A DNA stretch of 64,000 bases from Marsupella aquatica (Eukaryota > Plantae > Marchantiophyta), in NCBI GenBank assembly GCA_973895155.1, contig OZ316891.1, positions 23,621,899-23,685,898 on the forward strand. Direction: 5' to 3'. Numbering within the stretch: position 1 is the stretch's first letter; the number at the start of each line of letters is the position of its first letter. Positions 1 through 64,000 of this stretch are shown here, piece by piece. A program made the position numbers and the translations under genes. Under the pieces are notes generated by a model. The model made no database searches and was not told the DNA's origin. It saw only the letters and a list, made by a program, of their open reading frames with translations.

Positions 1-2571
1 CTGAATCCGAGCTGGGGTATTGACTGCTTCAACATGTGATCTGGTCACATTTGCTGTGTCATTGAAAGCGTCAGGAATCTTTTCCAACATTTCGTGGAGA
101 TGTAATAAGCGCCTTACCTCCTCGTCTGCACTTTGAGTTCTTGGATCTTGATTGAGTAGATTTCTGCTATTCCAATTGAGCTGTACTGGTGTTATGTCGT
201 GTGATGTAGTTGGCGCCTTAAGTAATGAGGGGAAAATTTCCTCATAGAAATGGCAGTCAGCGTGTCTTGCTTTAAATACATCAGCTGTGCTAGGTTCCAG
301 ATAGCGGATAATAGACGAGGAGTCATGGCCAATATAAATACCTTCTCTCCTCTGTGGGCCAAGTTTGGATCGATGTGGCCCAAGGATGGGTACCATCACT
401 TTACATCCGAATACTCTAATGTGTGAAAGATCAGGGGGTAAACCGAATGCAAGGTGATGAGGGGTTTTAGTATTAAATGCTGACGGCCGATACTTAAGCA
501 AAGTTGTTGCATGGAGGACAGCGTGTCCCCATGCTGAAGGTGGTAGTTTAGAGTTCAATAGAAGTGGCCTTGTTATCATTTGAATCCTTTTTATGACTGA
601 CTCTGCTATGCCGTTCTGGAAATGGACGTAAGGAACTGAGTATTCAATGTCGATCCCCGCTGTCATACAGAAGTCGTCAAATGCTCTGGAGGTAAATTCC
701 CCTGCCCCGTCCACTCGCGATTTCTTAATTGGACAATCTGGGAATTGTACTCGAAGTTTTAATAAGTTGGCTAAGATTCTGGCAAAGACCAGGTTACGAG
801 TAGAAATTAATGAAACTTGGAGCCATTTAGTTGAAGAGTCTACAATGGCTAAAAAATATCTGAAAGGCCCACTTGGAGGGTGTATTGGCCCGCAGACATC
901 AGCATTTAGACGTTCCAGGAATTTAGGGATAGTATAGATGGTCTTTTGTGTAGCTGGGCGTGTACTCAGCTTCCCCTGAGAACATGCCAGACATTGCTTA
1001 TGATTTATAGATGGACGCACTCCTTTAGGGATTCCTCGTGAGTCATTGATGATGCTATGGTACATATTTATTCCCGGGTGCCCCAGTCGACAGTGCCAGA
1101 GGTATGTAAGATTATTTGATTCTGCTGTGGCATAGTTCGCTGTTATTGGGGCTGCATATAAACCCGGGGGTATTAGAGGTAGTATCTCTTTGATTTGAAT
1201 TCCATCTGTGGTCATGGCTACTATTTGCAAAGTAGGTTTCTGCTGGAGCATTGCTGTGCGGAGTTGATAATTATTAGCAACAACGTCTTTGAAGCTAATC
1301 AAATTTCGAGTAGCTTTTGGTGCAAAGATAGCTGCTTCGATGTTAATGACTGTTCCTTGGGGAAATTTGACAGTAGCCTTTCCTGTTCCTTCCTCAATCT
1401 TATTCGTACCTGATATGGTTGTCATTACCCTGGCAGATGGAGTGATGTCTTGGAAATAACTCCTATCTTTTAGGATAGTGTGGGATGTCCCACTATCAAT
1501 GATACCTAAATTGGGATCGTTGGAGGAGGGATATGGTGGCTCTGCTGTCACCAGATGAGCTTCAGCGTTGGATTGGTCTATCATATCAGTTTCTTCTCGA
1601 TAAGATGGTAGCTCCTCTTCCAATTCCATATAGTTGCCATCTGGATTTTGCTTTAACTTAGCTCTTGCTTCTGAGTGCCTCTTAGCCGCTTGGTCAGAAG
1701 CCCAGCAGTCTTTCTTTAGGTGGCCAATTTTTCCACATCTATAACACATTCGGTCTTCTCGTGTGTTGTCAGATGATTGGGCGTGACCTCTGCCGCATCC
1801 TCTTCCTCTACCCCGGCCACGGCTTCTGCTGCCTCAACCTCTGGTATTTTCATACTGATTTCCCCTTCCACTATAATTTGAGTTGCGACCTCGTCCTCTA
1901 TATCCACCTCTTTGTGTACCCCGGCCTCTTATATTTCGTTGTTGGTCTTCTGGGGCATTGTAATTAATTTCTGGTTTCTGTGGTATTGGTGCAGTGCCTG
2001 GTGGTCGTTTCCTTGCATTCTGTAGAGAGACAATTTGTTGTTTCTCCTCTACTAGGAGATGTGCAATTAAGTTAGAATAAGTTGTGAATTGCATATTCCT
2101 GTATTGAGTTCCCAAGGCGATGTTGGCCTCTGGGAAAGTACTCAACGTTTTATCGATTTTGTCTAAGTCTGCAACTGGGTGGCCACACATCTCTAATTGA
2201 GATGTAATACGAAATAGAGAACTATTATAATTTGCTATAGAAGTATGATCCATGACACGTAGATTAAACCAATCCCTGCAGGCTTCTGGGAGCCAGACCT
2301 CTCGCATATGGTCAAATCGAGCTTTTAATTTGTCCCATAATAGACGGGGATTAAGATCACTCATATATTGTGTCTTCAGTGATGGTGTCAAATGCTGTCT
2401 AAGTAGAAATACAGCTTTGGCCTTCTGTTGCAATGTTAAATTGTCATCAGTAATTAATGTATCCTCTAGTTGTATTGATGCGAAGTAGGTCTCTACATCT
2501 ATTGACCAGGTTAAGTAATTATTGCCATCTGCCAATAGGGCTGGAAAGTGTAATTTCTCCAGGGTGGCCAT
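1..2571 (-). pseudogene. gag-pol: Copia gag-pol (Gag, CCHC, protease, integrase), frameshifted
   Basis: ORF 1834-2571 MATLEKLHFPALLADGNNYLTW; protease IDSG near 1490; integrase motifs HADVCGP and DGAGEF; frameshift near 1830. Confidence 0.85.
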
Positions 2572-3023
2572 AGTATCTCAAATCTGTAACAAATCACTGT
2601 CCGCGTTCTGATTAATATCAAATCTATGTCGTTCTCAATTACTTCAATCACTCGTGCCTTTTTATCCACGGGATTTTCCTTGGCGATAAAAGAAACTCAG
2701 GATTTCCGTGGCGGAACAATAAGATATAAAAAAATTGAGTCAAATTTGAACGGGAAAACACTATTTCAAAGTGATTCATGCCTCTCCGATAGTGTCACTA
2801 ATCAATTATATACGGATTGTGTGTTTTCCGTAAGGATTCGTGGACTATTCAGAGGATCCGAAGTTTAAATTATGGTGTGATTTGAATCGGTGGCAGTTAC
2901 TGATGTGGGGTGGGGCTAAAAACGCAATATTGGAAGTCAATTTCTTTGTCTGAAAGCCGTACTCCAATTATCCTACCTTAACTCCAAACTGAAAAAAAAT
3001 TAGATGCTATTGTGCTGATAACG

Positions 3024-3187
3024 TGTTGTGTGACAATGGAGAGACTTGCAACTCGCTGTTGTGTTCCATTATGGGTGTGACTTATATAGTCACCATAGGG
3101 TTACATGTTGGGGTTGGTGTTAACCCATGTTACCCCTTCAGGATAGGGTTAGGGGTTAACCATGGTCTAGAGTAAATGGTTACAACA
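3024..3187 (-). repeat. 5' LTR of the Bianca-like Copia
   Basis: TG...CA termini with 6-bp inverted ends, flanked by a half-tRNA-Ile-type PBS. Confidence 0.85.
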
Positions 3188-3612
3188 CATATCTGTTTAT
3201 AACCATTATGCAATTCATGAGCATGGTTTGCATTGGGATGATGTGAATAGGACAGATAGACAAAATTGGGCTGGCCCACAACAAATAGCTTCAAGGAGAG
3301 TGCAGGCCTGCCTGCATCATATGTATGAGCGACGAGATGTTTGTCATGACAAAAGCTTTGGGACCATGATATACTTGGAGGTTTGTGCAAACTACATAGA
3401 TATTTTCTTCTCTGTTAAGCATGACCTAAGAACCCGTGTTGTCTTGGCATCAAAGGTATCTTGGTTCTTCCGATTGTGGAGGCTATGGTTGAGGTATGGT
3501 GATCATTCTGTGACAGGGAATGCTGGATCTATCATAGAGAAGAACATGATTTCTGTGCAGGCTTTCCATGATATCAACATGTCTTGTCATTTTGTAGTAT
3601 TGTTAATTTGTG
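3188..3612 (+). pseudogene. Putative DDE transposase (P-element/THAP9-like), fragment 1
   Basis: Open frame ...DRQNWAGPQQIAS...SCHFVVLLIC that joins in frame to 49078 (AFRDKF) once the 3613-49073 insert and one TGTG copy are removed. Confidence 0.6.
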
Positions 3613-3748
3613 TGTCGTGCGCATACATATCGCTACACAACATACATCGCTTGTCTCATACATCCAGACATAGTCACACTGCCACATCACAAACACAAGA
3701 GAATGGAATACAAGTGGAACTCATGTCCACACATGTCCAAAACCCACA
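3613..3748 (-). repeat. Repeat Y, terminal copy (136 bp)
   Basis: Matches 10405-10540 with about 2 mismatches; TG...CA ends. Confidence 0.95.
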
Positions 3749-4022
3749 ATAATCTCAATACAATCGGCACAACGATCCCGGTCAACAATACCCCATCGAT
3801 CCCGCACCGATCCGATCACACACGTATGTCAAGCCAACGCACCTTGCACTACTCAAGGAATCCACGTTACACAAGCGGAGCTCACAGCCACCATAGCCAC
3901 ACTCAAGCTCCTCTCTCTCCAAGGCTCAACATTGAAAGATGACCTTTCAATGTTTCACAAGTGAGAAGTACCCTCTCACACAAACCTGACGGAACCTTAT
4001 CGGCTCCAATAGCACTCATACC

Positions 4023-7000
4023 TGTTAGGAATTGACTCTAGTTCCCGACATAGTTAGCTTGGCCTTACTCGGGTTAGTTTTAACCCTAGATTACATTAGG
4101 ATAAGATCCGCTTAGTTTAGGCCCACTCATCTTGGCCCCCTTGGGGGGTATAGGCTGGAGGGAGAGCACTCTCTCCCTCATTCTTCACATATACTCTCAT
4201 TTGCTATGGAGCCTTCAGGAGTTTCTCCACTCGGGTGGTCTCGTCGGTGTAGCGTCTGATTGAGTGTCTCTCATGTTTCCGCATTGTTGTCTAGTCCGGA
4301 GCCGACGGTTTCTTACAAGTGGTATCAGAGCTTCGTGTTCGTGGTTCGGTGGCCTGGGCAGTGATGAGAGCGATCGTTGTGTTGGATCGTGGTGAAAGAT
4401 TGAATCGTCGTCGACGGTTGCGTGATCTTTTCACTGGCCGTTTCATTTTGAAGGATTCGTGTTCAGAAAGGGTGACGGTTTTCCAATTGTAACTTCTTTG
4501 AAGTGTTGGATGTGTCACTGTGTTTTTCTGAAGGGATTGTTGGGTGTCCAGTCCAACGATCTTCTATGCACGTCGGTATGCACTAAGTTCTGGCGAAAGT
4601 TTCATTACTTTTCGTTTTCCGAGTGCGGAGTAATCTCATCTTGAGTTTGCTGTTAAGAGCTTGATGCTCTAGGTTATGCTTTGTTTATGTTTCGACTCTT
4701 CTCGTTGTGGGGCCAGTGGGGCCGTTTTCCTTCTTGTTAAAAGTCAAGTTTTTGTAAGCCAAAGTTGCAAAATTTTGCTTGTTGGGCTTTTCTCTCGAGT
4801 CGCCGCTGCGCAACATTTTTCGGCGGAGCGGCAGGAAAGTACGAGAGGACTACCAGGGTGAGTGTACAAGCCCCATCATACGTACGCCTATACGTGGCGG
4901 TACGAGGCCAAAGGCACAAGCAGGTGGGCGGGGTACAACTGTACCCGAAGGTACAGTGGGAAGAGGGAGCTCCCTCCTCACGGGAGTATTTTCCTGCAGG
5001 CCCAAGGTGTGAGCAGGTACAACTGTACCTGCAAGTACAGTACTTGAAAGTACTGCATTAAGTGGGAAGGGAAGGATTTGTGCTCCCTTCTTACGGGAGT
5101 CATTTTCTTTGGGCACAAGGCCCTATGAGCATTGAAGAGGGGGAGAGGGGGAGCGAGCACTCCTTTCCCTTGGGAGTTTTTAATTAGGCTCAAGGCCCTA
5201 TGCTGCAGCTTGGAGAAGGGGTGAGAGGGGAGTTTTAATGCTCCCTCCTTTCGGGAGCACTTAAGTGGTTTCAAGGGCACGAGGCCCTATAAATGTACGA
5301 GCTAGCCAGGAGGGCTCAGGTGCATTTAAGGAGGGTACGAGGAAGTATTTAAAGGGTCAATGCGCGACCCTATGTGCGGGAGGGCAAGGCACGGAAAAGT
5401 TTTTTTAAAGAATTTTTTGAGGTCGGTAGGGACGAACTCTCGTCCCTAGTCTTCATTTTTTTTTGTTCTTTTCTTTTTCTCTCCGCGATTACTCTTACTT
5501 CCCAGGTGGACAGGTGTTGGCTCCACATTTCTTCTGCTGTAAAATTCGACTGTACTTTGATTCCCTCCGAAAGATACTTTTCCAGAGAGCTGAATTATGG
5601 ACAAAATTTCCGAATTCGGCGGTTGTTGAGGCAGAATTTTTTCGCACTGCTTTGCAAGGGGATACTCAAGGGAGTTGAGCACGGGCCTGTGAAATCGATT
5701 TGCATTTAACTATTGCGAAATTTTTTCGGGACCTAAGATACCCGACGGGGGTCAAAACGGCCATTTTGACCCCCCTCCGGTCCGGGTTGAATAAGTTTTC
5801 GCTGGAGAAGTTTTTTGCCAAATCATTTTCAGATCTTGGTAGTGTACCTTGCAGGCTACGCGGCAGTGCATTCCATTTCCACTTTCACCAACTTTCATTT
5901 TTTGGTGACTTTTTGGGTGGAGGTATTTCGGTTGTGTTTCCTGTGTGTTTGTGGCAGCATCAATGACTTCAAGAAAGCTTGCGGCGCCAAAGTTTGAGGT
6001 GGAGAAGTTTGACGGGAAGGTCAGCTTCAGCCTCTGGACTCGGAAGGTGACCAATGTGTTGATCCAGCAGGGTCTTGAGAAGACCCTCACTAGAGTGAAA
6101 CCCTCGAATCTAACAGATGAGGAGTGGGAGGACATGTCGGTGCAGGCGTGTAGCACAATTGAGTTGTTCTTGGCAAACAACATTCTCAAGAACGTGTTGG
6201 GGATGGATTGGAATGCCAAGAAAATCTGGGATATGCTTACTCAGCTATACCAGAGTACTTCGTTGACTACTCGCATTTATCACTTGGAGCGGCTGTTCAG
6301 GTTGAAGTTGAAGGATGGTGGCAACATGCGTGATCACCTCAGTCTCTTTGATGAGATTGTGCACGAGGTGGCCACGGCGGGAGACAAGTTGACCGATGAG
6401 TATCTTGCGATGCATTTGTTGATGTCGCTTCCTCAGAGCTATTCGACGTTGGTGACAGTCATCACACATGACAAGTCTACGTTGAAGTTGGATGAGGTAA
6501 AGGCTACCATTCTTGCAAAATGGGGCAAGCGACAACTTTTTGGCCGTGACAATGAGTCTGCTGCCCTAGTGGTTAGAGGCAGATCGACGGAGCGTACTAC
6601 GGATCAGTCTAGATCTAAATCACATAGTAGATCTAAATCTAAGTCCCGTAGTAAGAAAGTGCAGTGTTGGCATTGCCATGAGAAGGGCCACACCAAGTGG
6701 AATTATCCTTCTCTGTCAAAGCAGAAGCATCCTGCTTCCAATGGTGCGTCCTCATCGTCGGCTGGTATTGTGATTGCTGATAATGAGGATGCTGCTGAAG
6801 TGCTATGTATTGGTGCTGTGAATTTTGTGTATGACAATAAATGGATGTTGGATTCGGGTTCCTCTTATCACGTGTGTCCAACGCAATCATATTTCTCCAC
6901 TTACCAACCTTGTACCGGTACTGTGGAAATCGGAAATGGAGTCCGATGTGCGATTGTTGGCATGGGGACTATCAAATTCCGGATGTTTGATGGTGTTGTG

Positions 7001-10000
7001 CGAGCACTGATGGGAGTCAGACACATACCAGACATCTCTAAGAATTTGATTTCTCTTGGTGCTTTGGAAGCTGGTGGATCTCATTTCATTGCACGTGATG
7101 GTGCGCTCTTTGTCGTCAAAGATGATGTATCTTTGATTAAGGCGCTACGGCAGAATAATTTGTACATCTTGGAAGGAGATGTCATTGCTCCTAGAGTGGA
7201 GCATGTGGATTATGTGGTGGAATGTTTGGATGCAGCGGCAACATCTGCTGTAGAGTCATCTACGGCTGCTTCAATTGAAGCACCCTCAACATCTGGTCGC
7301 ACACAAGCCATAGATTTGTGGCATGCACGGTTGGGGCACTTGAGTGGTAAAGGATTGGCAGCCTTGGAAAACAGAGATTTGTTTCAAGGCGCTCAATCTG
7401 GTAAACTCTCTTTCTGTGAAGATTGCATCTTTGGCAAGCAGAGGAGAGTGAGTTTCAGTTCTAGTTCATACCATTCTCATGAAATTCTTGAGTATGTACA
7501 TTCGGATGTTTGGGGTCCAGCGCCGGAGCCGTCGTTGGGTGGAGCCAGATATTTTGTGACGTTTGTAGATGATTACTCTCGAATGTGTTGGTTGTACTAC
7601 ATGAAGGAGAAGTCTCAAGTCTTTGAGATTTTCAAGGAGTGGAAAGCCATGGTAGAACTACAAACTGGGAAGGAGTTGAAGTGTGTTCGGTCCGATAACG
7701 GTGGCGAGTATAAGTCCAATGAGTTTGATCAATTTGGTCGAGACCTTGGCCTCAAGCGTCATTACACTGTACCGGAGACCCCGCAGCAGAATGGAGTTGC
7801 AGAACGGTTGAATCGGACATTATTGGAGAAAGCACGTAGCATGCTATGTAAGTCCAAGTTGCCCAACAACTTTTGGGCTGAAGCTGTCAACCAAGCTGCA
7901 TACGTCTACAATCTGTCACTGCATAGTAGTAAGTTGATGCAGACTCCATTTGAGTTGTGGTATAAGAGACCTGCTGATTACTCTAGACTCTGAGTTTTTG
8001 GTTGTGCTGCCTATGTTCACATTGAGCAGACACACAGGTCTAAGTTGGATCCCAAGTCTAAGAAATGTATTTTTCTAGGCTTTAGTCCTGGGCAGAAGGG
8101 CTATAAATTGTGGGATCCTGTCGATTGCAAGGCAGTTGTGAGCATAAATGTTGTTTTTGACGAAGAATGGTTGTCAAGACCCCGGGATATTCAGGAGGAA
8201 CAGGTGGAGGAACCCACTACGGTGGAGCTTGGTGGCGATGAGGAAGCTGCTGGTCTCTCTGGTAGAGGTGCAATTCCTCAACCAAGGCGCTCCACCAGGG
8301 CCAATTTTGGCCAACCCCTTGATAGATTTGGTTTTGTAGATCCGCGTGTTCACGTTGTTGAGCATGACGATGATCCTGGTGTTATTTTGCTTACTGAAGA
8401 TGGAGACCCCTCTAGCTATGAAGAAGCTATGGCCTCTCCAGAGAAGGATAAGTGGATGGAGGCGATGTTGAAGGAGATGAATTCTTTGAAGAAGAATTCA
8501 ACTTGGCGCTTAACTGACATGCCTCGCGGGAAAACACTGGTTCCGTGTAGATGGTTGTACAAGAAGAAGCAGGATGGCACTTACAAGGCTCGCCTTGTGG
8601 CCAAAGGGTACACCCAGAAGGAGGGCTTGGACTACACGGAAATTTTCTCACCAGTTGTCAAACTCACTACTATCCGTGTTTTACTTGCGATTGTGGCATT
8701 CTATGATCTTGAGTTAGATCAGATGGATGTAATTACTGCTTTCCTACATGGATTGCTTGATGTGGAGATTTATATGACTCAGCCTCCAGGTTTTATTGAT
8801 GAGAAGACCAGACACTTGGTGTGTAAGCTCTTGCGCTCGTTATACGGATTGAAGCAGAGTCCCAGATAGTGGAATAAGTGTTTTGATTCCTTCATGTTAT
8901 CTCAGGGTTCACACGAAGTGAACATGATTGTTGTATTTACATGAAGGAGGTGGAGAATTACTCACACTTTGGTTACATTGTGCTGGCATTGTACGTGGAT
9001 GACATGCTGATCCTGGCTGAGAATAAGTCTGATGTTGCCCATCTGAAAGCAATGCTGAGTAAGGAGTTTTCAATGAAGGACTTGGGTCAGGCCAAGAAGA
9101 TACTAGGGATGGAGATTCATCGTGACAGGGAGCAAAGGCAATTATGGTTGTCTCAGAGGCAGTATTTGGAGAAGGTACTTGCCAAGTATGGAATGGAGAA
9201 TGCAAAACCAGTTGGTACTCCATTGGCCTCCCACTTTAAACTCTCAAAGAATGATTGCCCTTCTAGTGAGAGTGATAGACTGGCGATGAAACATGTTCCC
9301 TATGATAGTGTTGTGGGTAGTTTGATGTATGCAATGACATGCACTAGACTTGACATTGCCCACGCTGTTAGCATTTTGAGCAGATTTATGGCAAATCCTG
9401 GTAAGCTTCACTGGGAAGCAGTGAAGTGGGTTTTGCGGTATTTGAAAGGTACCTTAGATTGTGGGATCTTATTTGACGGTAAAGCAGACTCTACATTAGA
9501 GTTGGAAGGTTTTGTAGATTCAGATTATGCTGGTAACTTGGATAACAGAAAGTCTACTACAGGCTATGTGTTTATGCTGGGTGGAGGTTGTATCAGCTGG
9601 AAGTTGGCAACTCAATCTTGTGTTGCGTTGTCTACTACTGAGGCTGAGTACATGGCTGCATGTGAGGCAACCAAGGAGTTGATCTGGCTACGGAGATTGG
9701 TGAGTGATCTGGGTCTTTCACCTGAAAGACCGGTGCTACTGTGCGACAGTCAAAGTGCTTTGCATCTGGCTAAGAACCCTGTGTTCCATGCCAGGACAAA
9801 GCACATTGATATTCGTTATCACTTCATCCGTGAGGTGATTGAGACGAAGCAGATGTTTCTGGAGAAGGTGGCTTTAGAGGAGAATGCGGCAGACATGCTT
9901 ACCAAAGTTTTACCTACCAGTAGCTTTAGTCATTGTGTGGATATTATTAATGTTAGGGCCAAACCAGTGACTATGTAAATATGTTACTTAGTTACATATT

Positions 10001-10340
10001 GTATATCACCTGACTCATTGTGTGAACTTGAGTCAAGGTGGAGATTGTTAGGAATTGACTCTAGTTCCCGACATAGTTAGCTTGGCCTTACTAGGGTTAG
10101 TTTTAACACTAGATTACATTAGGATAAGATCCACTTAGTTTAGGCCCACTCATCTTGGCCCCTTTGGGGGGTATAGGCTGGAGGGAGAGCACTCTCTCCC
10201 TCATTCTTCACATGTACTCTCATTTGCTATGGAGCCTTCAGGAGTTTCTCCACTCGGGGTGTCTCGTCGGTGTAGCGTCTGATTGAGTGTCTCTCATGTT
10301 TCCGCATTGTTGTCTAGTCCGGAGCCGACGGTTTCTTACA
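4023..10340 (+). mobile_element. Full-length Ty1/Copia LTR retrotransposon (Tork/Tnt1-like)
   Basis: 295-bp LTRs 4023-4317 and 10046-10340 (about 7 differences); TSD ATACC; PBS TGGTATCAGAGC (tRNA-iMet) at 4320-4331; PPT AAGGTGGAGAT at 10035-10045. Confidence 0.97.
5963..9978 (+). pseudogene. gag-pol: Copia gag-pol polyprotein with stops at ~7991 and ~8867 and a frameshift at ~8915
   Basis: KFEVEKFDGK Gag start, CWHCHEKGH knuckle, LDSG protease, HSDVWGP/SDNGGE integrase, YVDD RT, KHIDIRYH/ADMLTK RNase H. Confidence 0.95.
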
Positions 10341-10404
10341 ATACCAAACGTACATACTCTAATAGCACGATATACTACTACACTACTCAGAATGGTGTGA
10401 CAGC

Positions 10405-10540
10405 TGTCGTGCGCATACATATCGCTACACAACATACATCGCTTGTCACATACATCCAGACATAGTCACACTGCCACATCACAAACACAAGAGAATGGAA
10501 TACAAGTGAAACTCATGTCCACACATGTCCAAAACCCACA
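10405..10540 (-). repeat. Repeat Y, internal copy directly downstream of the PPT
   Basis: 136-bp near-identical copy of 3613-3748, separated from repeat X by the dinucleotide GC (palindrome GACAGCTGTC, 10399-10408). Confidence 0.95.
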
Positions 10541-10715
10541 ATCGCCCCCCTAGCTGGGAGTAAGGTCCCCTAACTCTAGCTAGCCATGAGTTCTACAAGG
10601 TTGATATACACCTTTTTAGGTGTGAAGATCAGGAGGCCGGGTGCAAGTGAGCCCCATCGATCACCTACCTGCAATCCATATCTGCCAAGAGAGCACAAAT
10701 GATAACTAGTCGGCT

Positions 10716-12047
10716 TCACCGACACTGAGGACACAACCATGATCCACTAGGAATCACCTGCAATGGTGGTGTCAAACATGACATGTGCCATCCTCTAGAA
10801 CACTTATCACAAATCAACATAGTAGCTGCTCCTTGAGCAAATCCACACAACATACATTTCAAGCCAGCACAAACATGTGCCAAGCTTGGATCTACTGTAC
10901 CATCAATGTTGGGAAGGTGACATGGTGCACAATTGCGCACATGATCCTTCCAAACCATACCATCGCGTCCCTCCAACATCAGGACACCAGAAGGCAACAC
11001 TTCATGCACACGTAAGATTGTCCGGCCTGCGGTCACATCAAGTGTCGTGGGTGCTGTCTGCTGCAAATAAATATAATCACCAGGATGAAATTGCCGAATG
11101 CTTGCACGATAACCTCCTCCACGAATAGTGGCATACCTCAAAGTATCACAATGTTGGGCAATGGCAAGGTTGTCGAAAGCCATGGGCATCACTCTCTGAA
11201 ATACCCGTGCTCTCTCTGAACACACCTTGATCCAAACATCAGGATCATCCAAGTTCACAACTGATGCAGCATCATGACGAATAGCTGCTGGCAAATCTGG
11301 CTCTCTACCATAGAGCAAAAAGTAAGGTGAGAAGGATGCAAGTGATGCTTGCCGACTGAAACGGTAGCCCATAGCTAACCAAGGTAGCTGGAGATCCCAA
11401 TCTCCCAGATGACCAACCTGCAAGCCATACTTACGCAATCCTCTCTTCACAGTTTGCACAACTCTCTCAGCTAATCCATCTGCCTCAGGATGATCACGAG
11501 AGGTAGTATGATGATCAATCAGAGCTTGTTCACACAAACTCTCAAAATCTCCACGGAACTCAGTTCCCTGATCAGTCAACACCTCAGCTGGTGCTCCAAA
11601 ATGATTGAGTACACGATCCAAAAATGTAGCAGCAACTCCTCCACTGGCTTTATCTGGCAACGCCACTAACTCAATCCACTTGGAGAAGTGCTCCACCATG
11701 ACCAAAACATACCGATTATGACGCTGGGTAAGAGGTAATGGACCAGCAAAATCCAAACTCCAACGATATCCCAAACCCATGATCGGCAACGGGTGCAACT
11801 GGGGAGTGGGAGCATTAAATGATGCTCTCACTCTATCACATACCACACACTTAGCTATCAACTACTGGACATGAGTGTGCATACCACGCCACCAATATTG
11901 TGTCTGCAGCAAGCTGTAAGTGCGCTTTACACCAAAGTGACCCAACTCCTCGTGCGCATGTCGCACCAAATGTACTCTCTGTGATGGTTTTGGGACCACC
12001 AACACTCTACCATCATGCAGTACTCTCAAAAGATGGTTTCCCTCCCA
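10716..12047 (-). CDS. int: DDE integrase with C-terminal PHD finger
   Basis: HHCC zinc finger, WSLDFAGP, TDQGTEF, DGLAER; C-terminus CMLC...ICDKCSRGWHMSCLTPPL...WLCPQC (C4HC3). Confidence 0.92.
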
Positions 12048-13760
12048 TCAAAACCTCTTGGCTCTTTGTAGAACCCTGTCACGTTCGTTGGCATCAACAC
12101 TGCCAACAATAGAACCACTGTGCAGATATTCCAACACTCTCACATCATTGTGAATATCTTGCTGTCCAGAAGTTACCTCACCAACATCCACATCTGAAGA
12201 CTCATCATCCACTCCATCCAATGAGGTAGAGTCCACAGATCCACTGTATGCTGGCACCCAACAAAGAAAGGCAGATGCATGCCATCCTGGCACCATCTCC
12301 TTATCTGACTCATCATGCCATCTGGCTCCAGTCTCATCCTGCTGACTGGTACATGGATTGCGGCTTAATCCATCTGCATCCAAGTTCACTTTTCCAGGCC
12401 TATGCACCACCTGGAAATCATACTCCTGTAACAACAATGCCCATCGTGCAAGCTTCCCTGTAAGCTTGTCAGACTCCATTAACCACTTAAGAGGCTGATG
12501 ATCAGTGATCAAGGTAAAGGGGTTACCAAACAAGTAGCAACGAAAGTGTGCAACAACCCACACTGCTGCCAAACACTCTCCCTCATAAGAGCTATACTTA
12601 GCCTCTGCTGCTGTTTGATCTACTGGCATAAGCCACAACAAACTCATTCCCCTCATCATCCTTCTGAGTTAGCACTGCTCCAAGTCCTACTCCACTCCAA
12701 TCAGTGTGGAGCTGAAATGGTCTACCTGAAATGGGTCTTCTCAAAATAGGGGATGATGCCAACCTTTGCTTCAACTCCTGAAAGGCATGCTCTTGGTCAT
12801 CACCCCAAGTCCATTCCTGATCCAACTTAGTGAGTATGGTTAAAGGTTTAGCAAGCTGGCTAAATCCTTTAACATACCTCCTGTAGTAGCTCGCCAATCC
12901 CAAGAATGCACGAACTCTACTCACATCAGTAGGACAAGGAATCTGTGTAATGGCCTCCACTTTAGTCTGCTGTACACCCAATCCCCCTAGGTATATAGTG
13001 TGGCTCAAATACTCAATCTGGTCTTGGAAGAACTTACACTTGCTAGGATGGAGCTTCAACCCATGTGCTCTCAATCTCTCCAATACAGTCTGCAAGTGCT
13101 ATTGATGTTCTTCCATAGTAGAAGAATAGACCAAAATATCATCAATATAACATCTAACAAAATCCAAACTTGCAAGGATTCGATCCATGACTCTCTGGAA
13201 CTCAGCTGGTGCATTCTTCAACCAAATGGTAAGAATAACCACTGATACAAACGATCTTTGCCATAAGAATCAATCCCCCAGAATGCTGTCTTGGACCTGT
13301 CAGCATGCCTAATTGAAAGCTGATGGTACCCTGCCCTCAAATCCAATGAACTGAAAACCTTTGCATGCCCCACAGCATCAAAGATCTCCTCAGTTGTGGG
13401 CATGGCATATCTATCAGATTTTGTCTGGCGATTAATGGGTCTGTAATCACCACACATGCGCCTATCTGTGTAATTGCCATGCACATCCTTCTTGGCTGGC
13501 ATCACTGTGGCAAATGCATACTCCCCATATGAAATCTCCACCAATCTAGCCTCCAACAAATTTTGAGTTCTGCTTTCAATCAGAGCTCTCTCCATGTCAC
13601 TATAACGGTATGGTCTACGAAAGATTGGCGCATCACTAGCCAATTCAATCTGAATACCAGGGCCCTTCAGTGTCCCCAAATCCTTCATGCTGAATGCAAA
13701 ACAATTCCAATAACTCTTCAGGAATCAATGCATGTGATGTCTCTCCTCCCCTGTTAACTT
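12048..13760 (-). pseudogene. pol: Gypsy reverse transcriptase-RNase H (with stops and frameshifts)
   Basis: RMCGDYRPIN, LDLRAGYHQ, YIDD near 13140, HTDWS, TDHQPL, ADGLSR. Confidence 0.92.
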
Positions 13761-13838
13761 AGGGCCAAGCTGTGGTTCCCAACTCTCCACCAAATCCCTA
13801 ATATCTCTTTGTAGGGTAGAAGAGATAGCCGATGATTG

Positions 13839-14404
13839 TTATTTAGCAGTAGATTGAGCAGTCCCTTCCTGCTCAACAATCTGTCCAGCCTTGGCCAATC
13901 CTGCCATAGGTCCATGGACTGTTTGCTCGCCCCCAACTGTGGTCAATACTGTCTCAGTGGACCGCAAGCTCACCAAGGGACAATCAGTAATTCCAGCAGA
14001 GCGCATCTGCAACTGTTCAGCTACTCCCAAGCTGATAATCCAAGTCAAACAATTTAGGTCCATTGCTTGACCAAGAACCTGGCGCCGCAAACCCTCTAAC
14101 ACAGAGGCAACTGCAGTGGTGCCAGTCAAAAATCCCATAGCACGCTCTCTCTCATCAGCAGTAGGCTCCACTAACTGCTGGAGAGCTGTGTCCCACACAA
14201 GTCCAGGGCCACCTGCTCTGAATGCATATGAAGCAGAGTGGCTTACAAGAGTGGGTAATGCACAACGTGGGCGCCCAACTGCATTGACCATTGCCAATGG
14301 AGGTCTACCAGGTTGGGTCACACCCTGTGCCCGACGCCTTGGATCCAAAATATCATCCACCACTAAGGCCGGTGAGCGTGGAATGCTGTCAAATGTGCGC
14401 TTCA
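13839..14404 (-). pseudogene. C5 cytosine methyltransferase, C-terminal half (TRD, motifs IX-X)
   Basis: EPTADERERAMGF...RRQVLGQAMD; joins in frame to 30953+ after removing insert 14405-30952 and one CTTCA (EVLK-RTFDS). Confidence 0.85.
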
Positions 14405-14742
14405 TGTGACGGGGTCCCCGTCACTCAAAATCACGAATAATGGTCGCGGAGTGTTGCCGAGCGTAAATAACCATTGTAAATAAGCCGGTTTTTTTTGGTT
14501 TTTTTGTTACGACCGGCATTATCGGTTGCTATGTCCCGGAGGTCTCTACAATTTTGGATATCCTAATAGTTTGGAGGCCTAAGGCTTCCCAGTAAGCCAG
14601 GATGTTGGGACCTTGAAACTAGGGTCGGTCTAAGTGGACCCCCTGTTTCCCTTAGGCCCTGATTCCCTCTTTCTTTCTTTGAGACCCCAAATAAGGATTA
14701 GGAGGAGTGCTAACCTTTACGGAATAAGGGAAAAGCGAGGGC

Positions 14743-15091
14743 GGCGGAGCCGGGGTACGCTCGGGGATGGGGGGGGTATTAAACCCTCCCGTGAGCCCGT
14801 GAGCGGGGGTGGCTGTGAGAGAGGCTGCCGGGGGAGAAAAATTAAATCCCCAAAAAGGAGAGCGCAGCCGGGACTCCCGCGAGAAGGGGGGAAATGGTGC
14901 GGCGGAGCCGGGGTACGCTCGGGGATGGGGGGGTATTAAACCCTCCCGTGAGCCCGTGAGCGGGGGTGGCTGTGAGAGAGGCTGTCGGGGGAGAAAAATT
15001 AAATCCCCAAAAAGGAGAGCGCAGCCGGGACTCCCACGAGAAGGGGGGAAATGGCGCGGCGGAGCCGGGGTACACTCGGGGATGGGGGGGG
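14743..15091 (+). repeat. G-rich tandem repeat, 157-bp unit, about 2.2 copies
   Basis: GGCGGAGCCGGGGTAC...GGGGATGGGGGGG recurs at about 14743, 14901 and 15058. Confidence 0.9.
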
Positions 15092-18000
15092 GAATTAAAA
15101 ATTCCCCCTTATGGGGCTCCCGCGAGTGAGGCGCAGGAGGGCACCGGGGCGCAAGGCGAAAGGAGGTGTCGGGGGGAATTTTTTTTTGGTTTTTTTTCTT
15201 CCCTTCTTTTCTCCCTCTTTTGCACGACCCTCTCCTTGCCAAAAGCAAAACTTGAGCTCTCTCTCAACACCTTGCCGAAAGCTCTCTCCACCTTCTAATT
15301 ATTTTTGAAGCTCTCTCTCATGGTAGATTGGCGGGGCTTGGTGGCCTGATTCTTCCGGGCATTAGCGGCAGCAGCATGGAGTGGCTTCTGGGGGAATTGA
15401 GAGTAATTGATTGATTGGGATACGGGGGCCGTTTCGGGCCAGGGGATTGACATTGCTACGGGTAACGGGATTTGGTGATTGAGGATTGGATTTCTGGATG
15501 CATGGATGCTGGATCAACCAGAGTTTAGTGAGGCACGCATTTGGAGATACAAGGCTGCTTACCGTGACTATGTTGAGACATTGATTGCAAGAGAGAGAGA
15601 AGAGAGGGACGCTACGATGAGTACTGGACCGGCAACAAGTCCCGCATCGGTTATGAGGAAGGTTTTCCGTCGAATTTACCCCAAGACCTCTGCCAAGGTG
15701 ATGGAAGATTGCAAAGCTATGTTCCAGGCCGCCGGGCTCACCGACTTCATGAGAGTAGAGATTAGAATCCCTTCGGACAAGAGTTGGAACATTGAGGCCG
15801 GGATGGAGTTACGTACGGAAGGAATCTACTTTGAATGTCTCCAACGGGTAGTGCCCCATGTGGAGTTAGCTAAGCTTCTGTTCCTGGAGAACCAGTAATT
15901 CTCATTTACACCTCGAAACATAAGGGGAGAGCTCACGTTGACAATGGTGGCCGGTTGGGTGATTAATCCCACCTCCACTACTTCCATTCCTCTTTCCGCT
16001 GTCAAGGATGCTGAGCACAAGGGATTTCTGGCCAAGGTTCATCAACGGGTCCTGGGTAACGTGCAATCTGGGGTGGTGAATGGAGAACATTTCATAGTAG
16101 CTATGGACATCAAGAACTATCCAGCCCATGTGTACGGATGGTGGTACTACGGGTTGAAGAAGCTATTGGACGCTGATCCCGGGAGTGTGAAATCCGGTGG
16201 GGCTGTACATTTGATGGGGTCATTTTTGCTGGCCAGAGCAGAAGGGTGGATTGTTTCCCCGAGACAGGAAGACTCTGGATCATCCCTTACCACGGAAATT
16301 AGGAGTATTGCCACTACCATCTTGGGGAAACTAACGGAGGGATCAGCGTCGGCAGTGGGGGATGATAATAGAGAGGAAGAAAACCAGGATGAGGACTCCA
16401 CATTGGAGTGGCTTGAATCACTTGTGGGAAATCCGGAGGAGCCCCTGGTCTATGACATTCCTGATGTCTACCTGGCGGAGTTACGGGAATTTCGGGAGGG
16501 AGTCCATGAGGGACTCAAGCTAGTCCACGCATTGAGAGATTCTTTCAAGCAGGCCACCGCTAGAGTAGAGACTTTGGAGCAGAGTGCCCTGTCCATGAAG
16601 GAGGTGATCAAGGCCAAGGAGGAGGCCATTCATGAGAAGGTGAAACTTCTCCAAGCAGCTCACGTAGAGATTTCCAACTTGAAGGGAGCCTTGTCCACCA
16701 AGGCCAAGGAAGCGGAAGAGGTTGGAGTATTGAAACAAGCATTGGCCAAGGAGAAGCAGAATTCTGGAGACATGGTGGAGTTAAGAGCCCAAGTGGGAGC
16801 ACTGCGGGGTCAATTGGTGATCTTTGAGACAAGGGCTAAGAGGAGTGAGGCCTTGAGTCTGGGGAAACGGAAGAGCCCCTGCACACCTAGCTCCACACTT
16901 TCCCCGGATTTGATCTCCAAGGCCATTGAGATGGTGGTGAAGGAAGTCAGTGGGTGTGGTGCGTCCCATGGCTCCCTAAACCCAAGAAACCCCCCAGCTC
17001 AAGCCGATTCCCGCAGGTTTCACGCTTGGCGAGGCCGTTTCCGCGGCTTAGCGGCATGGGACGCTGCTAACCTTCTACTACTACTATTAACATTTTACAC
17101 ACATATACTGGACAGATCCTTCATCGGGTCATGAGATACGTAGCCGGCCTAATCTAGGCCTTCCCCTGTCTTCCCCTCCGTCTTGTTAGGTATGTTTGGA
17201 TTCCGCCGCCGGAATGATCCCCAATAGGCTTGGTTAAGCCGCTAAGACCTCTCTCAGCTCGACACATCCAACTCTCACTCCCCTGCTTACTTTCCTTCCT
17301 TTTGGTTGATTTGGGCACTCTTCACACAAGTTAATGCGACACACAAATAGCAAAATGACTCATTCTGACTGAGTCATACCATGCACTTGCCATACAAACA
17401 GTACATCTCATACACAAGTTCTGCGAACTAAGCCGTGAGGCCAACTCTATTCAGCTCTTAGGCATGAGGAAACATGAATATACACAAGGGTCACTGTATG
17501 ACTAACCGAGAGCTTCTCGTACTACTTGATCCCAGCCCGGCTGGTGCAAACTAAAAACTTGCTAAAGAAGAGGCCCTGAGCTCCCCGCTGCCCAGGTACT
17601 TATCCTGGTAGTGGATCCGCCATTCTTTGCATCGTAAGCCTAATCTACTTAACAGTAATCTACTTGCCCGAATCTACCTATGTACAGCAAGGCAGGAGCA
17701 CAAGTGTTGCTCCTACCAGTGGGACCGCAATCCCACTAAGCTAAGTGTCAGGGCCGCTCCTGGTCCTGACCCTAATCCTAAACTTGGAGATCAGCGCCCG
17801 CCCTGCCCACTCACGCCTCCTCCCTCCACGTCCGCCCTCCCTAAAAGGAACGGCGCCCTTGCACCGTCACAACACCGGTGGTGGATCCTTAATGGACGCC
17901 CCCAACGCTTCCTCCTCAGCCACTGCCGTAGGCTCATTCTCTGACAGATTACCTGCCCTTGACTGAGTCAACTCTCCATCGGCCTGATTGGGTCCACCAT

Positions 18001-18386
18001 CGGCGTCGGCATCGGCTCGGGAATCGGTTACGGCCTTAGCCTCGGCTACGGTCTCCCCGGCCTGCTCAAGAGGCGGATCTGGAATACCGGCCTCATTACT
18101 GAGTAGTTCGGCTTGGGCCGCACCACCCCCACCTGTGATGATAGCGGGATCTATTGCCGTATTCATGCCGGAGGATGGTGCTGGTTCTACCTCCTTGGTC
18201 ACCACGGCTTGTGGAGTCGGATTACTCCTTGACCCTGAAGGTTTCCGCTTTTTCTTCTTTTCTGGTTCGGCAGCTGGTCCCTTCCCCTTCCCACTTACTT
18301 CCGGCACTGGTGCAGTTGGCGCGGCTTTTTCTTCGGCCAGTACCACTCCTGGTAACTTGGTTGCCCCAATTGGAGTTGGGCCTGAT

Positions 18387-20764
18387 TGTCACGCGATTGA
18401 CATGGGTCTTAACACCAAAAACGTCACTATGGGTGCCAAAACCATCTCCTTGTACCTGAGGATCACGAAGGGATGTTGTGAATGCCGGTAAACACCAGTT
18501 TATGCCCTTAACACCAGACTATCATAGCAAGACTCTATCACACATCACCCAAGCTCAATCCCAAGGAACCGAGGTTGGGGATCAGATCTGCGCTCATGAT
18601 AGTTCTGGTGAGAAGGGGTCTTCATATCGGGCCCGTACACACAGGGCCTAGCGCTACGGTGCGCATAGGTCTATACATATGCTTACTGTCATAGGTATGT
18701 TTCTATTCCGCCGCCGGAATGTACCCATAAACCAGTGACTCCTGACTGATTCCCGGCTTAGGGACTTCTAAGCCATTGCCCCACCACTCTGCCATTCCAC
18801 TCTCAACAATCAGAGCTATGACAGTCCTCACCTAGCCCGCTTCAATGCACCCGGTACACCTCTCAGTGGCGCTGCTAGTTCCATCATACACTCAGATTGC
18901 CTCACACACACACACATCCATGAGAGAAATGAGGCCTGAGAGGAAAACTCAATTAGATTCAAAGATGTGCACAATAGTTCACTGAGAACACTTGATCCGA
19001 ACACTAGGGCCGAAGGCTGTCTCCTCCAGATTGTGACGTGCTTGCCCTGCAAGCCCCATGCTTGCCATGCAAGCTCAATCCTGAACTCAACCTCCTTCAC
19101 TGCACTTCATTCTTGGGGGCACATACAGATCTCACACCTCCAATTCAGAACGTCAAGTTACGCATGCATAGTTGACTCGACTTCAAAGCTGGTACCAGGC
19201 CTAACGGCGATCTACCCCAGACTGCAATGAGGCCCGACCTCACGCTTGCCCTGCAAGCTCAGCTCTGGCCATAGATCCCTTAGTGCTCTCCACCAGACAA
19301 AGGCCGGGACTCCCCATGGGTCACGTAGCCTTGCCAGACTGAACTGTAAATGCTCCTCCTGCTGCCCCTTAATCAGTACCTCGGCCTCCCTAATGTGCCC
19401 ACCGCAAATCGAATTGAAATCCTCCCCACAGTTTACAATCACCAATACATCACCTATCACCAAGGCTCTGTATCGGGGGAAAAGAACCCAGTTGTGCTGC
19501 CCACTAGAAAGAGCCACAATCCAGCTCGCAAACCTAGCAACCCGTTGCTGTGAAGCTTGGTTGATTACTCCCTGAGTATAGCACAACCAAGCTCTCCCCA
19601 ACACGCAGCGTCCAAGTCCAGCCTTGCTTGCACAGAGCTCCTCCCCGCTACTCAGTCTAAGTGAGATCACACAACTGAAGTCCCCCCCTGGCTCTACCGG
19701 AGGGATGCTCTATATACTCTCTCATTGAGCCCAAATGGGTGGATGCTACGCTGCTGGAGCCCCATCCCAGCCCTAATAGAGCTGCCACTATCTCTAACTA
19801 CTGAACCCTAACTCGCAACTTTATTTCTATCTCGAATTGGCTATGTACTTCGGATTCGGCCCTCCTCCATAGTTTTCGCGAGCTTGCGCCTCCTCTCCCG
19901 ATTTCTCTATTTAACCATTTTCTGCGTGGATAGCAGCGTTGGAAGCGGCTTGAGCTCCTCTTTCCAACGAGGTCAATTATAGCCGATTTGGTCAAATACA
20001 CAGAGAGTTATGCCCCCGTAACCGAGAGGGGGTACTCACTGTTGCGCTAACCCGAGTTACATAGCTAACCCGAGTTCGGCTAACCTAGCTATCCTATCTA
20101 ACCCGAGTAGAGCTAACCCGTGGTCTCGGGTTAGGCCGCTACCCGCTATCCGCTATCCGCTAACCTAGCCTAAGCTGAGCCCGAACCTGAGCTTACCTAT
20201 GCTAACCTGAGCCCGAGTTTAGGCTAACCCGAGTTCAATCTAATCCGAACCTAGGTTAAGCCTAAGCTGAAGCTGTGCTGACCTAAGCTAAGCTGAAGCC
20301 GTGCTTACCTGAGCTAAGGTGAAGCCGTGCTCACCTGAGCTAAGCTGAAGCCGTGCTTACCTGAGCTAAGCTGAAGCCGTGCTCACATAAGCTAAGCCGT
20401 GGTCGAGCTTGGGTTAACCCGAAACTGAAGCCGAATCCGCTAATTCCGGCCATAAGTTAACCCGTCACACTAATCAGGCCGTATCTCTCTTAATACACCT
20501 CCATTTCCCGAGTGTTTTATATCGATTTTACTCGCCTTGACCAGATCTTTCCAATGCTCTTTACAGATCCGGATTTGGTGACATATTGAAGAGATATGGT
20601 CGTCGACCACCCGCGACATAGTTTTTATTTCCCTACTCTTAACGCCATGATTGCCCTTATTCTTGCCATCTTGCTAATTGTTATGTAATATCAATAGCTA
20701 CTCCTTGCATACAGCAACCTACTTAATCAGATTACAAAATAAGGATCATGTCATTGGCGTCACA
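18387..20764 (-). mobile_element. Solo LTR family 3 (2378 bp)
   Basis: TGTCAC...GTCACA ends, TSD CTGAT (18382-18386/20765-20769); the empty site is visible in the paralogous copy at 60981-61003. Confidence 0.85.
20045..20465. repeat. Minisatellite: GCTAACCCGAG units and ~26-bp CCTGAGCTAAGCTGAAGCCGTGCT units
   Basis: Directly visible tandem repeats inside the family 3 LTR. Confidence 0.85.
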
Positions 20765-23700
20765 CTGATGAAGACAAGCACTTAAATACTGCGGCTTGTT
20801 TCTTCAGCCGCTCCGTTTGGTTGTCGGCCTGCCGCTGGAGGTTCTCCATCTTCCTCGTGATTTCCTCCAACTCCTCCTGGGTCTCATCCAGGTCCTTGCG
20901 TGCCTCCTTTAGTTCCTTCTGGGCTTCCTCCCGTTCTTGTTTCAAGGTAGTCCTCTCCTCCTGGGTTGCTCTTAGCTCCTTGTCGAGCTCTACAATGATG
21001 ACAGACTCCATCTGGTTCATCTTGGCGTAAGTCTGTTCGAGCATCTCGTCCTTCTCCCTTAGGTCGGCCTTGAAGCTGGCCGTCAGGGACGCAAGCTCCT
21101 GCTGCAGCGCCATAATCCCTTGATAGGATTTCCCTAACTCGGCCTCCTTCTGCTCAAGGGCTCCGCGGATTTTCTCGAGCTCCCCCTTCAACGCCCATTC
21201 CTTTCTTTGGGTCTCCGCCATGGCCCGGCTGTTGGCTGTTATGTGGGCCTCCTCTGTATTCTTCAGCTCTTGCTTCCACTTCTCCCTCTCTTTGATCGTG
21301 TCGGCCAACTCTCCCTGCGTCTGAGTCAGTTTATCCTTGATATTCTGATTATCAGCCTGCGCGGTGTCCAACTGCCCCTGCATGATGTTCAGCTCATGTC
21401 GTTTAATCCGCAGTTCATCTTGGGCTTTCTTGGCCGCCCTTAGATCTTCAATCTCGGCTTCCATCCTCCTAAGCCGCCGAATGACCTCGTCCTTCTTGCT
21501 TCTCTCTAAAGCCACCGCTTCTTCTAATTGGTGCTTCTCCAACTGCTCCCTATGGAAAAAGGGTCCTACCTCCAACTCCTCTCCAAAGATGCCGAGCGCA
21601 AGTTCCCCACACATCTCACCATACTCCATGGCTCTATTCTTAGCGTAGGTGGAGTAAGTAGAAGTGATCGGCATCGCCCATCGCGGCCTCTGCTCCCAAG
21701 CCGTCTTGCGGATCTCTTCAATCGTGGCTAGAGGTTTGCTTCCTTTTTTGGCTAGCCGCCTGATGTCCTCCGGCCAATCTCCTCCTGGTAAATCCTTTTC
21801 CCTAGCCAGGGCTGCCTCCTCTTCCTGCTTGATTCGCTCCTGAAATTCCTGCACCGTCTGTTTTATGTCGTCGAAGCTCGGGGGAGCAACATCTGGTGGG
21901 GGAGACTCAGGGCTACTCTGCTGGTTGGGGTCCCCTCGCACTACCCTTGGAAGTGTGGGGACAAACCGGCCACAGGTCCTTACTCCTGGGATGTGATGGT
22001 CCGACCCATAGCCGGAATTATCATGGTTGCAGTCCTCCACTGCCTCCTCTACTTCTTGGCCGTCCGGCTTCTCCCTCTCCTCTTCGTCGGTAGGAGCTTC
22101 AGGCAATTCTGCCTCAGATTCGGAGCTTGAGATTCCCACGTACATTCGAACACTTGGCTTGGATTCAGGCCTGATTCTCTCCTTGTCTCCAGCAAAGGGG
22201 TTTTCTCTTGTGAGCCGGTGTAGGCCTACCTCTGTAGTAGTGTCCTGCATTGTTGCCGTTGCCGTTGTTGTTGCCGATGCCGATTTCTTTTCTTTCTCCA
22301 GTAGTTTCAGCAGACTCTGCATGCCTGGTTGCTGCATCGGCAAGTCCTCCTTCCTGGGCCTAAACACCTGCTCGATCGTAGGGCTAACAGGTGGTTGAGG
22401 CTTCTCAGCCAACGGCCTCGGCGTTGGAGCTTCCTCGGGTGCCCTTACCTGCAGGGGAAGTACCGGGGCAAAAGTCTGACCTCTGGCATACCGGCACAAC
22501 AGCGGCATGTGATAGCCAAGCCGCGACACGCTCCCCATGCCGATTACCTGCTGCTCCTCCTTTAAGATCTTCTTCAATTGGTTGAGAAGGTACCCGTTGT
22601 AGTCCCGGCTTGGGTCTGGCCTTTCTGCCAGATAGACCTATGCCTTGCCGATCTCTGCCCTCGGCAAGTTACAATGCATGGTCACCCGCAAGAAGTCGAT
22701 CATCTCTCCTATGTGCGGGTTGGTGCAGGTGTTCTGGAAGAAGCCATTCTTCGTTGATGGCCCGGGGAACGACCGGAACTCCTTGTCAGGCAAGGTCTTC
22801 CTGGTATCAACTTTGGTCTTATTGCCTATCGGCAAGCCAAACACTTCGGCAATTACCTTGGGAGTAAGATAGAAATCCTTCCCATATATCCTCGTGCAAT
22901 TGGTCTCGGGTTCCCATGACCCCACGAATTCTAATAGGTCTGACTCCGGTACCTCCGGCTTCAGCCATGGTAATCTTACAAAGGCCTCTAAGCCGGATCC
23001 GGCCATGAAGCCTTGGTACTTCTTGGTCTGCATGGCCGTGAAGCATGCATCCTCCTCCCGTGCAAAATGTAGTTGCACCTCCACCGGTAGGGTTGCCGCC
23101 CAGCCCTTCCAGGTGTCATCCCTGGTTGGAATGGCCTTGATGGGATCGACCTCCTCCTCTTCGGCTTCTCCCTGCCTCCTGCTCTGCTGCTCGGCTGGCT
23201 TCTTTGGTGCCGCCGACCTCGTTCTTTTTGCCGGGGTGGCTTCATCGTTGACGGCTCCCTTCCTCTTCATCTCTGCTGCCGTGGAGGTTTCTCCTAGCAC
23301 CGTTGCCTGGGTCCACCTTTCCGTGCTACCCTTTAATTCCCAGTGTATGTCGTTGCAGTTCTTGATGGCCTCTCGGATGCCGACGACGCTGTCTTTGCAA
23401 AACAGAAGATCATCGAGTTGATTGGAAGTAGGCGTCCACAAGAACTCGTCCTTGATGAGTTCGCCTCCTAAGAAAGCCGTCTTCTGCAGCTCCCACAATC
23501 GAGCGAGCTCCTACCATTCTCGAGCTGCCCTTTCTAATTCCTCGTCCTCGTAAGTCTTGATGTACTCAGTTGCCCGTTCGAACAGGCATCCCCAGAAATG
23601 TGCCGCTTGATTGACGTTGCTCATACCCTCCTTAGGTCGATCGTCGGTATCTACTCTCTCCCTGAGTGCTTGCTTAAGCAACTGACAGTAGTTGGCCTCC

Positions 23701-25283
23701 CGTAGTTGTCTGCCTAGTTCGTGCTCGCAAATGAGCCACCATCTCCTGCAAGCACTCCTTACCCCTCTCCTCTGCCGGTCCTTCTTCCCATTGATCCTTC
23801 CTAGCCGCCGACGCTTAACGCGCCCTAACCCTAATCGAGTTTTCACCCTCAGCGTCCTTACCTCCGGCCTCGGCCCGGGTTCCATGGTTGCCCCTAATGG
23901 TTTATATTTTCCTTGTTTTGTCCCTATACTAAGGTGTTCCTAGGGTGCCTTCCTGCTTTACCCACTTAACTGGCCGAGTGATTCCTGTCTAGGCATCACA
24001 GTGGGAAGTACGGACCCCTGTTGGATGCAGCCAAGAAGAGTCAAGAGAAGAGCAAGAGCTTAGAGAAAAAGCTCAGGGAGGTACGTAAATCTTTACGAGA
24101 AGCTCAGGTCAACATGGGGACCCCGGGGATGCCACCCCGATCTGTCACCCCTGGGACTCCCATGGCCACTAGGCAGGTTTTACCGTTGGAGTTGCGGTCC
24201 GGTGAAGAGGCGGCCTTATGGAAGGACACCATTGGTGAGGGGTACATTAAGGCGTGGCAGGCCTTGGCCAATTTGAGGAAGCAGGGGAGCACTAGCACAA
24301 GGAGTACCCCGGTAAAGAAGAAGAGGAGTGAAGTAGCACTCACTACAGTGGAGAGTGATGAGGAGGCCCACTCACGGGGCTTAAGCCAGGGCACCGTGAG
24401 TGAAGAGGAGGAGGATTAGAGTGGTCGTACGGACGTGGTTGTACGGCCCCTGGACTTTCCCCAAAAAAAATTTGAGGGGTCACTCACGGGCTTGTTGGAA
24501 AGAGCTCGCGGAGCTGATTCCAACAAGGGGCGGCGCTCCTCAAACGGAGCGAGGATGAGCAGGTTATGGCCCGGCGAAGTTGTGTTTACGGGAAACGGAA
24601 ACGGCCATAACTTGGTCGTCTGAGGTCCGTTTTGAGAGCGGTTGAGTGATTCATGATAAGGAGGAGGGGGACCATCCAGAGGTGAACTCAGTAGTGCAGG
24701 TGGAGAGGCGCCTAGTTTTGGCCATTGTGAGGTTCCTTGCAATTTCACGGTTCACGGAGTAATGTTGGGGCACCATCGAAGGCACCGTCAGCCCCATTGT
24801 TAGTTTAGGGTTTGTGGTTTTAGCAGCATGTGTGTGCCACATGCCTTTTTAGTTTAGGGATTTCTTAGTGCAGGGTTTTCGCGGCGCCGCTAGGGTAAGC
24901 CGCCATCGTTGTGACCCCATGAGGGGTGCTTTGGTGTGGTTTTTTTCGGTATTTAGGGGGAGAGCCCCGAAGTAGTTGGGGGGGAACTCAGCATAGTGCT
25001 TGGAGTAGCTTTTGTGAGTAGCACACCGATTAGGAGAAGTTCAAGCCAGAGTAGTGAGGTGGAGAACGTAGCACTTGTCCCCGGGAGGCAGGAGTTGGGC
25101 AGACGGCAGGAGGCCGGGTTGTCCTTGCATGTGTTACGGGAAACACCAAGAGATATGGATTTGGCTTGAGGTTCCAATATTTTGTGTGTCACTTGTTGTT
25201 GCTTGTGTTGTTTGTTTTCCTCCCCTAGTGCGTGTGGTCGGTGTCGTTGTGGAAACATTTGCCCTTGTCACTAGTGTTCAAAT

Positions 25284-28200
25284 TGTTTCATTCAATGTAT
25301 TCACCAACAATGATCACGCTTCTCTTAGGAGTGTAAGAATATATGGGTTACATTGATGGGCAGTTATGTAACTGCCCTAACTCCTAATTGTCACTTAGAG
25401 TGTAATCTACATCTTATAACACTCCCCCTTGGTTCTTTGAAGTGATTAGAAAAAGAACCACTCTATGGAGATTGTAACTCTAAGTGTTAATTATTTGATC
25501 CTTATAAGTAGTATGGCCTCATTAAAACTTTCCCGCTTTCTTCTGAAAGAAAGAGTGCCACTACTGTACAAGTAATAAGGTCATCGAAATACATTTAGGG
25601 TAATCTAATGAGAATTTTATAGTGAAAGTTTCATGCAGTTTCGAGAGTTTTAGTTCTAGCTGTGAGTTTGTAGTAGAGTAGATAGACGACGCATCCCGAT
25701 ACCATGTGTGTGATCGTGGTGAACTGAAGGTGGGAGGGGCTTAGTGAAGAGATCTGCGCGATTATCTTTACTTGCAATCCAATGAACTTGAATCTGATCG
25801 CCATGCTGTTCGTGAGTGTAGAAAAATTTGGGGGCAATATGCTTTATCCGATCTCCTTTGATAAAGCCTTGTGTAACTTGATCGACGCAAGGGCGATTGT
25901 CCTCGTAGATAGTTGTTGGAGCATTGAGAAGTGGACGACCTGTATGCTGATTAATGTGATCAATGAGTTGTCTGAGCCAGATGCATTCACGACTTGCTTC
26001 GTAAAGGGCAATGATTTCTGCATGGTTCGAGGACGTTGTCGTGAGGGTCTGTTTGGAGCTTCGCCAAGATATCGCGGTGCTGCCTTGGAGAAATACATAC
26101 CCGGTTTGCGATTTAGCGTCATCCGGGTCCGAAAGGTATCCAGCATCAGCAAATCCGATGAGTTCAGAAGGAGCATCGTTGGGAAAGAACAATCCCAAGT
26201 CAAGTGTGCCCTGTATGTATCGAAAAATTCGCTTTACGCCATTCCAGTGTCTTATTTGTTGGTTGCGAACTATGACGAGCAAGAAGGTTAACAGCGAATG
26301 AAATGTCAGGGCGTGTGTGATTCGCTAAGTACATGAGCGCACCAATTGCTGAAAGATAGGGTTTTTCTGCTCCAAGTATCTGCTCTGTTTCTGTGCGTTT
26401 CTTGAATGTATCTCGATTCGGGTCCAGAGATCTCAGTTCCATTGGAGTGCTCACTGGATGAGCTTTATCCATGTTGAACTGCTTTACAATCTTTCTTGCA
26501 TAAGTCGCTTGATTAATAAGTATGCCGCCCTGCACATAGTCAAATTGAAGTCCAAGACAGTACTTGGGTTCTCCTAGATCTCGCATTTGAAATGTTGTTT
26601 TCAATGTTGCCATTGTTTCTTTAACTATTGTAGGTGTACCGAAGATGTTAATATCGTCTACATAAATAGCGACGATTATGTAATCTGTGTCATGTTGTTT
26701 AAGAAAAAGACAGGGAGCAATGTCGTTATTGACAAAGTTCAGAGCTAGCATCTCTGCCTTAAATCTTTTATACCAGGTTTGGCCACTTTGTTTGAGCCCA
26801 TATAGGGATCGCAGTACTTGGACTGCCAATTGTTTTGTCTGTATAGCAGATCTGGGAAGTCGACTTCTCGCTTGATGTGCACTCGGCACCTGTAATTCAT
26901 GAAGAACTGAAGGTTCGTTTTCATGTGCATGCTTTAGAAGGTACTCTATAGGAGTTTTCCTTGTTAACCCTGATTGTAGATCAGGGTTTGTATTATGTTT
27001 ATTCTCCCCCTGAATTCGAAATGTCATTCGTGTGATTAACTCAGGAGGAGCCTTCATGTAGATTGTAGTGTCCAATATGCCATAAAGGTAGGCTGTGATA
27101 ACATCTAGTATGTTTAGTGTCAATTTGTGCGTAAGTGCAAACGCTATCATGTATCTATAAGTTATCGAATCCATCACGGGTGAGTAAGTAAGGTCAAAGT
27201 CACGTCCTGGGATTTGCGTATAGCCTTTAGCAACCAGTCGTGCTTTGTACCGAATTATCTCTCCTTGAGCGTTTCTTTTCCGTGTGAAAATGAATTTATA
27301 TCCGATAAGTGATGTGTGTAGAGGGGTAGGAATGACCGGACCAAAGACTTCTCGTTGAATTAATGAGTCCAATTCAGAATTAAGTGCTATCTCCCACTGG
27401 GGCCAATCAGGCCGCTGCTGTGCCTCATGGACTGACAGGGGATCTGGGGTGTCATTGGTGATATCCTGAGATATATTGAATGCAAATATATCATCTATAA
27501 TTGTATCCTTTCGATGCCATAATCGACCAGTATGCATATAATTGATGGATATTTCTTGATTTTCTTCTGGCTGAGTGAGAGAGTGGGTAGATGGTACCGG
27601 TGGAGGTGGCACATTCGTTGGGTTAGCTGGTGGTCGTCGTTGGCGAGGTTGGCTGTCTCTAGAGCCCAGTGGTCGACCTCGTTTTGCTCTTGGGGCAGCT
27701 TCAGTGGCAAGTTGGTCTAGTATTAGTATTTGGGCTGGAGTATTGGCCGCCTCTGTGTGTGAACGGGTTACTTCAGCTGCATCATTAAAAGCGTCCGGGA
27801 GCTTTTCCAGCATCTGATGGAGATGTAATATGCGTCTGACTTCTGCATCAGCTTGTCTGGTACGTGGATCAAGTCCCACCGGTAGGATGGTCTGCCATTG
27901 TAATAATTGTTTTCTACCATTCTCATCGGATGGATGTGTAGTTAGTTTCGGAAATTCGTCTTCAAAAAAGGTACAGTCAAGGAATCTGGCCTTGAACACA
28001 TCTGTTGTGGATGGTTCCAGGAACCGAATAATGGAGGGTGAGTCAAAACCAACATAAATCCCTCGTTGGCGCTGGGGGCCCATCTTGGTGCGTTTTGGGC
28101 CTAGGATAGGGACAAGGACTAAACACCCAAACGTCCGCAAGTGAGAAATGTTAGGTGGTATACCAAATGCAAGGTAATGCGGAGTATGGGTATTAAATGC

Positions 28201-30650
28201 GGAAGGTCTATATTTTAGGAGAGCAGCTGCATGCAATATTGCATGTCCCCATGCTGTAGGAGGAAGCTGTGTTTGCATGAGGAGTGGCCGAGCTATCATT
28301 TGTAGTCTTTTAATGAGAGATTCTGCTATGCCGTTCTGAAAATGAACGTGCGGTACCGAATATTGGGTTTCTATGCCGGCAGTCTCACAAAAATCATCGA
28401 ATGTTTTCGACGTGAACTCCCTGGCATTATCAACCCTGAGTGTCTTTATTGGATTGTCAGGGAACTGTAGCTTTAACTTGAGGATGTGTGATAAAATCCG
28501 TGGGAATACTAGGTTCCGGGTCGAGATCAGTGAAACTTGGGACCATTTTGATGAAGCATCAATAATGGCCAAGTAAAACCGGAATGGACCAGATGGCGGG
28601 TCAATCGGGCCACATACGTCAGCGTGAAGCCTTTCGAGGAATTTAGGAATGGAGTGAATTGTTTTAGATGTGGCTGGTCTGGTGATTAACTTTCCCTATG
28701 AACACGCAAGACAGGGGCTCTTCAGAGATGATGGGCGCACCCCTTGGGGTATGCCTATCGTATCCCGGATTATATTATGGTACATGTTGGTACCAGGGTG
28801 GCCTAGCCGATTGTGCCAGCGCTCTGTGGGAGTTGGAGGAACTATTTCTACATGTAATGCGTGTATGGTGGTGATGTATAACCCGGGAGGGTGGATAGGC
28901 AAGGTTTCACAGATTTTCATTCCAGGTGGAGAATGGTCAATAATGTGTAGGACTTCACCCTCATTGGTCTTGCTTGTATATATGTGAAAGTTGTTAGCTC
29001 TTATGTCTTGGAAACTAATTAAATTTCGTGTGGCTTTAGGTGCGTATATTGCCGAGGAGATGTTGATTACTGTGCCCTGGGGGAAACAAACTGATGCGGG
29101 GCCGTGCCCTTCCTCAATATGATTCTGTCCTGTGATGGTAGTTATGGCTCTGTGAGAAGCTATAATTGTTCGAAAAAAATGTCGATTTCTTAGGATGGAG
29201 TGGGAGGTCCCACTATCTACTATGCAATTAGATGGTGTTAATTTGCCTTGTGATTGTGCATCCATGTGAGCAACGTGGGTTTCTGGAAGGGGTGTATCAT
29301 GTGTATAAGCATGTATGTCTTCAGGAATTTCCATAAAATTGCCTTGTGCATCTTCTGTTTGCCTGTTTATACTTTCTTTATAGAGCTTGACCAAGTGTGC
29401 AGGAGCCCGACATTCTTTTTGTAAATGTCCTTTTGTACCGCATCGGAAACAAGAGGGTGTAATAAACTTATCTCTTGGTTGTGCTTGGTAGCCTCTTCCT
29501 CGATTCCGTCCGCCACCTCCGCGTTGATTCCAAGTGGGGTCTCGCTGGAATTCTTGGGATTGTTGTCGGAAGCTCCCACTGCCTCTGTATCCTTGGTAAG
29601 TTCCTCTTCCAAATGCACGTCCTCGGCTCCCCCTGAAGTTGCCATGTCTGCGCCCCCGGAATCTTGAGGCCATAAGATGAGTTTCTGGTCTGGCTGGAGG
29701 GGCTGCACTCCCTGGTGGTCTTGTTTTAGCATTGTTGAGCAGTATTATCTGATGCTTCTCAGCGAGGAGCATATGTGATATCAATTGAGAATACCGCGTG
29801 AAATTCATGTTTTGATATTGAGAGGCTAGAACTATGTTAGTTACATGAAAAGTGGACAGAGTCTTTTTGATCTGCTCTTCATCATCCACTGGATTACCGC
29901 AGACAGCTAATTGGGAGGTAATTCGGAACAGTTCACTGTTATAACTCGCAATTGTGCTGTAATCTTGTACTCGCAGGTTTATCCAATCGTGGCGGGCTGT
30001 CGGGAGTGATATGGTCCGCATATGATCGAAGCGTAATTGTAGTTCGTCCCATAGGACCCTTGGGTTGTAGTGATTGAGATATTGAGTCTTAAGCGGTTCA
30101 GCAAGATGGTGCCTGATTAGTATCAAGGCCTGAGCCTTCTGTTGTAATGTAGTACCTGCATCGGTTAAGGTTGTGTCTTGCAGGTCTTTAGATGCTAGAT
30201 GTGCCTCCACATCTAAAGACCAAGACAAGTAATTTGCGCCATCGATCGCGAGAGCTTTGAAATGTAATTTCTCCATGATTGATCAATGCTGCAATTGGAA
30301 GTTCCGATGCTGGCTAGCTTGTAATAAGGTTCTTTGATAATGCAATCGTTTATGGCTAAGGAGATGGTATCGTTCAAAACCTGATGGATTTCTCTCACCG
30401 AGTTCCAAGAATCAGTTCCAATCGAGGAATAGTGCTGCTGAAGTTTAACTGCGCGTCATCTGCCTCTATCTAAAAAAAAATTTGTCACACACATCAGCTC
30501 GTGCTGATAACGTGTTTCATTCAATGTATTCACCAACAATGATCACGCTTCTCTTAGGAGTGTAAGAATATATGGGTTACATTGATGGGCAGTTATGTAA
30601 CTGCCCTAACTCCTAATTGTCACTTAGAGTGTAATCTACATCTTATAACA
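25284..30650 (-). mobile_element. Full-length Ty1/Copia, Bianca-like, very recent
   Basis: Identical 138-bp LTRs 25284-25421 and 30513-30650; TSD CAAAT; PBS plus-strand cgtgctgataacg at 30500-30512; PPT AAGGGGGAG at 25422-25430. Confidence 0.97.
25656..30276 (-). pseudogene. gag-pol: Copia gag-pol (one stop at ~28696, frameshift at ~26250)
   Basis: CFRCGTKGHLQKEC, VDSG, integrase core, YVDD, ADAGYLSDP, ADLFTK. Confidence 0.95.
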
Positions 30651-30952
30651 CAAATCTTATTGTAAATGTTTGTATGCTTGCCCAAGAAAGGAGGGGGGTG
30701 GTGACAGCACTCACCTGGTGGGCATGAGTTGTAGATGGTAGGACCAGTCCCTTGGACTTGATCAAAAATGGAGAGACCAGTCGGTAGACTTGATCAAAAA
30801 GTACACTTCCGGGAGCGGAATCAAACATACTCCTCCTTAGGTGTGGAAATCCTCCAAATAGCGTCCCTCCATGACCCCGTAATACGATACCAACGATTTA
30901 AGCAAGGAAAAGTATGGTTTGCATGTATTAATCGTTGGATAGGCAAGTGACA

Positions 30953-31535
30953 CTTCAGCACCTCACATGGGATCAAATTAGTCCACCACAAGCGTGGATG
31001 ATGTGCACGAGAACCCACACGTGCAGCATCCAATAACACAGCAAGTCCAATCCAAGACCTCACCTGGTGAACACTGGCAACAATCCGACTATGATCATCA
31101 CCTAACAATGGCACATTCTCCAAAATGTATGCTGGAGACTGTGTCTGATGTAGCTGGAGATGACGCAGCACCCGTAACATCTCCCAAAACAATGCAGAGC
31201 GTGGATCATGAAGTCCATGCCCAATGCCAGCTCTAGATTGGCCCTGACATGGCCAACCAGCAATCACCAAATCAATGGGGCCAACACGATGTAGATGATC
31301 CGCCCCCAACAATGAAATATCAGCAGGTAGTGCATGTTGATAACCACAAACAACATCCACTGGCAGCAACTGTGGATATCTATCCACCAACATAGCCACA
31401 TGTTGCAATAAGACCCTCCGTGCTGTCTCATCTGTCTCCACATACAAATAACGACGCACAGGAATTCATGCCTGAAGAATAGCAGCCAATCCAGTGCTAA
31501 TCCCACCAAAAAGATCCAACAAACAAATACCCTCC
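30953..31535 (-). pseudogene. C5 cytosine methyltransferase, catalytic N-terminal half (motifs I, IV, VI, VIII)
   Basis: LLDLFGGIS (I), DLVIAGWPCQGQS (IV), YILENV (VI), RAHHPRLWW (VIII); one in-frame stop at 31466. Confidence 0.92.
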
Positions 31536-32746
31536 GGTGGATATTGCCAAGCAATAGGAGTGGTATCCAATGGTGAAAGAGTCACAGGTCCATCTGCAAG
31601 AGACTGCTCTGCTCCTGACTGTGGTGTAAAAGCATGACGCCATGCATCATGTACCAATCGTGTTGCTGCCTGTGGCAAGGCTTGTGCAGTGCCCCACACT
31701 GGTGGCACAACACTGCCAACAGGTAATCCTCGCATGATGTGCTCCTCATGAGACTCCTCCAATGGTGGAACATCGGCTGCATGCGCATTACCTTCAATCA
31801 AATCATCAGGTCCAGCAATTACACCACTGAATGCTGCCAAAGACAATGGTGTGGATTTAGGGCCTCCCATAGGTCCACTAAATCTCACTGGAAACTTTCT
31901 CAATCGAGCATCTCCTGACTGCCAATCAGGTCTATATGATACTAATTCCTCCCAAAAATCAAGAATAAATCCCATGGGGTAGAGCATTGTACATCCCACC
32001 AACACATCATATGACTTTGCCTTAGTTAGAATAGCTCGCGCCTGTATCTGTGAGCTATCTGTGGTATGACCTTTCTGAATCCTCAAATCAAGTGGTCTCC
32101 TGGTGATATGCTGTGTAGGTGTAGGTCCCCCCAATGAAGTCTGAATGGGAAAGGGACAATCCTCCAAATCCTCTGGACGCAATCTCAATCCATGTATGGC
32201 AGACTTCCCCAACATCAAGGGCTGAGCACCAATATCCAGTAACACTCTCTCTGGCTGGTATACTGCTCCAGAAGGCCCAACTAATCGGAAGATACCACTC
32301 CGATTATCCAATGACACAACACTAGGTTTAAACCTAGTCCTCTCAAATGCAGGGCATGCTGGTAAATCCACCAACCTTGCTGCTGCTGCATGCCATGTCT
32401 CACTAGTAGCAGTAGGTGGTATGGTCTTCACTGCTTCAACACTGCAAGCTGCTTCTACATGGGAAGCAACAACTGGAGTGTCCTCACAAAGTGTAGCTGC
32501 CAATCTAAATACTTCTGCAGGACCAACTCCCAAGTTCAGCATGTCTGTCGCTGAAAATAATGGGGCGCGTACCATGGCAATAGCCGCCCCCAGCAAGGTA
32601 CCTGTCATCCCTGCTGCATCACTACCTGATTCTGCCAACTTACCCACATCAGGGTTTGTCCGAACAGGGTTCATAGAGGCAGTGTGAACTGTCTCTGACA
32701 ATGTAAAAGACTGAGGAAGCTTTGTCTGCCGACGTGCATCCCCCCT
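31536..32746 (-). CDS. Aspartic protease and linker of the DNMT-Gypsy polyprotein
   Basis: VLLDIGAQPLMLG and YDVLVG motifs; in frame with both Gag and the DNMT. Confidence 0.75.
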
Positions 32747-34384
32747 CTATGGATCTAGCTCCACTACTGCTCCTTGGGGCTCAAGAGCTTTGGCTACCCC
32801 ACGTGTTAAAGTTGCTGATGCATCAATATGTGCAGTGCCAGACATGAATCCCATGGTGGCAAGATCTCCATCAGCTCCATAAGATGTGGAAGGACCATGG
32901 GATGTGGAAGGTCCATAGGATGTAGATGCCCCATCACCAGAAGTAGGTCTCACTTGGGAACTAGCCATGGCAACTAGTTGTTGCTCCAATTGAGCAATCT
33001 TAGCATCCTTTGGATCTATGGTTACAGCAGGGGCAGCATTACCTCCCTGTCTCCCTGCATGTGGCATGCCACGACCACGTCCACCCCCTCTACCTCCTCC
33101 TCCTCTTCCCTGATCATGTGTACGGGATCCTCCTCTCCGTAACTCAGGATGGAGTGAGAAACACCTATCCTTGGTGTGTCCAGGAGATCCACAGTGATCA
33201 CACTGTCGCTGATCAGGCGCTGATGCTCCCCCTGATCCTCTATGATCTGGACAATATCTCCGTGCATGATCCCCACCACAGGTCCAACATCCTGACTGCT
33301 GTCCAGCATAAGAGGGCACAGGTCTCTGGCTGGTAGACTCTCGTGCAGTAGGCTTCTCCCTCTGGCTCTTCCATGCAGTAGGCTGTGGTGTGGATGTAGA
33401 TGCAGCCTTTGGTGCTTCCTTGGTAAATCCAGAAGTCACCACCTTCTCATTCACCATATTGAGCTCAATGCGCTCAGAAAGGGTGAAAACAACTGCTAAT
33501 GTGGGATCTGCATCCCTAAGCAGAGTGACATCTCTCACTCTGCGTCGCAATTCTCTATCCAAAATTGCATACCAAAACTGGACTGCTTGAGCCTCTATCA
33601 CTCCCTTGGTGACAGTGATCAATCTGTGCATACGAGTGTATGCCTCACGTAGACTCTCTCCAGTCTTGCGGTGGAACTCCTGGAGACCCTTCAACTTATC
33701 AGTTCTCACACCCTGATAGTTCTGCTTCAGTACCTCAAAGAATTCCACCACAGGATTAAATGCTGGCGCAACTCCAGTTCCTGTCACAATCACACCGGCA
33801 GGAGTAGCGGTGGATGCTGTTGGAGTGCTGCTGGTGGATGGTGTGCCACTCTGGCTAGTGCTGCTAGAAGAGGCAACAGCTGTGGCAATGGGTTGGGCAG
33901 CCGCACTAGTGCCATAGGTGATGGACACGTAATTAGGTGACCAATGCTGCCTCCATGCCTCAATCTCAACCAAATGAGCCTTCCGAAACTCATGGTTGTC
34001 ATCCATGGGTGGCCCCTCCAAATGCTGAAATAATCCCTTCCATGCCATGAAAGGGGTAAACAACGTGGCGTTATGCAATGTCTGCATATCGCACCACGTA
34101 TCAAACTCCTGGATGAAGTCATCCAGATCAATTGTGCCAACTGCACCAGAGTATCGTCGTGGGCCCTTTGTAGCCCCGTACATCTCGTCCATATCCCACA
34201 ACAAAGGTGCAACCACCTGATGACGAGGAGAACTGGTCACTGAGTCCTCATCAGAATCACTGTCTGAAGCTGCACTGTTGACTGCTACCAATGCCGTTGG
34301 CCGAAACTGTGCCCCACTCTGAGTGAAACCGGTCCGTCGTCCATTGGGTAATCCAGCAGCACCAGAAGAATCCGTGGTGACCAA
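32747..34384 (-). CDS. gag: Gag with two CCHC zinc knuckles
   Basis: GESLREAY capsid motif, CWTCGGDHARRYC, CDHCGSPGHTKDRC; the TAG at 32747 is in frame with downstream pol. Confidence 0.9.
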   Translation of the reverse strand: MVTTDSSGAAGLPNGRRTGFTQSGAQFRPTALVAVNSAASDSDSDEDSVTSSPRHQVVAPLLWDMDEMYGATKGPRRYSGAVGTIDLDDFIQEFDTWCDMQTLHNATLFTPFMAWKGLFQHLEGPPMDDNHEFRKAHLVEIEAWRQHWSPNYVSITYGTSAAAQPIATAVASSSSTSQSGTPSTSSTPTASTATPAGVIVTGTGVAPAFNPVVEFFEVLKQNYQGVRTDKLKGLQEFHRKTGESLREAYTRMHRLITVTKGVIEAQAVQFWYAILDRELRRRVRDVTLLRDADPTLAVVFTLSERIELNMVNEKVVTSGFTKEAPKAASTSTPQPTAWKSQREKPTARESTSQRPVPSYAGQQSGCWTCGGDHARRYCPDHRGSGGASAPDQRQCDHCGSPGHTKDRCFSLHPELRRGGSRTHDQGRGGGGRGGGRGRGMPHAGRQGGNAAPAVTIDPKDAKIAQLEQQLVAMASSQVRPTSGDGASTSYGPSTSHGPSTSYGADGDLATMGFMSGTAHIDASATLTRGVAKALEPQGAVVELDP

Positions 34385-34676
34385 CCCTAACCTAATCTAT
34401 GTGCTAACCCTAAGGGCAATCTATCCCTGTCAGCACCACAAGCACTCACCATGGTGTGTTGGGCATCACTCCAACATCACCGGGAGAGAAATACGCAGCA
34501 CAACTAGAATGTCCGGTTGCAAACCCGGATCATTCTTATGGAATCAAATGCCCACACCAAACTAACATGGCGCATAAATAGGAAACATGTGTGAAGAGGA
34601 TCCAGAAACAAGAATGGATACCATTATCAGCCTATTCTTTAAAAGTGTATTTTCTTTTGTTCACAAATCAGTCCTG

Positions 34677-34756
34677 AAATGTACACTTTTATGTCCCCAA
34701 ATGTACACTTTAAGAAGCCCAAATGTACACTTTTTGATACCTAAATGTACACTTTA
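34677..34756 (+). repeat. Left subterminal AAATGTACACTTT repeats
   Basis: Four copies. Confidence 0.85.
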
Positions 34757-35014
34757 TAGGCCAAATCTTATTAGTATTATATTAATATATTATATTATAT
34801 TAATTATAATAGTATTATATTACTTATTAGTTCACAAAGAACCATGGGATAGAGATCATACTTGTAAAAACATTTACACACAAAGAAGCCTAGGCAAGGA
34901 CCATTGATTGATAATGTGTGAAATAATTATATACAATTGTGTCCAAACTTACGATGAATATCCAGGGCTGGCACCCATTTTTACTATCTAATGGGCTTAA
35001 CATGAGTCAGATCT

Positions 35015-36060
35015 CTAAACAAAGTGCTCCTTACAATATTTATTTGAGCACGTGCCCTTGTCTCCTTTACTATCTACCCTAATGTCACGGTTGCAACTCC
35101 CTTTATCTTCAGGGAGATGAAATTTGGTGGTGTTGTTCCTAACTACTATAATCTCCCGCAAAAAGTGTCTGGGATTTTCTCTATACAGACCTGAATATTC
35201 CCGTCCTACAAATGATCTAGCAAGTGAGGTGACAAGTGCATCGTCAAGTTCCACCTCAGGACGTAAGCTACATATACGGTGCTTCACAGCCCAAGGAATC
35301 TCATTGCTATTGAGGTCCAGCACACTATGCCTATACTGTGACTTCCAAATTTTTGCTGCACATCTCTTACTAAGTTGATCATAAGTAATCTCATTTTTTG
35401 CCTTGTCTCTCTTAATGTGCAATAGAGACCACTTTGGAGAGTTTAGGAGAAGATAACAACGAATGTCACTTGCATGTGACAGTTTCTCAAGACATGGCCA
35501 AAGAATTGTTAGAAGAAAATTGTCTCCACGATTGGCATGCGTGTAGGGCACTGGAAATAGTCCGGTCATGTCTAGGTTGGCAAATGCCTTCAAGGGGGAG
35601 TCATCCACAAGGAGTGTGTTGGTTTCATCATATAGATTTCCAAATGCACTCCATACCACCCAAAAATCCTTCAATAGCACATTTGCCTTTCCATTTGTAA
35701 TGTCACGCCTTTGAATGCCTGTGTCAAAGGCTTCCACCTGTGTGAATACAAACTTCAGTTTCAACCGCTCCTCAACAGTGAACATCATGTTCAACATTTT
35801 CACTGTCCGCGGCATCCCAGCACATGTCCAAATTGCAACGTCAAACCGGTCAAAAACCAACTTTAGAAACTCATGGAACCCTGGCCTCTCTGTATACATG
35901 CGACTAGTTCCATTTGATCTATCCCAATGCACTCCATTTGGGGTCACAATGTTTCTGGATTTGCCCTTGCTTTGGAATTCAAGTGAATCCCAAAGTATTT
36001 TGTTAAGATCCAAAATCAGCAACTTCCGCTTGATGGGACAAGGTCTCGATTCTGCAAGTG
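35015..36060 (-). CDS. NIF/FCP1-like HAD phosphatase-domain protein (last exon; 5' end uncertain)
   Basis: LLILDLNKIL, RPGFHEFL...FDVAIWT, TLLVDDSPLK; acceptor ttgcag near 36053. Confidence 0.75.
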
Positions 36061-36287
36061 CAACAAATACAACTCTTAGAAAGAAAACCAAATTTGAACT
36101 TTGGACTGAGACAATCTCAGTCCAAAAATACAAGACAATGACTAACAACAAAGAAAACCTACATACCATTTTTAGAAGCCCCAAAGAGCGTAGGTGGATA
36201 TCGAGGCTCTAATTGCTGACCGCATTCTGTGAGACCGAGAAGTATTTTAGATTGGTATGAAAAAATGGAAAGTCAGACGGTTTGATC

Positions 36288-39200
36288 TCAGTCTGAAAAA
36301 AGAGATCCGTATTCATCAATAATGTCAACACCCAGCTCCTCTTGGATTTCAAAGTTGACATCTGAAGTACTTTGTTCTACCCAATAAGGTGACGTCCAAA
36401 CAGGAGTTATCAATCCCAATTCTCCTCTCTTATACTCCTTCCTGTTAAGAATCGATGGAGCAGCATCCAATGAAACTTCTTGGCCTCTATTTGGCCCACT
36501 TTTCCACACATAACATCGTGCATCACGTTCAAGTGACCTCCATCCGCTTGATCCAACTCTATTCCCTTTTTTCTTTGAGAAAGGAAGGACAACTGGACTT
36601 CCCGAGTGTGAACGAACAAAAACCAATTTGTCATCAGAAGCTGAAAAGAGTGTGTTAGGACAAATTGAAGCACCTGCCTGGTTGTCAATAGTCGCTGATG
36701 CACGGGCTTTTGGGGTCATGGGAATCTCACGTACTTCGATAGCCGTCCCGGGAATCAAATTTTGGGTGTCAGCTTCATTCGAATTGACCTGTCTGTCTCC
36801 ACCGTCCACGACCAAATTGGTTGACGAATGATTTTCAAATGTATCAATGTCAATTGGATCACCAATTCCGTCCGTTTCTCGTTGCACCACATTTGGATTG
36901 AGACCATCCTTGTCCAAGTTGTCATCAACCTCAACTTCATAGGGTTCCAAAGGGACGTCATCTGCACCTGATGAAGGGCGTGGTGCAAGACCAATGTTAT
37001 CATCAACATCGTAGGGTTCTATGCTTTCACTTTGACCTACACGGTCATCCAAATTCTTTGCATACGCCACCTCTGATTCCCCATCATCTTTGACTGACTT
37101 AGTGCTCACTTCTTCGGAATTATCAGCTGATTCATGTTTGGCAGAAACATCCGCAATAGTGGGTTTCCAATGCCTAGAACTCCCACCACGAGGATCCCAA
37201 TTTTCCTTGATTGAGGGGACCCTCTCGCAAAGGAATGAAGCATACGCTTCCACAAAGTGTCTCTCATCTTGAGAGTCACAATAAACAAAGCATTCGCGTT
37301 GCACCAAGAATGATGTCTTCATCACTTGACCACCCGAGAAAAAATCAAGAATCAAGTCTCCAGCTTCTGACAAGGATTCAATAATCCTCTGTATCATCCG
37401 CGTGGGTTTGGCATGTGGATTCACCCAACCACCACGAGCACCAACTATCTCAATCAAGGGGCCATGTGCAAAACCTTGGTCGCCTCTTCTGGGGTCAGCA
37501 TCATTTTTAGATCTTCGGGTTTTGACACGTCGTCTGTGTCAACCTTTGCCTTCCCAGTGTCAATCTTGGTGACCTCAAAATCAGTATCTTTTGAACCAAA
37601 AAAGAATTTTGGCTTTGGGTGATTGGGTTTGAAAACATCATTCCAATTGACATTTTCATCTCGAGAAATTCCTGCAAATATAACTTCTTTAATTCCGCCT
37701 CCCCAACACGAATCAAGCGGGTGTGGTTGATCCTCTCGAGAATAACTCCCATACTCAATGTGAATCGTGAGAGATTTCTCTTGTCCCAATTTTCGAAGTG
37801 AGCTTAGGACATTCATTGCAAGAGGCCCCGGATGAACAGTTATGGCTACAACGATTGTAAGATTTTGTGGTAGCTCCACAATGTATTGCAGAAAGACCAA
37901 AACTTCTACTTCCGTCCATAGCTTCTGGTGATCTTGACTGAAGTCAACAATGGCAAGTGAGCACGTTGGAGATGATTCTTCTATTGCTGGTGGATCAACT
38001 GTTTTCATTAGATTGTCACTAAAGAACGTGACCCACGGTTGGCTCCGAGAATGTGTCCCTCCGCCAAACTTCTGGCAATAAATGTCATCAAGGCGCATCA
38101 CCAGAGCTATTGGCAAGATTGCACTCTCCCTAGTATGATTTGGCTTCAACAGATTTGACAAAAAAACTTCACCAGCCGCTCTTCTGCATCTACTGAATTC
38201 TGCGTCAACACTCAACAATGGCAGAACCTCTACAACTTTCTTCCAGACGGTATCCAAAGGGAAATTCCTTGGATCCTTGCCAAAGTAGTACTCTTCAATG
38301 AGAGACTTGAGCTTCCTCACTTTTTTCACATCCTTCGCAAGCTCCTCTATTGAGGGTATGTCAGATTTATTAGTGGCATCTTTCTTCAGCAATGCCTTTC
38401 TTGACTTCACTTGTGTCAGGATTTTTGTGATGTCTTTCTGTGAGATCAACTCACCATCAAAGGGACGAAACATGGCAACGGTAATTGCTTTTTCGGACTT
38501 GTTATTTCCTTCCATCCCAGCTCCATTAGGAAGTTTCCCATGCAACCACATCTCACAGACTAACCGCCACAACTCAAAAAGATCATTGTCCGCAAAAAGT
38601 AGCCAGTATACATTTCGCAAGTCCTTCCTGCCCATAGTCATTCTTGCCAGAGCCAACCAATCCTACAATCCAAAAGGAAAGCTAGTCAGTTATCCCCAAC
38701 TCAAGGGTTGGAAAAAAAGGATTCTAATGTGCGATAATAGTTTTGGATTCGGATGGTCTCAATCAAAAACAAAACTCGTACTAAACATTCCAAAAGTTCC
38801 AATACTCTTTGACAAATTGTGTCGGACTGAGACCATCCGAATCCAAAATAGAATTACTCTCTATGGTAGAGAAATGCATACAAAGTAATCACATTTCTTA
38901 CCTGAAATTTTTGGTTGTCTTGAGCATTTGTTTTGTTGTCGCCATGTTTTGGTTTGTCTGGATTTCCACATTCAACAAACTGCCGCCTCGCATGGACAAC
39001 TGTATCTTTAAAGCAAGACTGAAACACCATCGTGCTATTGATGGCGTTCGATCTCATGGAGTGCTCAACAAGAATTGAAGACGGTGTGCGATTAGACAAT
39101 ATTCTGGATTTCCTGAATTCTAACTTCTTGGCCAACTGGGTGAGCTTGGCATCCTTCGTTGCCCAATCACGAATCCATCTCGCAGTTCTCGCAGAGTGCT

Positions 39201-40499
39201 GACCACTAACTGCTAGAAATTGGACCTCGCCCTTTTTCACTCTGGCCAAAAAATCCTTCCGGTCCGACTCCGTATTCTCAAAGTGGAGTACCTTTCTTCG
39301 CTCGACGTTAAAAGGAATCAAATCAGCGACATGTGGCTCATGCCCAGGTGTTTTGATCATGGAATCAACAATGTCTTGCACATGATCAAAATTCATCATC
39401 CGATAGCATAGTCTCGCTGGTGCGGCAAAAATACTTTCAACTGGGATCAGAAAAATTTCGTTTATCCCAAAAGTATAGTACTGCTCCATTTGTTGAAGAA
39501 CTTCATTCCCTTCTAAGACGTCTTTCTCCTCTAGAGCATGTGGCCTATCACCCTCATCTTCAGCATGTAATGAAAAATCTACAGGAGTTGAATTCACAAC
39601 TCCGGTGTTGGTTTTTTGTTTCTTCTTCTCCCTCGACTTCTTCTCGGCTGGAAGCTTCTTCTTCTCGGCTGGAGCCGTGATCTTCTTCTCAACTGAAGTA
39701 GGTTTCTCAACCGGAAGCTTCTTCTCCCTCTACTTCCGCTTCCCTGCCGCTCTATCCATGGTTGTTGCTGCAGTAGTTTGTGCTGTCTCCGTCGTAGTTG
39801 CTGGAGTTCCTTTGGCTGGCGTAGACTCAATTATGTTCTGTGGTTGTGTACTTTTCCTCAACTTCACCAAAGACTCTACCCATAGATTTGCTTTTTCCAG
39901 GTCAAGCGTGTGTGCAAAGGTTAGTGCCTTGGTGATCCAAACATTTGAGTCTGGTGACACCAGACCTGCTTTCTGAAGCAAATTGTTAAGAGTCCATGTG
40001 GATGGAAGAGAGAACTTTGATGGGTTGTTTACAATGTTGAGTTTCAAATAAAGAAACCCATAAAAAATGTCCAAAGGAAGCATTCCCTTCAGTCCTCCAA
40101 TAATCTTCTCCTTTGTGTAGGATTTTGGAAAGAATCCCATCGACAACACACTTAATTCCCCACTTGCATACCATTCCACATTGAACTCGGCCGAGAAAGC
40201 CTTTGACGGGAGCTGCAACTTTGCCCACCTCATCGTGTCCGACACCTCTACAATGATAGAATTCATTCCTCTTCCTATCATTCCCACAGAGACCACGGGT
40301 CCGATGACCAATGTTTGGTTGTTGCCTGTCCTGATCTTGACACATAACACTGGATCCTGAATGTTAAATGAATTCAGGCGGAAGTTTACTCGCAAGAACT
40401 CAAGTCCCCACTGAAATCCTGGATCGCGGTCCTCCAAAATGAACCCATCGTCGCAGTCTGCCTCTGAAATGGCGAGAGTTGTATTCACCAGATCACTCT
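36288..40499 (-). pseudogene. Multidomain gene: ParB/Srx-like domain plus degenerate beta-class N4/N6 DNA methyltransferase-like domain (intron ~38662-38901, one stop, one frameshift)
   Basis: IPVESI...R...HVQDIVDSM...AVSGQHS (ParB-like); HAKPTRMIQRIIESLSEAGDLILDFFSGG (N6_N4 MTase C-terminal motif); GT-AG intron; in-frame stop at 39730; frameshift near 37457. Confidence 0.6.
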
Positions 40500-40586
40500 C
40501 TGCATTGGAGAGTGAAAATTCATATTAGACTTTAAATCCATGAAATTTGTTTTAAGAAATCACTGTCAAAGTGAGATTGAGGGCTC

Positions 40587-40922
40587 TTGGATTCGGACCA
40601 TCCAAATCCAATACAAGAAGCCCACTTGGATTCGGATGGTCCGAATCCAAACAACCCACTTGGATTCGGATGGTCCGAATCCAAACAACCCTCTTAGATT
40701 CAGACCATCCGAATCCAATCAAGCCACTTGGATTCGGACCATCCGAATCCAAACAACCCACTTGGATTCGGATGGTCCGAATCCAAACAACCCTCTTGGA
40801 TTCGGACCATCCGAATCCAATCAAGCCACTTGGATTCGGACCATCCGAATCCAATCAACCCACTTGGATTCGGATGGTCCGAATCCAAACAACCCTCTTG
40901 GATTCGGACCATCCGAATCCAA
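40587..40922. repeat. Array of 10 palindromic 25-mers TTGGATTCGGA-(CCA/TGG)-TCCGAATCCAA, mostly 34-bp period
   Basis: Units at 40587, 40626, 40660, 40694, 40728, 40762, 40796, 40830, 40864 and 40898. Confidence 0.95.
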
Positions 40923-41470
40923 CAACTTAAGATGCATGAATAAACCTCCGGAAACTTACTTTGGACTTGTGATTGAAATTCTTGGGAATCCCCAAGCGCT
41001 AGGGCCACAAGATCACCGACAGAGGAGAGATCCAAGTCATCAGATTCTTCGGCGAGCAGGACAATGACAGTTTTCTTGGCAACTTCCATTTTTAGGAGTG
41101 ACACGTGGCAGGATATATTGAGGACACGTCAAGATGGGCAAGATCTAGGGCGTTGCAGCAGATTAGGGCAAGAAGGCAATTAGGGCAAGGGCAAGGGATA
41201 GCGGCGGCAGCAAGCCAAGAGCGAGAGCAAGGAGTGAGAATGAGGAGCTAGAGCGAGAGTGAGGAGCGAGAGCGAGGAGCGAGAGTGAGGAGCGAGAGTG
41301 AGGAGCGACAAAGAGCGAAACAACAATGAGGTCTATGGAAGACCTTGTCATCCCTTTACCCCCTCCTGAAAGGCTTGTTTGCATACGGATGATCGCTACA
41401 CGGATCATCTCTGTACGGATGATCTCTGTACGGATAGAGACCAAGAAGGGATCTGGTCCTATCAGTTTGG

Positions 41471-41580
41471 GAGGCAACACCGAGTATCGCGGTTAGAACA
41501 ATCATCCAATCCTTTGTCTGACACAATGGATTGAAAAAGGATTGGATGATTGTTCTAACCGCGATACTCGGTGTTGCCTC
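41471..41580. repeat. Perfect 45-bp inverted repeat with a 20-nt loop
   Basis: 41471-41515 is the exact reverse complement of 41536-41580. Confidence 0.95.
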
Positions 41581-42046
41581 AACCTTATCGGATTGCACAT
41601 TCAGGGCCGAACATACCAACCCACGAGTATAAGAGGTACTCTACGGACATCATTGTTGTTTTAGTTTCATATCTTCACTTGGGCATCCAGGTCTGCGCAA
41701 CTCCTCCTCAACTCTTCTCTCTGATGGAGTTTAGACTTGAAGTGGCTTTGATAGCTTTCTTAGTCAGTTTGATATGAACTTATTCATCAATTTAGAGGTA
41801 GCAGAGCCAACCTTGGAGACATACTGGAAAAACAAGACTGCTGAGGTGAGTTATGGTCTTAGTCGCTTTGCTTATTTTGAGTTCTTAGGGAAGTTTAGGG
41901 TTTACCTTTCACTTTGTTCTGCATTCTAGTGACTTCCCAATTATTATTTCACGAATTACCCAATGTTCCAAAAAACCCGGAATGTCTAAATTTGATTAGG
42001 AAGAGATCTCAATCTCAATATATCCATCTCAACATAATCTTCATTG

Positions 42047-43230
42047 TGGAGTTAGACCATCTGAATCCAGACTTGATGTGTGGATTATAATGGTCCTAAT
42101 CCTAGATTGTTGTTTGGATTCGGATGATCCGAATCCAATCCATTTTCTAGGATTGGGACCATCTGATCAGAATCCAATCTTGGGTGTGTTGGATTCGGAC
42201 CATCCGAATCCAAGCGTGCAATGCTTAAATTGTGACCTTTGGGATCCAATCTCGGTTTGGATTTGGACCATCCCAATCCAAGCGAGATGATTGAATTTGG
42301 GCGTTTGAAATACAGCCTGGTTTTGGATTCGGACCATCCGAATCCAAGCCCGATACTTAAATTGGGACCTTTGAAATACAATCTGGGTTTGGATTCGCGC
42401 ACCATCCCAATCCAAGCGGGTTTGTTGAATTGGGACCTTTGGGATAGAATCTGTGTTTGGATTCGGACCATCCGAATCCAAGATGGTGGGTTGGATTCGG
42501 ACCTTTGAAATACAATCTGGTTTTGGATTCGGACCATCCAAATCCAAGCCCGATGCTTAAATTGGGACCTTTGAAATACAATCTGGGTTTGGATTCGGAC
42601 CATCCCAATCCAAGCCGGTTTGTTGAATTGGGACCTTTCGGGATAGAATCTGTGTTTGGATTTGAACCATCCGAATCCAAGATGGTGGGTTGGATTCGGA
42701 CCTTTGGAATACAATCTGGTTTTGGATTTGGACCATCCGAATCCAAGCCCAATGCTTAAATTGGGACCTTTGAAGTACTATCTGGGTTTGGATTCGGACC
42801 ATCCCAATCCAAGCCGGTTTGTTGAATTGTAACCTTTGGGATAGAATCTGTGTTTGGATTCGGACCATCCGAATCCAAGATGGTGGGTTGAATTCGGACC
42901 TTTGAAATACAATCTGGTGTTGGATTCAGACCATCCGAATCCAAGCCCGGTGCTTAAATTGGGACCTTTGAAATAAAATCTGGGTTTGGATTCGGACCAT
43001 CCCAATCCAAGCGCGTTTGTTGAATTGGGACCTTTGGGATCCCATCTGGGTTTGGATTCGGACCATCCAAATCCAAGAGGGTGTGTTGGATAGAGGTTGG
43101 TTTGGATTCGGACGATCCCAATTCAAGCGAGATGCTTAAATTTGACCTTCGGAATACAATCTTTGTGGTTTTGATTTGGACCACCCCAATCCAAGCGTGA
43201 TAGTTGAGCCAACGTTTGGATTCGCGGAAT
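42047..43230. repeat. Second array of the same palindrome: ~33-bp base unit, ~66-bp dimer, ~198-bp higher-order repeat
   Basis: Intact palindromes alternate with degenerate ones; GATAGAATCTGTG recurs at 42443, 42642 and 42840. Confidence 0.92.
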
Positions 43231-43333
43231 GGCAATCAAATGACCGTATGGATAATTGTGAGTCTCTTCAAATTCTTGTCATTCGGATTTGTGATGGTTT
43301 TTCTGAAAATTGTGCAGGTTACTAAATCCGAGA

Positions 43334-46300
43334 ATGACTGGAAGGTTTTCAAGAGGTGATGATGTGACCTTGACAATTGATGGATATGATGTCGGTTATG
43401 GGACACTTCAGAAAATTAACCCCCAGGATAGGGTGCACAACATATTGTTGGGAGATAATCGAATTGGTGTGCTCGTGGAGAAGGTTTTTGAGCCAACTCG
43501 AAAACTACCATTTCCACTACCAAGGGTAGAAAATCTTTTCGATGCCATTGACTCATGTGTTATTTGGGAGATCTCGTGCGCCTATCTCTCTATAACTCTA
43601 GATTCCCCAAAACGCATCAGTACTGGTAGTTGTTCAACTCGACCAGATAATAACTTGGATAAATCTCCTACAATTGTTATGGAGGATGCATCAAACACTC
43701 TAAGGCAAGGGGACGAGGTTGAAATGCTCATTGATGGGTGTTGTGTAGCCCTTGGAGTTATTTTCAAGGTAAATCCAAAGGACCGATGTCACAACATATT
43801 TCTTGGTGAGTCTCGGATCAGTGTGAAAATCACTGATGTTATTCATGGTAGTAAGGCTTTACCTTACATACACAATGGGGCTGAAACAATTGAAGAGGCA
43901 AAAGACTCATGGGTTCTCTGGGACTTGGCCGATGTTCATAAAAAAGGTTGGAATGTTGATGAAGGTAGAAAGTCTTCCTCTAAGAAGCAAGGTGATGGCG
44001 ATGTTTTAATTGAGGAGAGTTTTGTCTCACATTCTCCATCAACAAAATCGACCAAAACTCATTCTGATTATTACCAATGGTCCAACTGGATGTCAGAGTT
44101 GGTCGAATTATACATTGGTTCAGAACGATCGAGTAAGGTTGCCACTGGGACTATCACTATGCCTCAAGCAACGGCGGCTGTTGATGATGAAATCTTGGGA
44201 GAAGACTATGTAGGGGTTGCTGTGAAAGATGTCATGGAATCGCAATACTTTCCAAGCATTCACAAGGGAGTAATTAGTTTGGTTCGATGGCGAATTGATC
44301 ACACAAAACTAGTAGCAACTGGAAAATTTTTGTCAGACATTCTGGTAGAAGGTACAGAGAATATGGAGTCAATGGATAGGGATGATCTGAATCCGGATCA
44401 TGTGGTTGGATCCGCATCCGGATGTCGTCAAAGGCCATATAACTTCAACAAGAGGAATCAAGTTGATCCTGTTGAGAAGAAAAGGAGGCTCTTGCAAACC
44501 AAGGCAGTTTCAAAAACAATAGAAGCCGCAATCGATGAGATCAAAAGAGTAAATTGCTGCAAGCATAAATGTTGTCTCATTATGCCAAGGGAAGATATAG
44601 AAGATGTTAGGATGGAATTTCATGGGATGTCTAGCGAGTCCAAAACATCACACATTTTCAACCTCTTCCACTACAGAGAGGATGATGTTCGTGATAAGGG
44701 ACACCATGTTCTCAAAGGTATGGTCATCTGTAAAGATGCATTTGCAACCATCCATGGTTTTAGTCACACCAAGTATTATGATTACAAGAGAAGATACATG
44801 GAGGGTTGCAAAATTGGGTTCCATGGGAACACAGGCTTGAAGAAAACAAGGTCAAATACCTTGCATGCGCGAGCTCTTCTAGAGGCATTTTTGACTCAAA
44901 ATGCAGAGCCAATGCCTCATATGCCTTATGGAGGGGCTCATGGGACAGACAGCATTGAGTATCAACTTCCAGCGTGTTACAAAAAGTTAGAGATTTTGGA
45001 AGATGTGAGAACAAAGATGAAGGAAGAAGGGCTTCCTCCTGTTACGGATAACACTCTCTACAAGATATGGAGCACATCATTTGCAAACTTCAGTTTTCAC
45101 AAGGATGGCGCATTTGCCAAGTGTACGCTTTGTTGTGAATACAAAGACAGTTTGATGCGAGAGAGAAGGAAAAAAGAACGTGCTGAAATTGAAGAAAGAA
45201 GAGCTCAACATCTTTGTGAGCAAATGTCACGTAGATATGTTTACTACGCTCATCGAGTGATGGCCAAGCAACATCCAGGAGAATATCTTTGCATTATTCA
45301 CGACAAGATGGATCAAGCAAAGACATGGATTCCAAAAATGGTTAGTACTCCTAAATCACTTTTGGGTCATGGAATGTCGCTACCTATCGCTCTCACGGGG
45401 ATGTTGACCCACGGGAGAGATCCAGGAGTATATGCACACTTTAGTGTCACTGGCCTTTGGCCAGGAGATGCAGATTTCACAATGACATCCTTGGCTAAAT
45501 GTCTTCGAGATCTTGAAGAGTACAATGGAGACAAGACAGGTGACATGCTTGATGGCTTGCATTGGGAACCTCACAAACCTTTCTTTCAAGCCCTACTTGA
45601 CTTTGATGCATTTTTGTCGGGATATTTGGAACCAAAGAATATTCAAGTAAATAGGTATATTGGTTCTGAAGATGGAGCTACCGGCAGTCAGACTGAGACC
45701 ATCCCAACCCGACAGGATGAGGATGATGGAGGGGACGTGGGTGGTGAGAAGGGCAGTCCGTTGTTCATGCCCTTGCCAAGGCACCTAACATTGCAAATGG
45801 ATAATTCAGCAAAGGACAACAAAAACCAAACGGTCATGGCATTTTGCTCGGAGCTTGTGAGTAGAGGAATATTTGAAACTGTTCAAATGTCCTTTCTAAT
45901 GGTTGGTCATACGCACGAAGATGTTGATGCACTATTTTCCAAGGTATCATATCAAGTTCAGCACAAGGAAGTTGCAACCCTTCTTGCACTAATGGCAGAG
46001 GTTTGGGAATGTGAGAGCATTCATCCAGTTCCAAGATTGATACAAGAAGTTGCATCTTACAAAGAATATCTTCAAAGTTTTAAGGTCAAAGATATTCAAG
46101 GTCACTCAAAACCGGTATCATTTCTTTTCTCTATGAGAGATAATGTACCAATATTTCAGTATAAGTCCCATGTTAAGCAAGCTTGGGCTCCCGTTGGCGG
46201 AAGGTGCATTTGGGAAACTGATCCAATAACAAATTCTCTTCTTTTACCCAGTGGACAACCCTTAGCTAAATCCATAGGAGAGATACACAAAAAATCAGAA

Positions 46301-47125
46301 GAGATAATCCCATTCCTTAACAAGTACCTTGATTTTTTGAGAAGGAGTTGCATTGATGAGACGTCAATAGCATACAAGGAAAGATTTCCTCTTGTTAAAT
46401 ATTGGGAAAGAATTGTGGAGCTGTTGTCAAATGGGCTTGCAATGGAAGGGGAGGGAAATAATCAATTTCCATTGAAAAATGGATTTTGGCCTAAGACTAA
46501 CCACGGCACTGGTTACAAGGTCAACCAATCGGCATGCAAACAGAGTGGTCCTCTAAGTGAGGATGAGGAGACTGCAGAGATGACAGCTCTTCAAAATGAA
46601 GTCTTGGAAGAGATGGAAGATCAAGCAGCACCATTTGTTGGATCTCGAGCTGAGAGAGAACAAGGACGGTGGATTCCCCTCCAGGATATTTGTGAAGGAA
46701 ACTTTGTGTTTCTTCGACCCGAGGATGATTGGGAGAAGAAAAATGGTGGAGGTCATTTCTGGTTGGTGAGAGCTTTGGGTCAGGTGGACCCTAAGCATGA
46801 AGTCCCAATTGCATCTTCAAGAGACCCTCCTTTGACTCAACAATATGCTCCAATGTTCCCCGTGGAATGGTGGAGGCCTAAACACTCTAAACTTGATGTG
46901 AGTGAGAGTGCTAGGTATCTCAATTGTTTCATGTCCACCAAGACATGGGAACGAGATCCAGGATTTGGTGAGAACACTCAACATTGGTAGTATGCAAATT
47001 CTGCAATGTATGGTTTTAAATCTGGAATGAAGGAAGAAAACATGGTTGGCAGAGGTTTGAAGATTCCTCGAAATGTTCTACAAACTGTCCAAAGTTATCT
47101 CCAAAGGATGGACAAGTACACTTAG
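43334..47125 (+). CDS. Sola-like DDD transposase (about 1260 aa; one TAG at 46988 near the C-terminus)
   Basis: FAKCTLC, IIHDKMDQ, LQMDNSAKDNKN...FLMVGHTHEDVDALFS; three N-terminal repeats of an En/Spm TNP1-like domain. Confidence 0.85.
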
Positions 47126-47346
47126 TTGTCACTAGCTAAGGTATAATTAGATAGTTACTAGTTTTTATGTAAGAATTATATATATTGTGAGACCATGCCA
47201 TTGAGTGTTTAGTTACTTAGTAGACTATCTACTCATTTTCTAAACTTTTGATTATTATGAATATGAATGTTTATTTTTTCTGCATAATTAAAAATATTTT
47301 TTATTAATTTCTTTATTTTAAATGATTACAATAAAAGTTTTCAGGA

Positions 47347-47647
47347 AAATGTACACTTTTTAGGCCAAATGTACTCTTTGTTGCACTCAAAGCTACACTT
47401 TCTAGACTAAATGCACTGAAATGTACACTTTTTAAGCCAAATGTATCCTTTTTCACTCAAATGTACACTTTCTAGGCCAAATGTACTAAAATGTACACTT
47501 TTTAAGCCAAATGTACATATTTTGATGCTCAAATGTACACTTTTCATTGCCCAAATATACACTCTTTAGACCAATTGTACACTTTTTTATCCTCAAATGT
47601 ACACTTTTCTAAGCCCAAAAGTACACTTTTCATTGCCCAAATGTACA
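47347..47647 (+). repeat. Right subterminal AAATGTACACTTT repeats
   Basis: More than 10 copies preceding the right TIR. Confidence 0.9.
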
Positions 47648-47910
47648 TAAATCAAATAATAATACACTTTTAATGAATAGGCTGATCATTCAACTCTCCA
47701 CACAAAAGCAAATGCAAATCAATATGACAATGTGCATAAGGTTCAAGGAAGAGCCTTCATAATAGGCTTCACAATGGCACTCCAATGTTGTAGATGAGAA
47801 CCAAGGCAAAATTGGTTCAATCTGTGAGTCTAGATGGACTCAGAAGTATCAAAAACCCTGAAACAACCTTTGATTTGGCCTAGAATAGGCCTCTAAACAA
47901 ACCGGGAAGT

Positions 47911-48053
47911 GTATAAAGCCCCCTGGCGCTTGAATCTAAACAACAAGTTGTCAAAGCTTGTGTGTACACAAGGTGGGATGAGAACTTGCCAGTTAAGCGC
48001 TTGCGGCTGGGAATAGCCCCGGGATGGGTGACCTCCTTGCGCTCGACCTCGTG
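47911..48053 (+). promoter_or_regulatory. 5S rRNA-derived Pol III type-1 promoter (box A, IE, box C, upstream TATA), antisense to the DNMT-Gypsy
   Basis: AGAACT..CAGTTAAGCG-N22-GGATGGGTGACCTCC matches the spacing of plant 5S; TATAAA at -30 and C at -1 relative to an inferred +1 at 47942. Confidence 0.7.
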
Positions 48054-48741
48054 CCTCCCCTTGCGCTCACGGCCCAGAATAGCCACGAGTTGCCTCGAAG
48101 CCTCAAACGCCGAGATGAGCCAAAGAGTGAGCCCTTCACGCCCGCAACGCTTCGCTACACCGAATCGAGTTTTGGCAACATTCAGATTTCCGTCTCTCAG
48201 TTTCCCTTCACAGAACGACGGACAGTCGGGAGTTGCGGATCAGCTGCGAGCAGTCGGCGCCCTGTTGCTCGGATCCGCGAGTTGCAGCAACTTCGCGCGG
48301 ATTGGCCCTTCCACATAACCGCGCGGAGCATCGGCAGATCGCCGCTTCACTTGCGCCTTATCACAGTAGTCGAAAATCAGATCTGAAGCCTCGCAGATGA
48401 CTTCCACTGTCCGACGATCTGCCAACATTTGCGGAATGCTTTCCTCCACGAAAACCAACATTCAAACTCGGCTACAACAGCAGCGTTATGTGCCCAGATC
48501 CGATAACACAATGAGCGATCTGCAATCTTCAATGATCTGTGATCTCTTTCCTCAAAATAGCATTCGCCAACACAAACTGCAGCAAATTGAAGGACTAACG
48601 ATCTACTCAATGAGATCCGAGATACCACGGATCCACGCAACAGATTGAAACGATTTCCACAAACCATCACCAACTCGATCAATCCAAAATGAACTTCTGT
48701 TTGCACAGTCCGCACAACAGAGTTTGCATCTGATCTTTCAA

Positions 48742-49073
48742 TGTAATCTCAATACAATCGGCACAACGATCCCGGTCAACAATACCCCATCAATCCCGCA
48801 TCGATCCGATCACACACGTATGTCAAGCCAACGCACCTTGCACTACTCAAGGAATCCACGTTACACAAGCGGAGCTCACAGCCACCATAGCCACACTCAA
48901 GCTCCTCTCTCTCCAAGGCTCAACATTGAAAGATGACCTTTCAATGCTTCACAAGTGAGAAGTACCCTCTCACACAAACCTGACGGAACCTTATCGGCTC
49001 CAATAGCACTCATACCAAACATACATACTCTAATAGCACGATATACTACTACACTACTCAGAATGGTGTGACA
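48742..49073 (-). repeat. Repeat X, 5' terminal copy (332 bp)
   Basis: TG...CA ends; followed by a non-tRNA PBS complementary to LTR-internal 48923-48934. Confidence 0.95.
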
Positions 49074-49077
49074 TGTG

Positions 49078-49335
49078 CCTTTCGGGACAAGTTCCCATAT
49101 TTGCAAGTTCCATTTCACTTGTTGGGATCAGATTGTTGTGAGATATTTTTCAGCAAGGTAGGTGGCATGAGTGGCCATGAGAGAAATTATGACTTTGGAT
49201 CTCTACTAGACAGTGCAGTGGGACTGAATCGACTAGTTGGATTAGAGTATGGACTAGAGGGATTGAAGATACGTCAATCCCATGATAAACAAGATCATGT
49301 TTGGGCAACTTTACATCCTCTAGATGAAGGAGAAC
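49078..49335 (+). pseudogene. P-like transposase fragment 2
   Basis: LLGSDCCEIFFSKVGG resembles the QDxLExFFxxIR catalytic-glutamate motif of P/THAP9 transposases. Confidence 0.6.
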
Positions 49336-52300
49336 TGTGACGCCGCCGGTACGGCGGTTAATGAGTGATTCAGTCTAACTGCGCTCGGCACGCACGTTAG
49401 GTAGGTCTTAGGCCGCTATTATTAGCATAACGACAGTATTTAGGTAATCATTAGGGGTAGGACATCATTAGGCAATAAGGGGGACTTCAGGTTCGGGCTG
49501 GCGGCGGGTCGCTATTCGCACACCCGGGTTACGAGCGTGGAGGGGCCCCTCCCTCGGGTCCGTATAACGAACTTAAGGAAGCGGCCACTGACGCACGCTG
49601 ACTCAGACCGGCGGAGTGGCCGGTACACCACAAGCGTGAGCGGTTCAACCTATGGGCGTCGAGGAGACGTCGGGGATCGACAAGCCCTCAAAGTATAAAA
49701 GGGGAGCCAACCCTTTGTAGTGCACCAGTCCATCAGTCCGCGCGCCAGCTTCGACCCCAGCTCTCTCGTTCTCTCTAGGTCGCCACTACTATCTCCTCTG
49801 AATGTCGCACACGATCCTCTCCAGCTCGGCCATTCGATTCTGGACGCAGTTCCTATCTACCGGAAGGCACTTGGCCGATTCATTGAAACACGCCAACCCG
49901 CACCGATACAAGATCGAACGCGAATACGAGAGAGCCATCCGCCTAGCAGGACGACACCACTACGTCCTTAACTTTGACTACCCATCTCAGAGCGAGCTTT
50001 ACCGACCAGCTGAGGTATCTGGGTACTTCTTCAACGGAGACAAATATATCGGGTTCTAGGAAGCATTGCTTCGGCTTCCGGACGAGGTCTTCAATATCCC
50101 GGGTACAATCGACCTGCAGCGACATCACTTCGACCACATCCCTGCCCAGGTTCGGGCTGTCATTAACGGCGAGTCCAGTACCAACCGTTCGACAAGGGCA
50201 TCCGCACTCACTTCGGAGAACTTCTACCAGCACCTGCAGAGCTTCATGGGAACTCGGCCATCAACCAACATGACCAACTCAATCGGGCCCGTACCCGTAC
50301 CCGTGCCCATGCAACCTCAGCTTCAGCCTCAGCTGCAGCCTAGCCAAACCCCACCACCTATCACCCAGCCAGCACAGGTACGCTCCGTCATCAACGCTGT
50401 GGATCTTAGCGATGACGACGAGGCTACCCCACCCTTGACCAGGTGGCCCAGAGGAACAAGCGCTCAGGGGGCCGACACTATATCGTCCCCACCCCCTGCT
50501 ATGACCCCAGGAGCGGCCCCAGCAGACAACATGGTGACCGTGGCCGCCCCGGGCCCGTTACCAACCGCAGTGGCACTCCCCAGGCCCGATCGGGAGGATG
50601 GGGAAGTATCACCTTCCCCGAGTCAGTCACGGGGAAAGAAGAGGAAGGAATCCGCCACTGCATCCGGGTTACCGTTGGCCACGGTAGCCGTAGCCAAGGT
50701 GACAATGCATCGCATGGGGGAAAACGTTCACAGCAACATCCTCCATCCCAAGCATGCGGTGTACCTGAAGACTCAGGGATTTGAGCACCTCGCCTCTCTC
50801 CCCTGGAACACTTGCAGGTACTACGGGGAGGACATGACAGAATTCGTCAAGAATTATGACGATGTACGTCAACAGACTCGGCTGCGGGGAAGGAATATGT
50901 CCCTCACAGAAGAACGGCTCAAGATGATCTTCGGGTTACCCGAAGGTGACCATCGAGTCGAATCACGGGCTCCCGGGGGCAAGGGGGCCAAGTACCAATC
51001 TTCAAGTTTTCCCTCAGAGGGATCAGTAGACAACGGGTTCGTGATGAGGACCTGCCTCATGCCCGAGATAGCTGAGCGGCTGGAGTTCCAGAGGTACGCT
51101 CTCCACATGATGGAACCCCGGGGGGAGATCTCTGCCGCCCAGGTTATCCAGGTCGAGAACTATCGACCTAGGAAATGGGCGTCGTACTTCGCTAAGAAAT
51201 TCCATGAAGAGATGGAGCGGCAAAGGAAGACGCTGTACATTGGCGGGAAGGCGTATTTCGCTAGCCACATCGAAATCATTCTTGAGTGGTACGCCCGGTT
51301 TGATCGACGAACCCTTCCCCGCATCAACGTTACAAAGCTGGTCCCAGCTAGGTGGGTTTTTCCGGCATTGGAGAGACGGCCCCAACCCGAGGCCCGAAGT
51401 CCAGTGGACACGCCAGCTTCACCCACCCCACCTCCACAAATAGCTGTAATCGTAACCGAGGAGGCGCCGGAGGGGTCGGTCGTCGCAACCGTTGATGCGA
51501 CCCAACTAGCCGGGCTAAGTACAGAAGTTGGTACGGCAGAGGTCTTACCCGAACCCGGGTCTCCCAAGGACCCGCCGGTGGTAATTCCGGAGAACCGGAC
51601 ATCGCTGTAGGACACTCCAGCCCCTTCCAACGTTATGTCCCCAGGGCTGGACGTCACTGCCCCGGCCCCTGCGCGTGTTGATGTCTGCCCATGCCCAAAT
51701 CTGGACAGGCACAACTTGGACAACCCGGAACTCTTCATACAGGGTACATTTCTGAACGGGCTTCTGGGAGATTTCTCTCATCAAATTTCCCGGGATACCG
51801 GGGAGTTCATGGCCCGGAAGGTAGCCTGTTTCTTCAATTAGGAGTTGGTTGCCGCCGTAAAGGCAGGTCGGGCCCAGTCGGAGGCCCTTCAGAGGATAGA
51901 GCGGTACCGGGTGGAGTCCGTGTACCTAAAGAACGAAGTGGTGGCTCAAGAGGCTGAGCTTCTGCAACTACGACCCAAGGTTGCAGCCGCCGATGAGTTG
52001 TTAGCAAAGGCGTACGCTCTTACCGCCCTAGCCGAACAGGCCAAAGCTGGGAACGAGGCCGAGATTACACGACTCCGGAACCAGATTGACAGTTTGAAGA
52101 AACAAGCTGTCACCTGGCAGAAAGACCTGGAGGAGGCCGAGGAGCGAGCCCAGTGGGATGCGACGGAGATAGCCACGCTGCAGGCCGAGATGGCGCGGCT
52201 CCAAACCAAGGCCGAGAAGCAGGACCAGCTGGCGGGTAAACTGACGAGCGACGCCCAGCAGCTGGAGGAGGCATGTCAGGAGGTAGCAGAGGAGACGGAC

Positions 52301-53325
52301 GCGGCGAGGCGAGAGAACGAATCTCTGCTGGACCAGGTCCAGCTCCTCAAAGTGGACAATGACAGGCTTCGAAGGCAGCGGGATGGCCGTTCCCATTCGG
52401 GCGGCTCTGGCAAGCGTGCCAGGCATTAGCGGCGGAGTAGGAATAGATTAGGATTAGGATTGGCTTAGTCAGGCTCTTGGGACAGGCACCTGCCTTAGGT
52501 ACAGCAGCGCTGCCCTGCTGTCCAGCCTGCGTAAATTAGGATCTTCTAATAAGACACAGCCATTTTCCGGCCTGACTGTCAGCTTAGTTAGGACCTTAGT
52601 CAGCGAATCTTCAGCGTGAGGACACCCCGTTCCTCGGCTCTTAGTATTTAGTGCACCCCTCGGTAGAGGCAGGGGGGTTTTTAGTTTCAGAGTCGGACAT
52701 CCGCGGGACATGCGGGGAGTCCCGACCTCTGGGAATGACAGAGTACCAAGGGGAGGGGGTAGGACTAAGCTCGCTGGGCGAGTGCGGAGCCGGGCTCCGT
52801 TGTAGTGTGCACCCTCGGCCTTGAACCTGTGCATTCCAGGGCTGTCGTGTCAACTAAGTGTACGCATATGTTCCCTTTGTAGTAAAATCCTTTCCCATCA
52901 TTTTCCTTCGTGTAAATCGAGATTGTATGCATGTGTGCGCATATGTGTGTGGGTTTCTCGTATATGGGTAGCAGCGCCAGGCCGAACGCACTACCCGAGA
53001 CGTGCACAGGGTGCAGCCTACGGGTAAGTGGTTGCGAGCACGGGTTGAGGACCTGTATCATCGAATCCGGATCGAAGGCGGACAGCACGAAGGCTTAGAA
53101 GCCCTTAAGCCGGGGTTGATCCTGCTATCGACTAAGGTACGTTCCGGCGGCGGAACACAAACCATACCTAGGAGGTGTTCGTATTTAGCAGTATGCGCAC
53201 TTAGCGCTAGTTTACGAGAATAAGGTGCATTACGTGCTTCCCTTCCTGCCCGAACCCTCAGATTTACGAGGGATGTGCCCGTCTAAGCTGAAGTCTGAGT
53301 TAAGGCCGAAGCCTACGACGTGACA
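49336..53325 (+). mobile_element. Giant solo LTR family 4 (3990 bp) containing a long ORF
   Basis: TGTGAC...GTGACA, TSD AGAAC; its first ~870 bp are homologous to the 3' LTR start of the Gypsy at 55006. Confidence 0.9.
49802..52429 (+). pseudogene. LTR-borne ORF (about 870 codons, 3 in-frame stops): mobile-domain-like region plus coiled coil
   Basis: ORFs 49802-50059, 50066-51610, 51635-51841 and 51845-52429 share one frame; TATAAAA near 49694 upstream. Confidence 0.75.
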
Positions 53326-53330
53326 AGAAC

Positions 53331-54130
53331 AAGCTCCAAATTTATTTGATTACTCTGCAATTCAAACTAATGAGCTGGTTGTTGATGCTCTAAAGGAAGG
53401 TTTGCAGGAAGCAAAGGATTTGTTGTGCAAGCTGAACATGTCACCAAGGAGTTCTTTGCCAACAGCAAAAAGATGATGGTGGGTTCATCCTTGGGAGGTG
53501 GAGGCAGAGACTTGGCCGGATACAAGTGTCATGAAAGAGGCTGTGTTATGTGATGATGCTGAAGACACAGTTGAGCATCAATCTACTATAGGCCCTAGAC
53601 CTGAGCCCCCAATTGGAGAGTTTCTAGAGTTTGAAGATCCTGAAGAAGATCTCAATTGGATTGATTCATGGGACACTCTGGACAGTCAGGATTGTATTGA
53701 GCCACTAACAGTTGATGATTGTTCGATTGAGGTGGACACTAACCCATTTTGTGAGATGGAGACACTAGGACATGAAGTAAGGCATGTCTTGGCTGGAGTT
53801 CAAGCAGACTTAACTGATGTGCAGACACCCCGGTCAGTAGTGTCTAGTGTAACTTATGAGGGAAGGACTATCTACAAGTCCACTCTTGTGAGTCAATTGT
53901 GCTACAATCCTTTCATGTCAAAGGATAGGCTAACTAGGATAGCCCAGAAGACCTATTACACTACTGGTAAGGAGAAGGAAAATGGTGACTCTGTGACTTG
54001 TTTGTTTGACATTGGTACTGATATAGCAGTTTTGTTTGAGTTTGCTACAGAGGTTGGTCCTTCTACCAGATCATCCAAGTCAAAGAAGAGGAAGGGAATA
54101 GATAAAGGGCCTGTTGTTGATGCAACATCT
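53331..54130 (+). pseudogene. P-like transposase fragment 3
   Basis: Continues the frame after the AGAAC TSD (QAPNLFDY...IYKSTLVSQL...SKDRLTRI); truncated by LTR sequence. Confidence 0.55.
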
Positions 54131-55006
54131 GCAGACGGCCCTGTCGACCGGGTAGTGCTGAACTCGCTGTTGATGATAACCCGGACCCGAGCGGGGATGT
54201 GGCCGAAGTGATGCCGCTGCAAGTTGATCGTGCCCGGGATATTGAAGACCTCATCCGGGAGCCAAAGCAATGCCTCCTAGAAGCCGATGTATTTGCCTTT
54301 GTCAAAGAAGTACCCTGATACTTCTTTGGGTCGGTAAAGCTCGCTTTGGGATGGATAATCAAAGTTAAGGAGATAGTGGTGTTGTCCTGCTAGGCGGATG
54401 GCTCTCTTGTATTCGCGTTCAATCTCGTATCGGCGCAAGTTGGCGTGTTTCAATGAGTCAGCCAAGTGCCCTCTGATAGACAGGAACTGAGTCCAAAATC
54501 GTATGGCCAAACTGGAAAGGATTGTGTGCGACATTCAGAGGAGATAACAGGTGACTAAGGAAAAGTGAGAGAGAGACGGGGTCAAAGCTAGCGCGTGAAC
54601 TGAAGAACTGGTGCACTGCAAAGGATCGGCCACCTTTTATACCCTGAGAGCTCGTCGATCGCCCGACGCCTCCTTGTCGCTTATAGGCCAAGCCTTTCAT
54701 GCTCGCAGTGTACCGGCCCCTTCGCCGGTCCGGGTCAACTCGTGTCAGTGGCCGCCTCTCGGGGTTTGTTATACGGACCTGAGGGGGGAAAGGGGGCCCA
54801 TTACACGCTCACAACCCGGGCGTGCGAATGGAGACCCACCGCCAGCCCGAACATGAATTCCCCTTATTGACTAATGATTTCCTACTCATAATGGCTACCT
54901 AAATACTGTTGTTATGCTAATAATAACGGCCTAAGATACCCCTAACGCGCATGCTAAGCGCGGTTAGACCGGATCACTCATTACCCGTCGTATCGGCGGC
55001 ATCACA
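54131..55006 (-). repeat. Truncated 3' LTR (family 4-like) of the adjacent Gypsy
   Basis: Starts TGTGATGCCGCC right after the integrase end; colinear with 49336-50205. Confidence 0.85.
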
Positions 55007-58000
55007 TAGCTCCCTGTTTAATTGTGAAGCATCCTCGCAAACATCACTCTCGACGTCGTCGTCTTGATAGTGGTACTTCTTCACACGATCATAACTAACT
55101 CGCGTGGGTAGTAAATCGCCGACGTACGTTGCAAGTTCCAAAGATCCGTTAGGATAGATCTGATTGACTAGGAAAGGCCCTAACCAATGGGTATGAAGCT
55201 TCCCCAGAAACTGCATGTACCTACTGTCGTACAGCAGGACTAGATCGCCTGTCATGACGTCGACCTTCCGTAGTCCTTTGTTGTGCTGCTTCTTGGAAGC
55301 TACCTGCTGCTTTACGACATGTCAAGCTGCCAGTAGCCGTGCTTCTTCTAATGCTTCAATCTGGTAAGCTCTGTCTGACAAACTTTCAGCTTCGGGTAAG
55401 CGATCCCGAATGCTTACCCGTGGAGTGTGGACTTCAAACTCAACGGGCACCAACAAATGTTGGCCAAACACGAGAAAGTATGGGCTGTGACTCGTAGTAG
55501 TCTTGTAAGCCAGATTATATGAGTACACCGCTACGTACCACTTGTCATCCCAATCCGTTTTGTGCACGGCTACTGTCTTGTTGAGGATCTTCCCAATGAT
55601 CCCATTGGCTCTCTCTGTCAGCCCATTGGCTTTAGGATGATACAGGGTAGTCTTGCGGTGCTTGACTAGGTAACGCTCCGTAAGCTGGGCTACGGTGTGA
55701 TTGAGGAAATGTGTTCCACGGGTCGCTTACTAATTCCAAGGGCAGCCCGAACTGCGTGAAGATCTGCTCGTATAAGAACCTGGCACTGGTTGTAGCGTTG
55801 TCCTTTACCGTAGCCCGTGCTTCGACCCATTTGGTGGAGTAATCTATAGCTAGTAGGATGTACCTGCATCTTCGTCTTCGGGTAACGGGAGTGAATGGCC
55901 CGATATAATCAATACCCCACTTCTCGAATGGTGCTAGCGGGAGCACAGAAGTGAGGGGGTGGTTATGGGTTCTCCTTGGGGCACCAGCCCGTTGGCACAA
56001 ATCACATCCCTTGATAAAGCGTTGTACATCTCGATGCAACGTAGGCCACCAATACCCCAAATCCAGAATCTTTCGGGCTGTCGTGAGAGACGCAAAATGA
56101 CCTCCAGCTTCTTCTTCATGCAAGGCCCGCATAACAATGAGCGTCTCCTTGTACTCTAAGCAGCGTCGTAGCTTCCCATTAACTCCTTCTTTATGTAGGT
56201 GACCCTGTATCATAAGTATGGCCTGGCCTTCCATAAAAACACAGTGGCGGCCTCCTGATTGATGTCGTCGGGGATGCGGCCTGTTAAGAGGAAGGTGATT
56301 ATTGAACCGTACCACGTAGGCGTTCCCGCCCCTATGTGGAATAACTCCTCATCCGGAAAAGTATCATTAATTGGTTGATTGACTGGTATGCCGTCTAGCC
56401 TTGAAAAGAAGTCGGCGTTGAGATGTGCCTTTCCTGGCCAAACCCAAACTTTGTAGTTAAATTCCTGGAGAAGTAGCACCCACCGGGCTATCTGTCCTGT
56501 CACATTCGCTTTGTTGACCATATACTTCAGGCTATCATGATCCGTGTGGAATATGACCTTGTAGCCAAGCAGATAGTGTCGGAACTTCTTACATGAGTAG
56601 ATTATTCCCAGAGCTTCTCGATCAATGGGAGAATAATTTTTTTTGGCTGTGAATAGTTGACGGCTAGCAAAGTAGATGGGGTGGTCACGTCCATCCTCAT
56701 CAAGCTGACTGAGTACGGACCCGATACAGAAGCCTGACACATCGACATACACATGGAACTCCTTATTCCAGTCCGGGGTGACCATGATAGGTGCGGTGGT
56801 GAGTCGTTTACGGAGTTCTTCGAAAGCAATCCGTCTCCTGGGTGTCTCCTTGATTACCGCGTCCTTCTTCATCATCTCAGTTAAGGGCAATGCAATTTTA
56901 GCAAAATCTTTAATGAACTGACGATAGTACCCTACACAGCCCAAGAAGGATCGTACCGCTTTTTGATCTACGGGAAACACCACCGCCATCCAAGCCGCGA
57001 CCTTCTCTTGGTCCACCTCGATACCCCGTTTGGACACACGATGCCCAAGTAACACTCCCTCCTCTACCCCAAAAAAACATTTGGCGGGATAAAGCTTGAG
57101 GTTAACCTCTCGGCATTGTTGTAGCGTACGTCGTAGATGTTCGGGGTGCATGGCGATGGTTCCAAAGATGGCAAAGTTGTCGATAAATATTTCCAGAAAT
57201 TCCCGTAGGAAATCGTGGAAGATATTCATCATGAGTCACTGAAACATGGCCGGGGCGTTACACAGCCCGAACGGCATTCTCCGAAATGCGAATGTCCCCC
57301 ATTCCGTAGTGAACATTGTTTTGAGCTGATCCAAGAGGCGGATCCAAATTTGATTATAACCCGAATACCCGTCAAGGAATGTATAAATTTTGTTTCGGGC
57401 TACCATATCTAGAACCATATTCGTGAATGGTAACGGGTAATGGTCTTTCTGGGTTGCGTCGTTCAACTTATGATAGTCTTGACAGATCCAAATCTTAGGT
57501 TTTCTTTCCGTACCTCCCTTCTTTGGTAACATGACATTGGGCGAAACCCAGTCGCTAGCCATTACCGAGTAGATGAAATCTGCGGCGAGGAGACGGTGAA
57601 TTTCCTCCTTCACTAAGATGGAGTACCTTGGGTTCATGCAACGTTGTCCCGGGTATAGCGATGGAGACAGGAAACAGGAAAACAGGATTTTTTTTTCCTG
57701 TTTTAAAAATGCTATTGCCAGGAAAAAATCACTATTACCAGGAAAAATGACAATTTAAAAATGTCTCCTAAAACATGTTATTTCCAAAAAAAATTAACAA
57801 TGCAATATTTTTGGCTAGCTTTGGGCGCTACTATTAGCAGCGCCGGGCGCTAGCAAAAAAAAGTGGTCGACCGGAAAAAAAACTTTTTTTTTCTCAAAAA
57901 AAAAAATTTCAGAAAAAATCAAAAGAAAATTCCACCTATTTTCCTGTTACCAGATTTTTAACCTGTTACCAGTTTATGTTATTAAATCCTGTTTCCTGTT

Positions 58001-59577
58001 TGCTGTCTTTTGTAAACACCTCGTTGTCCCTATCGTACCGCATGGGCCCCCAGGTTAAAAGACTTATCCATCCCAATGGTGTACTTCCGATAGTGCTCCT
58101 TCCTTATGACTTCCACCTGGTTCCGCAAGCTCAGGTCCAGGCTTGCATCTAGCTTAGCTAACCAAACTCCTCCGTACATGGGTGGAACCAGGATCGGTTT
58201 CGGATTTGGAGTTACTTCCTCCAATTGCAGGATGGACAGGTCCCATGAGACTCGTTTCTTAAGTCTCAATCTCGGGTCCGGGCAATTGTTCGGCCGGTTC
58301 GTGGTCACTAGGTCCTGCACTGGTAGAATCAGCATCGGCTCCCTACTTAGCTGGAGCCGTGTCCTCCGTATTGATGGGCCGTTTTTGTGTTTCATTGGCC
58401 CGGGCGGTAGAGGTGCTCGGGGTGGACTCAATAGCAACCTTCGGGTAATTCAGGAGATGCGTTTCCCGGGTTGCCTCTACTCCAAAGACATCTTCCTCGC
58501 ACAGGGACAAAATGAGTTCAATCATATTGAGCTCCTCTTCCTCCAAGGTCTCCGAATCATATTCCTCGGGTCCCTATGGGGTTTCACCCTGATAATCATC
58601 CATTGCCCATGATACTCGTACTGTGGGTGTCCCAAATCGTAGCTCCTTCTTTCCCCAATCCATGATCACACGGCCACCATACAACCATGGCCTGCCCACA
58701 AGGACCGGATAAGAGGAGGGCCAAACCGGCCTCATGACTAGGAAGTTGAGATAGAACTCCACCCCTCCTACAAGAGTGAGCACCCGCGTAAGCGTGCCCA
58801 ATGGAAGGACCCTTGCCCCGTTTGCTAATCTGATAGCTTGGGCTGTGGGTTGATACGTGAGGTATCCTAACTTGACTGATGTTTCCTCAATCATGATGTT
58901 GACTCCCGCTCCTCCGTCTACGAGAACCATCTTGATGGTACAATTATTGATCTCAATCAAGATGTCCAGCGCTCCTAGGTCCTCGCATATCATGTTGCAG
59001 TCCGCGATCCCAACTCGGGGTAGTCACCTCCGTCGCCGACCGGTAAGCAACTCCCTCAGTTGCCGTCGGTACTGTGGATTGTTCTGCAGCAGTTGCCCCT
59101 ACCGTTGCTGTAACCGGGCAACTTTTCACGTCTGCCTTAATATCATAGTCCTCCTTTTCTTCCTTCGGCTGCTATTTGGCTTCCTCCTCTTGCTTTTCTT
59201 GCTCCTATCACCGGGCAGCCTCAGCTACTTTGATGTCTTTATTGATTGCCTTCTGGTATTCTTGAGCTTCGTAGGCCTCCAACTGTTTCTTTGCCAATTC
59301 TTCGGTGTGGGGGTAAAATAGCTTTGGGTCGTCTTGACGGTAGTCATTGTCCTTCTTCGGGGGTATATCTATTGCTGGCTACACTGGAGTAGTATCTTGC
59401 TTTTTCCTGCGTTTCTCTTCCTGTTTCTCTTCCTTCCGCTTGGCTCTTGTTGACACTTGGTAGCACTCAGCCTCGTCAGATGGATTAGGGTGCTCCGCCA
59501 CGTCCACCAAATTTACCCACTCGGTGTTGTCATCTTGCCAGTCCACAACAATCATTTGGACGACTGCATCGCTTGTG
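55007..59577 (-). pseudogene. pol: Degenerate Ty3/Gypsy pol (PR-RT-RH-INT), non-chromovirus Athila/Selgy-like
   Basis: VLVDGGAGVN, FLDGYSGYNQI, RMPFGLCNAP, VYVDVS, WGIDYIGP, WLGPF; many stops and frameshifts; no chromodomain. Confidence 0.9.
57651..58021. mobile_element. MITE-like insertion (Mutator-like), 371 bp
   Basis: 9-bp TSD CGTTGTCCC (57642-57650/58022-58030); imperfect TIRs containing ACAGGAAACAGGA; interrupts RT. Confidence 0.75.
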
Positions 59578-61003
59578 TGTGGTGCGTCCCATGGCTCCCC
59601 AAACCCAAGAAACCCTCCCCCCGCCCAAGCCGATTCCCGCAGGTTTTGTGCTTGGCGAGGCCGTTTCCGCGGCTTAGCGGCATGGGACGCTGCTAACCTC
59701 CTACTACTACTATTAATATTTTACACACATATACTGGACAGATCCTTCATCGGGTCATGAGATACGCAGTTGGCCCAATCTATGCCTTCTCTTGTCTTTC
59801 CCTCCTGTTGGTTAGGTATATTTGGATTCCGCCGCCGGAATGATCCCCAATTGGTTTGGTTAAGCCGCTAAGACCTCTCTCAGCTTGACACATCCAACTC
59901 TCACTCCCTTGCTTACTTCTCTTCTTCTTGTTGATGTGGGCACTCTTCACACAAGTTAATGCGACACACAAATAGCAAAATGACTCCTTCTGACTGAGTT
60001 ATACCATGCACTTGCAATACAAACAGTACATCTCATACACAAGCTCTGCGAACTAAGCCGTGAGGCCAACTCTATTCAGTTCTTAGGTATGAGAAAACAT
60101 GAATATACACAAGGTCACTGTATAACTAACCGAGAGCTTCTCTTACTACTTGATCCCAGCCCTGCTGGTGCAACTAAAAACTTGCGAAAGAAGAGGCCCT
60201 GAACTCCCTGCAGCCCAGGTACTTATCCTGGTTGTGGATCCGCCTGATTCCTTGCAGCGTAAGCCTAATCTATCTACTGTAATCTACCTAACTATAATCT
60301 ACCTATGTACAGCAAGGCAGGAGCACAAGTGTCGCCCTCACCCGTGGATCCAAAATCCCACTAATCTAAGTGTCAGAGCCGACTCTTGGTCCTGATCCTA
60401 AATCTAAACTTGGAGATCAGTGCCCGCCCTGCCCACTCACGCCTCCTACCTCCACGTCCGCCTTCCCTAAAAGGGACGGCGCCCTTACACCGTCACGACA
60501 CCGGTGGCTGGTTCTCAATGGATGCCCCCAACGTTTCCTCCGCAGCCACTACCGTTGGTCCGTCCACTGACAGATTACCTGCCCTTGACCGAGTCAACTC
60601 TTCATCAGCCTGACTGGGTCCACCCCCGGCTTCGGCTTCATCATCGGTCCTGGCCTCCGATACGGCTACGGCCTCCGATACGGCTCAGGCCTCCCCAGCA
60701 TGTTCTAGCGGAGGATCCGGTCCATCTCCACTTCCTAGGACTGGTGGATCCACCGCCGTGCTGATGCCGGAGATTGGTGTCGGGTTTATCCTCTCGGTCA
60801 CCTCGGCTTGAGAAGCCGTATAACTCCCAGACCTAGAAGGTTTTCGCTTCTTCTTCTTCCCTATTTTGACAGCCAGTTCCTTCCCCTTGCTACCTACCTT
60901 TGGCACCGGGGTGAGTGTTTTGGCTTGTCCAGTGGCCAATACTACCCCTGGTAACTGGGTTCCCCCAATTGGAGTTGGACCTGATGAAGCCAAGCATTTA
61001 AAT
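59578..61003 (-). mobile_element. Giant LTR family 2, 3' portion, inserted in the gag-PR linker of the Gypsy
   Basis: Colinear with 16955-18386 plus 20770-20787. Confidence 0.85.
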
Positions 61004-64000
61004 TGTGATGCCTAGCTAGGAATCACTCGGCCAGTTAAGTAGGTAAAGCAGGAATGCACCCTGGAAACACCTTAGTATAGGGACAAAACAAGGAAAATAT
61101 AAACAATTAGGGGCGACTATGGAACCCGGGCCGAGGCCGGAGGTAAGGACATTGGGGGTGAAAACTCGATTAGGGTTAGGGCGCGCTAAGCATCGGCGGC
61201 TAGGAAGGATCAACGGGAGGAAGGACCGGAAGAGGAGAGGGGTAAGGAGCGCTTGCAGGAGATGGTGGCTCATTTGCGAGCACAAACTAGGCAGACGACT
61301 ACGGGAGGCCAACTACTGTCAGCTGCTTAGGCAAGCACTCGGGGAGAGAGTAGATACCGACGATCGACCTAAGGAGGGTATGAGCAATGTCAATCAAGCG
61401 GCACATTTCTGGGGATGCCTGTTCGAACGGGCAACTAAGTACATCAAGACTTACAAGGACGAAGAATCAGAAAGGGCAGCTCGAGAATGACAGGAGCTCG
61501 CTTGATTGTGGGAGCTGCAGAAAACGGCTTTCTTAGGAGGCAAACTCATCAAGGCCGAGTTCTTGTGGACTCCTACTTCCAATCAGCTCGACGATCTTTT
61601 GTTTTGCGAAGACAGAATCATCGGCATTCGAGAGGCCATCAAGAACTGCAACGACATACACTGGGAATTGAAGGGTAGCACGGAAAGGTGGACCCAGGCA
61701 ACAGTGCTAGGAGAAACCTCCACGGCAACCGAGATGAAGAGGAAGGGAGCCGTCAACGATGAAGCCACCCCGGCCAAAAGAACGAGGTCGGCGGCACCAA
61801 TGAAGCCAACCGAGCAGCAGAGCAGGAGGCAGGGAGAAGCCAAAGTGGAGGAGGTCGATCCCATTAATGCCATTCCAACCAGGGATGACACCTGGAAGGG
61901 CTGGGTGGCAACTCTACCAGTGGAGGTGCAACTACATTTTGCACGGGAGGAGGATGCATGCTTTACGGCCATGCAGACCAAGAAGTACCAAGGCTTCATG
62001 GCCGGATCCGGCTTAGAGGCCTTTGTAAGATTACCATGGCTGAAGCCGGAGGTGCCGGATTCAGACCTATTAGAATTTGTGGGGTCATGGGAACCCGAGA
62101 CCAATTGCACGAGGATATATGGGAAGGATTTCTATCTTACTCCCAAGGTAATTGCCGAAGTGTTTGGCTTGCCGATAGGCAATAAGACCAAGGTTGATAC
62201 CAGGAAGACCTTGCCTGACAAAGAGTTCTGGTCGTTCCCCGGGCCATCAACGAAGAATGGCTTCTTCCGGAACACCTGCACCAACCCACACATAGGAGAG
62301 ATGATCGACTTCTTGCGGGTGACCATGCATTGTAACTTGCCGAGGGCAGAGATTGGCAAGGCACAGGTCTATCTGGCAGAGAGGCCAGACCCAAGCCGGG
62401 ACTACAATGGGCACCTCCTCAACCAATTGAAGAAGATCTTAAAGGAGGAGCAGCAGGTAATCGGCATGGGGAGCGTGTCGCGGCTTGGCTATCACATGCC
62501 GCTGTTGTGCCGGTATGCCAGAGGTCAGACCTTTGCCCCAGTACTTCCCCTGCAGGTAAGGACACCCGAGGAAGCTCCAGCACCGAGGCCGGTAGCAGAA
62601 AAGCCTCAACCACCTGTTAGCCCTACGATTGAGCAGGTGTTTAGGCCAAGGAAGGAAGACTTGCCGATGCAGCAACCAGGCATGCAGAATCTGCTACTAC
62701 TGGAGAAAGAAAAGAGATCGGCAACGACAACGGCAACGGCAACAATGCAGGACACTGCCCCAGAGGTCAACCTAAGCAGACTTAGAAGGGAAAACCCCTT
62801 TACCGGAAATAAGGAGAGAATCAGGCCAGAATCCAAGCCAGGTGTTCGAATGTACGTAGGAGTCTCAAGCTCAGAATCTGAGGCAGAATTGCCTGAAGCT
62901 CCTACCGACGAAGAAGAGAGGGAGAAGCCGGAAGTCCAAGAAGTAGAGGAGGCAGTGGAGGACTGCAGCCATGATAACTCCGGCTATGGGTCGGACCATC
63001 ACGTTCCAGGAGTAAGGACCTGTGTCCGGTTTATCCCCACACTTCCAAGGGTAGTACGAGGGGACCCCAACCAGCAGAGTAGCCCTGAGTCTCCCCCACC
63101 AGATGTTTCTCCCCGAGCTTTGACGGCATAAAACAGACGGCGCAGGAATTTCAGGAGCGAATCAGGCAGGAAGGGGAGGCAGCCCTGGCTAGGGAAAAGG
63201 ATTTACCAGGAGGAGATTGGCCGGAGGACATCAGGCGGCTAGCCAAAAAAGGAAGCAAACCTCTAGCCACGATTGAAGAGATCCGCAAGACGGCTTGGGA
63301 GTAGAGGCCGCGATGGGCGATGCCGATCACTTCTACTTACTCCACCTACGCTAAGAATAGAGCCATGGAGTATGGTGAGATGTGTGGGGAACTTGCGCTC
63401 GGCATCTTTGGGGAGGAGTTGGAGGTAGGACCCTTTTTCCATAGGGAGCAGTTGGAGAAGCACCAATAAGATGAAGCGGTGGTTTTAGAGAGAAGCAAGA
63501 AGGACGAGGTCATCCGGTGGCTTAGGAGGATGGAAGCCGAGATTGAAGATCTAAGGGCGGCCAAGAAAGCCCAAGATGAACTGCGGATTAAGCGGCATGA
63601 GCTGAACATCATGCAGGGGCAGTTGGACACAGCGCAGGCTGATAGTCAGATTATCAAGGATAAACTGACTCAGACCCAGGGAGAATTGGCCGATGCAATC
63701 AAGGACAGGGAGAAATGGAAGAAGGAGCTGAGAGACGCAGAGGAGGCCCATATAGCAGTCAACAACTGGGTCATGGCGGAGACCCAAAGAAAGGAATGGG
63801 CGTTGAAGGGGGAGCTCGAGAAAAGCCGCGGAGCCCTTGAGCAGAAGGAGGCCGAGTTAGGGAAATCCTATCAAGGGATTATTGCGTTGCAGCAGGAGCT
63901 TGCGTCCCTAACGGCTAGCTTCAAGGCCGACCTAAGGGAGAAGGACGATATGCTCGATCAGACTTATGCCAAGATGAATAAAATGGAGTCTGAGATCGTG
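61004..64000 (+). mobile_element. Giant LTR family 2, opposite orientation, nested in the previous copy; runs off the window end
   Basis: Begins TGTGATGCCTAG, the reverse complement of the 24000 end; ORFs 61119-61490 and 61506-63131 are near-identical to 23885-21870. Confidence 0.9.

Follow-up and report, generated by a model that had tools for sequence, protein, structure and literature searches.

A decayed Gypsy-Dnmt3-PHD retrotransposon with permuted repeats in Marsupella aquatica, probably inserted from an end-joined circle opened inside U3

The window analysed here, a stretch of 64,000 nucleotides of contig OZ316891.1 of the liverwort Marsupella aquatica (assembly GCA_973895155.1, positions 23,621,899 to 23,685,898), contains a single Gypsy copy of about 9.5 kb, whose span of 45 kb is accounted for by three nested insertions, each with its own target site duplication (TSD). 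It is a dead, decayed retrotransposon copy. The element and all its own features lie on the minus strand; in that orientation the layout is X-internal-Y-GC-X-Y, flanked by a 4-bp TSD. The order is TGTCAC (start, 49073), X, primer-binding site (PBS), internal region, polypurine tract (PPT), Y, CACGACA-GC-TGTCAC, X, Y and CACGACA (end, 3613). Flank comparison gives the TSD as TGTG (plus strand) at 49074..49077 on the element's 5' side and at 3609..3612 on its 3' side.

The 5' repeat, X1 (48745..49073), comprises the 3' part of U3, R and U5; it begins with TGTCAC at an att half-site and is 99% identical to X2. The latter is split into 10341..10402 and 3751..4022 by a copia element, foreign to the Gypsy element, on the plus strand (4023..10340, TSD ATACC). 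Y1 (10405..10542) is the 5' part of U3 and ends with CACGACA, as does Y2 (3613..3750), there at an att half-site. Y1 and X2 meet at the palindromic att core GACA-GC-TGTC (10399..10408), whose GC spacer (10403-10404) is missing from both element ends; this inner Y-GC-X junction, GACAGCTGTC, is found at a single place in the window, 10399. The repeat copies differ at 6 of 467 compared bases. The order of the repeats, the PPT and the TSD lie where the first-pass annotation of this DNA had placed them; its boundaries needed small shifts within that layout, X ending at 48745 and 3751 and Y starting at 10542 and 3750.

The domain order is gag-PR-Dnmt3-RT-RH-INT-PHD. A 5' leader of about 1.3 kb (34397..48732) is broken by a nested 13-kb DNA transposon (34628-47684), whose 24-bp terminal inverted repeats match at 23 of 24 positions and whose TSD is AT. 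It is followed by gag (32747..34396), with two zinc-knuckle-like motifs and no Pfam match, and by the protease region (31466..32746), which has an LDIGA motif and no Pfam match in the window copy; the protease domain PF13650 is present in three related polyproteins. Then comes the N-terminal part of a Dnmt3-like cytosine methyltransferase (30953..31465; PF00145, PCQ and ENV motifs), whose top PDB matches are DNMT3A. A 16.5-kb insertion foreign to the Gypsy element (14405..30952, 5-bp TSD), itself containing a copia element (25284-30651), separates it from the C-terminal part (13839..14404). The two halves are contiguous in relatives, so both ends of the structure in the window derive from one element. 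The reverse transcriptase and RNase H (12048..13724; PF00078, PF17917, PF17919) are broken by stops and frameshifts. The integrase region (10716..11861; PF00665, PF00628) combines a DDE core, spaced D,D(34)E, with a PHD finger at its C-terminus and has Ty3 and foamy virus integrase as top PDB matches; the AlphaFold model of INT-PHD is of low confidence (mean pLDDT 62). Related proteins are annotated in Marchantia polymorpha. Gag-pol is a single frame in four of the four relatives checked. A programmed gag-pol stop was considered and rejected: these four relatives have a sense codon there, and the stop in the window is decay.

The known domains fill the element, and only the leader has space for a recombinase. 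None of 83 six-frame open reading frames from two related loci (L015 and L073, at least 75 amino acids) and the non-coding parts of the window (at least 40-50 amino acids) matches a tyrosine recombinase family, a search that degenerate short pieces may escape. The first-pass description of a DDE integrase element without recombinase thus agrees with these results. Of 18 integrases compared, across 50% divergence, 15 have kept all three residues D, D and E.

Priming is predicted to be by the element's own RNA. The PBS (48733..48744) is complementary to the predicted RNA 5' end in X1 (48923..48934), a 12-nt complement longer than in any of 100 shuffles; the two are paired in both the minimum free energy and the centroid fold. 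The RNA fold of the window copy, for which the input began one base short of the expected RNA start, has a z-score of -0.5, with the 5' end and the PBS paired. In 7 copies out of 15, which represent four families, none of 100 shuffles reaches the complement between the PBS and the interior of X, which lies about 30 nt downstream of a TATA-like box in three of them; the complement is no better than shuffles in the other 8, older copies. No TATA box was found in the X of the window. To the features of the first-pass annotation the analysis adds the predicted self-priming site, a Dnmt3 domain, a PHD finger and a second integrated form (X-internal-Y, below). The PPT (10543..10551) has the same position in relatives and, together with the predicted self-priming site, locates both true ends of the cDNA where X meets Y: the second part of X2 stops at the predicted right end, and Y2 begins at the predicted left one. 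The window's join (3750/3751), formerly described as imperfect, is in fact exact and blunt, as the 12-nt self-primer and the PPT predict. Judged from the PPT and PBS positions, the true LTR is Y-GC-X, which bears out the earlier proposal.

Relatives were surveyed in short-read metagenome contigs and form two subfamilies, with integrases about 74% and 50% identical to that of the window. Y follows the integrase at 56 of 80 loci, which give 48 distinct 3' ends: 24 are Y-X-Y, 21 are Y only (one of them cut by a contig end; some may be collapsed assemblies of short reads) and three are Y-X, cut or rearranged. The 24 loci without a forward Y match, 19 of which were inspected, are contig ends, other insertions or other subfamilies and were excluded; also left out was one weak locus from viral contigs (L001), and L008, which resembles a collapsed repeat contig, was used for motifs only. 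The element has the gag-PR-RT-RH-INT order and DDE integrase of Ty3/Gypsy elements; as in these, its 5' repeat is followed by a PBS and its 3' repeat preceded by a PPT, it ends in TG...CA and its TSD is in the range of 4-6 bp, but it lacks two complete identical terminal LTRs: Y is found upstream of X neither in the window nor at any of 16 distinct 5' ends of relatives. Normal YX...YX relatives, which would have made the window copy a one-off, are therefore absent from this sample. The mirror product, X-Y-GC-X-internal-Y, is not seen at these 16 ends either.

Intact elements end in TGTCA...CACGACA. Among 14 complete copies, the window included and L067 left out for its truncated 5' end, the TSD matches at four of four bases in nine, at three of four in three and not at all in two (L036 and L041), so the 4-bp TSDs proposed for ends at CA|GC|TG are found, at three or four matching bases, in 12 of 14. 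Mismatched flank pairs taken as a control match at four bases in 0 of 182 cases and at three or more in 8 of 182, and the TSD sequence varies from insertion to insertion. The core CACGACA-GC-TGTCA, intact or decayed, is present in five families, and the X and Y sequences of the window have no BLAST match to those of family 1 or family 2, nor do these two match one another. The inner junction fits the core with a 2-bp spacer in 26 of 27 cases; in 25 this spacer is either GC or a C>T/G>A decay product of it. As for the window's own family, among the 12 of 113 loose ends listed for two public runs, which do not include the start of X, 34 and 19 contigs pass from the element into unrelated flanks precisely at 10405 (agreement 0.36 and 0.39), and at 10542 the passage from Y into the end of X is made by 31 and 14 contigs. 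Contig mapping over 7.5 kb of the window indicates a high-copy family, with a signal dominated by the copia insert, which some contigs skip. The permuted layout is a family rule, not a peculiarity of the window copy.

The X/Y junction, whose constancy the first-pass annotation had proposed to check, is variable. By classes assigned by eye, 11 of 24 joins are exact and 13 are altered, by a 2-nt overlap, a retained PPT or PBS base, filler or deletions; exact and 2-nt-overlap joins together make up 16 of 24. The exact join is also the commonest among window-family contigs in the two public runs, among the matches listed. In L022 the filler is partly copied from nearby X, and L047 has a large microhomology deletion at the join. 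Join types do not cluster on the tree, which is weak evidence given that the tree (without L076, for which no start was found) is star-like, with 3 of 27 inner branches well supported. In only 3 of 23 copies is the Y1 of the same copy the nearest sequence to Y2, and in 19 it is closer than the median for other copies; for X1, the nearest sequence is the X2 of the same copy in five of seven. The best reading is that the join varies as an end-joining scar would.

The window holds a decayed copy of a Gypsy-Dnmt3-PHD family whose ends lie at a palindromic CA-GC-TG in U3. We consider it likely, from these sequence features, that the DDE integrase of this family opens an end-joined 2-LTR circle there and inserts it. 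The RNA would start within X, and its own first 12 or so nucleotides would prime reverse transcription. From the PBS and PPT positions, the product would be a linear cDNA, Y-GC-X...Y-GC-X, with no conserved att site at its ends. These ends would be ligated, probably by host end joining, so that the X/Y join is made anew in every cycle. The integrase would cut both strands after CA at the site that adjoins the PBS; the GC spacer would be lost, and strand transfer would give the observed ends, the 4-bp TSD and X-internal-Y-GC-X-Y. No other form would retain a complete Y-GC-X at the 3' end, so this one alone should be able to replicate again; X-internal-Y copies, which may come from 1-LTR circles or from later Y-Y recombination, would be dead ends. 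We infer the circular intermediate, as the final sequences would be alike for a covalent circle and for other joined intermediates. A 2-LTR circle contains two identical sites, yet none of the 16 5' ends has the mirror product, so a site preference or a later collapse is needed, which the data do not explain. In addition, 2-LTR circles of Drosophila HMS-Beagle are described as rare (10.1101/2022.09.25.509424), so the window family would need much more efficient circularisation.

The internal att site could also be used without any covalent circle. Reverse transcriptase might jump from the finished right end to the left end and over-replicate, giving a linear Y-X-internal-Y-X-Y(-X) that the integrase trims at the first and last att sites. 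The missing mirror form is explained if the plus strand alone jumps, and end-to-end template jumps are expected to yield exact and 2-nt-overlap joins, the types that make up two thirds of the joins (16/24). We nevertheless regard this as unlikely, since the filler of L022, the microhomology deletion of L047 and the leftover PPT or PBS bases resemble double-strand end joining, and the Y-only copies fit 1-LTR circles without extra assumptions. Cutting could instead precede joining: the integrase would cut the left att site of the linear cDNA and insert both new ends, host repair would join the free X and Y in the chromosome, and X-internal-Y would result from trimming at both sites. Although the final sequences would be identical, variable joins included, every insertion would then need a chromosome break held by a fragment of 115-180 bp, and the frequent exact joins (11/24, and the commonest type in the public runs among the matches listed) fit direct ligation of fresh blunt cDNA ends; this makes the scheme improbable.

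Movement by a tyrosine recombinase acting in trans, with the integrase as a passenger, would account for the A1-B1-A2-B2 layout, as described for PAT, Ngaro and VIPER (PMC6681497). We give this little credence, since L015, L073 and the window's non-coding parts yielded no recombinase, the variable 4-bp TSDs, TG...CA ends and spacer loss fit DDE strand transfer, and the catalytic residues of the integrase have been kept (15/18 rows over 50% divergence). Lastly, the window copy is old and heavily nested, as would suit a one-off rearrangement or a misassembly of an ordinary LTR element. Such an accident is barely credible: the layout and ends are repeated at 24 distinct insertion sites in two other subfamilies, the layout recurs in window-family contigs of the two public runs, among the matches listed, and it is in print for Klebsormidium (PMC5890265).

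We also favour, on balance, a broader reading of the end-joined circle. A widespread streptophyte Gypsy lineage would extend from Klebsormidium to liverworts and mosses, and its att site would have moved into U3, so that linear cDNA no longer serves as a substrate and every copy able to replicate has to arise from an end-joined circle. The integrase, although a DDE enzyme, would act like a circle-junction transposase, and split direct repeats would mark an internal att site by convergence, whatever the chemistry of the recombinase. In general, circular forms of LTR retroelements are viewed as by-products or at most as a reserve, and their role as integration precursors is an old hypothesis of retrovirology. 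If our reading is true, a family whose replication-competent copies all pass through joined cDNA ends is a natural case of circles as precursors. The DIRS/PAT layout would be tied to the location of the att site, not to the enzyme, and LTR-finding programs, which require two terminal repeats, are predicted to overlook a whole lineage. It would also explain an oddity of layout that the available text of a 2018 paper gives without explanation (PMC5890265).

The layout itself is already known from KnitGypsy-Dnmt3 of Klebsormidium nitens, from one sentence in the legend of Fig. 4c, where Gypsy domains are said to be combined with repeats of the DIRS type (de Mendoza et al. 2018, PMC5890265). The first-pass suggestion of something undescribed therefore does not hold for the layout. 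For a mechanism behind it, no published account was found in the literature searched (most subscription papers, theses and Repbase reports being outside its coverage). By its description, KnitGypsy-Dnmt3 shares the Dnmt3 domain inside a Gypsy Pol and the A-coding-B-A-B repeats; the text available is silent on the sequences of the ends, a TSD, how priming and integration take place, a PHD finger and an X-internal-Y form (PMC5890265). The K. nitens protein P0192, which we do not equate with KnitGypsy-Dnmt3, has the same PR-Dnmt-RT-RH-INT order as the window family, and its spacing is likewise D(34)E; outside the protease, its domains are each 38-56% identical. Gypsy-7a_cRei of Chlamydomonas has a PHD finger in its Gypsy polyprotein, as the window family does, and left and right LTRs that differ by 8 bp, and the available description mentions neither a Dnmt domain nor a split layout (PMC9940879).

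Split direct repeats of the A1...B1-A2-B2 type are shared with PAT, Ngaro, VIPER and SymbioDIRS (PMC6681497, PMC5890265). The window family differs from these: among the reading frames searched it has no tyrosine recombinase, its integrase is a DDE enzyme, its 4-bp TSDs vary in sequence, and it has a PPT and the Gypsy domain order. For PAT/Ngaro-type elements, a circular intermediate is the usual model. Self-priming is known in Ty3/Gypsy elements of the Tf1/Sushi group and Tcn1, whose PBS complements their own RNA and not a tRNA (PMC6317226). These have ordinary LTRs and mostly chromodomains, unlike the window family with its PHD and Dnmt3 domains and permuted repeats. The Tf1 self-primer is 11 nt long, compared to about 12 nt predicted here.

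Retroviral integrases are able to cut palindromic circle junctions: those of HIV-1 and foamy virus, also DDE enzymes, make an internal cut in a palindromic CA...TG junction, and circles can be a source for integration (PMC1905944, PMC1180852, PMC4372172). In these viruses the cut site is the circle junction itself, and cutting restores a normal linear genome, as a side route. In the window family the cut would fall at a fixed position within U3, the att site and the ligated junction would be different places, and a circularly permuted copy results. In copy-out-paste-in transposition of the IS3/IS30 type, the circle that a DDE enzyme inserts is opened where its inverted ends abut, and a short spacer is lost; there the junction is made by the transposase from DNA, whereas the att junction of the window family pre-exists in the RNA-copied U3.

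On the minus strand of the window, the element begins with TGTCAC at 49073 and ends with CACGACA at 3613, between two copies of TGTG (a 4-bp target site duplication, TSD). One X repeat is 5'-terminal; the second, near the 3' end on the same strand, is interrupted by a copia element (4023–10340, TSD ATACC) and has a Y repeat on each side. The boundary of Y and the following X carries GACAGCTGTC, which occurs only once in the window, and the repeat copies differ at 6 of 467 bases. The split layout X-internal-Y-GC-X-Y with a 4-bp TSD is indeed present where the first-pass annotation had placed it.

Pfam matches identify an integrase with a PHD domain (10716–11861), reverse transcriptase (RT) and RNase H (12048–13724), and a cytosine methyltransferase (30953–31465). 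The latter is Dnmt3-like, its top PDB matches being DNMT3A, while the integrase is nearest those of Ty3 and foamy virus. A 16.5-kb insert (14405–30952, 5-bp TSD) splits the methyltransferase, and a 13-kb DNA transposon (34628–47684, 24-bp TIRs, TSD AT) interrupts the leader. Relatives carry the Gypsy pieces in colinear order, with the methyltransferase halves contiguous; without its nested insertions the window element measures about 9.5 kb, versus 9.1–9.3 kb in four uninterrupted relatives. By these comparisons, the pieces belong to one Gypsy element and not to several. Named homologues of its proteins come from Calypogeia, Marchantia, Sphagnum, Riccia, Klebsormidium and Haematococcus, which makes a bryophyte host likely. 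In some related polyproteins (P0191, P0195, P0198, P0173, P0202 and P0203) the Dnmt domain lies between RNase H and integrase, not before RT.

The 14405–30952 insert has short inverted ends (TGTGAC...GTGACA), no long terminal repeat found at its left end, coiled-coil ORFs without Pfam match and a young copia element (25284–30651, LTRs 100% identical); related DNA, partly inverted, occupies 59574–64000. This insert is possibly a giant solo LTR, or else an unclassified element. The DNA transposon, with its 2-bp TSD, carries a DUF7869 ORF (43307–46990), ORFs on the opposite strand with a NIF-phosphatase match and a weak N6/N4-methylase match, and 34- and 66-bp tandem arrays between ORFs. Directly adjoining the Gypsy copy, inverted arms of about 870 bp (81% identical) enclose ORFs at 49336–55006, probably a TIR or foldback element; the one ORF scanned there gave no Pfam match.

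Metagenome contigs were scanned with the integrase alignment, and the best 80 of 562 matches, drawn from 26 of 64 parts scanned, were retained. Most fall into two subfamilies, at about 74% and 50% integrase identity; the X and Y of the window and of the two subfamilies have no mutual BLAST match. Among these best 80 matches, 56 loci with Y after the integrase represent 48 distinct insertion sites, whose 3' ends are Y-X-Y in 24, Y alone in 21 (one cut by the contig end) and Y-X, contig-end-cut or rearranged in 3. Relatives with normal YX...YX repeats, which would have spoken against the first-pass reading, did not appear: Y precedes X at none of 16 distinct 5' ends from the same 80 matches, which also gave no X-Y-X or solo X-Y form. 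In two public runs, contigs of the window's own family exit exactly at 10405 into unrelated DNA (34 and 19) or cross at 10542 from Y into the end of X (31 and 14), among the 12 of 113 loose-end rows listed. As read from these contigs, the X/Y split layout is the family rule.

The expectation that copies end at the same site with 4-bp TSDs was borne out by 12 of 14 complete copies (8 X-internal-Y-X-Y, window included, and 6 X-internal-Y; locus L067, truncated at its 5' end, was excluded): 9 have flanks matching at 4/4 bases, 3 at 3/4, and 2 lack a match. Among mismatched flank pairs, 0 of 182 reached 4/4 and 8 reached at least 3/4. One complete copy (L041:2314–2321 and 11387–11394) has no 4-bp TSD and an imperfect 8-bp flank duplication, possibly an aberrant insertion. 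Two X-internal-Y copies with TSDs, L019:8453–11430 (gag to mid-RT deleted) and L014:59–6641 (RT-RNase H deleted), are possibly non-autonomous and mobilised in trans.

The conserved sequence, CACGACA-GC-TGTCA, recognisable in five families, sits inside U3 and not at the predicted cDNA ends. This core fits 26 of 27 inner junctions, with a GC spacer or its methylation-type decay in 25, and intact element ends are this att site without GC. DDE integrases are known to cut both strands after CA, with a stagger, and then to carry out strand transfer. The element ends have the geometry that these steps would leave, and we infer the same steps for the Gypsy-Dnmt3 family. The claim of a DDE integrase without recombinase held: 15 of 18 aligned integrases keep all of D, D and E, and none of 83 six-frame ORFs from loci L015 and L073 and the window's non-coding parts matches a recombinase family. 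D,D(34)E spacing is found in all 18 rows (35 residues in the window's two copia integrases); it also occurs in 5 of 6 matched polyproteins (P0192, P0194, P0173, P0202 and P0170).

In every locus whose Y start is intact, a polypurine tract (PPT) lies immediately before the first Y. The primer-binding site (PBS) that follows the 5' X shows complementarity to a site within X over 12 nt in the window and 12–17 nt in six relatives, each exceeding 100 shuffles; in eight older copies it is not above shuffles. In three families a TATA-like box stands about 30 nt upstream of the site within X; the window yielded none. Tf1/Sushi and Tcn1 are known to self-prime (passages of PMC6317226). A 12-nt primer and a plus-strand start at the A after the PPT would give a linear cDNA Y-GC-X...Y-GC-X. 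The window's X/Y join, first described as imperfect, is the exact blunt join of these predicted ends, and the junction is not constant: 11 of 24 relatives share the exact join, and the other 13, classed by eye, depart from it by a 2-nt overlap (5), by a PPT or PBS base left in place, by deletions, small or large, or by filler. Join types do not cluster on the subfamily 2 tree, which is near-star with only 3 of 27 branches well supported. In 5 of 7 copies X1 is nearest the X2 of the same copy; Y gives a weak signal, the own partner ranking first in 3 of 23 and above the median in 19. At L043:3361–3878 two X copies meet head to head at the self-primer/PBS hairpin, the product of either a template switch or a chimeric assembly.

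Y can stand at the far right of the element only if the two ends of the cDNA were joined. Integration probably proceeds through a circle opened at the internal att site; the circle is a proposed intermediate, inferred from sequence. Most simply, a 2-LTR circle would be cut open at the att site adjoining the PBS and so give X-internal-Y-GC-X-Y. Opening a 1-LTR circle at that att site would give X-internal-Y, a form that would equally be expected from Y-Y recombination or assembly collapse. The longer form alone keeps U3 and R at its 3' end and so alone can replicate, which would select for use of the att site adjoining the PBS. The main gap of the circle route is its mirror product, X-Y-GC-X-internal-Y, seen at 0 of 16 5' ends from the best 80 of 562 matches.

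The ends might also be brought together by an RT end-jump, with no covalent circle, which we consider rather unlikely, or the cDNA might be cut before its ends are joined, which seems very improbable; either course would leave a final sequence identical to that of the circle route.

By comparison of the copies, the split layout is real, family-wide and mechanistically unusual. "Undescribed", as the first-pass annotation had it, applies to the mechanism: we found no account in the literature of how a split layout with Gypsy domains integrates, and the keyword passages, Discussion and three supplementary text files of PMC5890265 gave none. The layout is already in print there as one sentence, the Fig. 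4c legend of de Mendoza et al. 2018 giving KnitGypsy-Dnmt3 of Klebsormidium nitens the repeat structure of DIRS elements with Gypsy domains. The window element very likely belongs to the same group, because the K. nitens polyprotein P0192 matches its domains and has them in an identical order. In the printed passages we met no mention of an internal att site, of the predicted self-priming, of a variable join or of an X-internal-Y form, and figures, including Supplementary Figs 13–14 of PMC5890265, may detail the ends; the relevant passages of a 2026 preprint mention streptophyte Gypsy-DNMT3 without the repeat layout. Among known systems, 2-LTR circles are described as rare for Drosophila HMS-Beagle (passages of 10.1101/2022.09.25.509424). 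Cutting of circle junctions by integrase has been reported in HIV-1 and foamy virus (abstracts of PMC1905944, PMC1180852 and PMC4372172), where it restores the normal linear genome, unlike the permuted product here. PAT, Ngaro and VIPER share the split layout, but with a recombinase (passages of PMC6681497).

Follow-up and report, generated by a model that had tools for sequence, protein, structure and literature searches.

The window, a stretch of 64,000 nucleotides, contains on its minus strand a Gypsy retrotransposon copy that is dead and belongs to a lineage whose host is likely a bryophyte, and a DNMT3-type C5 DNA methyltransferase (DNMT) domain is located between the protease and the reverse transcriptase (RT) of this element. 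The Gag region with zinc knuckles (32351..34192, premature TAG at 32747-32749) gave no Pfam match in the window copy and was assigned via homologues having zf-CCHC; the aspartic protease region (31901..32350) also gave no Pfam match, and the homologues P0046, P0121 and P0098 match Asp_protease at this place. Downstream of the DNMT are RT and RNase H (12300..13724, with premature stops at 13727 and 13101 and frameshifts near 13230 and 12610), followed by a DDE integrase (rve, E 7.5e-14) with a C-terminal PHD finger (E 2.8e-10) at 10716..12299, where premature stops occur at 12050 and 11864 and the terminal stop at 10718. The copy carries six premature stops, one of them inside the DNMT, and two frameshifts. 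The integrase is about 70% identical to its homologues, and no chromodomain was matched in the window or in 41 homologue scans, the PHD finger being followed by the stop. Among the 54 ORFs scanned in the window, no host genes were recognised.

The DNMT domain is split into two parts on the minus strand. Motifs I (DLFGG), IV (GWPCQ), VI (ENV) and VIII are found in one frame at 31535-30953, within the N-half (30953..31555), and motifs IX-X (ERERAMGF, GQAMD) at 14399-14031, within the C-half that comprises the target-recognition region, these motifs and a linker (13842..14399); the motif order I-X is unrearranged. The interruption is a composite TG..CA insertion of 16.5 kb (14405..30952) flanked by CTTCA at 14400-14404 and 30953-30957, and it contains nested elements, Copia at 25284-30651 and about 16948-24000. 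When 16,553 bases are taken out, the DNMT frame is preserved and homologues align contiguously over the join; residues 1-540 of P0001 align to 32575-30953 and residues 539-726 to 14405-13842. The first-pass annotation had claimed a C5 methyltransferase between a Gypsy protease and RT, and an exact join after removal of the insert, and both claims are confirmed. Its description of the domain as in frame in the polyprotein holds for the frame but not for a single open reading frame, because a stop at 13839-13841 parts the DNMT from RT. The catalytic PC is intact as it had stated; nevertheless, the enzyme of the window copy is dead. A premature TGA is present at 31466-31468, shortly past motif I, and His replaces the first Arg of motif VIII. 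The first-pass annotation mentions neither of these changes, nor the stop before RT, nor the repeat layout and priming features described below.

PF00145, the profile named for checking the domain, matches the N-half with 45 bits (E 1.3e-11), where the cut-off is 22, but the C-half alone has no match in Pfam or in PDB sequences; within the family profile, the C-half matches motifs IX-X of DNMT3A. The best matches of this profile are DNMT3A (E 1e-16), DRM (1e-8) and DNMT2, HaeIII and HhaI (2e-5 to 7e-5). A predicted structure of the relative P0002 (pLDDT 65.8) retrieved DNMT3A/B first (Foldseek 4e-15), with Z 21.8 and rmsd 3.8 over 261 aligned residues, followed by M.MpeI (Z 18.9) and HhaI (18.5). 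The domain is therefore of the DNMT3 type, being closest to DNMT3A/B in both profile and fold.

The element has the TG..CA ends, the 4-bp target duplication and the domain order PR-RT-RH-INT of Ty3/Gypsy elements, but two equal LTRs around the coding region are lacking and split repeats in the layout A-coding-B-A-B are found instead. Repeat A begins with TGTC; its 5' copy (48744..49073) is identical at 326 of 330 bases to the 3' copy, which is present in two parts (10341..10402 and 3751..4022) on either side of a Copia element (4023..10340, plus strand, ATACC duplication). Repeat B ends with GACA and occurs as a first copy (10405..10542) and a terminal copy (3613..3750) that differ at 2 of 138 bases. 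The repeats noted earlier as about 99% identical differ at 4 bases in A and 2 in B, and they are split repeats, not an LTR pair. A further insertion, a DNA transposon with AAGTGTATT termini and TTAA on both sides (34643..47669), lies within the 5' untranslated region. In X1-X3, the element had a contig depth about 100 times that of the neighbouring Copia, where depth does not represent copy number, and the joint across the 16.5-kb insert is absent from the 15 joints listed. DIRS, PAT and Ngaro elements combine split direct repeats with a tyrosine recombinase, and no tyrosine recombinase was matched in the ORFs of the present element.

Target-site duplications of 4 bp (CACA on the minus strand) are located at 49074..49077 and 3609..3612. 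All eight elements for which both ends are available have such a duplication, exact in six (the window, L033, L040, L049, L066 and L073) and with one mismatch in two (L027 and L035). The layout A-coding-B-A-B was found in the window, L035, L040, L066 and L073, and the 3' ends of 19 copies comprise 11 short forms (A-coding-B), 6 long forms, 1 rearranged and 1 cut; the short forms could be post-insertion B-B recombinants or the result of a collapsed assembly. At the B/A junction of the window there is a palindrome, GACA-GC-TGTC (10399..10408), which is a predicted integrase cut site, and the palindrome or its transition-decayed form was found in 7/7 junctions of this type. The A/B junction holds extra bases in 2/7, and in L049 these are primer-site bases. 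B was never found upstream of A at 5' ends (0/21, although three of these ends offer only a partial A or fewer than 130 flanking bases).

Directly past A, a self-priming primer-binding site is predicted (48733..48744, minus strand) on the basis of sequence complementarity: the predicted transcript start, which would serve as the self-primer (48923..48934, minus strand), is complementary to 12 nt at the end of A, and only one of 2000 shuffles gave a self-complement of at least 12 nt. No tRNA-type TGG primer site was seen after A. In Tf1, self-priming uses an 11-nt primer. In 10 of 19 Sphagnum-like 5' ends, an 11-mer other than the window sequence pairs at one fixed site about 31 nt past a TATA-like box, and the best 11-nt pairing lies elsewhere in the other 9. 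A polypurine-tract-like AGGGGGGCG is located directly before B (10543..10551, minus strand), and the same motif is present in related loci.

The stop between the DNMT and RT is a conserved in-frame TAA CAA TCA (13833..13841, minus strand), whose context is of the readthrough type. TAG or TAA followed by CAA, 36 codons before RT, was found in 45/47 loci, and after merging re-assemblies in 40 of the 42 distinct related insertions; the next commonest stop position is shared by 9/47 loci. The TMV-type leaky stop is UAG-CAR-YYA, and UAA in that context is also read through, according to the available text of PMC2754532. The sequence after the stop fits CAR-YYA fully in the window, L027 and L030, and most Sphagnum-like copies have CAA CCC ATG, which departs from the consensus by one base. 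No stable RNA structure was found downstream of the stop (z 0.37). Among 159 homologous proteins of at least 600 aa, 40 hold Gag or protease plus DNMT without RT, some of these being partial records; the Klebsormidium proteins P0264 and P0121 hold DNMT and RT within one protein. A conserved stop in a TMV-type context suggests that the DNMT is likely made at the level of Gag.

Close relatives are present in Marchantia, Calypogeia and Sphagnum, in a clade with support of 100/99, so that the land-plant setting suggested in the first-pass annotation is likely; the Marchantia relatives are 56-74% identical and number about 14 annotated loci. The first-pass annotation pointed rightly to the Klebsormidium elements, to which this Gypsy-borne methyltransferase is related; Klebsormidium P0264 has the same domain order, its DNMT following the protease and preceding RT. 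Chlorophyte relatives carry the DNMT between RNase H and integrase (76/159 proteins). A midpoint-rooted FastTree tree, built from DNMT envelopes of 270-430 residues only and, like the other trees, without host DNMT3, grouped the window lineage with the Klebsormidium elements (0.986), and IQ-TREE placed the latter in an unresolved or paraphyletic set. A phage donor was considered and rejected, the best identity being 24-31% with 3/425 records covering 80%; in the tree, three phage enzymes branch separately from the whole set of 40 element DNMTs, on a long branch, and none of 42 pattern matches in viral contigs was confirmed. PHROG 116 matches the DNMT at E 8.5e-24, and a viral contribution to the deep history of the domain may therefore exist. 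Troyka (PMC12440569), by its available text, is unrelated.

The dN/dS of the DNMT is 0.13-0.19 for the window against L007, L018 and L030, where dS is near saturation, and 0.13-0.28 among unsaturated window pairs. Judged from these ratios, purifying selection acts on the DNMT at the level of the family, not on the dead window copy. CpG observed/expected at codon boundaries (synonymous sites) is 0.14 in the window element, and seven further ORF sets from mobile elements in the window give 0.34-0.80; among four related loci it is 0.11 in L030, and the depletion is mild in L007 (0.55), L020 (0.53) and L064 (0.72). Host MET1 or silencing avoidance could equally deplete CpG.

We consider it rather probable that the DNMT is produced at the level of Gag through likely readthrough, that it likely methylates new cDNA before insertion, and that the ends of the element are cut from an internal palindrome. 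The first frame would give Gag, protease and the DNMT3-type enzyme and end at a stop that is likely read through, and the readthrough product would add RT, RNase H, integrase and the PHD finger. Each particle would then hold DNMT at about the stoichiometry of Gag and would likely methylate new cDNA, a self-methylation that the first-pass annotation had also inferred. Methylation, probably CG, may make the insert resemble host heterochromatin or give it protection, and the PHD finger may guide insertion to chromatin. The transcript would start inside A and prime itself, as in Tf1 and Tcn1, and priming at that site together with the purine tract would yield an ordinary cDNA with a true terminal repeat B-GC-A. 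The integrase would make the ends by cutting each strand of the internal palindrome after CA, in a staggered fashion. An end-joined two-repeat circle would give the long form, which alone could serve as template for a further round, and a one-repeat circle or linear cDNA would give the short form.

Concerning the stop, we think it quite unlikely that reinitiation or splicing, and not readthrough, gets past it, or that it is an old lesion inherited in common. Reinitiation is possible in most Sphagnum-like copies, which have an ATG three codons past the stop, and the annotated plant models P0008, P0013 and P0023 extend through to RT; but the window, L027 and L030 lack this ATG and retain the stop, the CAA and the frame, and the stop is common to lineages about 30% diverged in protein. 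The PHD finger ending the integrase, the chlorophyte position of the DNMT next to the integrase, and a CpG loss that is not family-wide would suit a nuclear DNMT that acts on host chromatin or the insertion site, brought there with the integrase, rather than on particle cDNA. We judge this unlikely, as in the window lineage the DNMT lies upstream of the stop, with Gag and not with integrase, and no chromatin reader of its own was found for the DNMT in the scanned ORF. Still less probable is retention for a non-catalytic or RNA-directed role, such as nucleic-acid binding in packaging or priming. Dosage at the level of Gag does look structural rather than enzymatic, and the Klebsormidium domain gave no DNA methylation in yeast, a result that its authors call inconclusive in the available text of PMC5890265; against this role, decaying copies hardly vary at the catalytic Cys, Pro and Glu and at the FG of the SAM loop (Cys in 72/74 and motif VI Glu in 68/75 aligned locus pieces), and the Cys is at least 90% conserved over the diverse alignment A2.

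For the ends, the strongest competitor to circle opening is a route like that of DIRS, PAT and Ngaro, in which an RT template switch at the internal B-A rebuilds the ends of linear cDNA, the integrase only trims GC, and the short forms arise afterwards by B-B recombination. From a symmetric two-repeat circle one would also expect A-B-A-coding-B, and its absence from the 21 5' ends is accounted for by template switching; the repeat layout equals that of the DIRS type (PMC5890265, as there described). We nevertheless hold this route to be doubtful, because the primer site and the purine tract are placed as for an ordinary B-GC-A terminal repeat, variation is seen at the A/B junction, with primer-site bases in L049 as end-joined circles would leave, and short forms outnumber long forms though B is only about 115-140 bases. 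Returning to circle opening and Gag-level DNMT, we tentatively propose, at odds somewhat below even, a green-lineage Gypsy group that is self-primed and circularised and whose integrase attachment site would no longer coincide with the cDNA ends; the DDE integrase would open the circle at the palindrome, which would produce DIRS-like split repeats together with target duplications, and a leaky stop would load the DNMT3 at the level of Gag, so that copies arrive CG-methylated.

What a transposon gains from carrying its own silencing enzyme has been a question since 2018, and the sole Gypsy case known earlier was in an alga with few tools. The Marchantia relatives move this question to a transformable model with methylation mutants, and, if the proposal is true, their copies make the circle-opening and DNMT-loading steps directly testable in a genetic model. 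The position of the stop tells at which place and in what amount the DNMT is produced, and the anatomy of the ends suggests an integration route that would escape LTR-finding tools, as these require two equal LTRs. Within a literature scope that excluded most subscription papers, neither the occurrence of such elements in land plants nor their end features were found described; the available texts of PMC12344493, PMC6453930, PMC10952607, PMC11982613, 10.1101/2021.02.12.428880 and 10.64898/2026.09.17.752431 contain nothing on them in land plants, and that of a 2026 preprint has just "streptophytes (Gypsy-DNMT3)".

The window element can be compared with several known systems, in each case as far as the available text of the source describes them. 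The stop resembles the TMV-type stop (Lao et al., 2009, PMC2754532), but it follows the DNMT and not Gag. According to Neumann et al. (2019, PMC6317226), Tcn1 and Tf1/Sushi chromoviruses replace the tRNA primer by self-priming, and mosses and clubmosses harbour Tcn1; the window element shares self-priming with them by sequence complementarity, but it has a PHD finger and no chromodomain, and a DNMT and split repeats are not mentioned for Tcn1/Tf1 in that text. Palindromic 2-LTR junctions are cleaved by the foamy virus integrase, as described by Delelis et al. (2005, PMC1180852), which is a precedent for a retroviral-type integrase that makes processed ends by cutting an internal palindrome; that palindrome arises at the LTR-LTR junction, whereas the one in the window element would be templated inside the predicted terminal repeat. 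SymbioDIRS-Dnmt3 and DIRS, PAT and Ngaro elements have the A-coding-B-A-B repeats and a DNMT3 in the replication protein, as here (PMC5890265). They use a tyrosine recombinase, and the window element has a DDE integrase, together with TG..CA ends and duplications of 4 bp. The closest system, described by de Mendoza et al. (2018, PMC5890265) in Klebsormidium nitens, is KnitGypsy-Dnmt3, which has an unrearranged DNMT3-type domain, the Gypsy domain set with the DNMT between protease and RT, a repeat layout described as DIRS-like, and purifying selection on the DNMT, all as here. The window element differs from it in its likely land-plant host and in the stop that parts the DNMT from RT (40/42 insertions), the two sharing one open reading frame in KnitGypsy-Dnmt3, and the available text on KnitGypsy-Dnmt3 does not mention the PHD finger, the self-priming site, the palindrome or the 4-bp duplication. 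The domain order shared with Klebsormidium suggests that the window element works like KnitGypsy-Dnmt3.

The minus-strand Gypsy copy of the window is almost certainly a dead bryophyte-type Gypsy-DNMT3 element. Its C5 methyltransferase (DNMT) motifs, reported by the first-pass annotation, were located on the minus strand at 31535–30953 (I, IV, VI and VIII) and 14399–14031 (IX–X), and a PF00145 match was obtained (E 1.3e-11). The two halves had been claimed to join when the TG..CA insert at 14405–30952, with CTTCA on either side, is removed; this holds, because the reading frame is unbroken across the insert and both halves align gap-free with intact homologous proteins such as P0001 and P0002, which are contiguous over the join. 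Downstream, the domain search found RT, RNase H, rve integrase and then a PHD finger. This copy is unable to make the enzyme: there are six premature stops (32749, 31468, 13727, 13101, 12050 and 11864), two frameshifts and three later insertions, and His takes the place of the first Arg of motif VIII, a residue kept by 51 of 74 related pieces. It is also fairly young, with 4 mismatches over 330 bases between the copies of one repeat and 2 over 138 between those of the other.

The DNMT3-type label rests on the profile and the modelled fold, the DNMT tree being made up of element and phage sequences. DNMT3A was the top match among solved structures for the N-half alone, and a 20-sequence profile matched DNMT3A at E 1e-16, DRM at 1e-8, and DNMT2, HaeIII and HhaI at 2e-5 to 7e-5. 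The structure model of P0002 (pLDDT 65.8, with a poorly predicted target-recognition region) was closest to DNMT3A/B; phage enzymes share 24–31% identity with the element DNMT.

At E 0.001 or better, 2198 cluster representatives were obtained, and the 58 longer homologues include about 14 Marchantia polymorpha loci and entries of Calypogeia, Sphagnum and Riccia; named algal relatives are Closterium, Scenedesmus, Klebsormidium, Chlamydomonas eustigma, Cymbomonas and Monoraphidium. Among 159 DNMT-bearing proteins of at least 600 aa, the DNMT precedes RT or directly follows Gag/protease in 60, and follows RNase H or immediately precedes integrase in 94, the other five being unplaced. The window element groups with Marchantia, Calypogeia and Sphagnum in the 43-row DNMT tree (support 100/99) and with Marchantia in the 33-row RT tree (100/100), which makes a bryophyte host likely; grouping with Klebsormidium occurred in a FastTree DNMT tree and in neither of these two. 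Between lineages, dN/dS for pairs without dS saturation was 0.13–0.28 for the DNMT, for which the RT comparison value is 0.08–0.11. Chlorophyte relatives (Scenedesmus, Chlamydomonas eustigma and Cymbomonas; proteins of this type include P0124, P0274, P0275 and P0285) carry the DNMT between RNase H and integrase. Since they form one clade in both trees (DNMT 100/99, RT 98/95), nested within the PR-DNMT-RT elements, the data are consistent with a single old capture and later relocation of the domain. Marchantia elements group with Sphagnum (99/91), the liverwort Calypogeia lying outside (P0005, P0006, P0050, L007, P0010), a pattern suggestive of horizontal transfer or of paralogous lineages of old standing.

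The DNMT had also been described as in frame with the polyprotein; the frame is kept, but a TAA separates DNMT from RT. Our metagenome scan gave 80 loci representing 65 distinct insertions. Forty-seven of the loci contain the end of the DNMT as well as the beginning of RT, and in 45 of them, or 40 of 42 when counted as distinct insertions, a TAG or TAA with CAA as the next codon stands 36 codons upstream of RT in the RT frame. The two exceptions are L041, with the same signal frameshifted, and L064, with TAG TAG CCA. The window context, TAA CAA TCA, fits the CAR YYA context described as permitting TMV readthrough in plants (PMC2754532). ORF1, as predicted from sequence, is Gag-PR-DNMT, and on the basis of this conserved in-frame stop and its TMV-type context the domains past the DNMT are likely made by readthrough. 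Against this, most Sphagnum-like copies have CAA CCC ATG, a search for RNA structure 3' of the stop found none, and the Klebsormidium protein P0264 is a single protein.

Self-comparison placed the repeats, all on the minus strand, in the order A (49073–48744), coding region, B (10542–10405), A (interrupted by a Copia and lying between the B copies) and B (3750–3613). This long form recurs in L035, L040, L066 and L073, and a figure legend on the Klebsormidium nitens element KnitGypsy-Dnmt3 mentions a DIRS-like repeat layout (PMC5890265). Among 19 distinct 3' ends, 11 end after the first B, six are long, one is rearranged and one is cut. A 4-bp duplication flanks all eight elements with both ends, six exactly and two with one mismatch (chance per element 1/256 and about 1/20, respectively), and the short forms L027 and L033 carry duplications. 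At the B/A junction all seven cases show GACA-GC-TGTC or a version of it decayed by transitions, and this palindrome is common to the window and to a family with an A repeat lacking BLAST similarity to the window's; L040 and L049 have extra bases at the A/B junction. A purine tract lies immediately ahead of B, and the last 12 bases of the first A complement a stretch within A (a match of at least this length arose in 1 of 2000 shuffles). Among Sphagnum-like elements the pairing sequence is a different 11-mer, whose best match falls at a single fixed position past a TATA-like box in 10 of the 19 5' ends. Self-priming is known from Tcn1 and Tf1/Sushi elements (PMC6317226).

Priming at the self-complementary site and the purine tract would yield a normal cDNA with B-GC-A at each end, and a staggered cut after CA on both palindrome strands would supply the processed ends required by a DDE integrase. 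Cut at the palindrome, an end-joined two-repeat circle would become the long form, whereas the short form would come from a one-repeat circle or the linear molecule. Cleavage of a palindromic junction in this manner is reported for foamy virus integrase (PMC1180852). The scheme is weakest over its mirror product: A-B-A-coding-B occurs in none of the 21 5' ends examined. Either cleavage is asymmetric, then, or the ends are made by template switching of RT and the short forms by recombination, a course that would explain this absence. Integration at the internal palindrome is nevertheless what we predict, at slightly better than even chances.

Because the DNMT lies upstream of the stop, many copies per particle would adjoin the nascent cDNA, and methylation of that cDNA by the element enzyme is predicted, if by a narrow balance. 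Codon-boundary CpG in the window element (15 observed against 104 expected, 0.14) is lower than in each of the seven further ORF sets from mobile elements in the window (0.34–0.80); it is matched in L030 (0.11), and L007, L020 and L064 show 0.53–0.72. The depletion seen in the window element and in L030 is compatible with recurrent CG methylation in some lineages, the CpG data not indicating the responsible enzyme. A useful internal control for CpG content is the second Gypsy at 55322–59023, with no DNMT detected, about 33% RT identity and near-normal CpG (0.80). CHG is depleted in the Sphagnum-like L040 and L073 (o/e about 0.6) and not in the window element (1.13) or L030 (1.18), which indicates that their hosts differ in methylation pattern.

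Other elements were also noted. After exclusion of nested pieces, the outer element of the 14405–30952 insert is about 4.1 kb, with TG..CA ends, coiled-coil ORFs and no internal repeat pair; pieces of the insert recur at 59574–63992. A 13-kb DNA transposon (34643–47669) has AAGTGTATT at its termini, a TTAA on each flank, subterminal repeats of 22 bp and a plus-strand DUF7869 ORF of 1227 aa (43307–46990). Its opposite-strand ORFs matched a NIF-like phosphatase (E 1.9e-13) and, weakly and over 29 residues, an N6/N4-methyltransferase, at an E of 1.2e-5 that falls just short of the cut-off. The protein search found no longer homologue of this transposon, and the atlas search no usable match for 37457–38662. 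Between its divergent ORFs, 34-bp and 66-bp tandem arrays (40576–40956 and 42081–43104) have a common inverted TTGGATTCGGA..TCCGAATCCAA unit. Self-comparison further showed 880-bp inverted arms, 81% alike, in an element at 49336–55006.

The joint scheme of self-priming, circularisation, an integrase opening the circle at the internal palindrome, a leaky stop and copies arriving CG-methylated is offered tentatively, its chance as a whole being about one in three. In the literature covered, which included few subscription papers and excluded the 2018 supplementary figures, no published description came to light of the element in land plants, nor of its stop, self-priming site or palindrome. On the features tested, a canonical two-LTR Gypsy, a DIRS element and a chromovirus were rejected. 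The window element resembles KnitGypsy-Dnmt3 in mode of working, domain order and repeat layout, but differs from it in lacking the single ORF, and is therefore regarded as a variant of that element.
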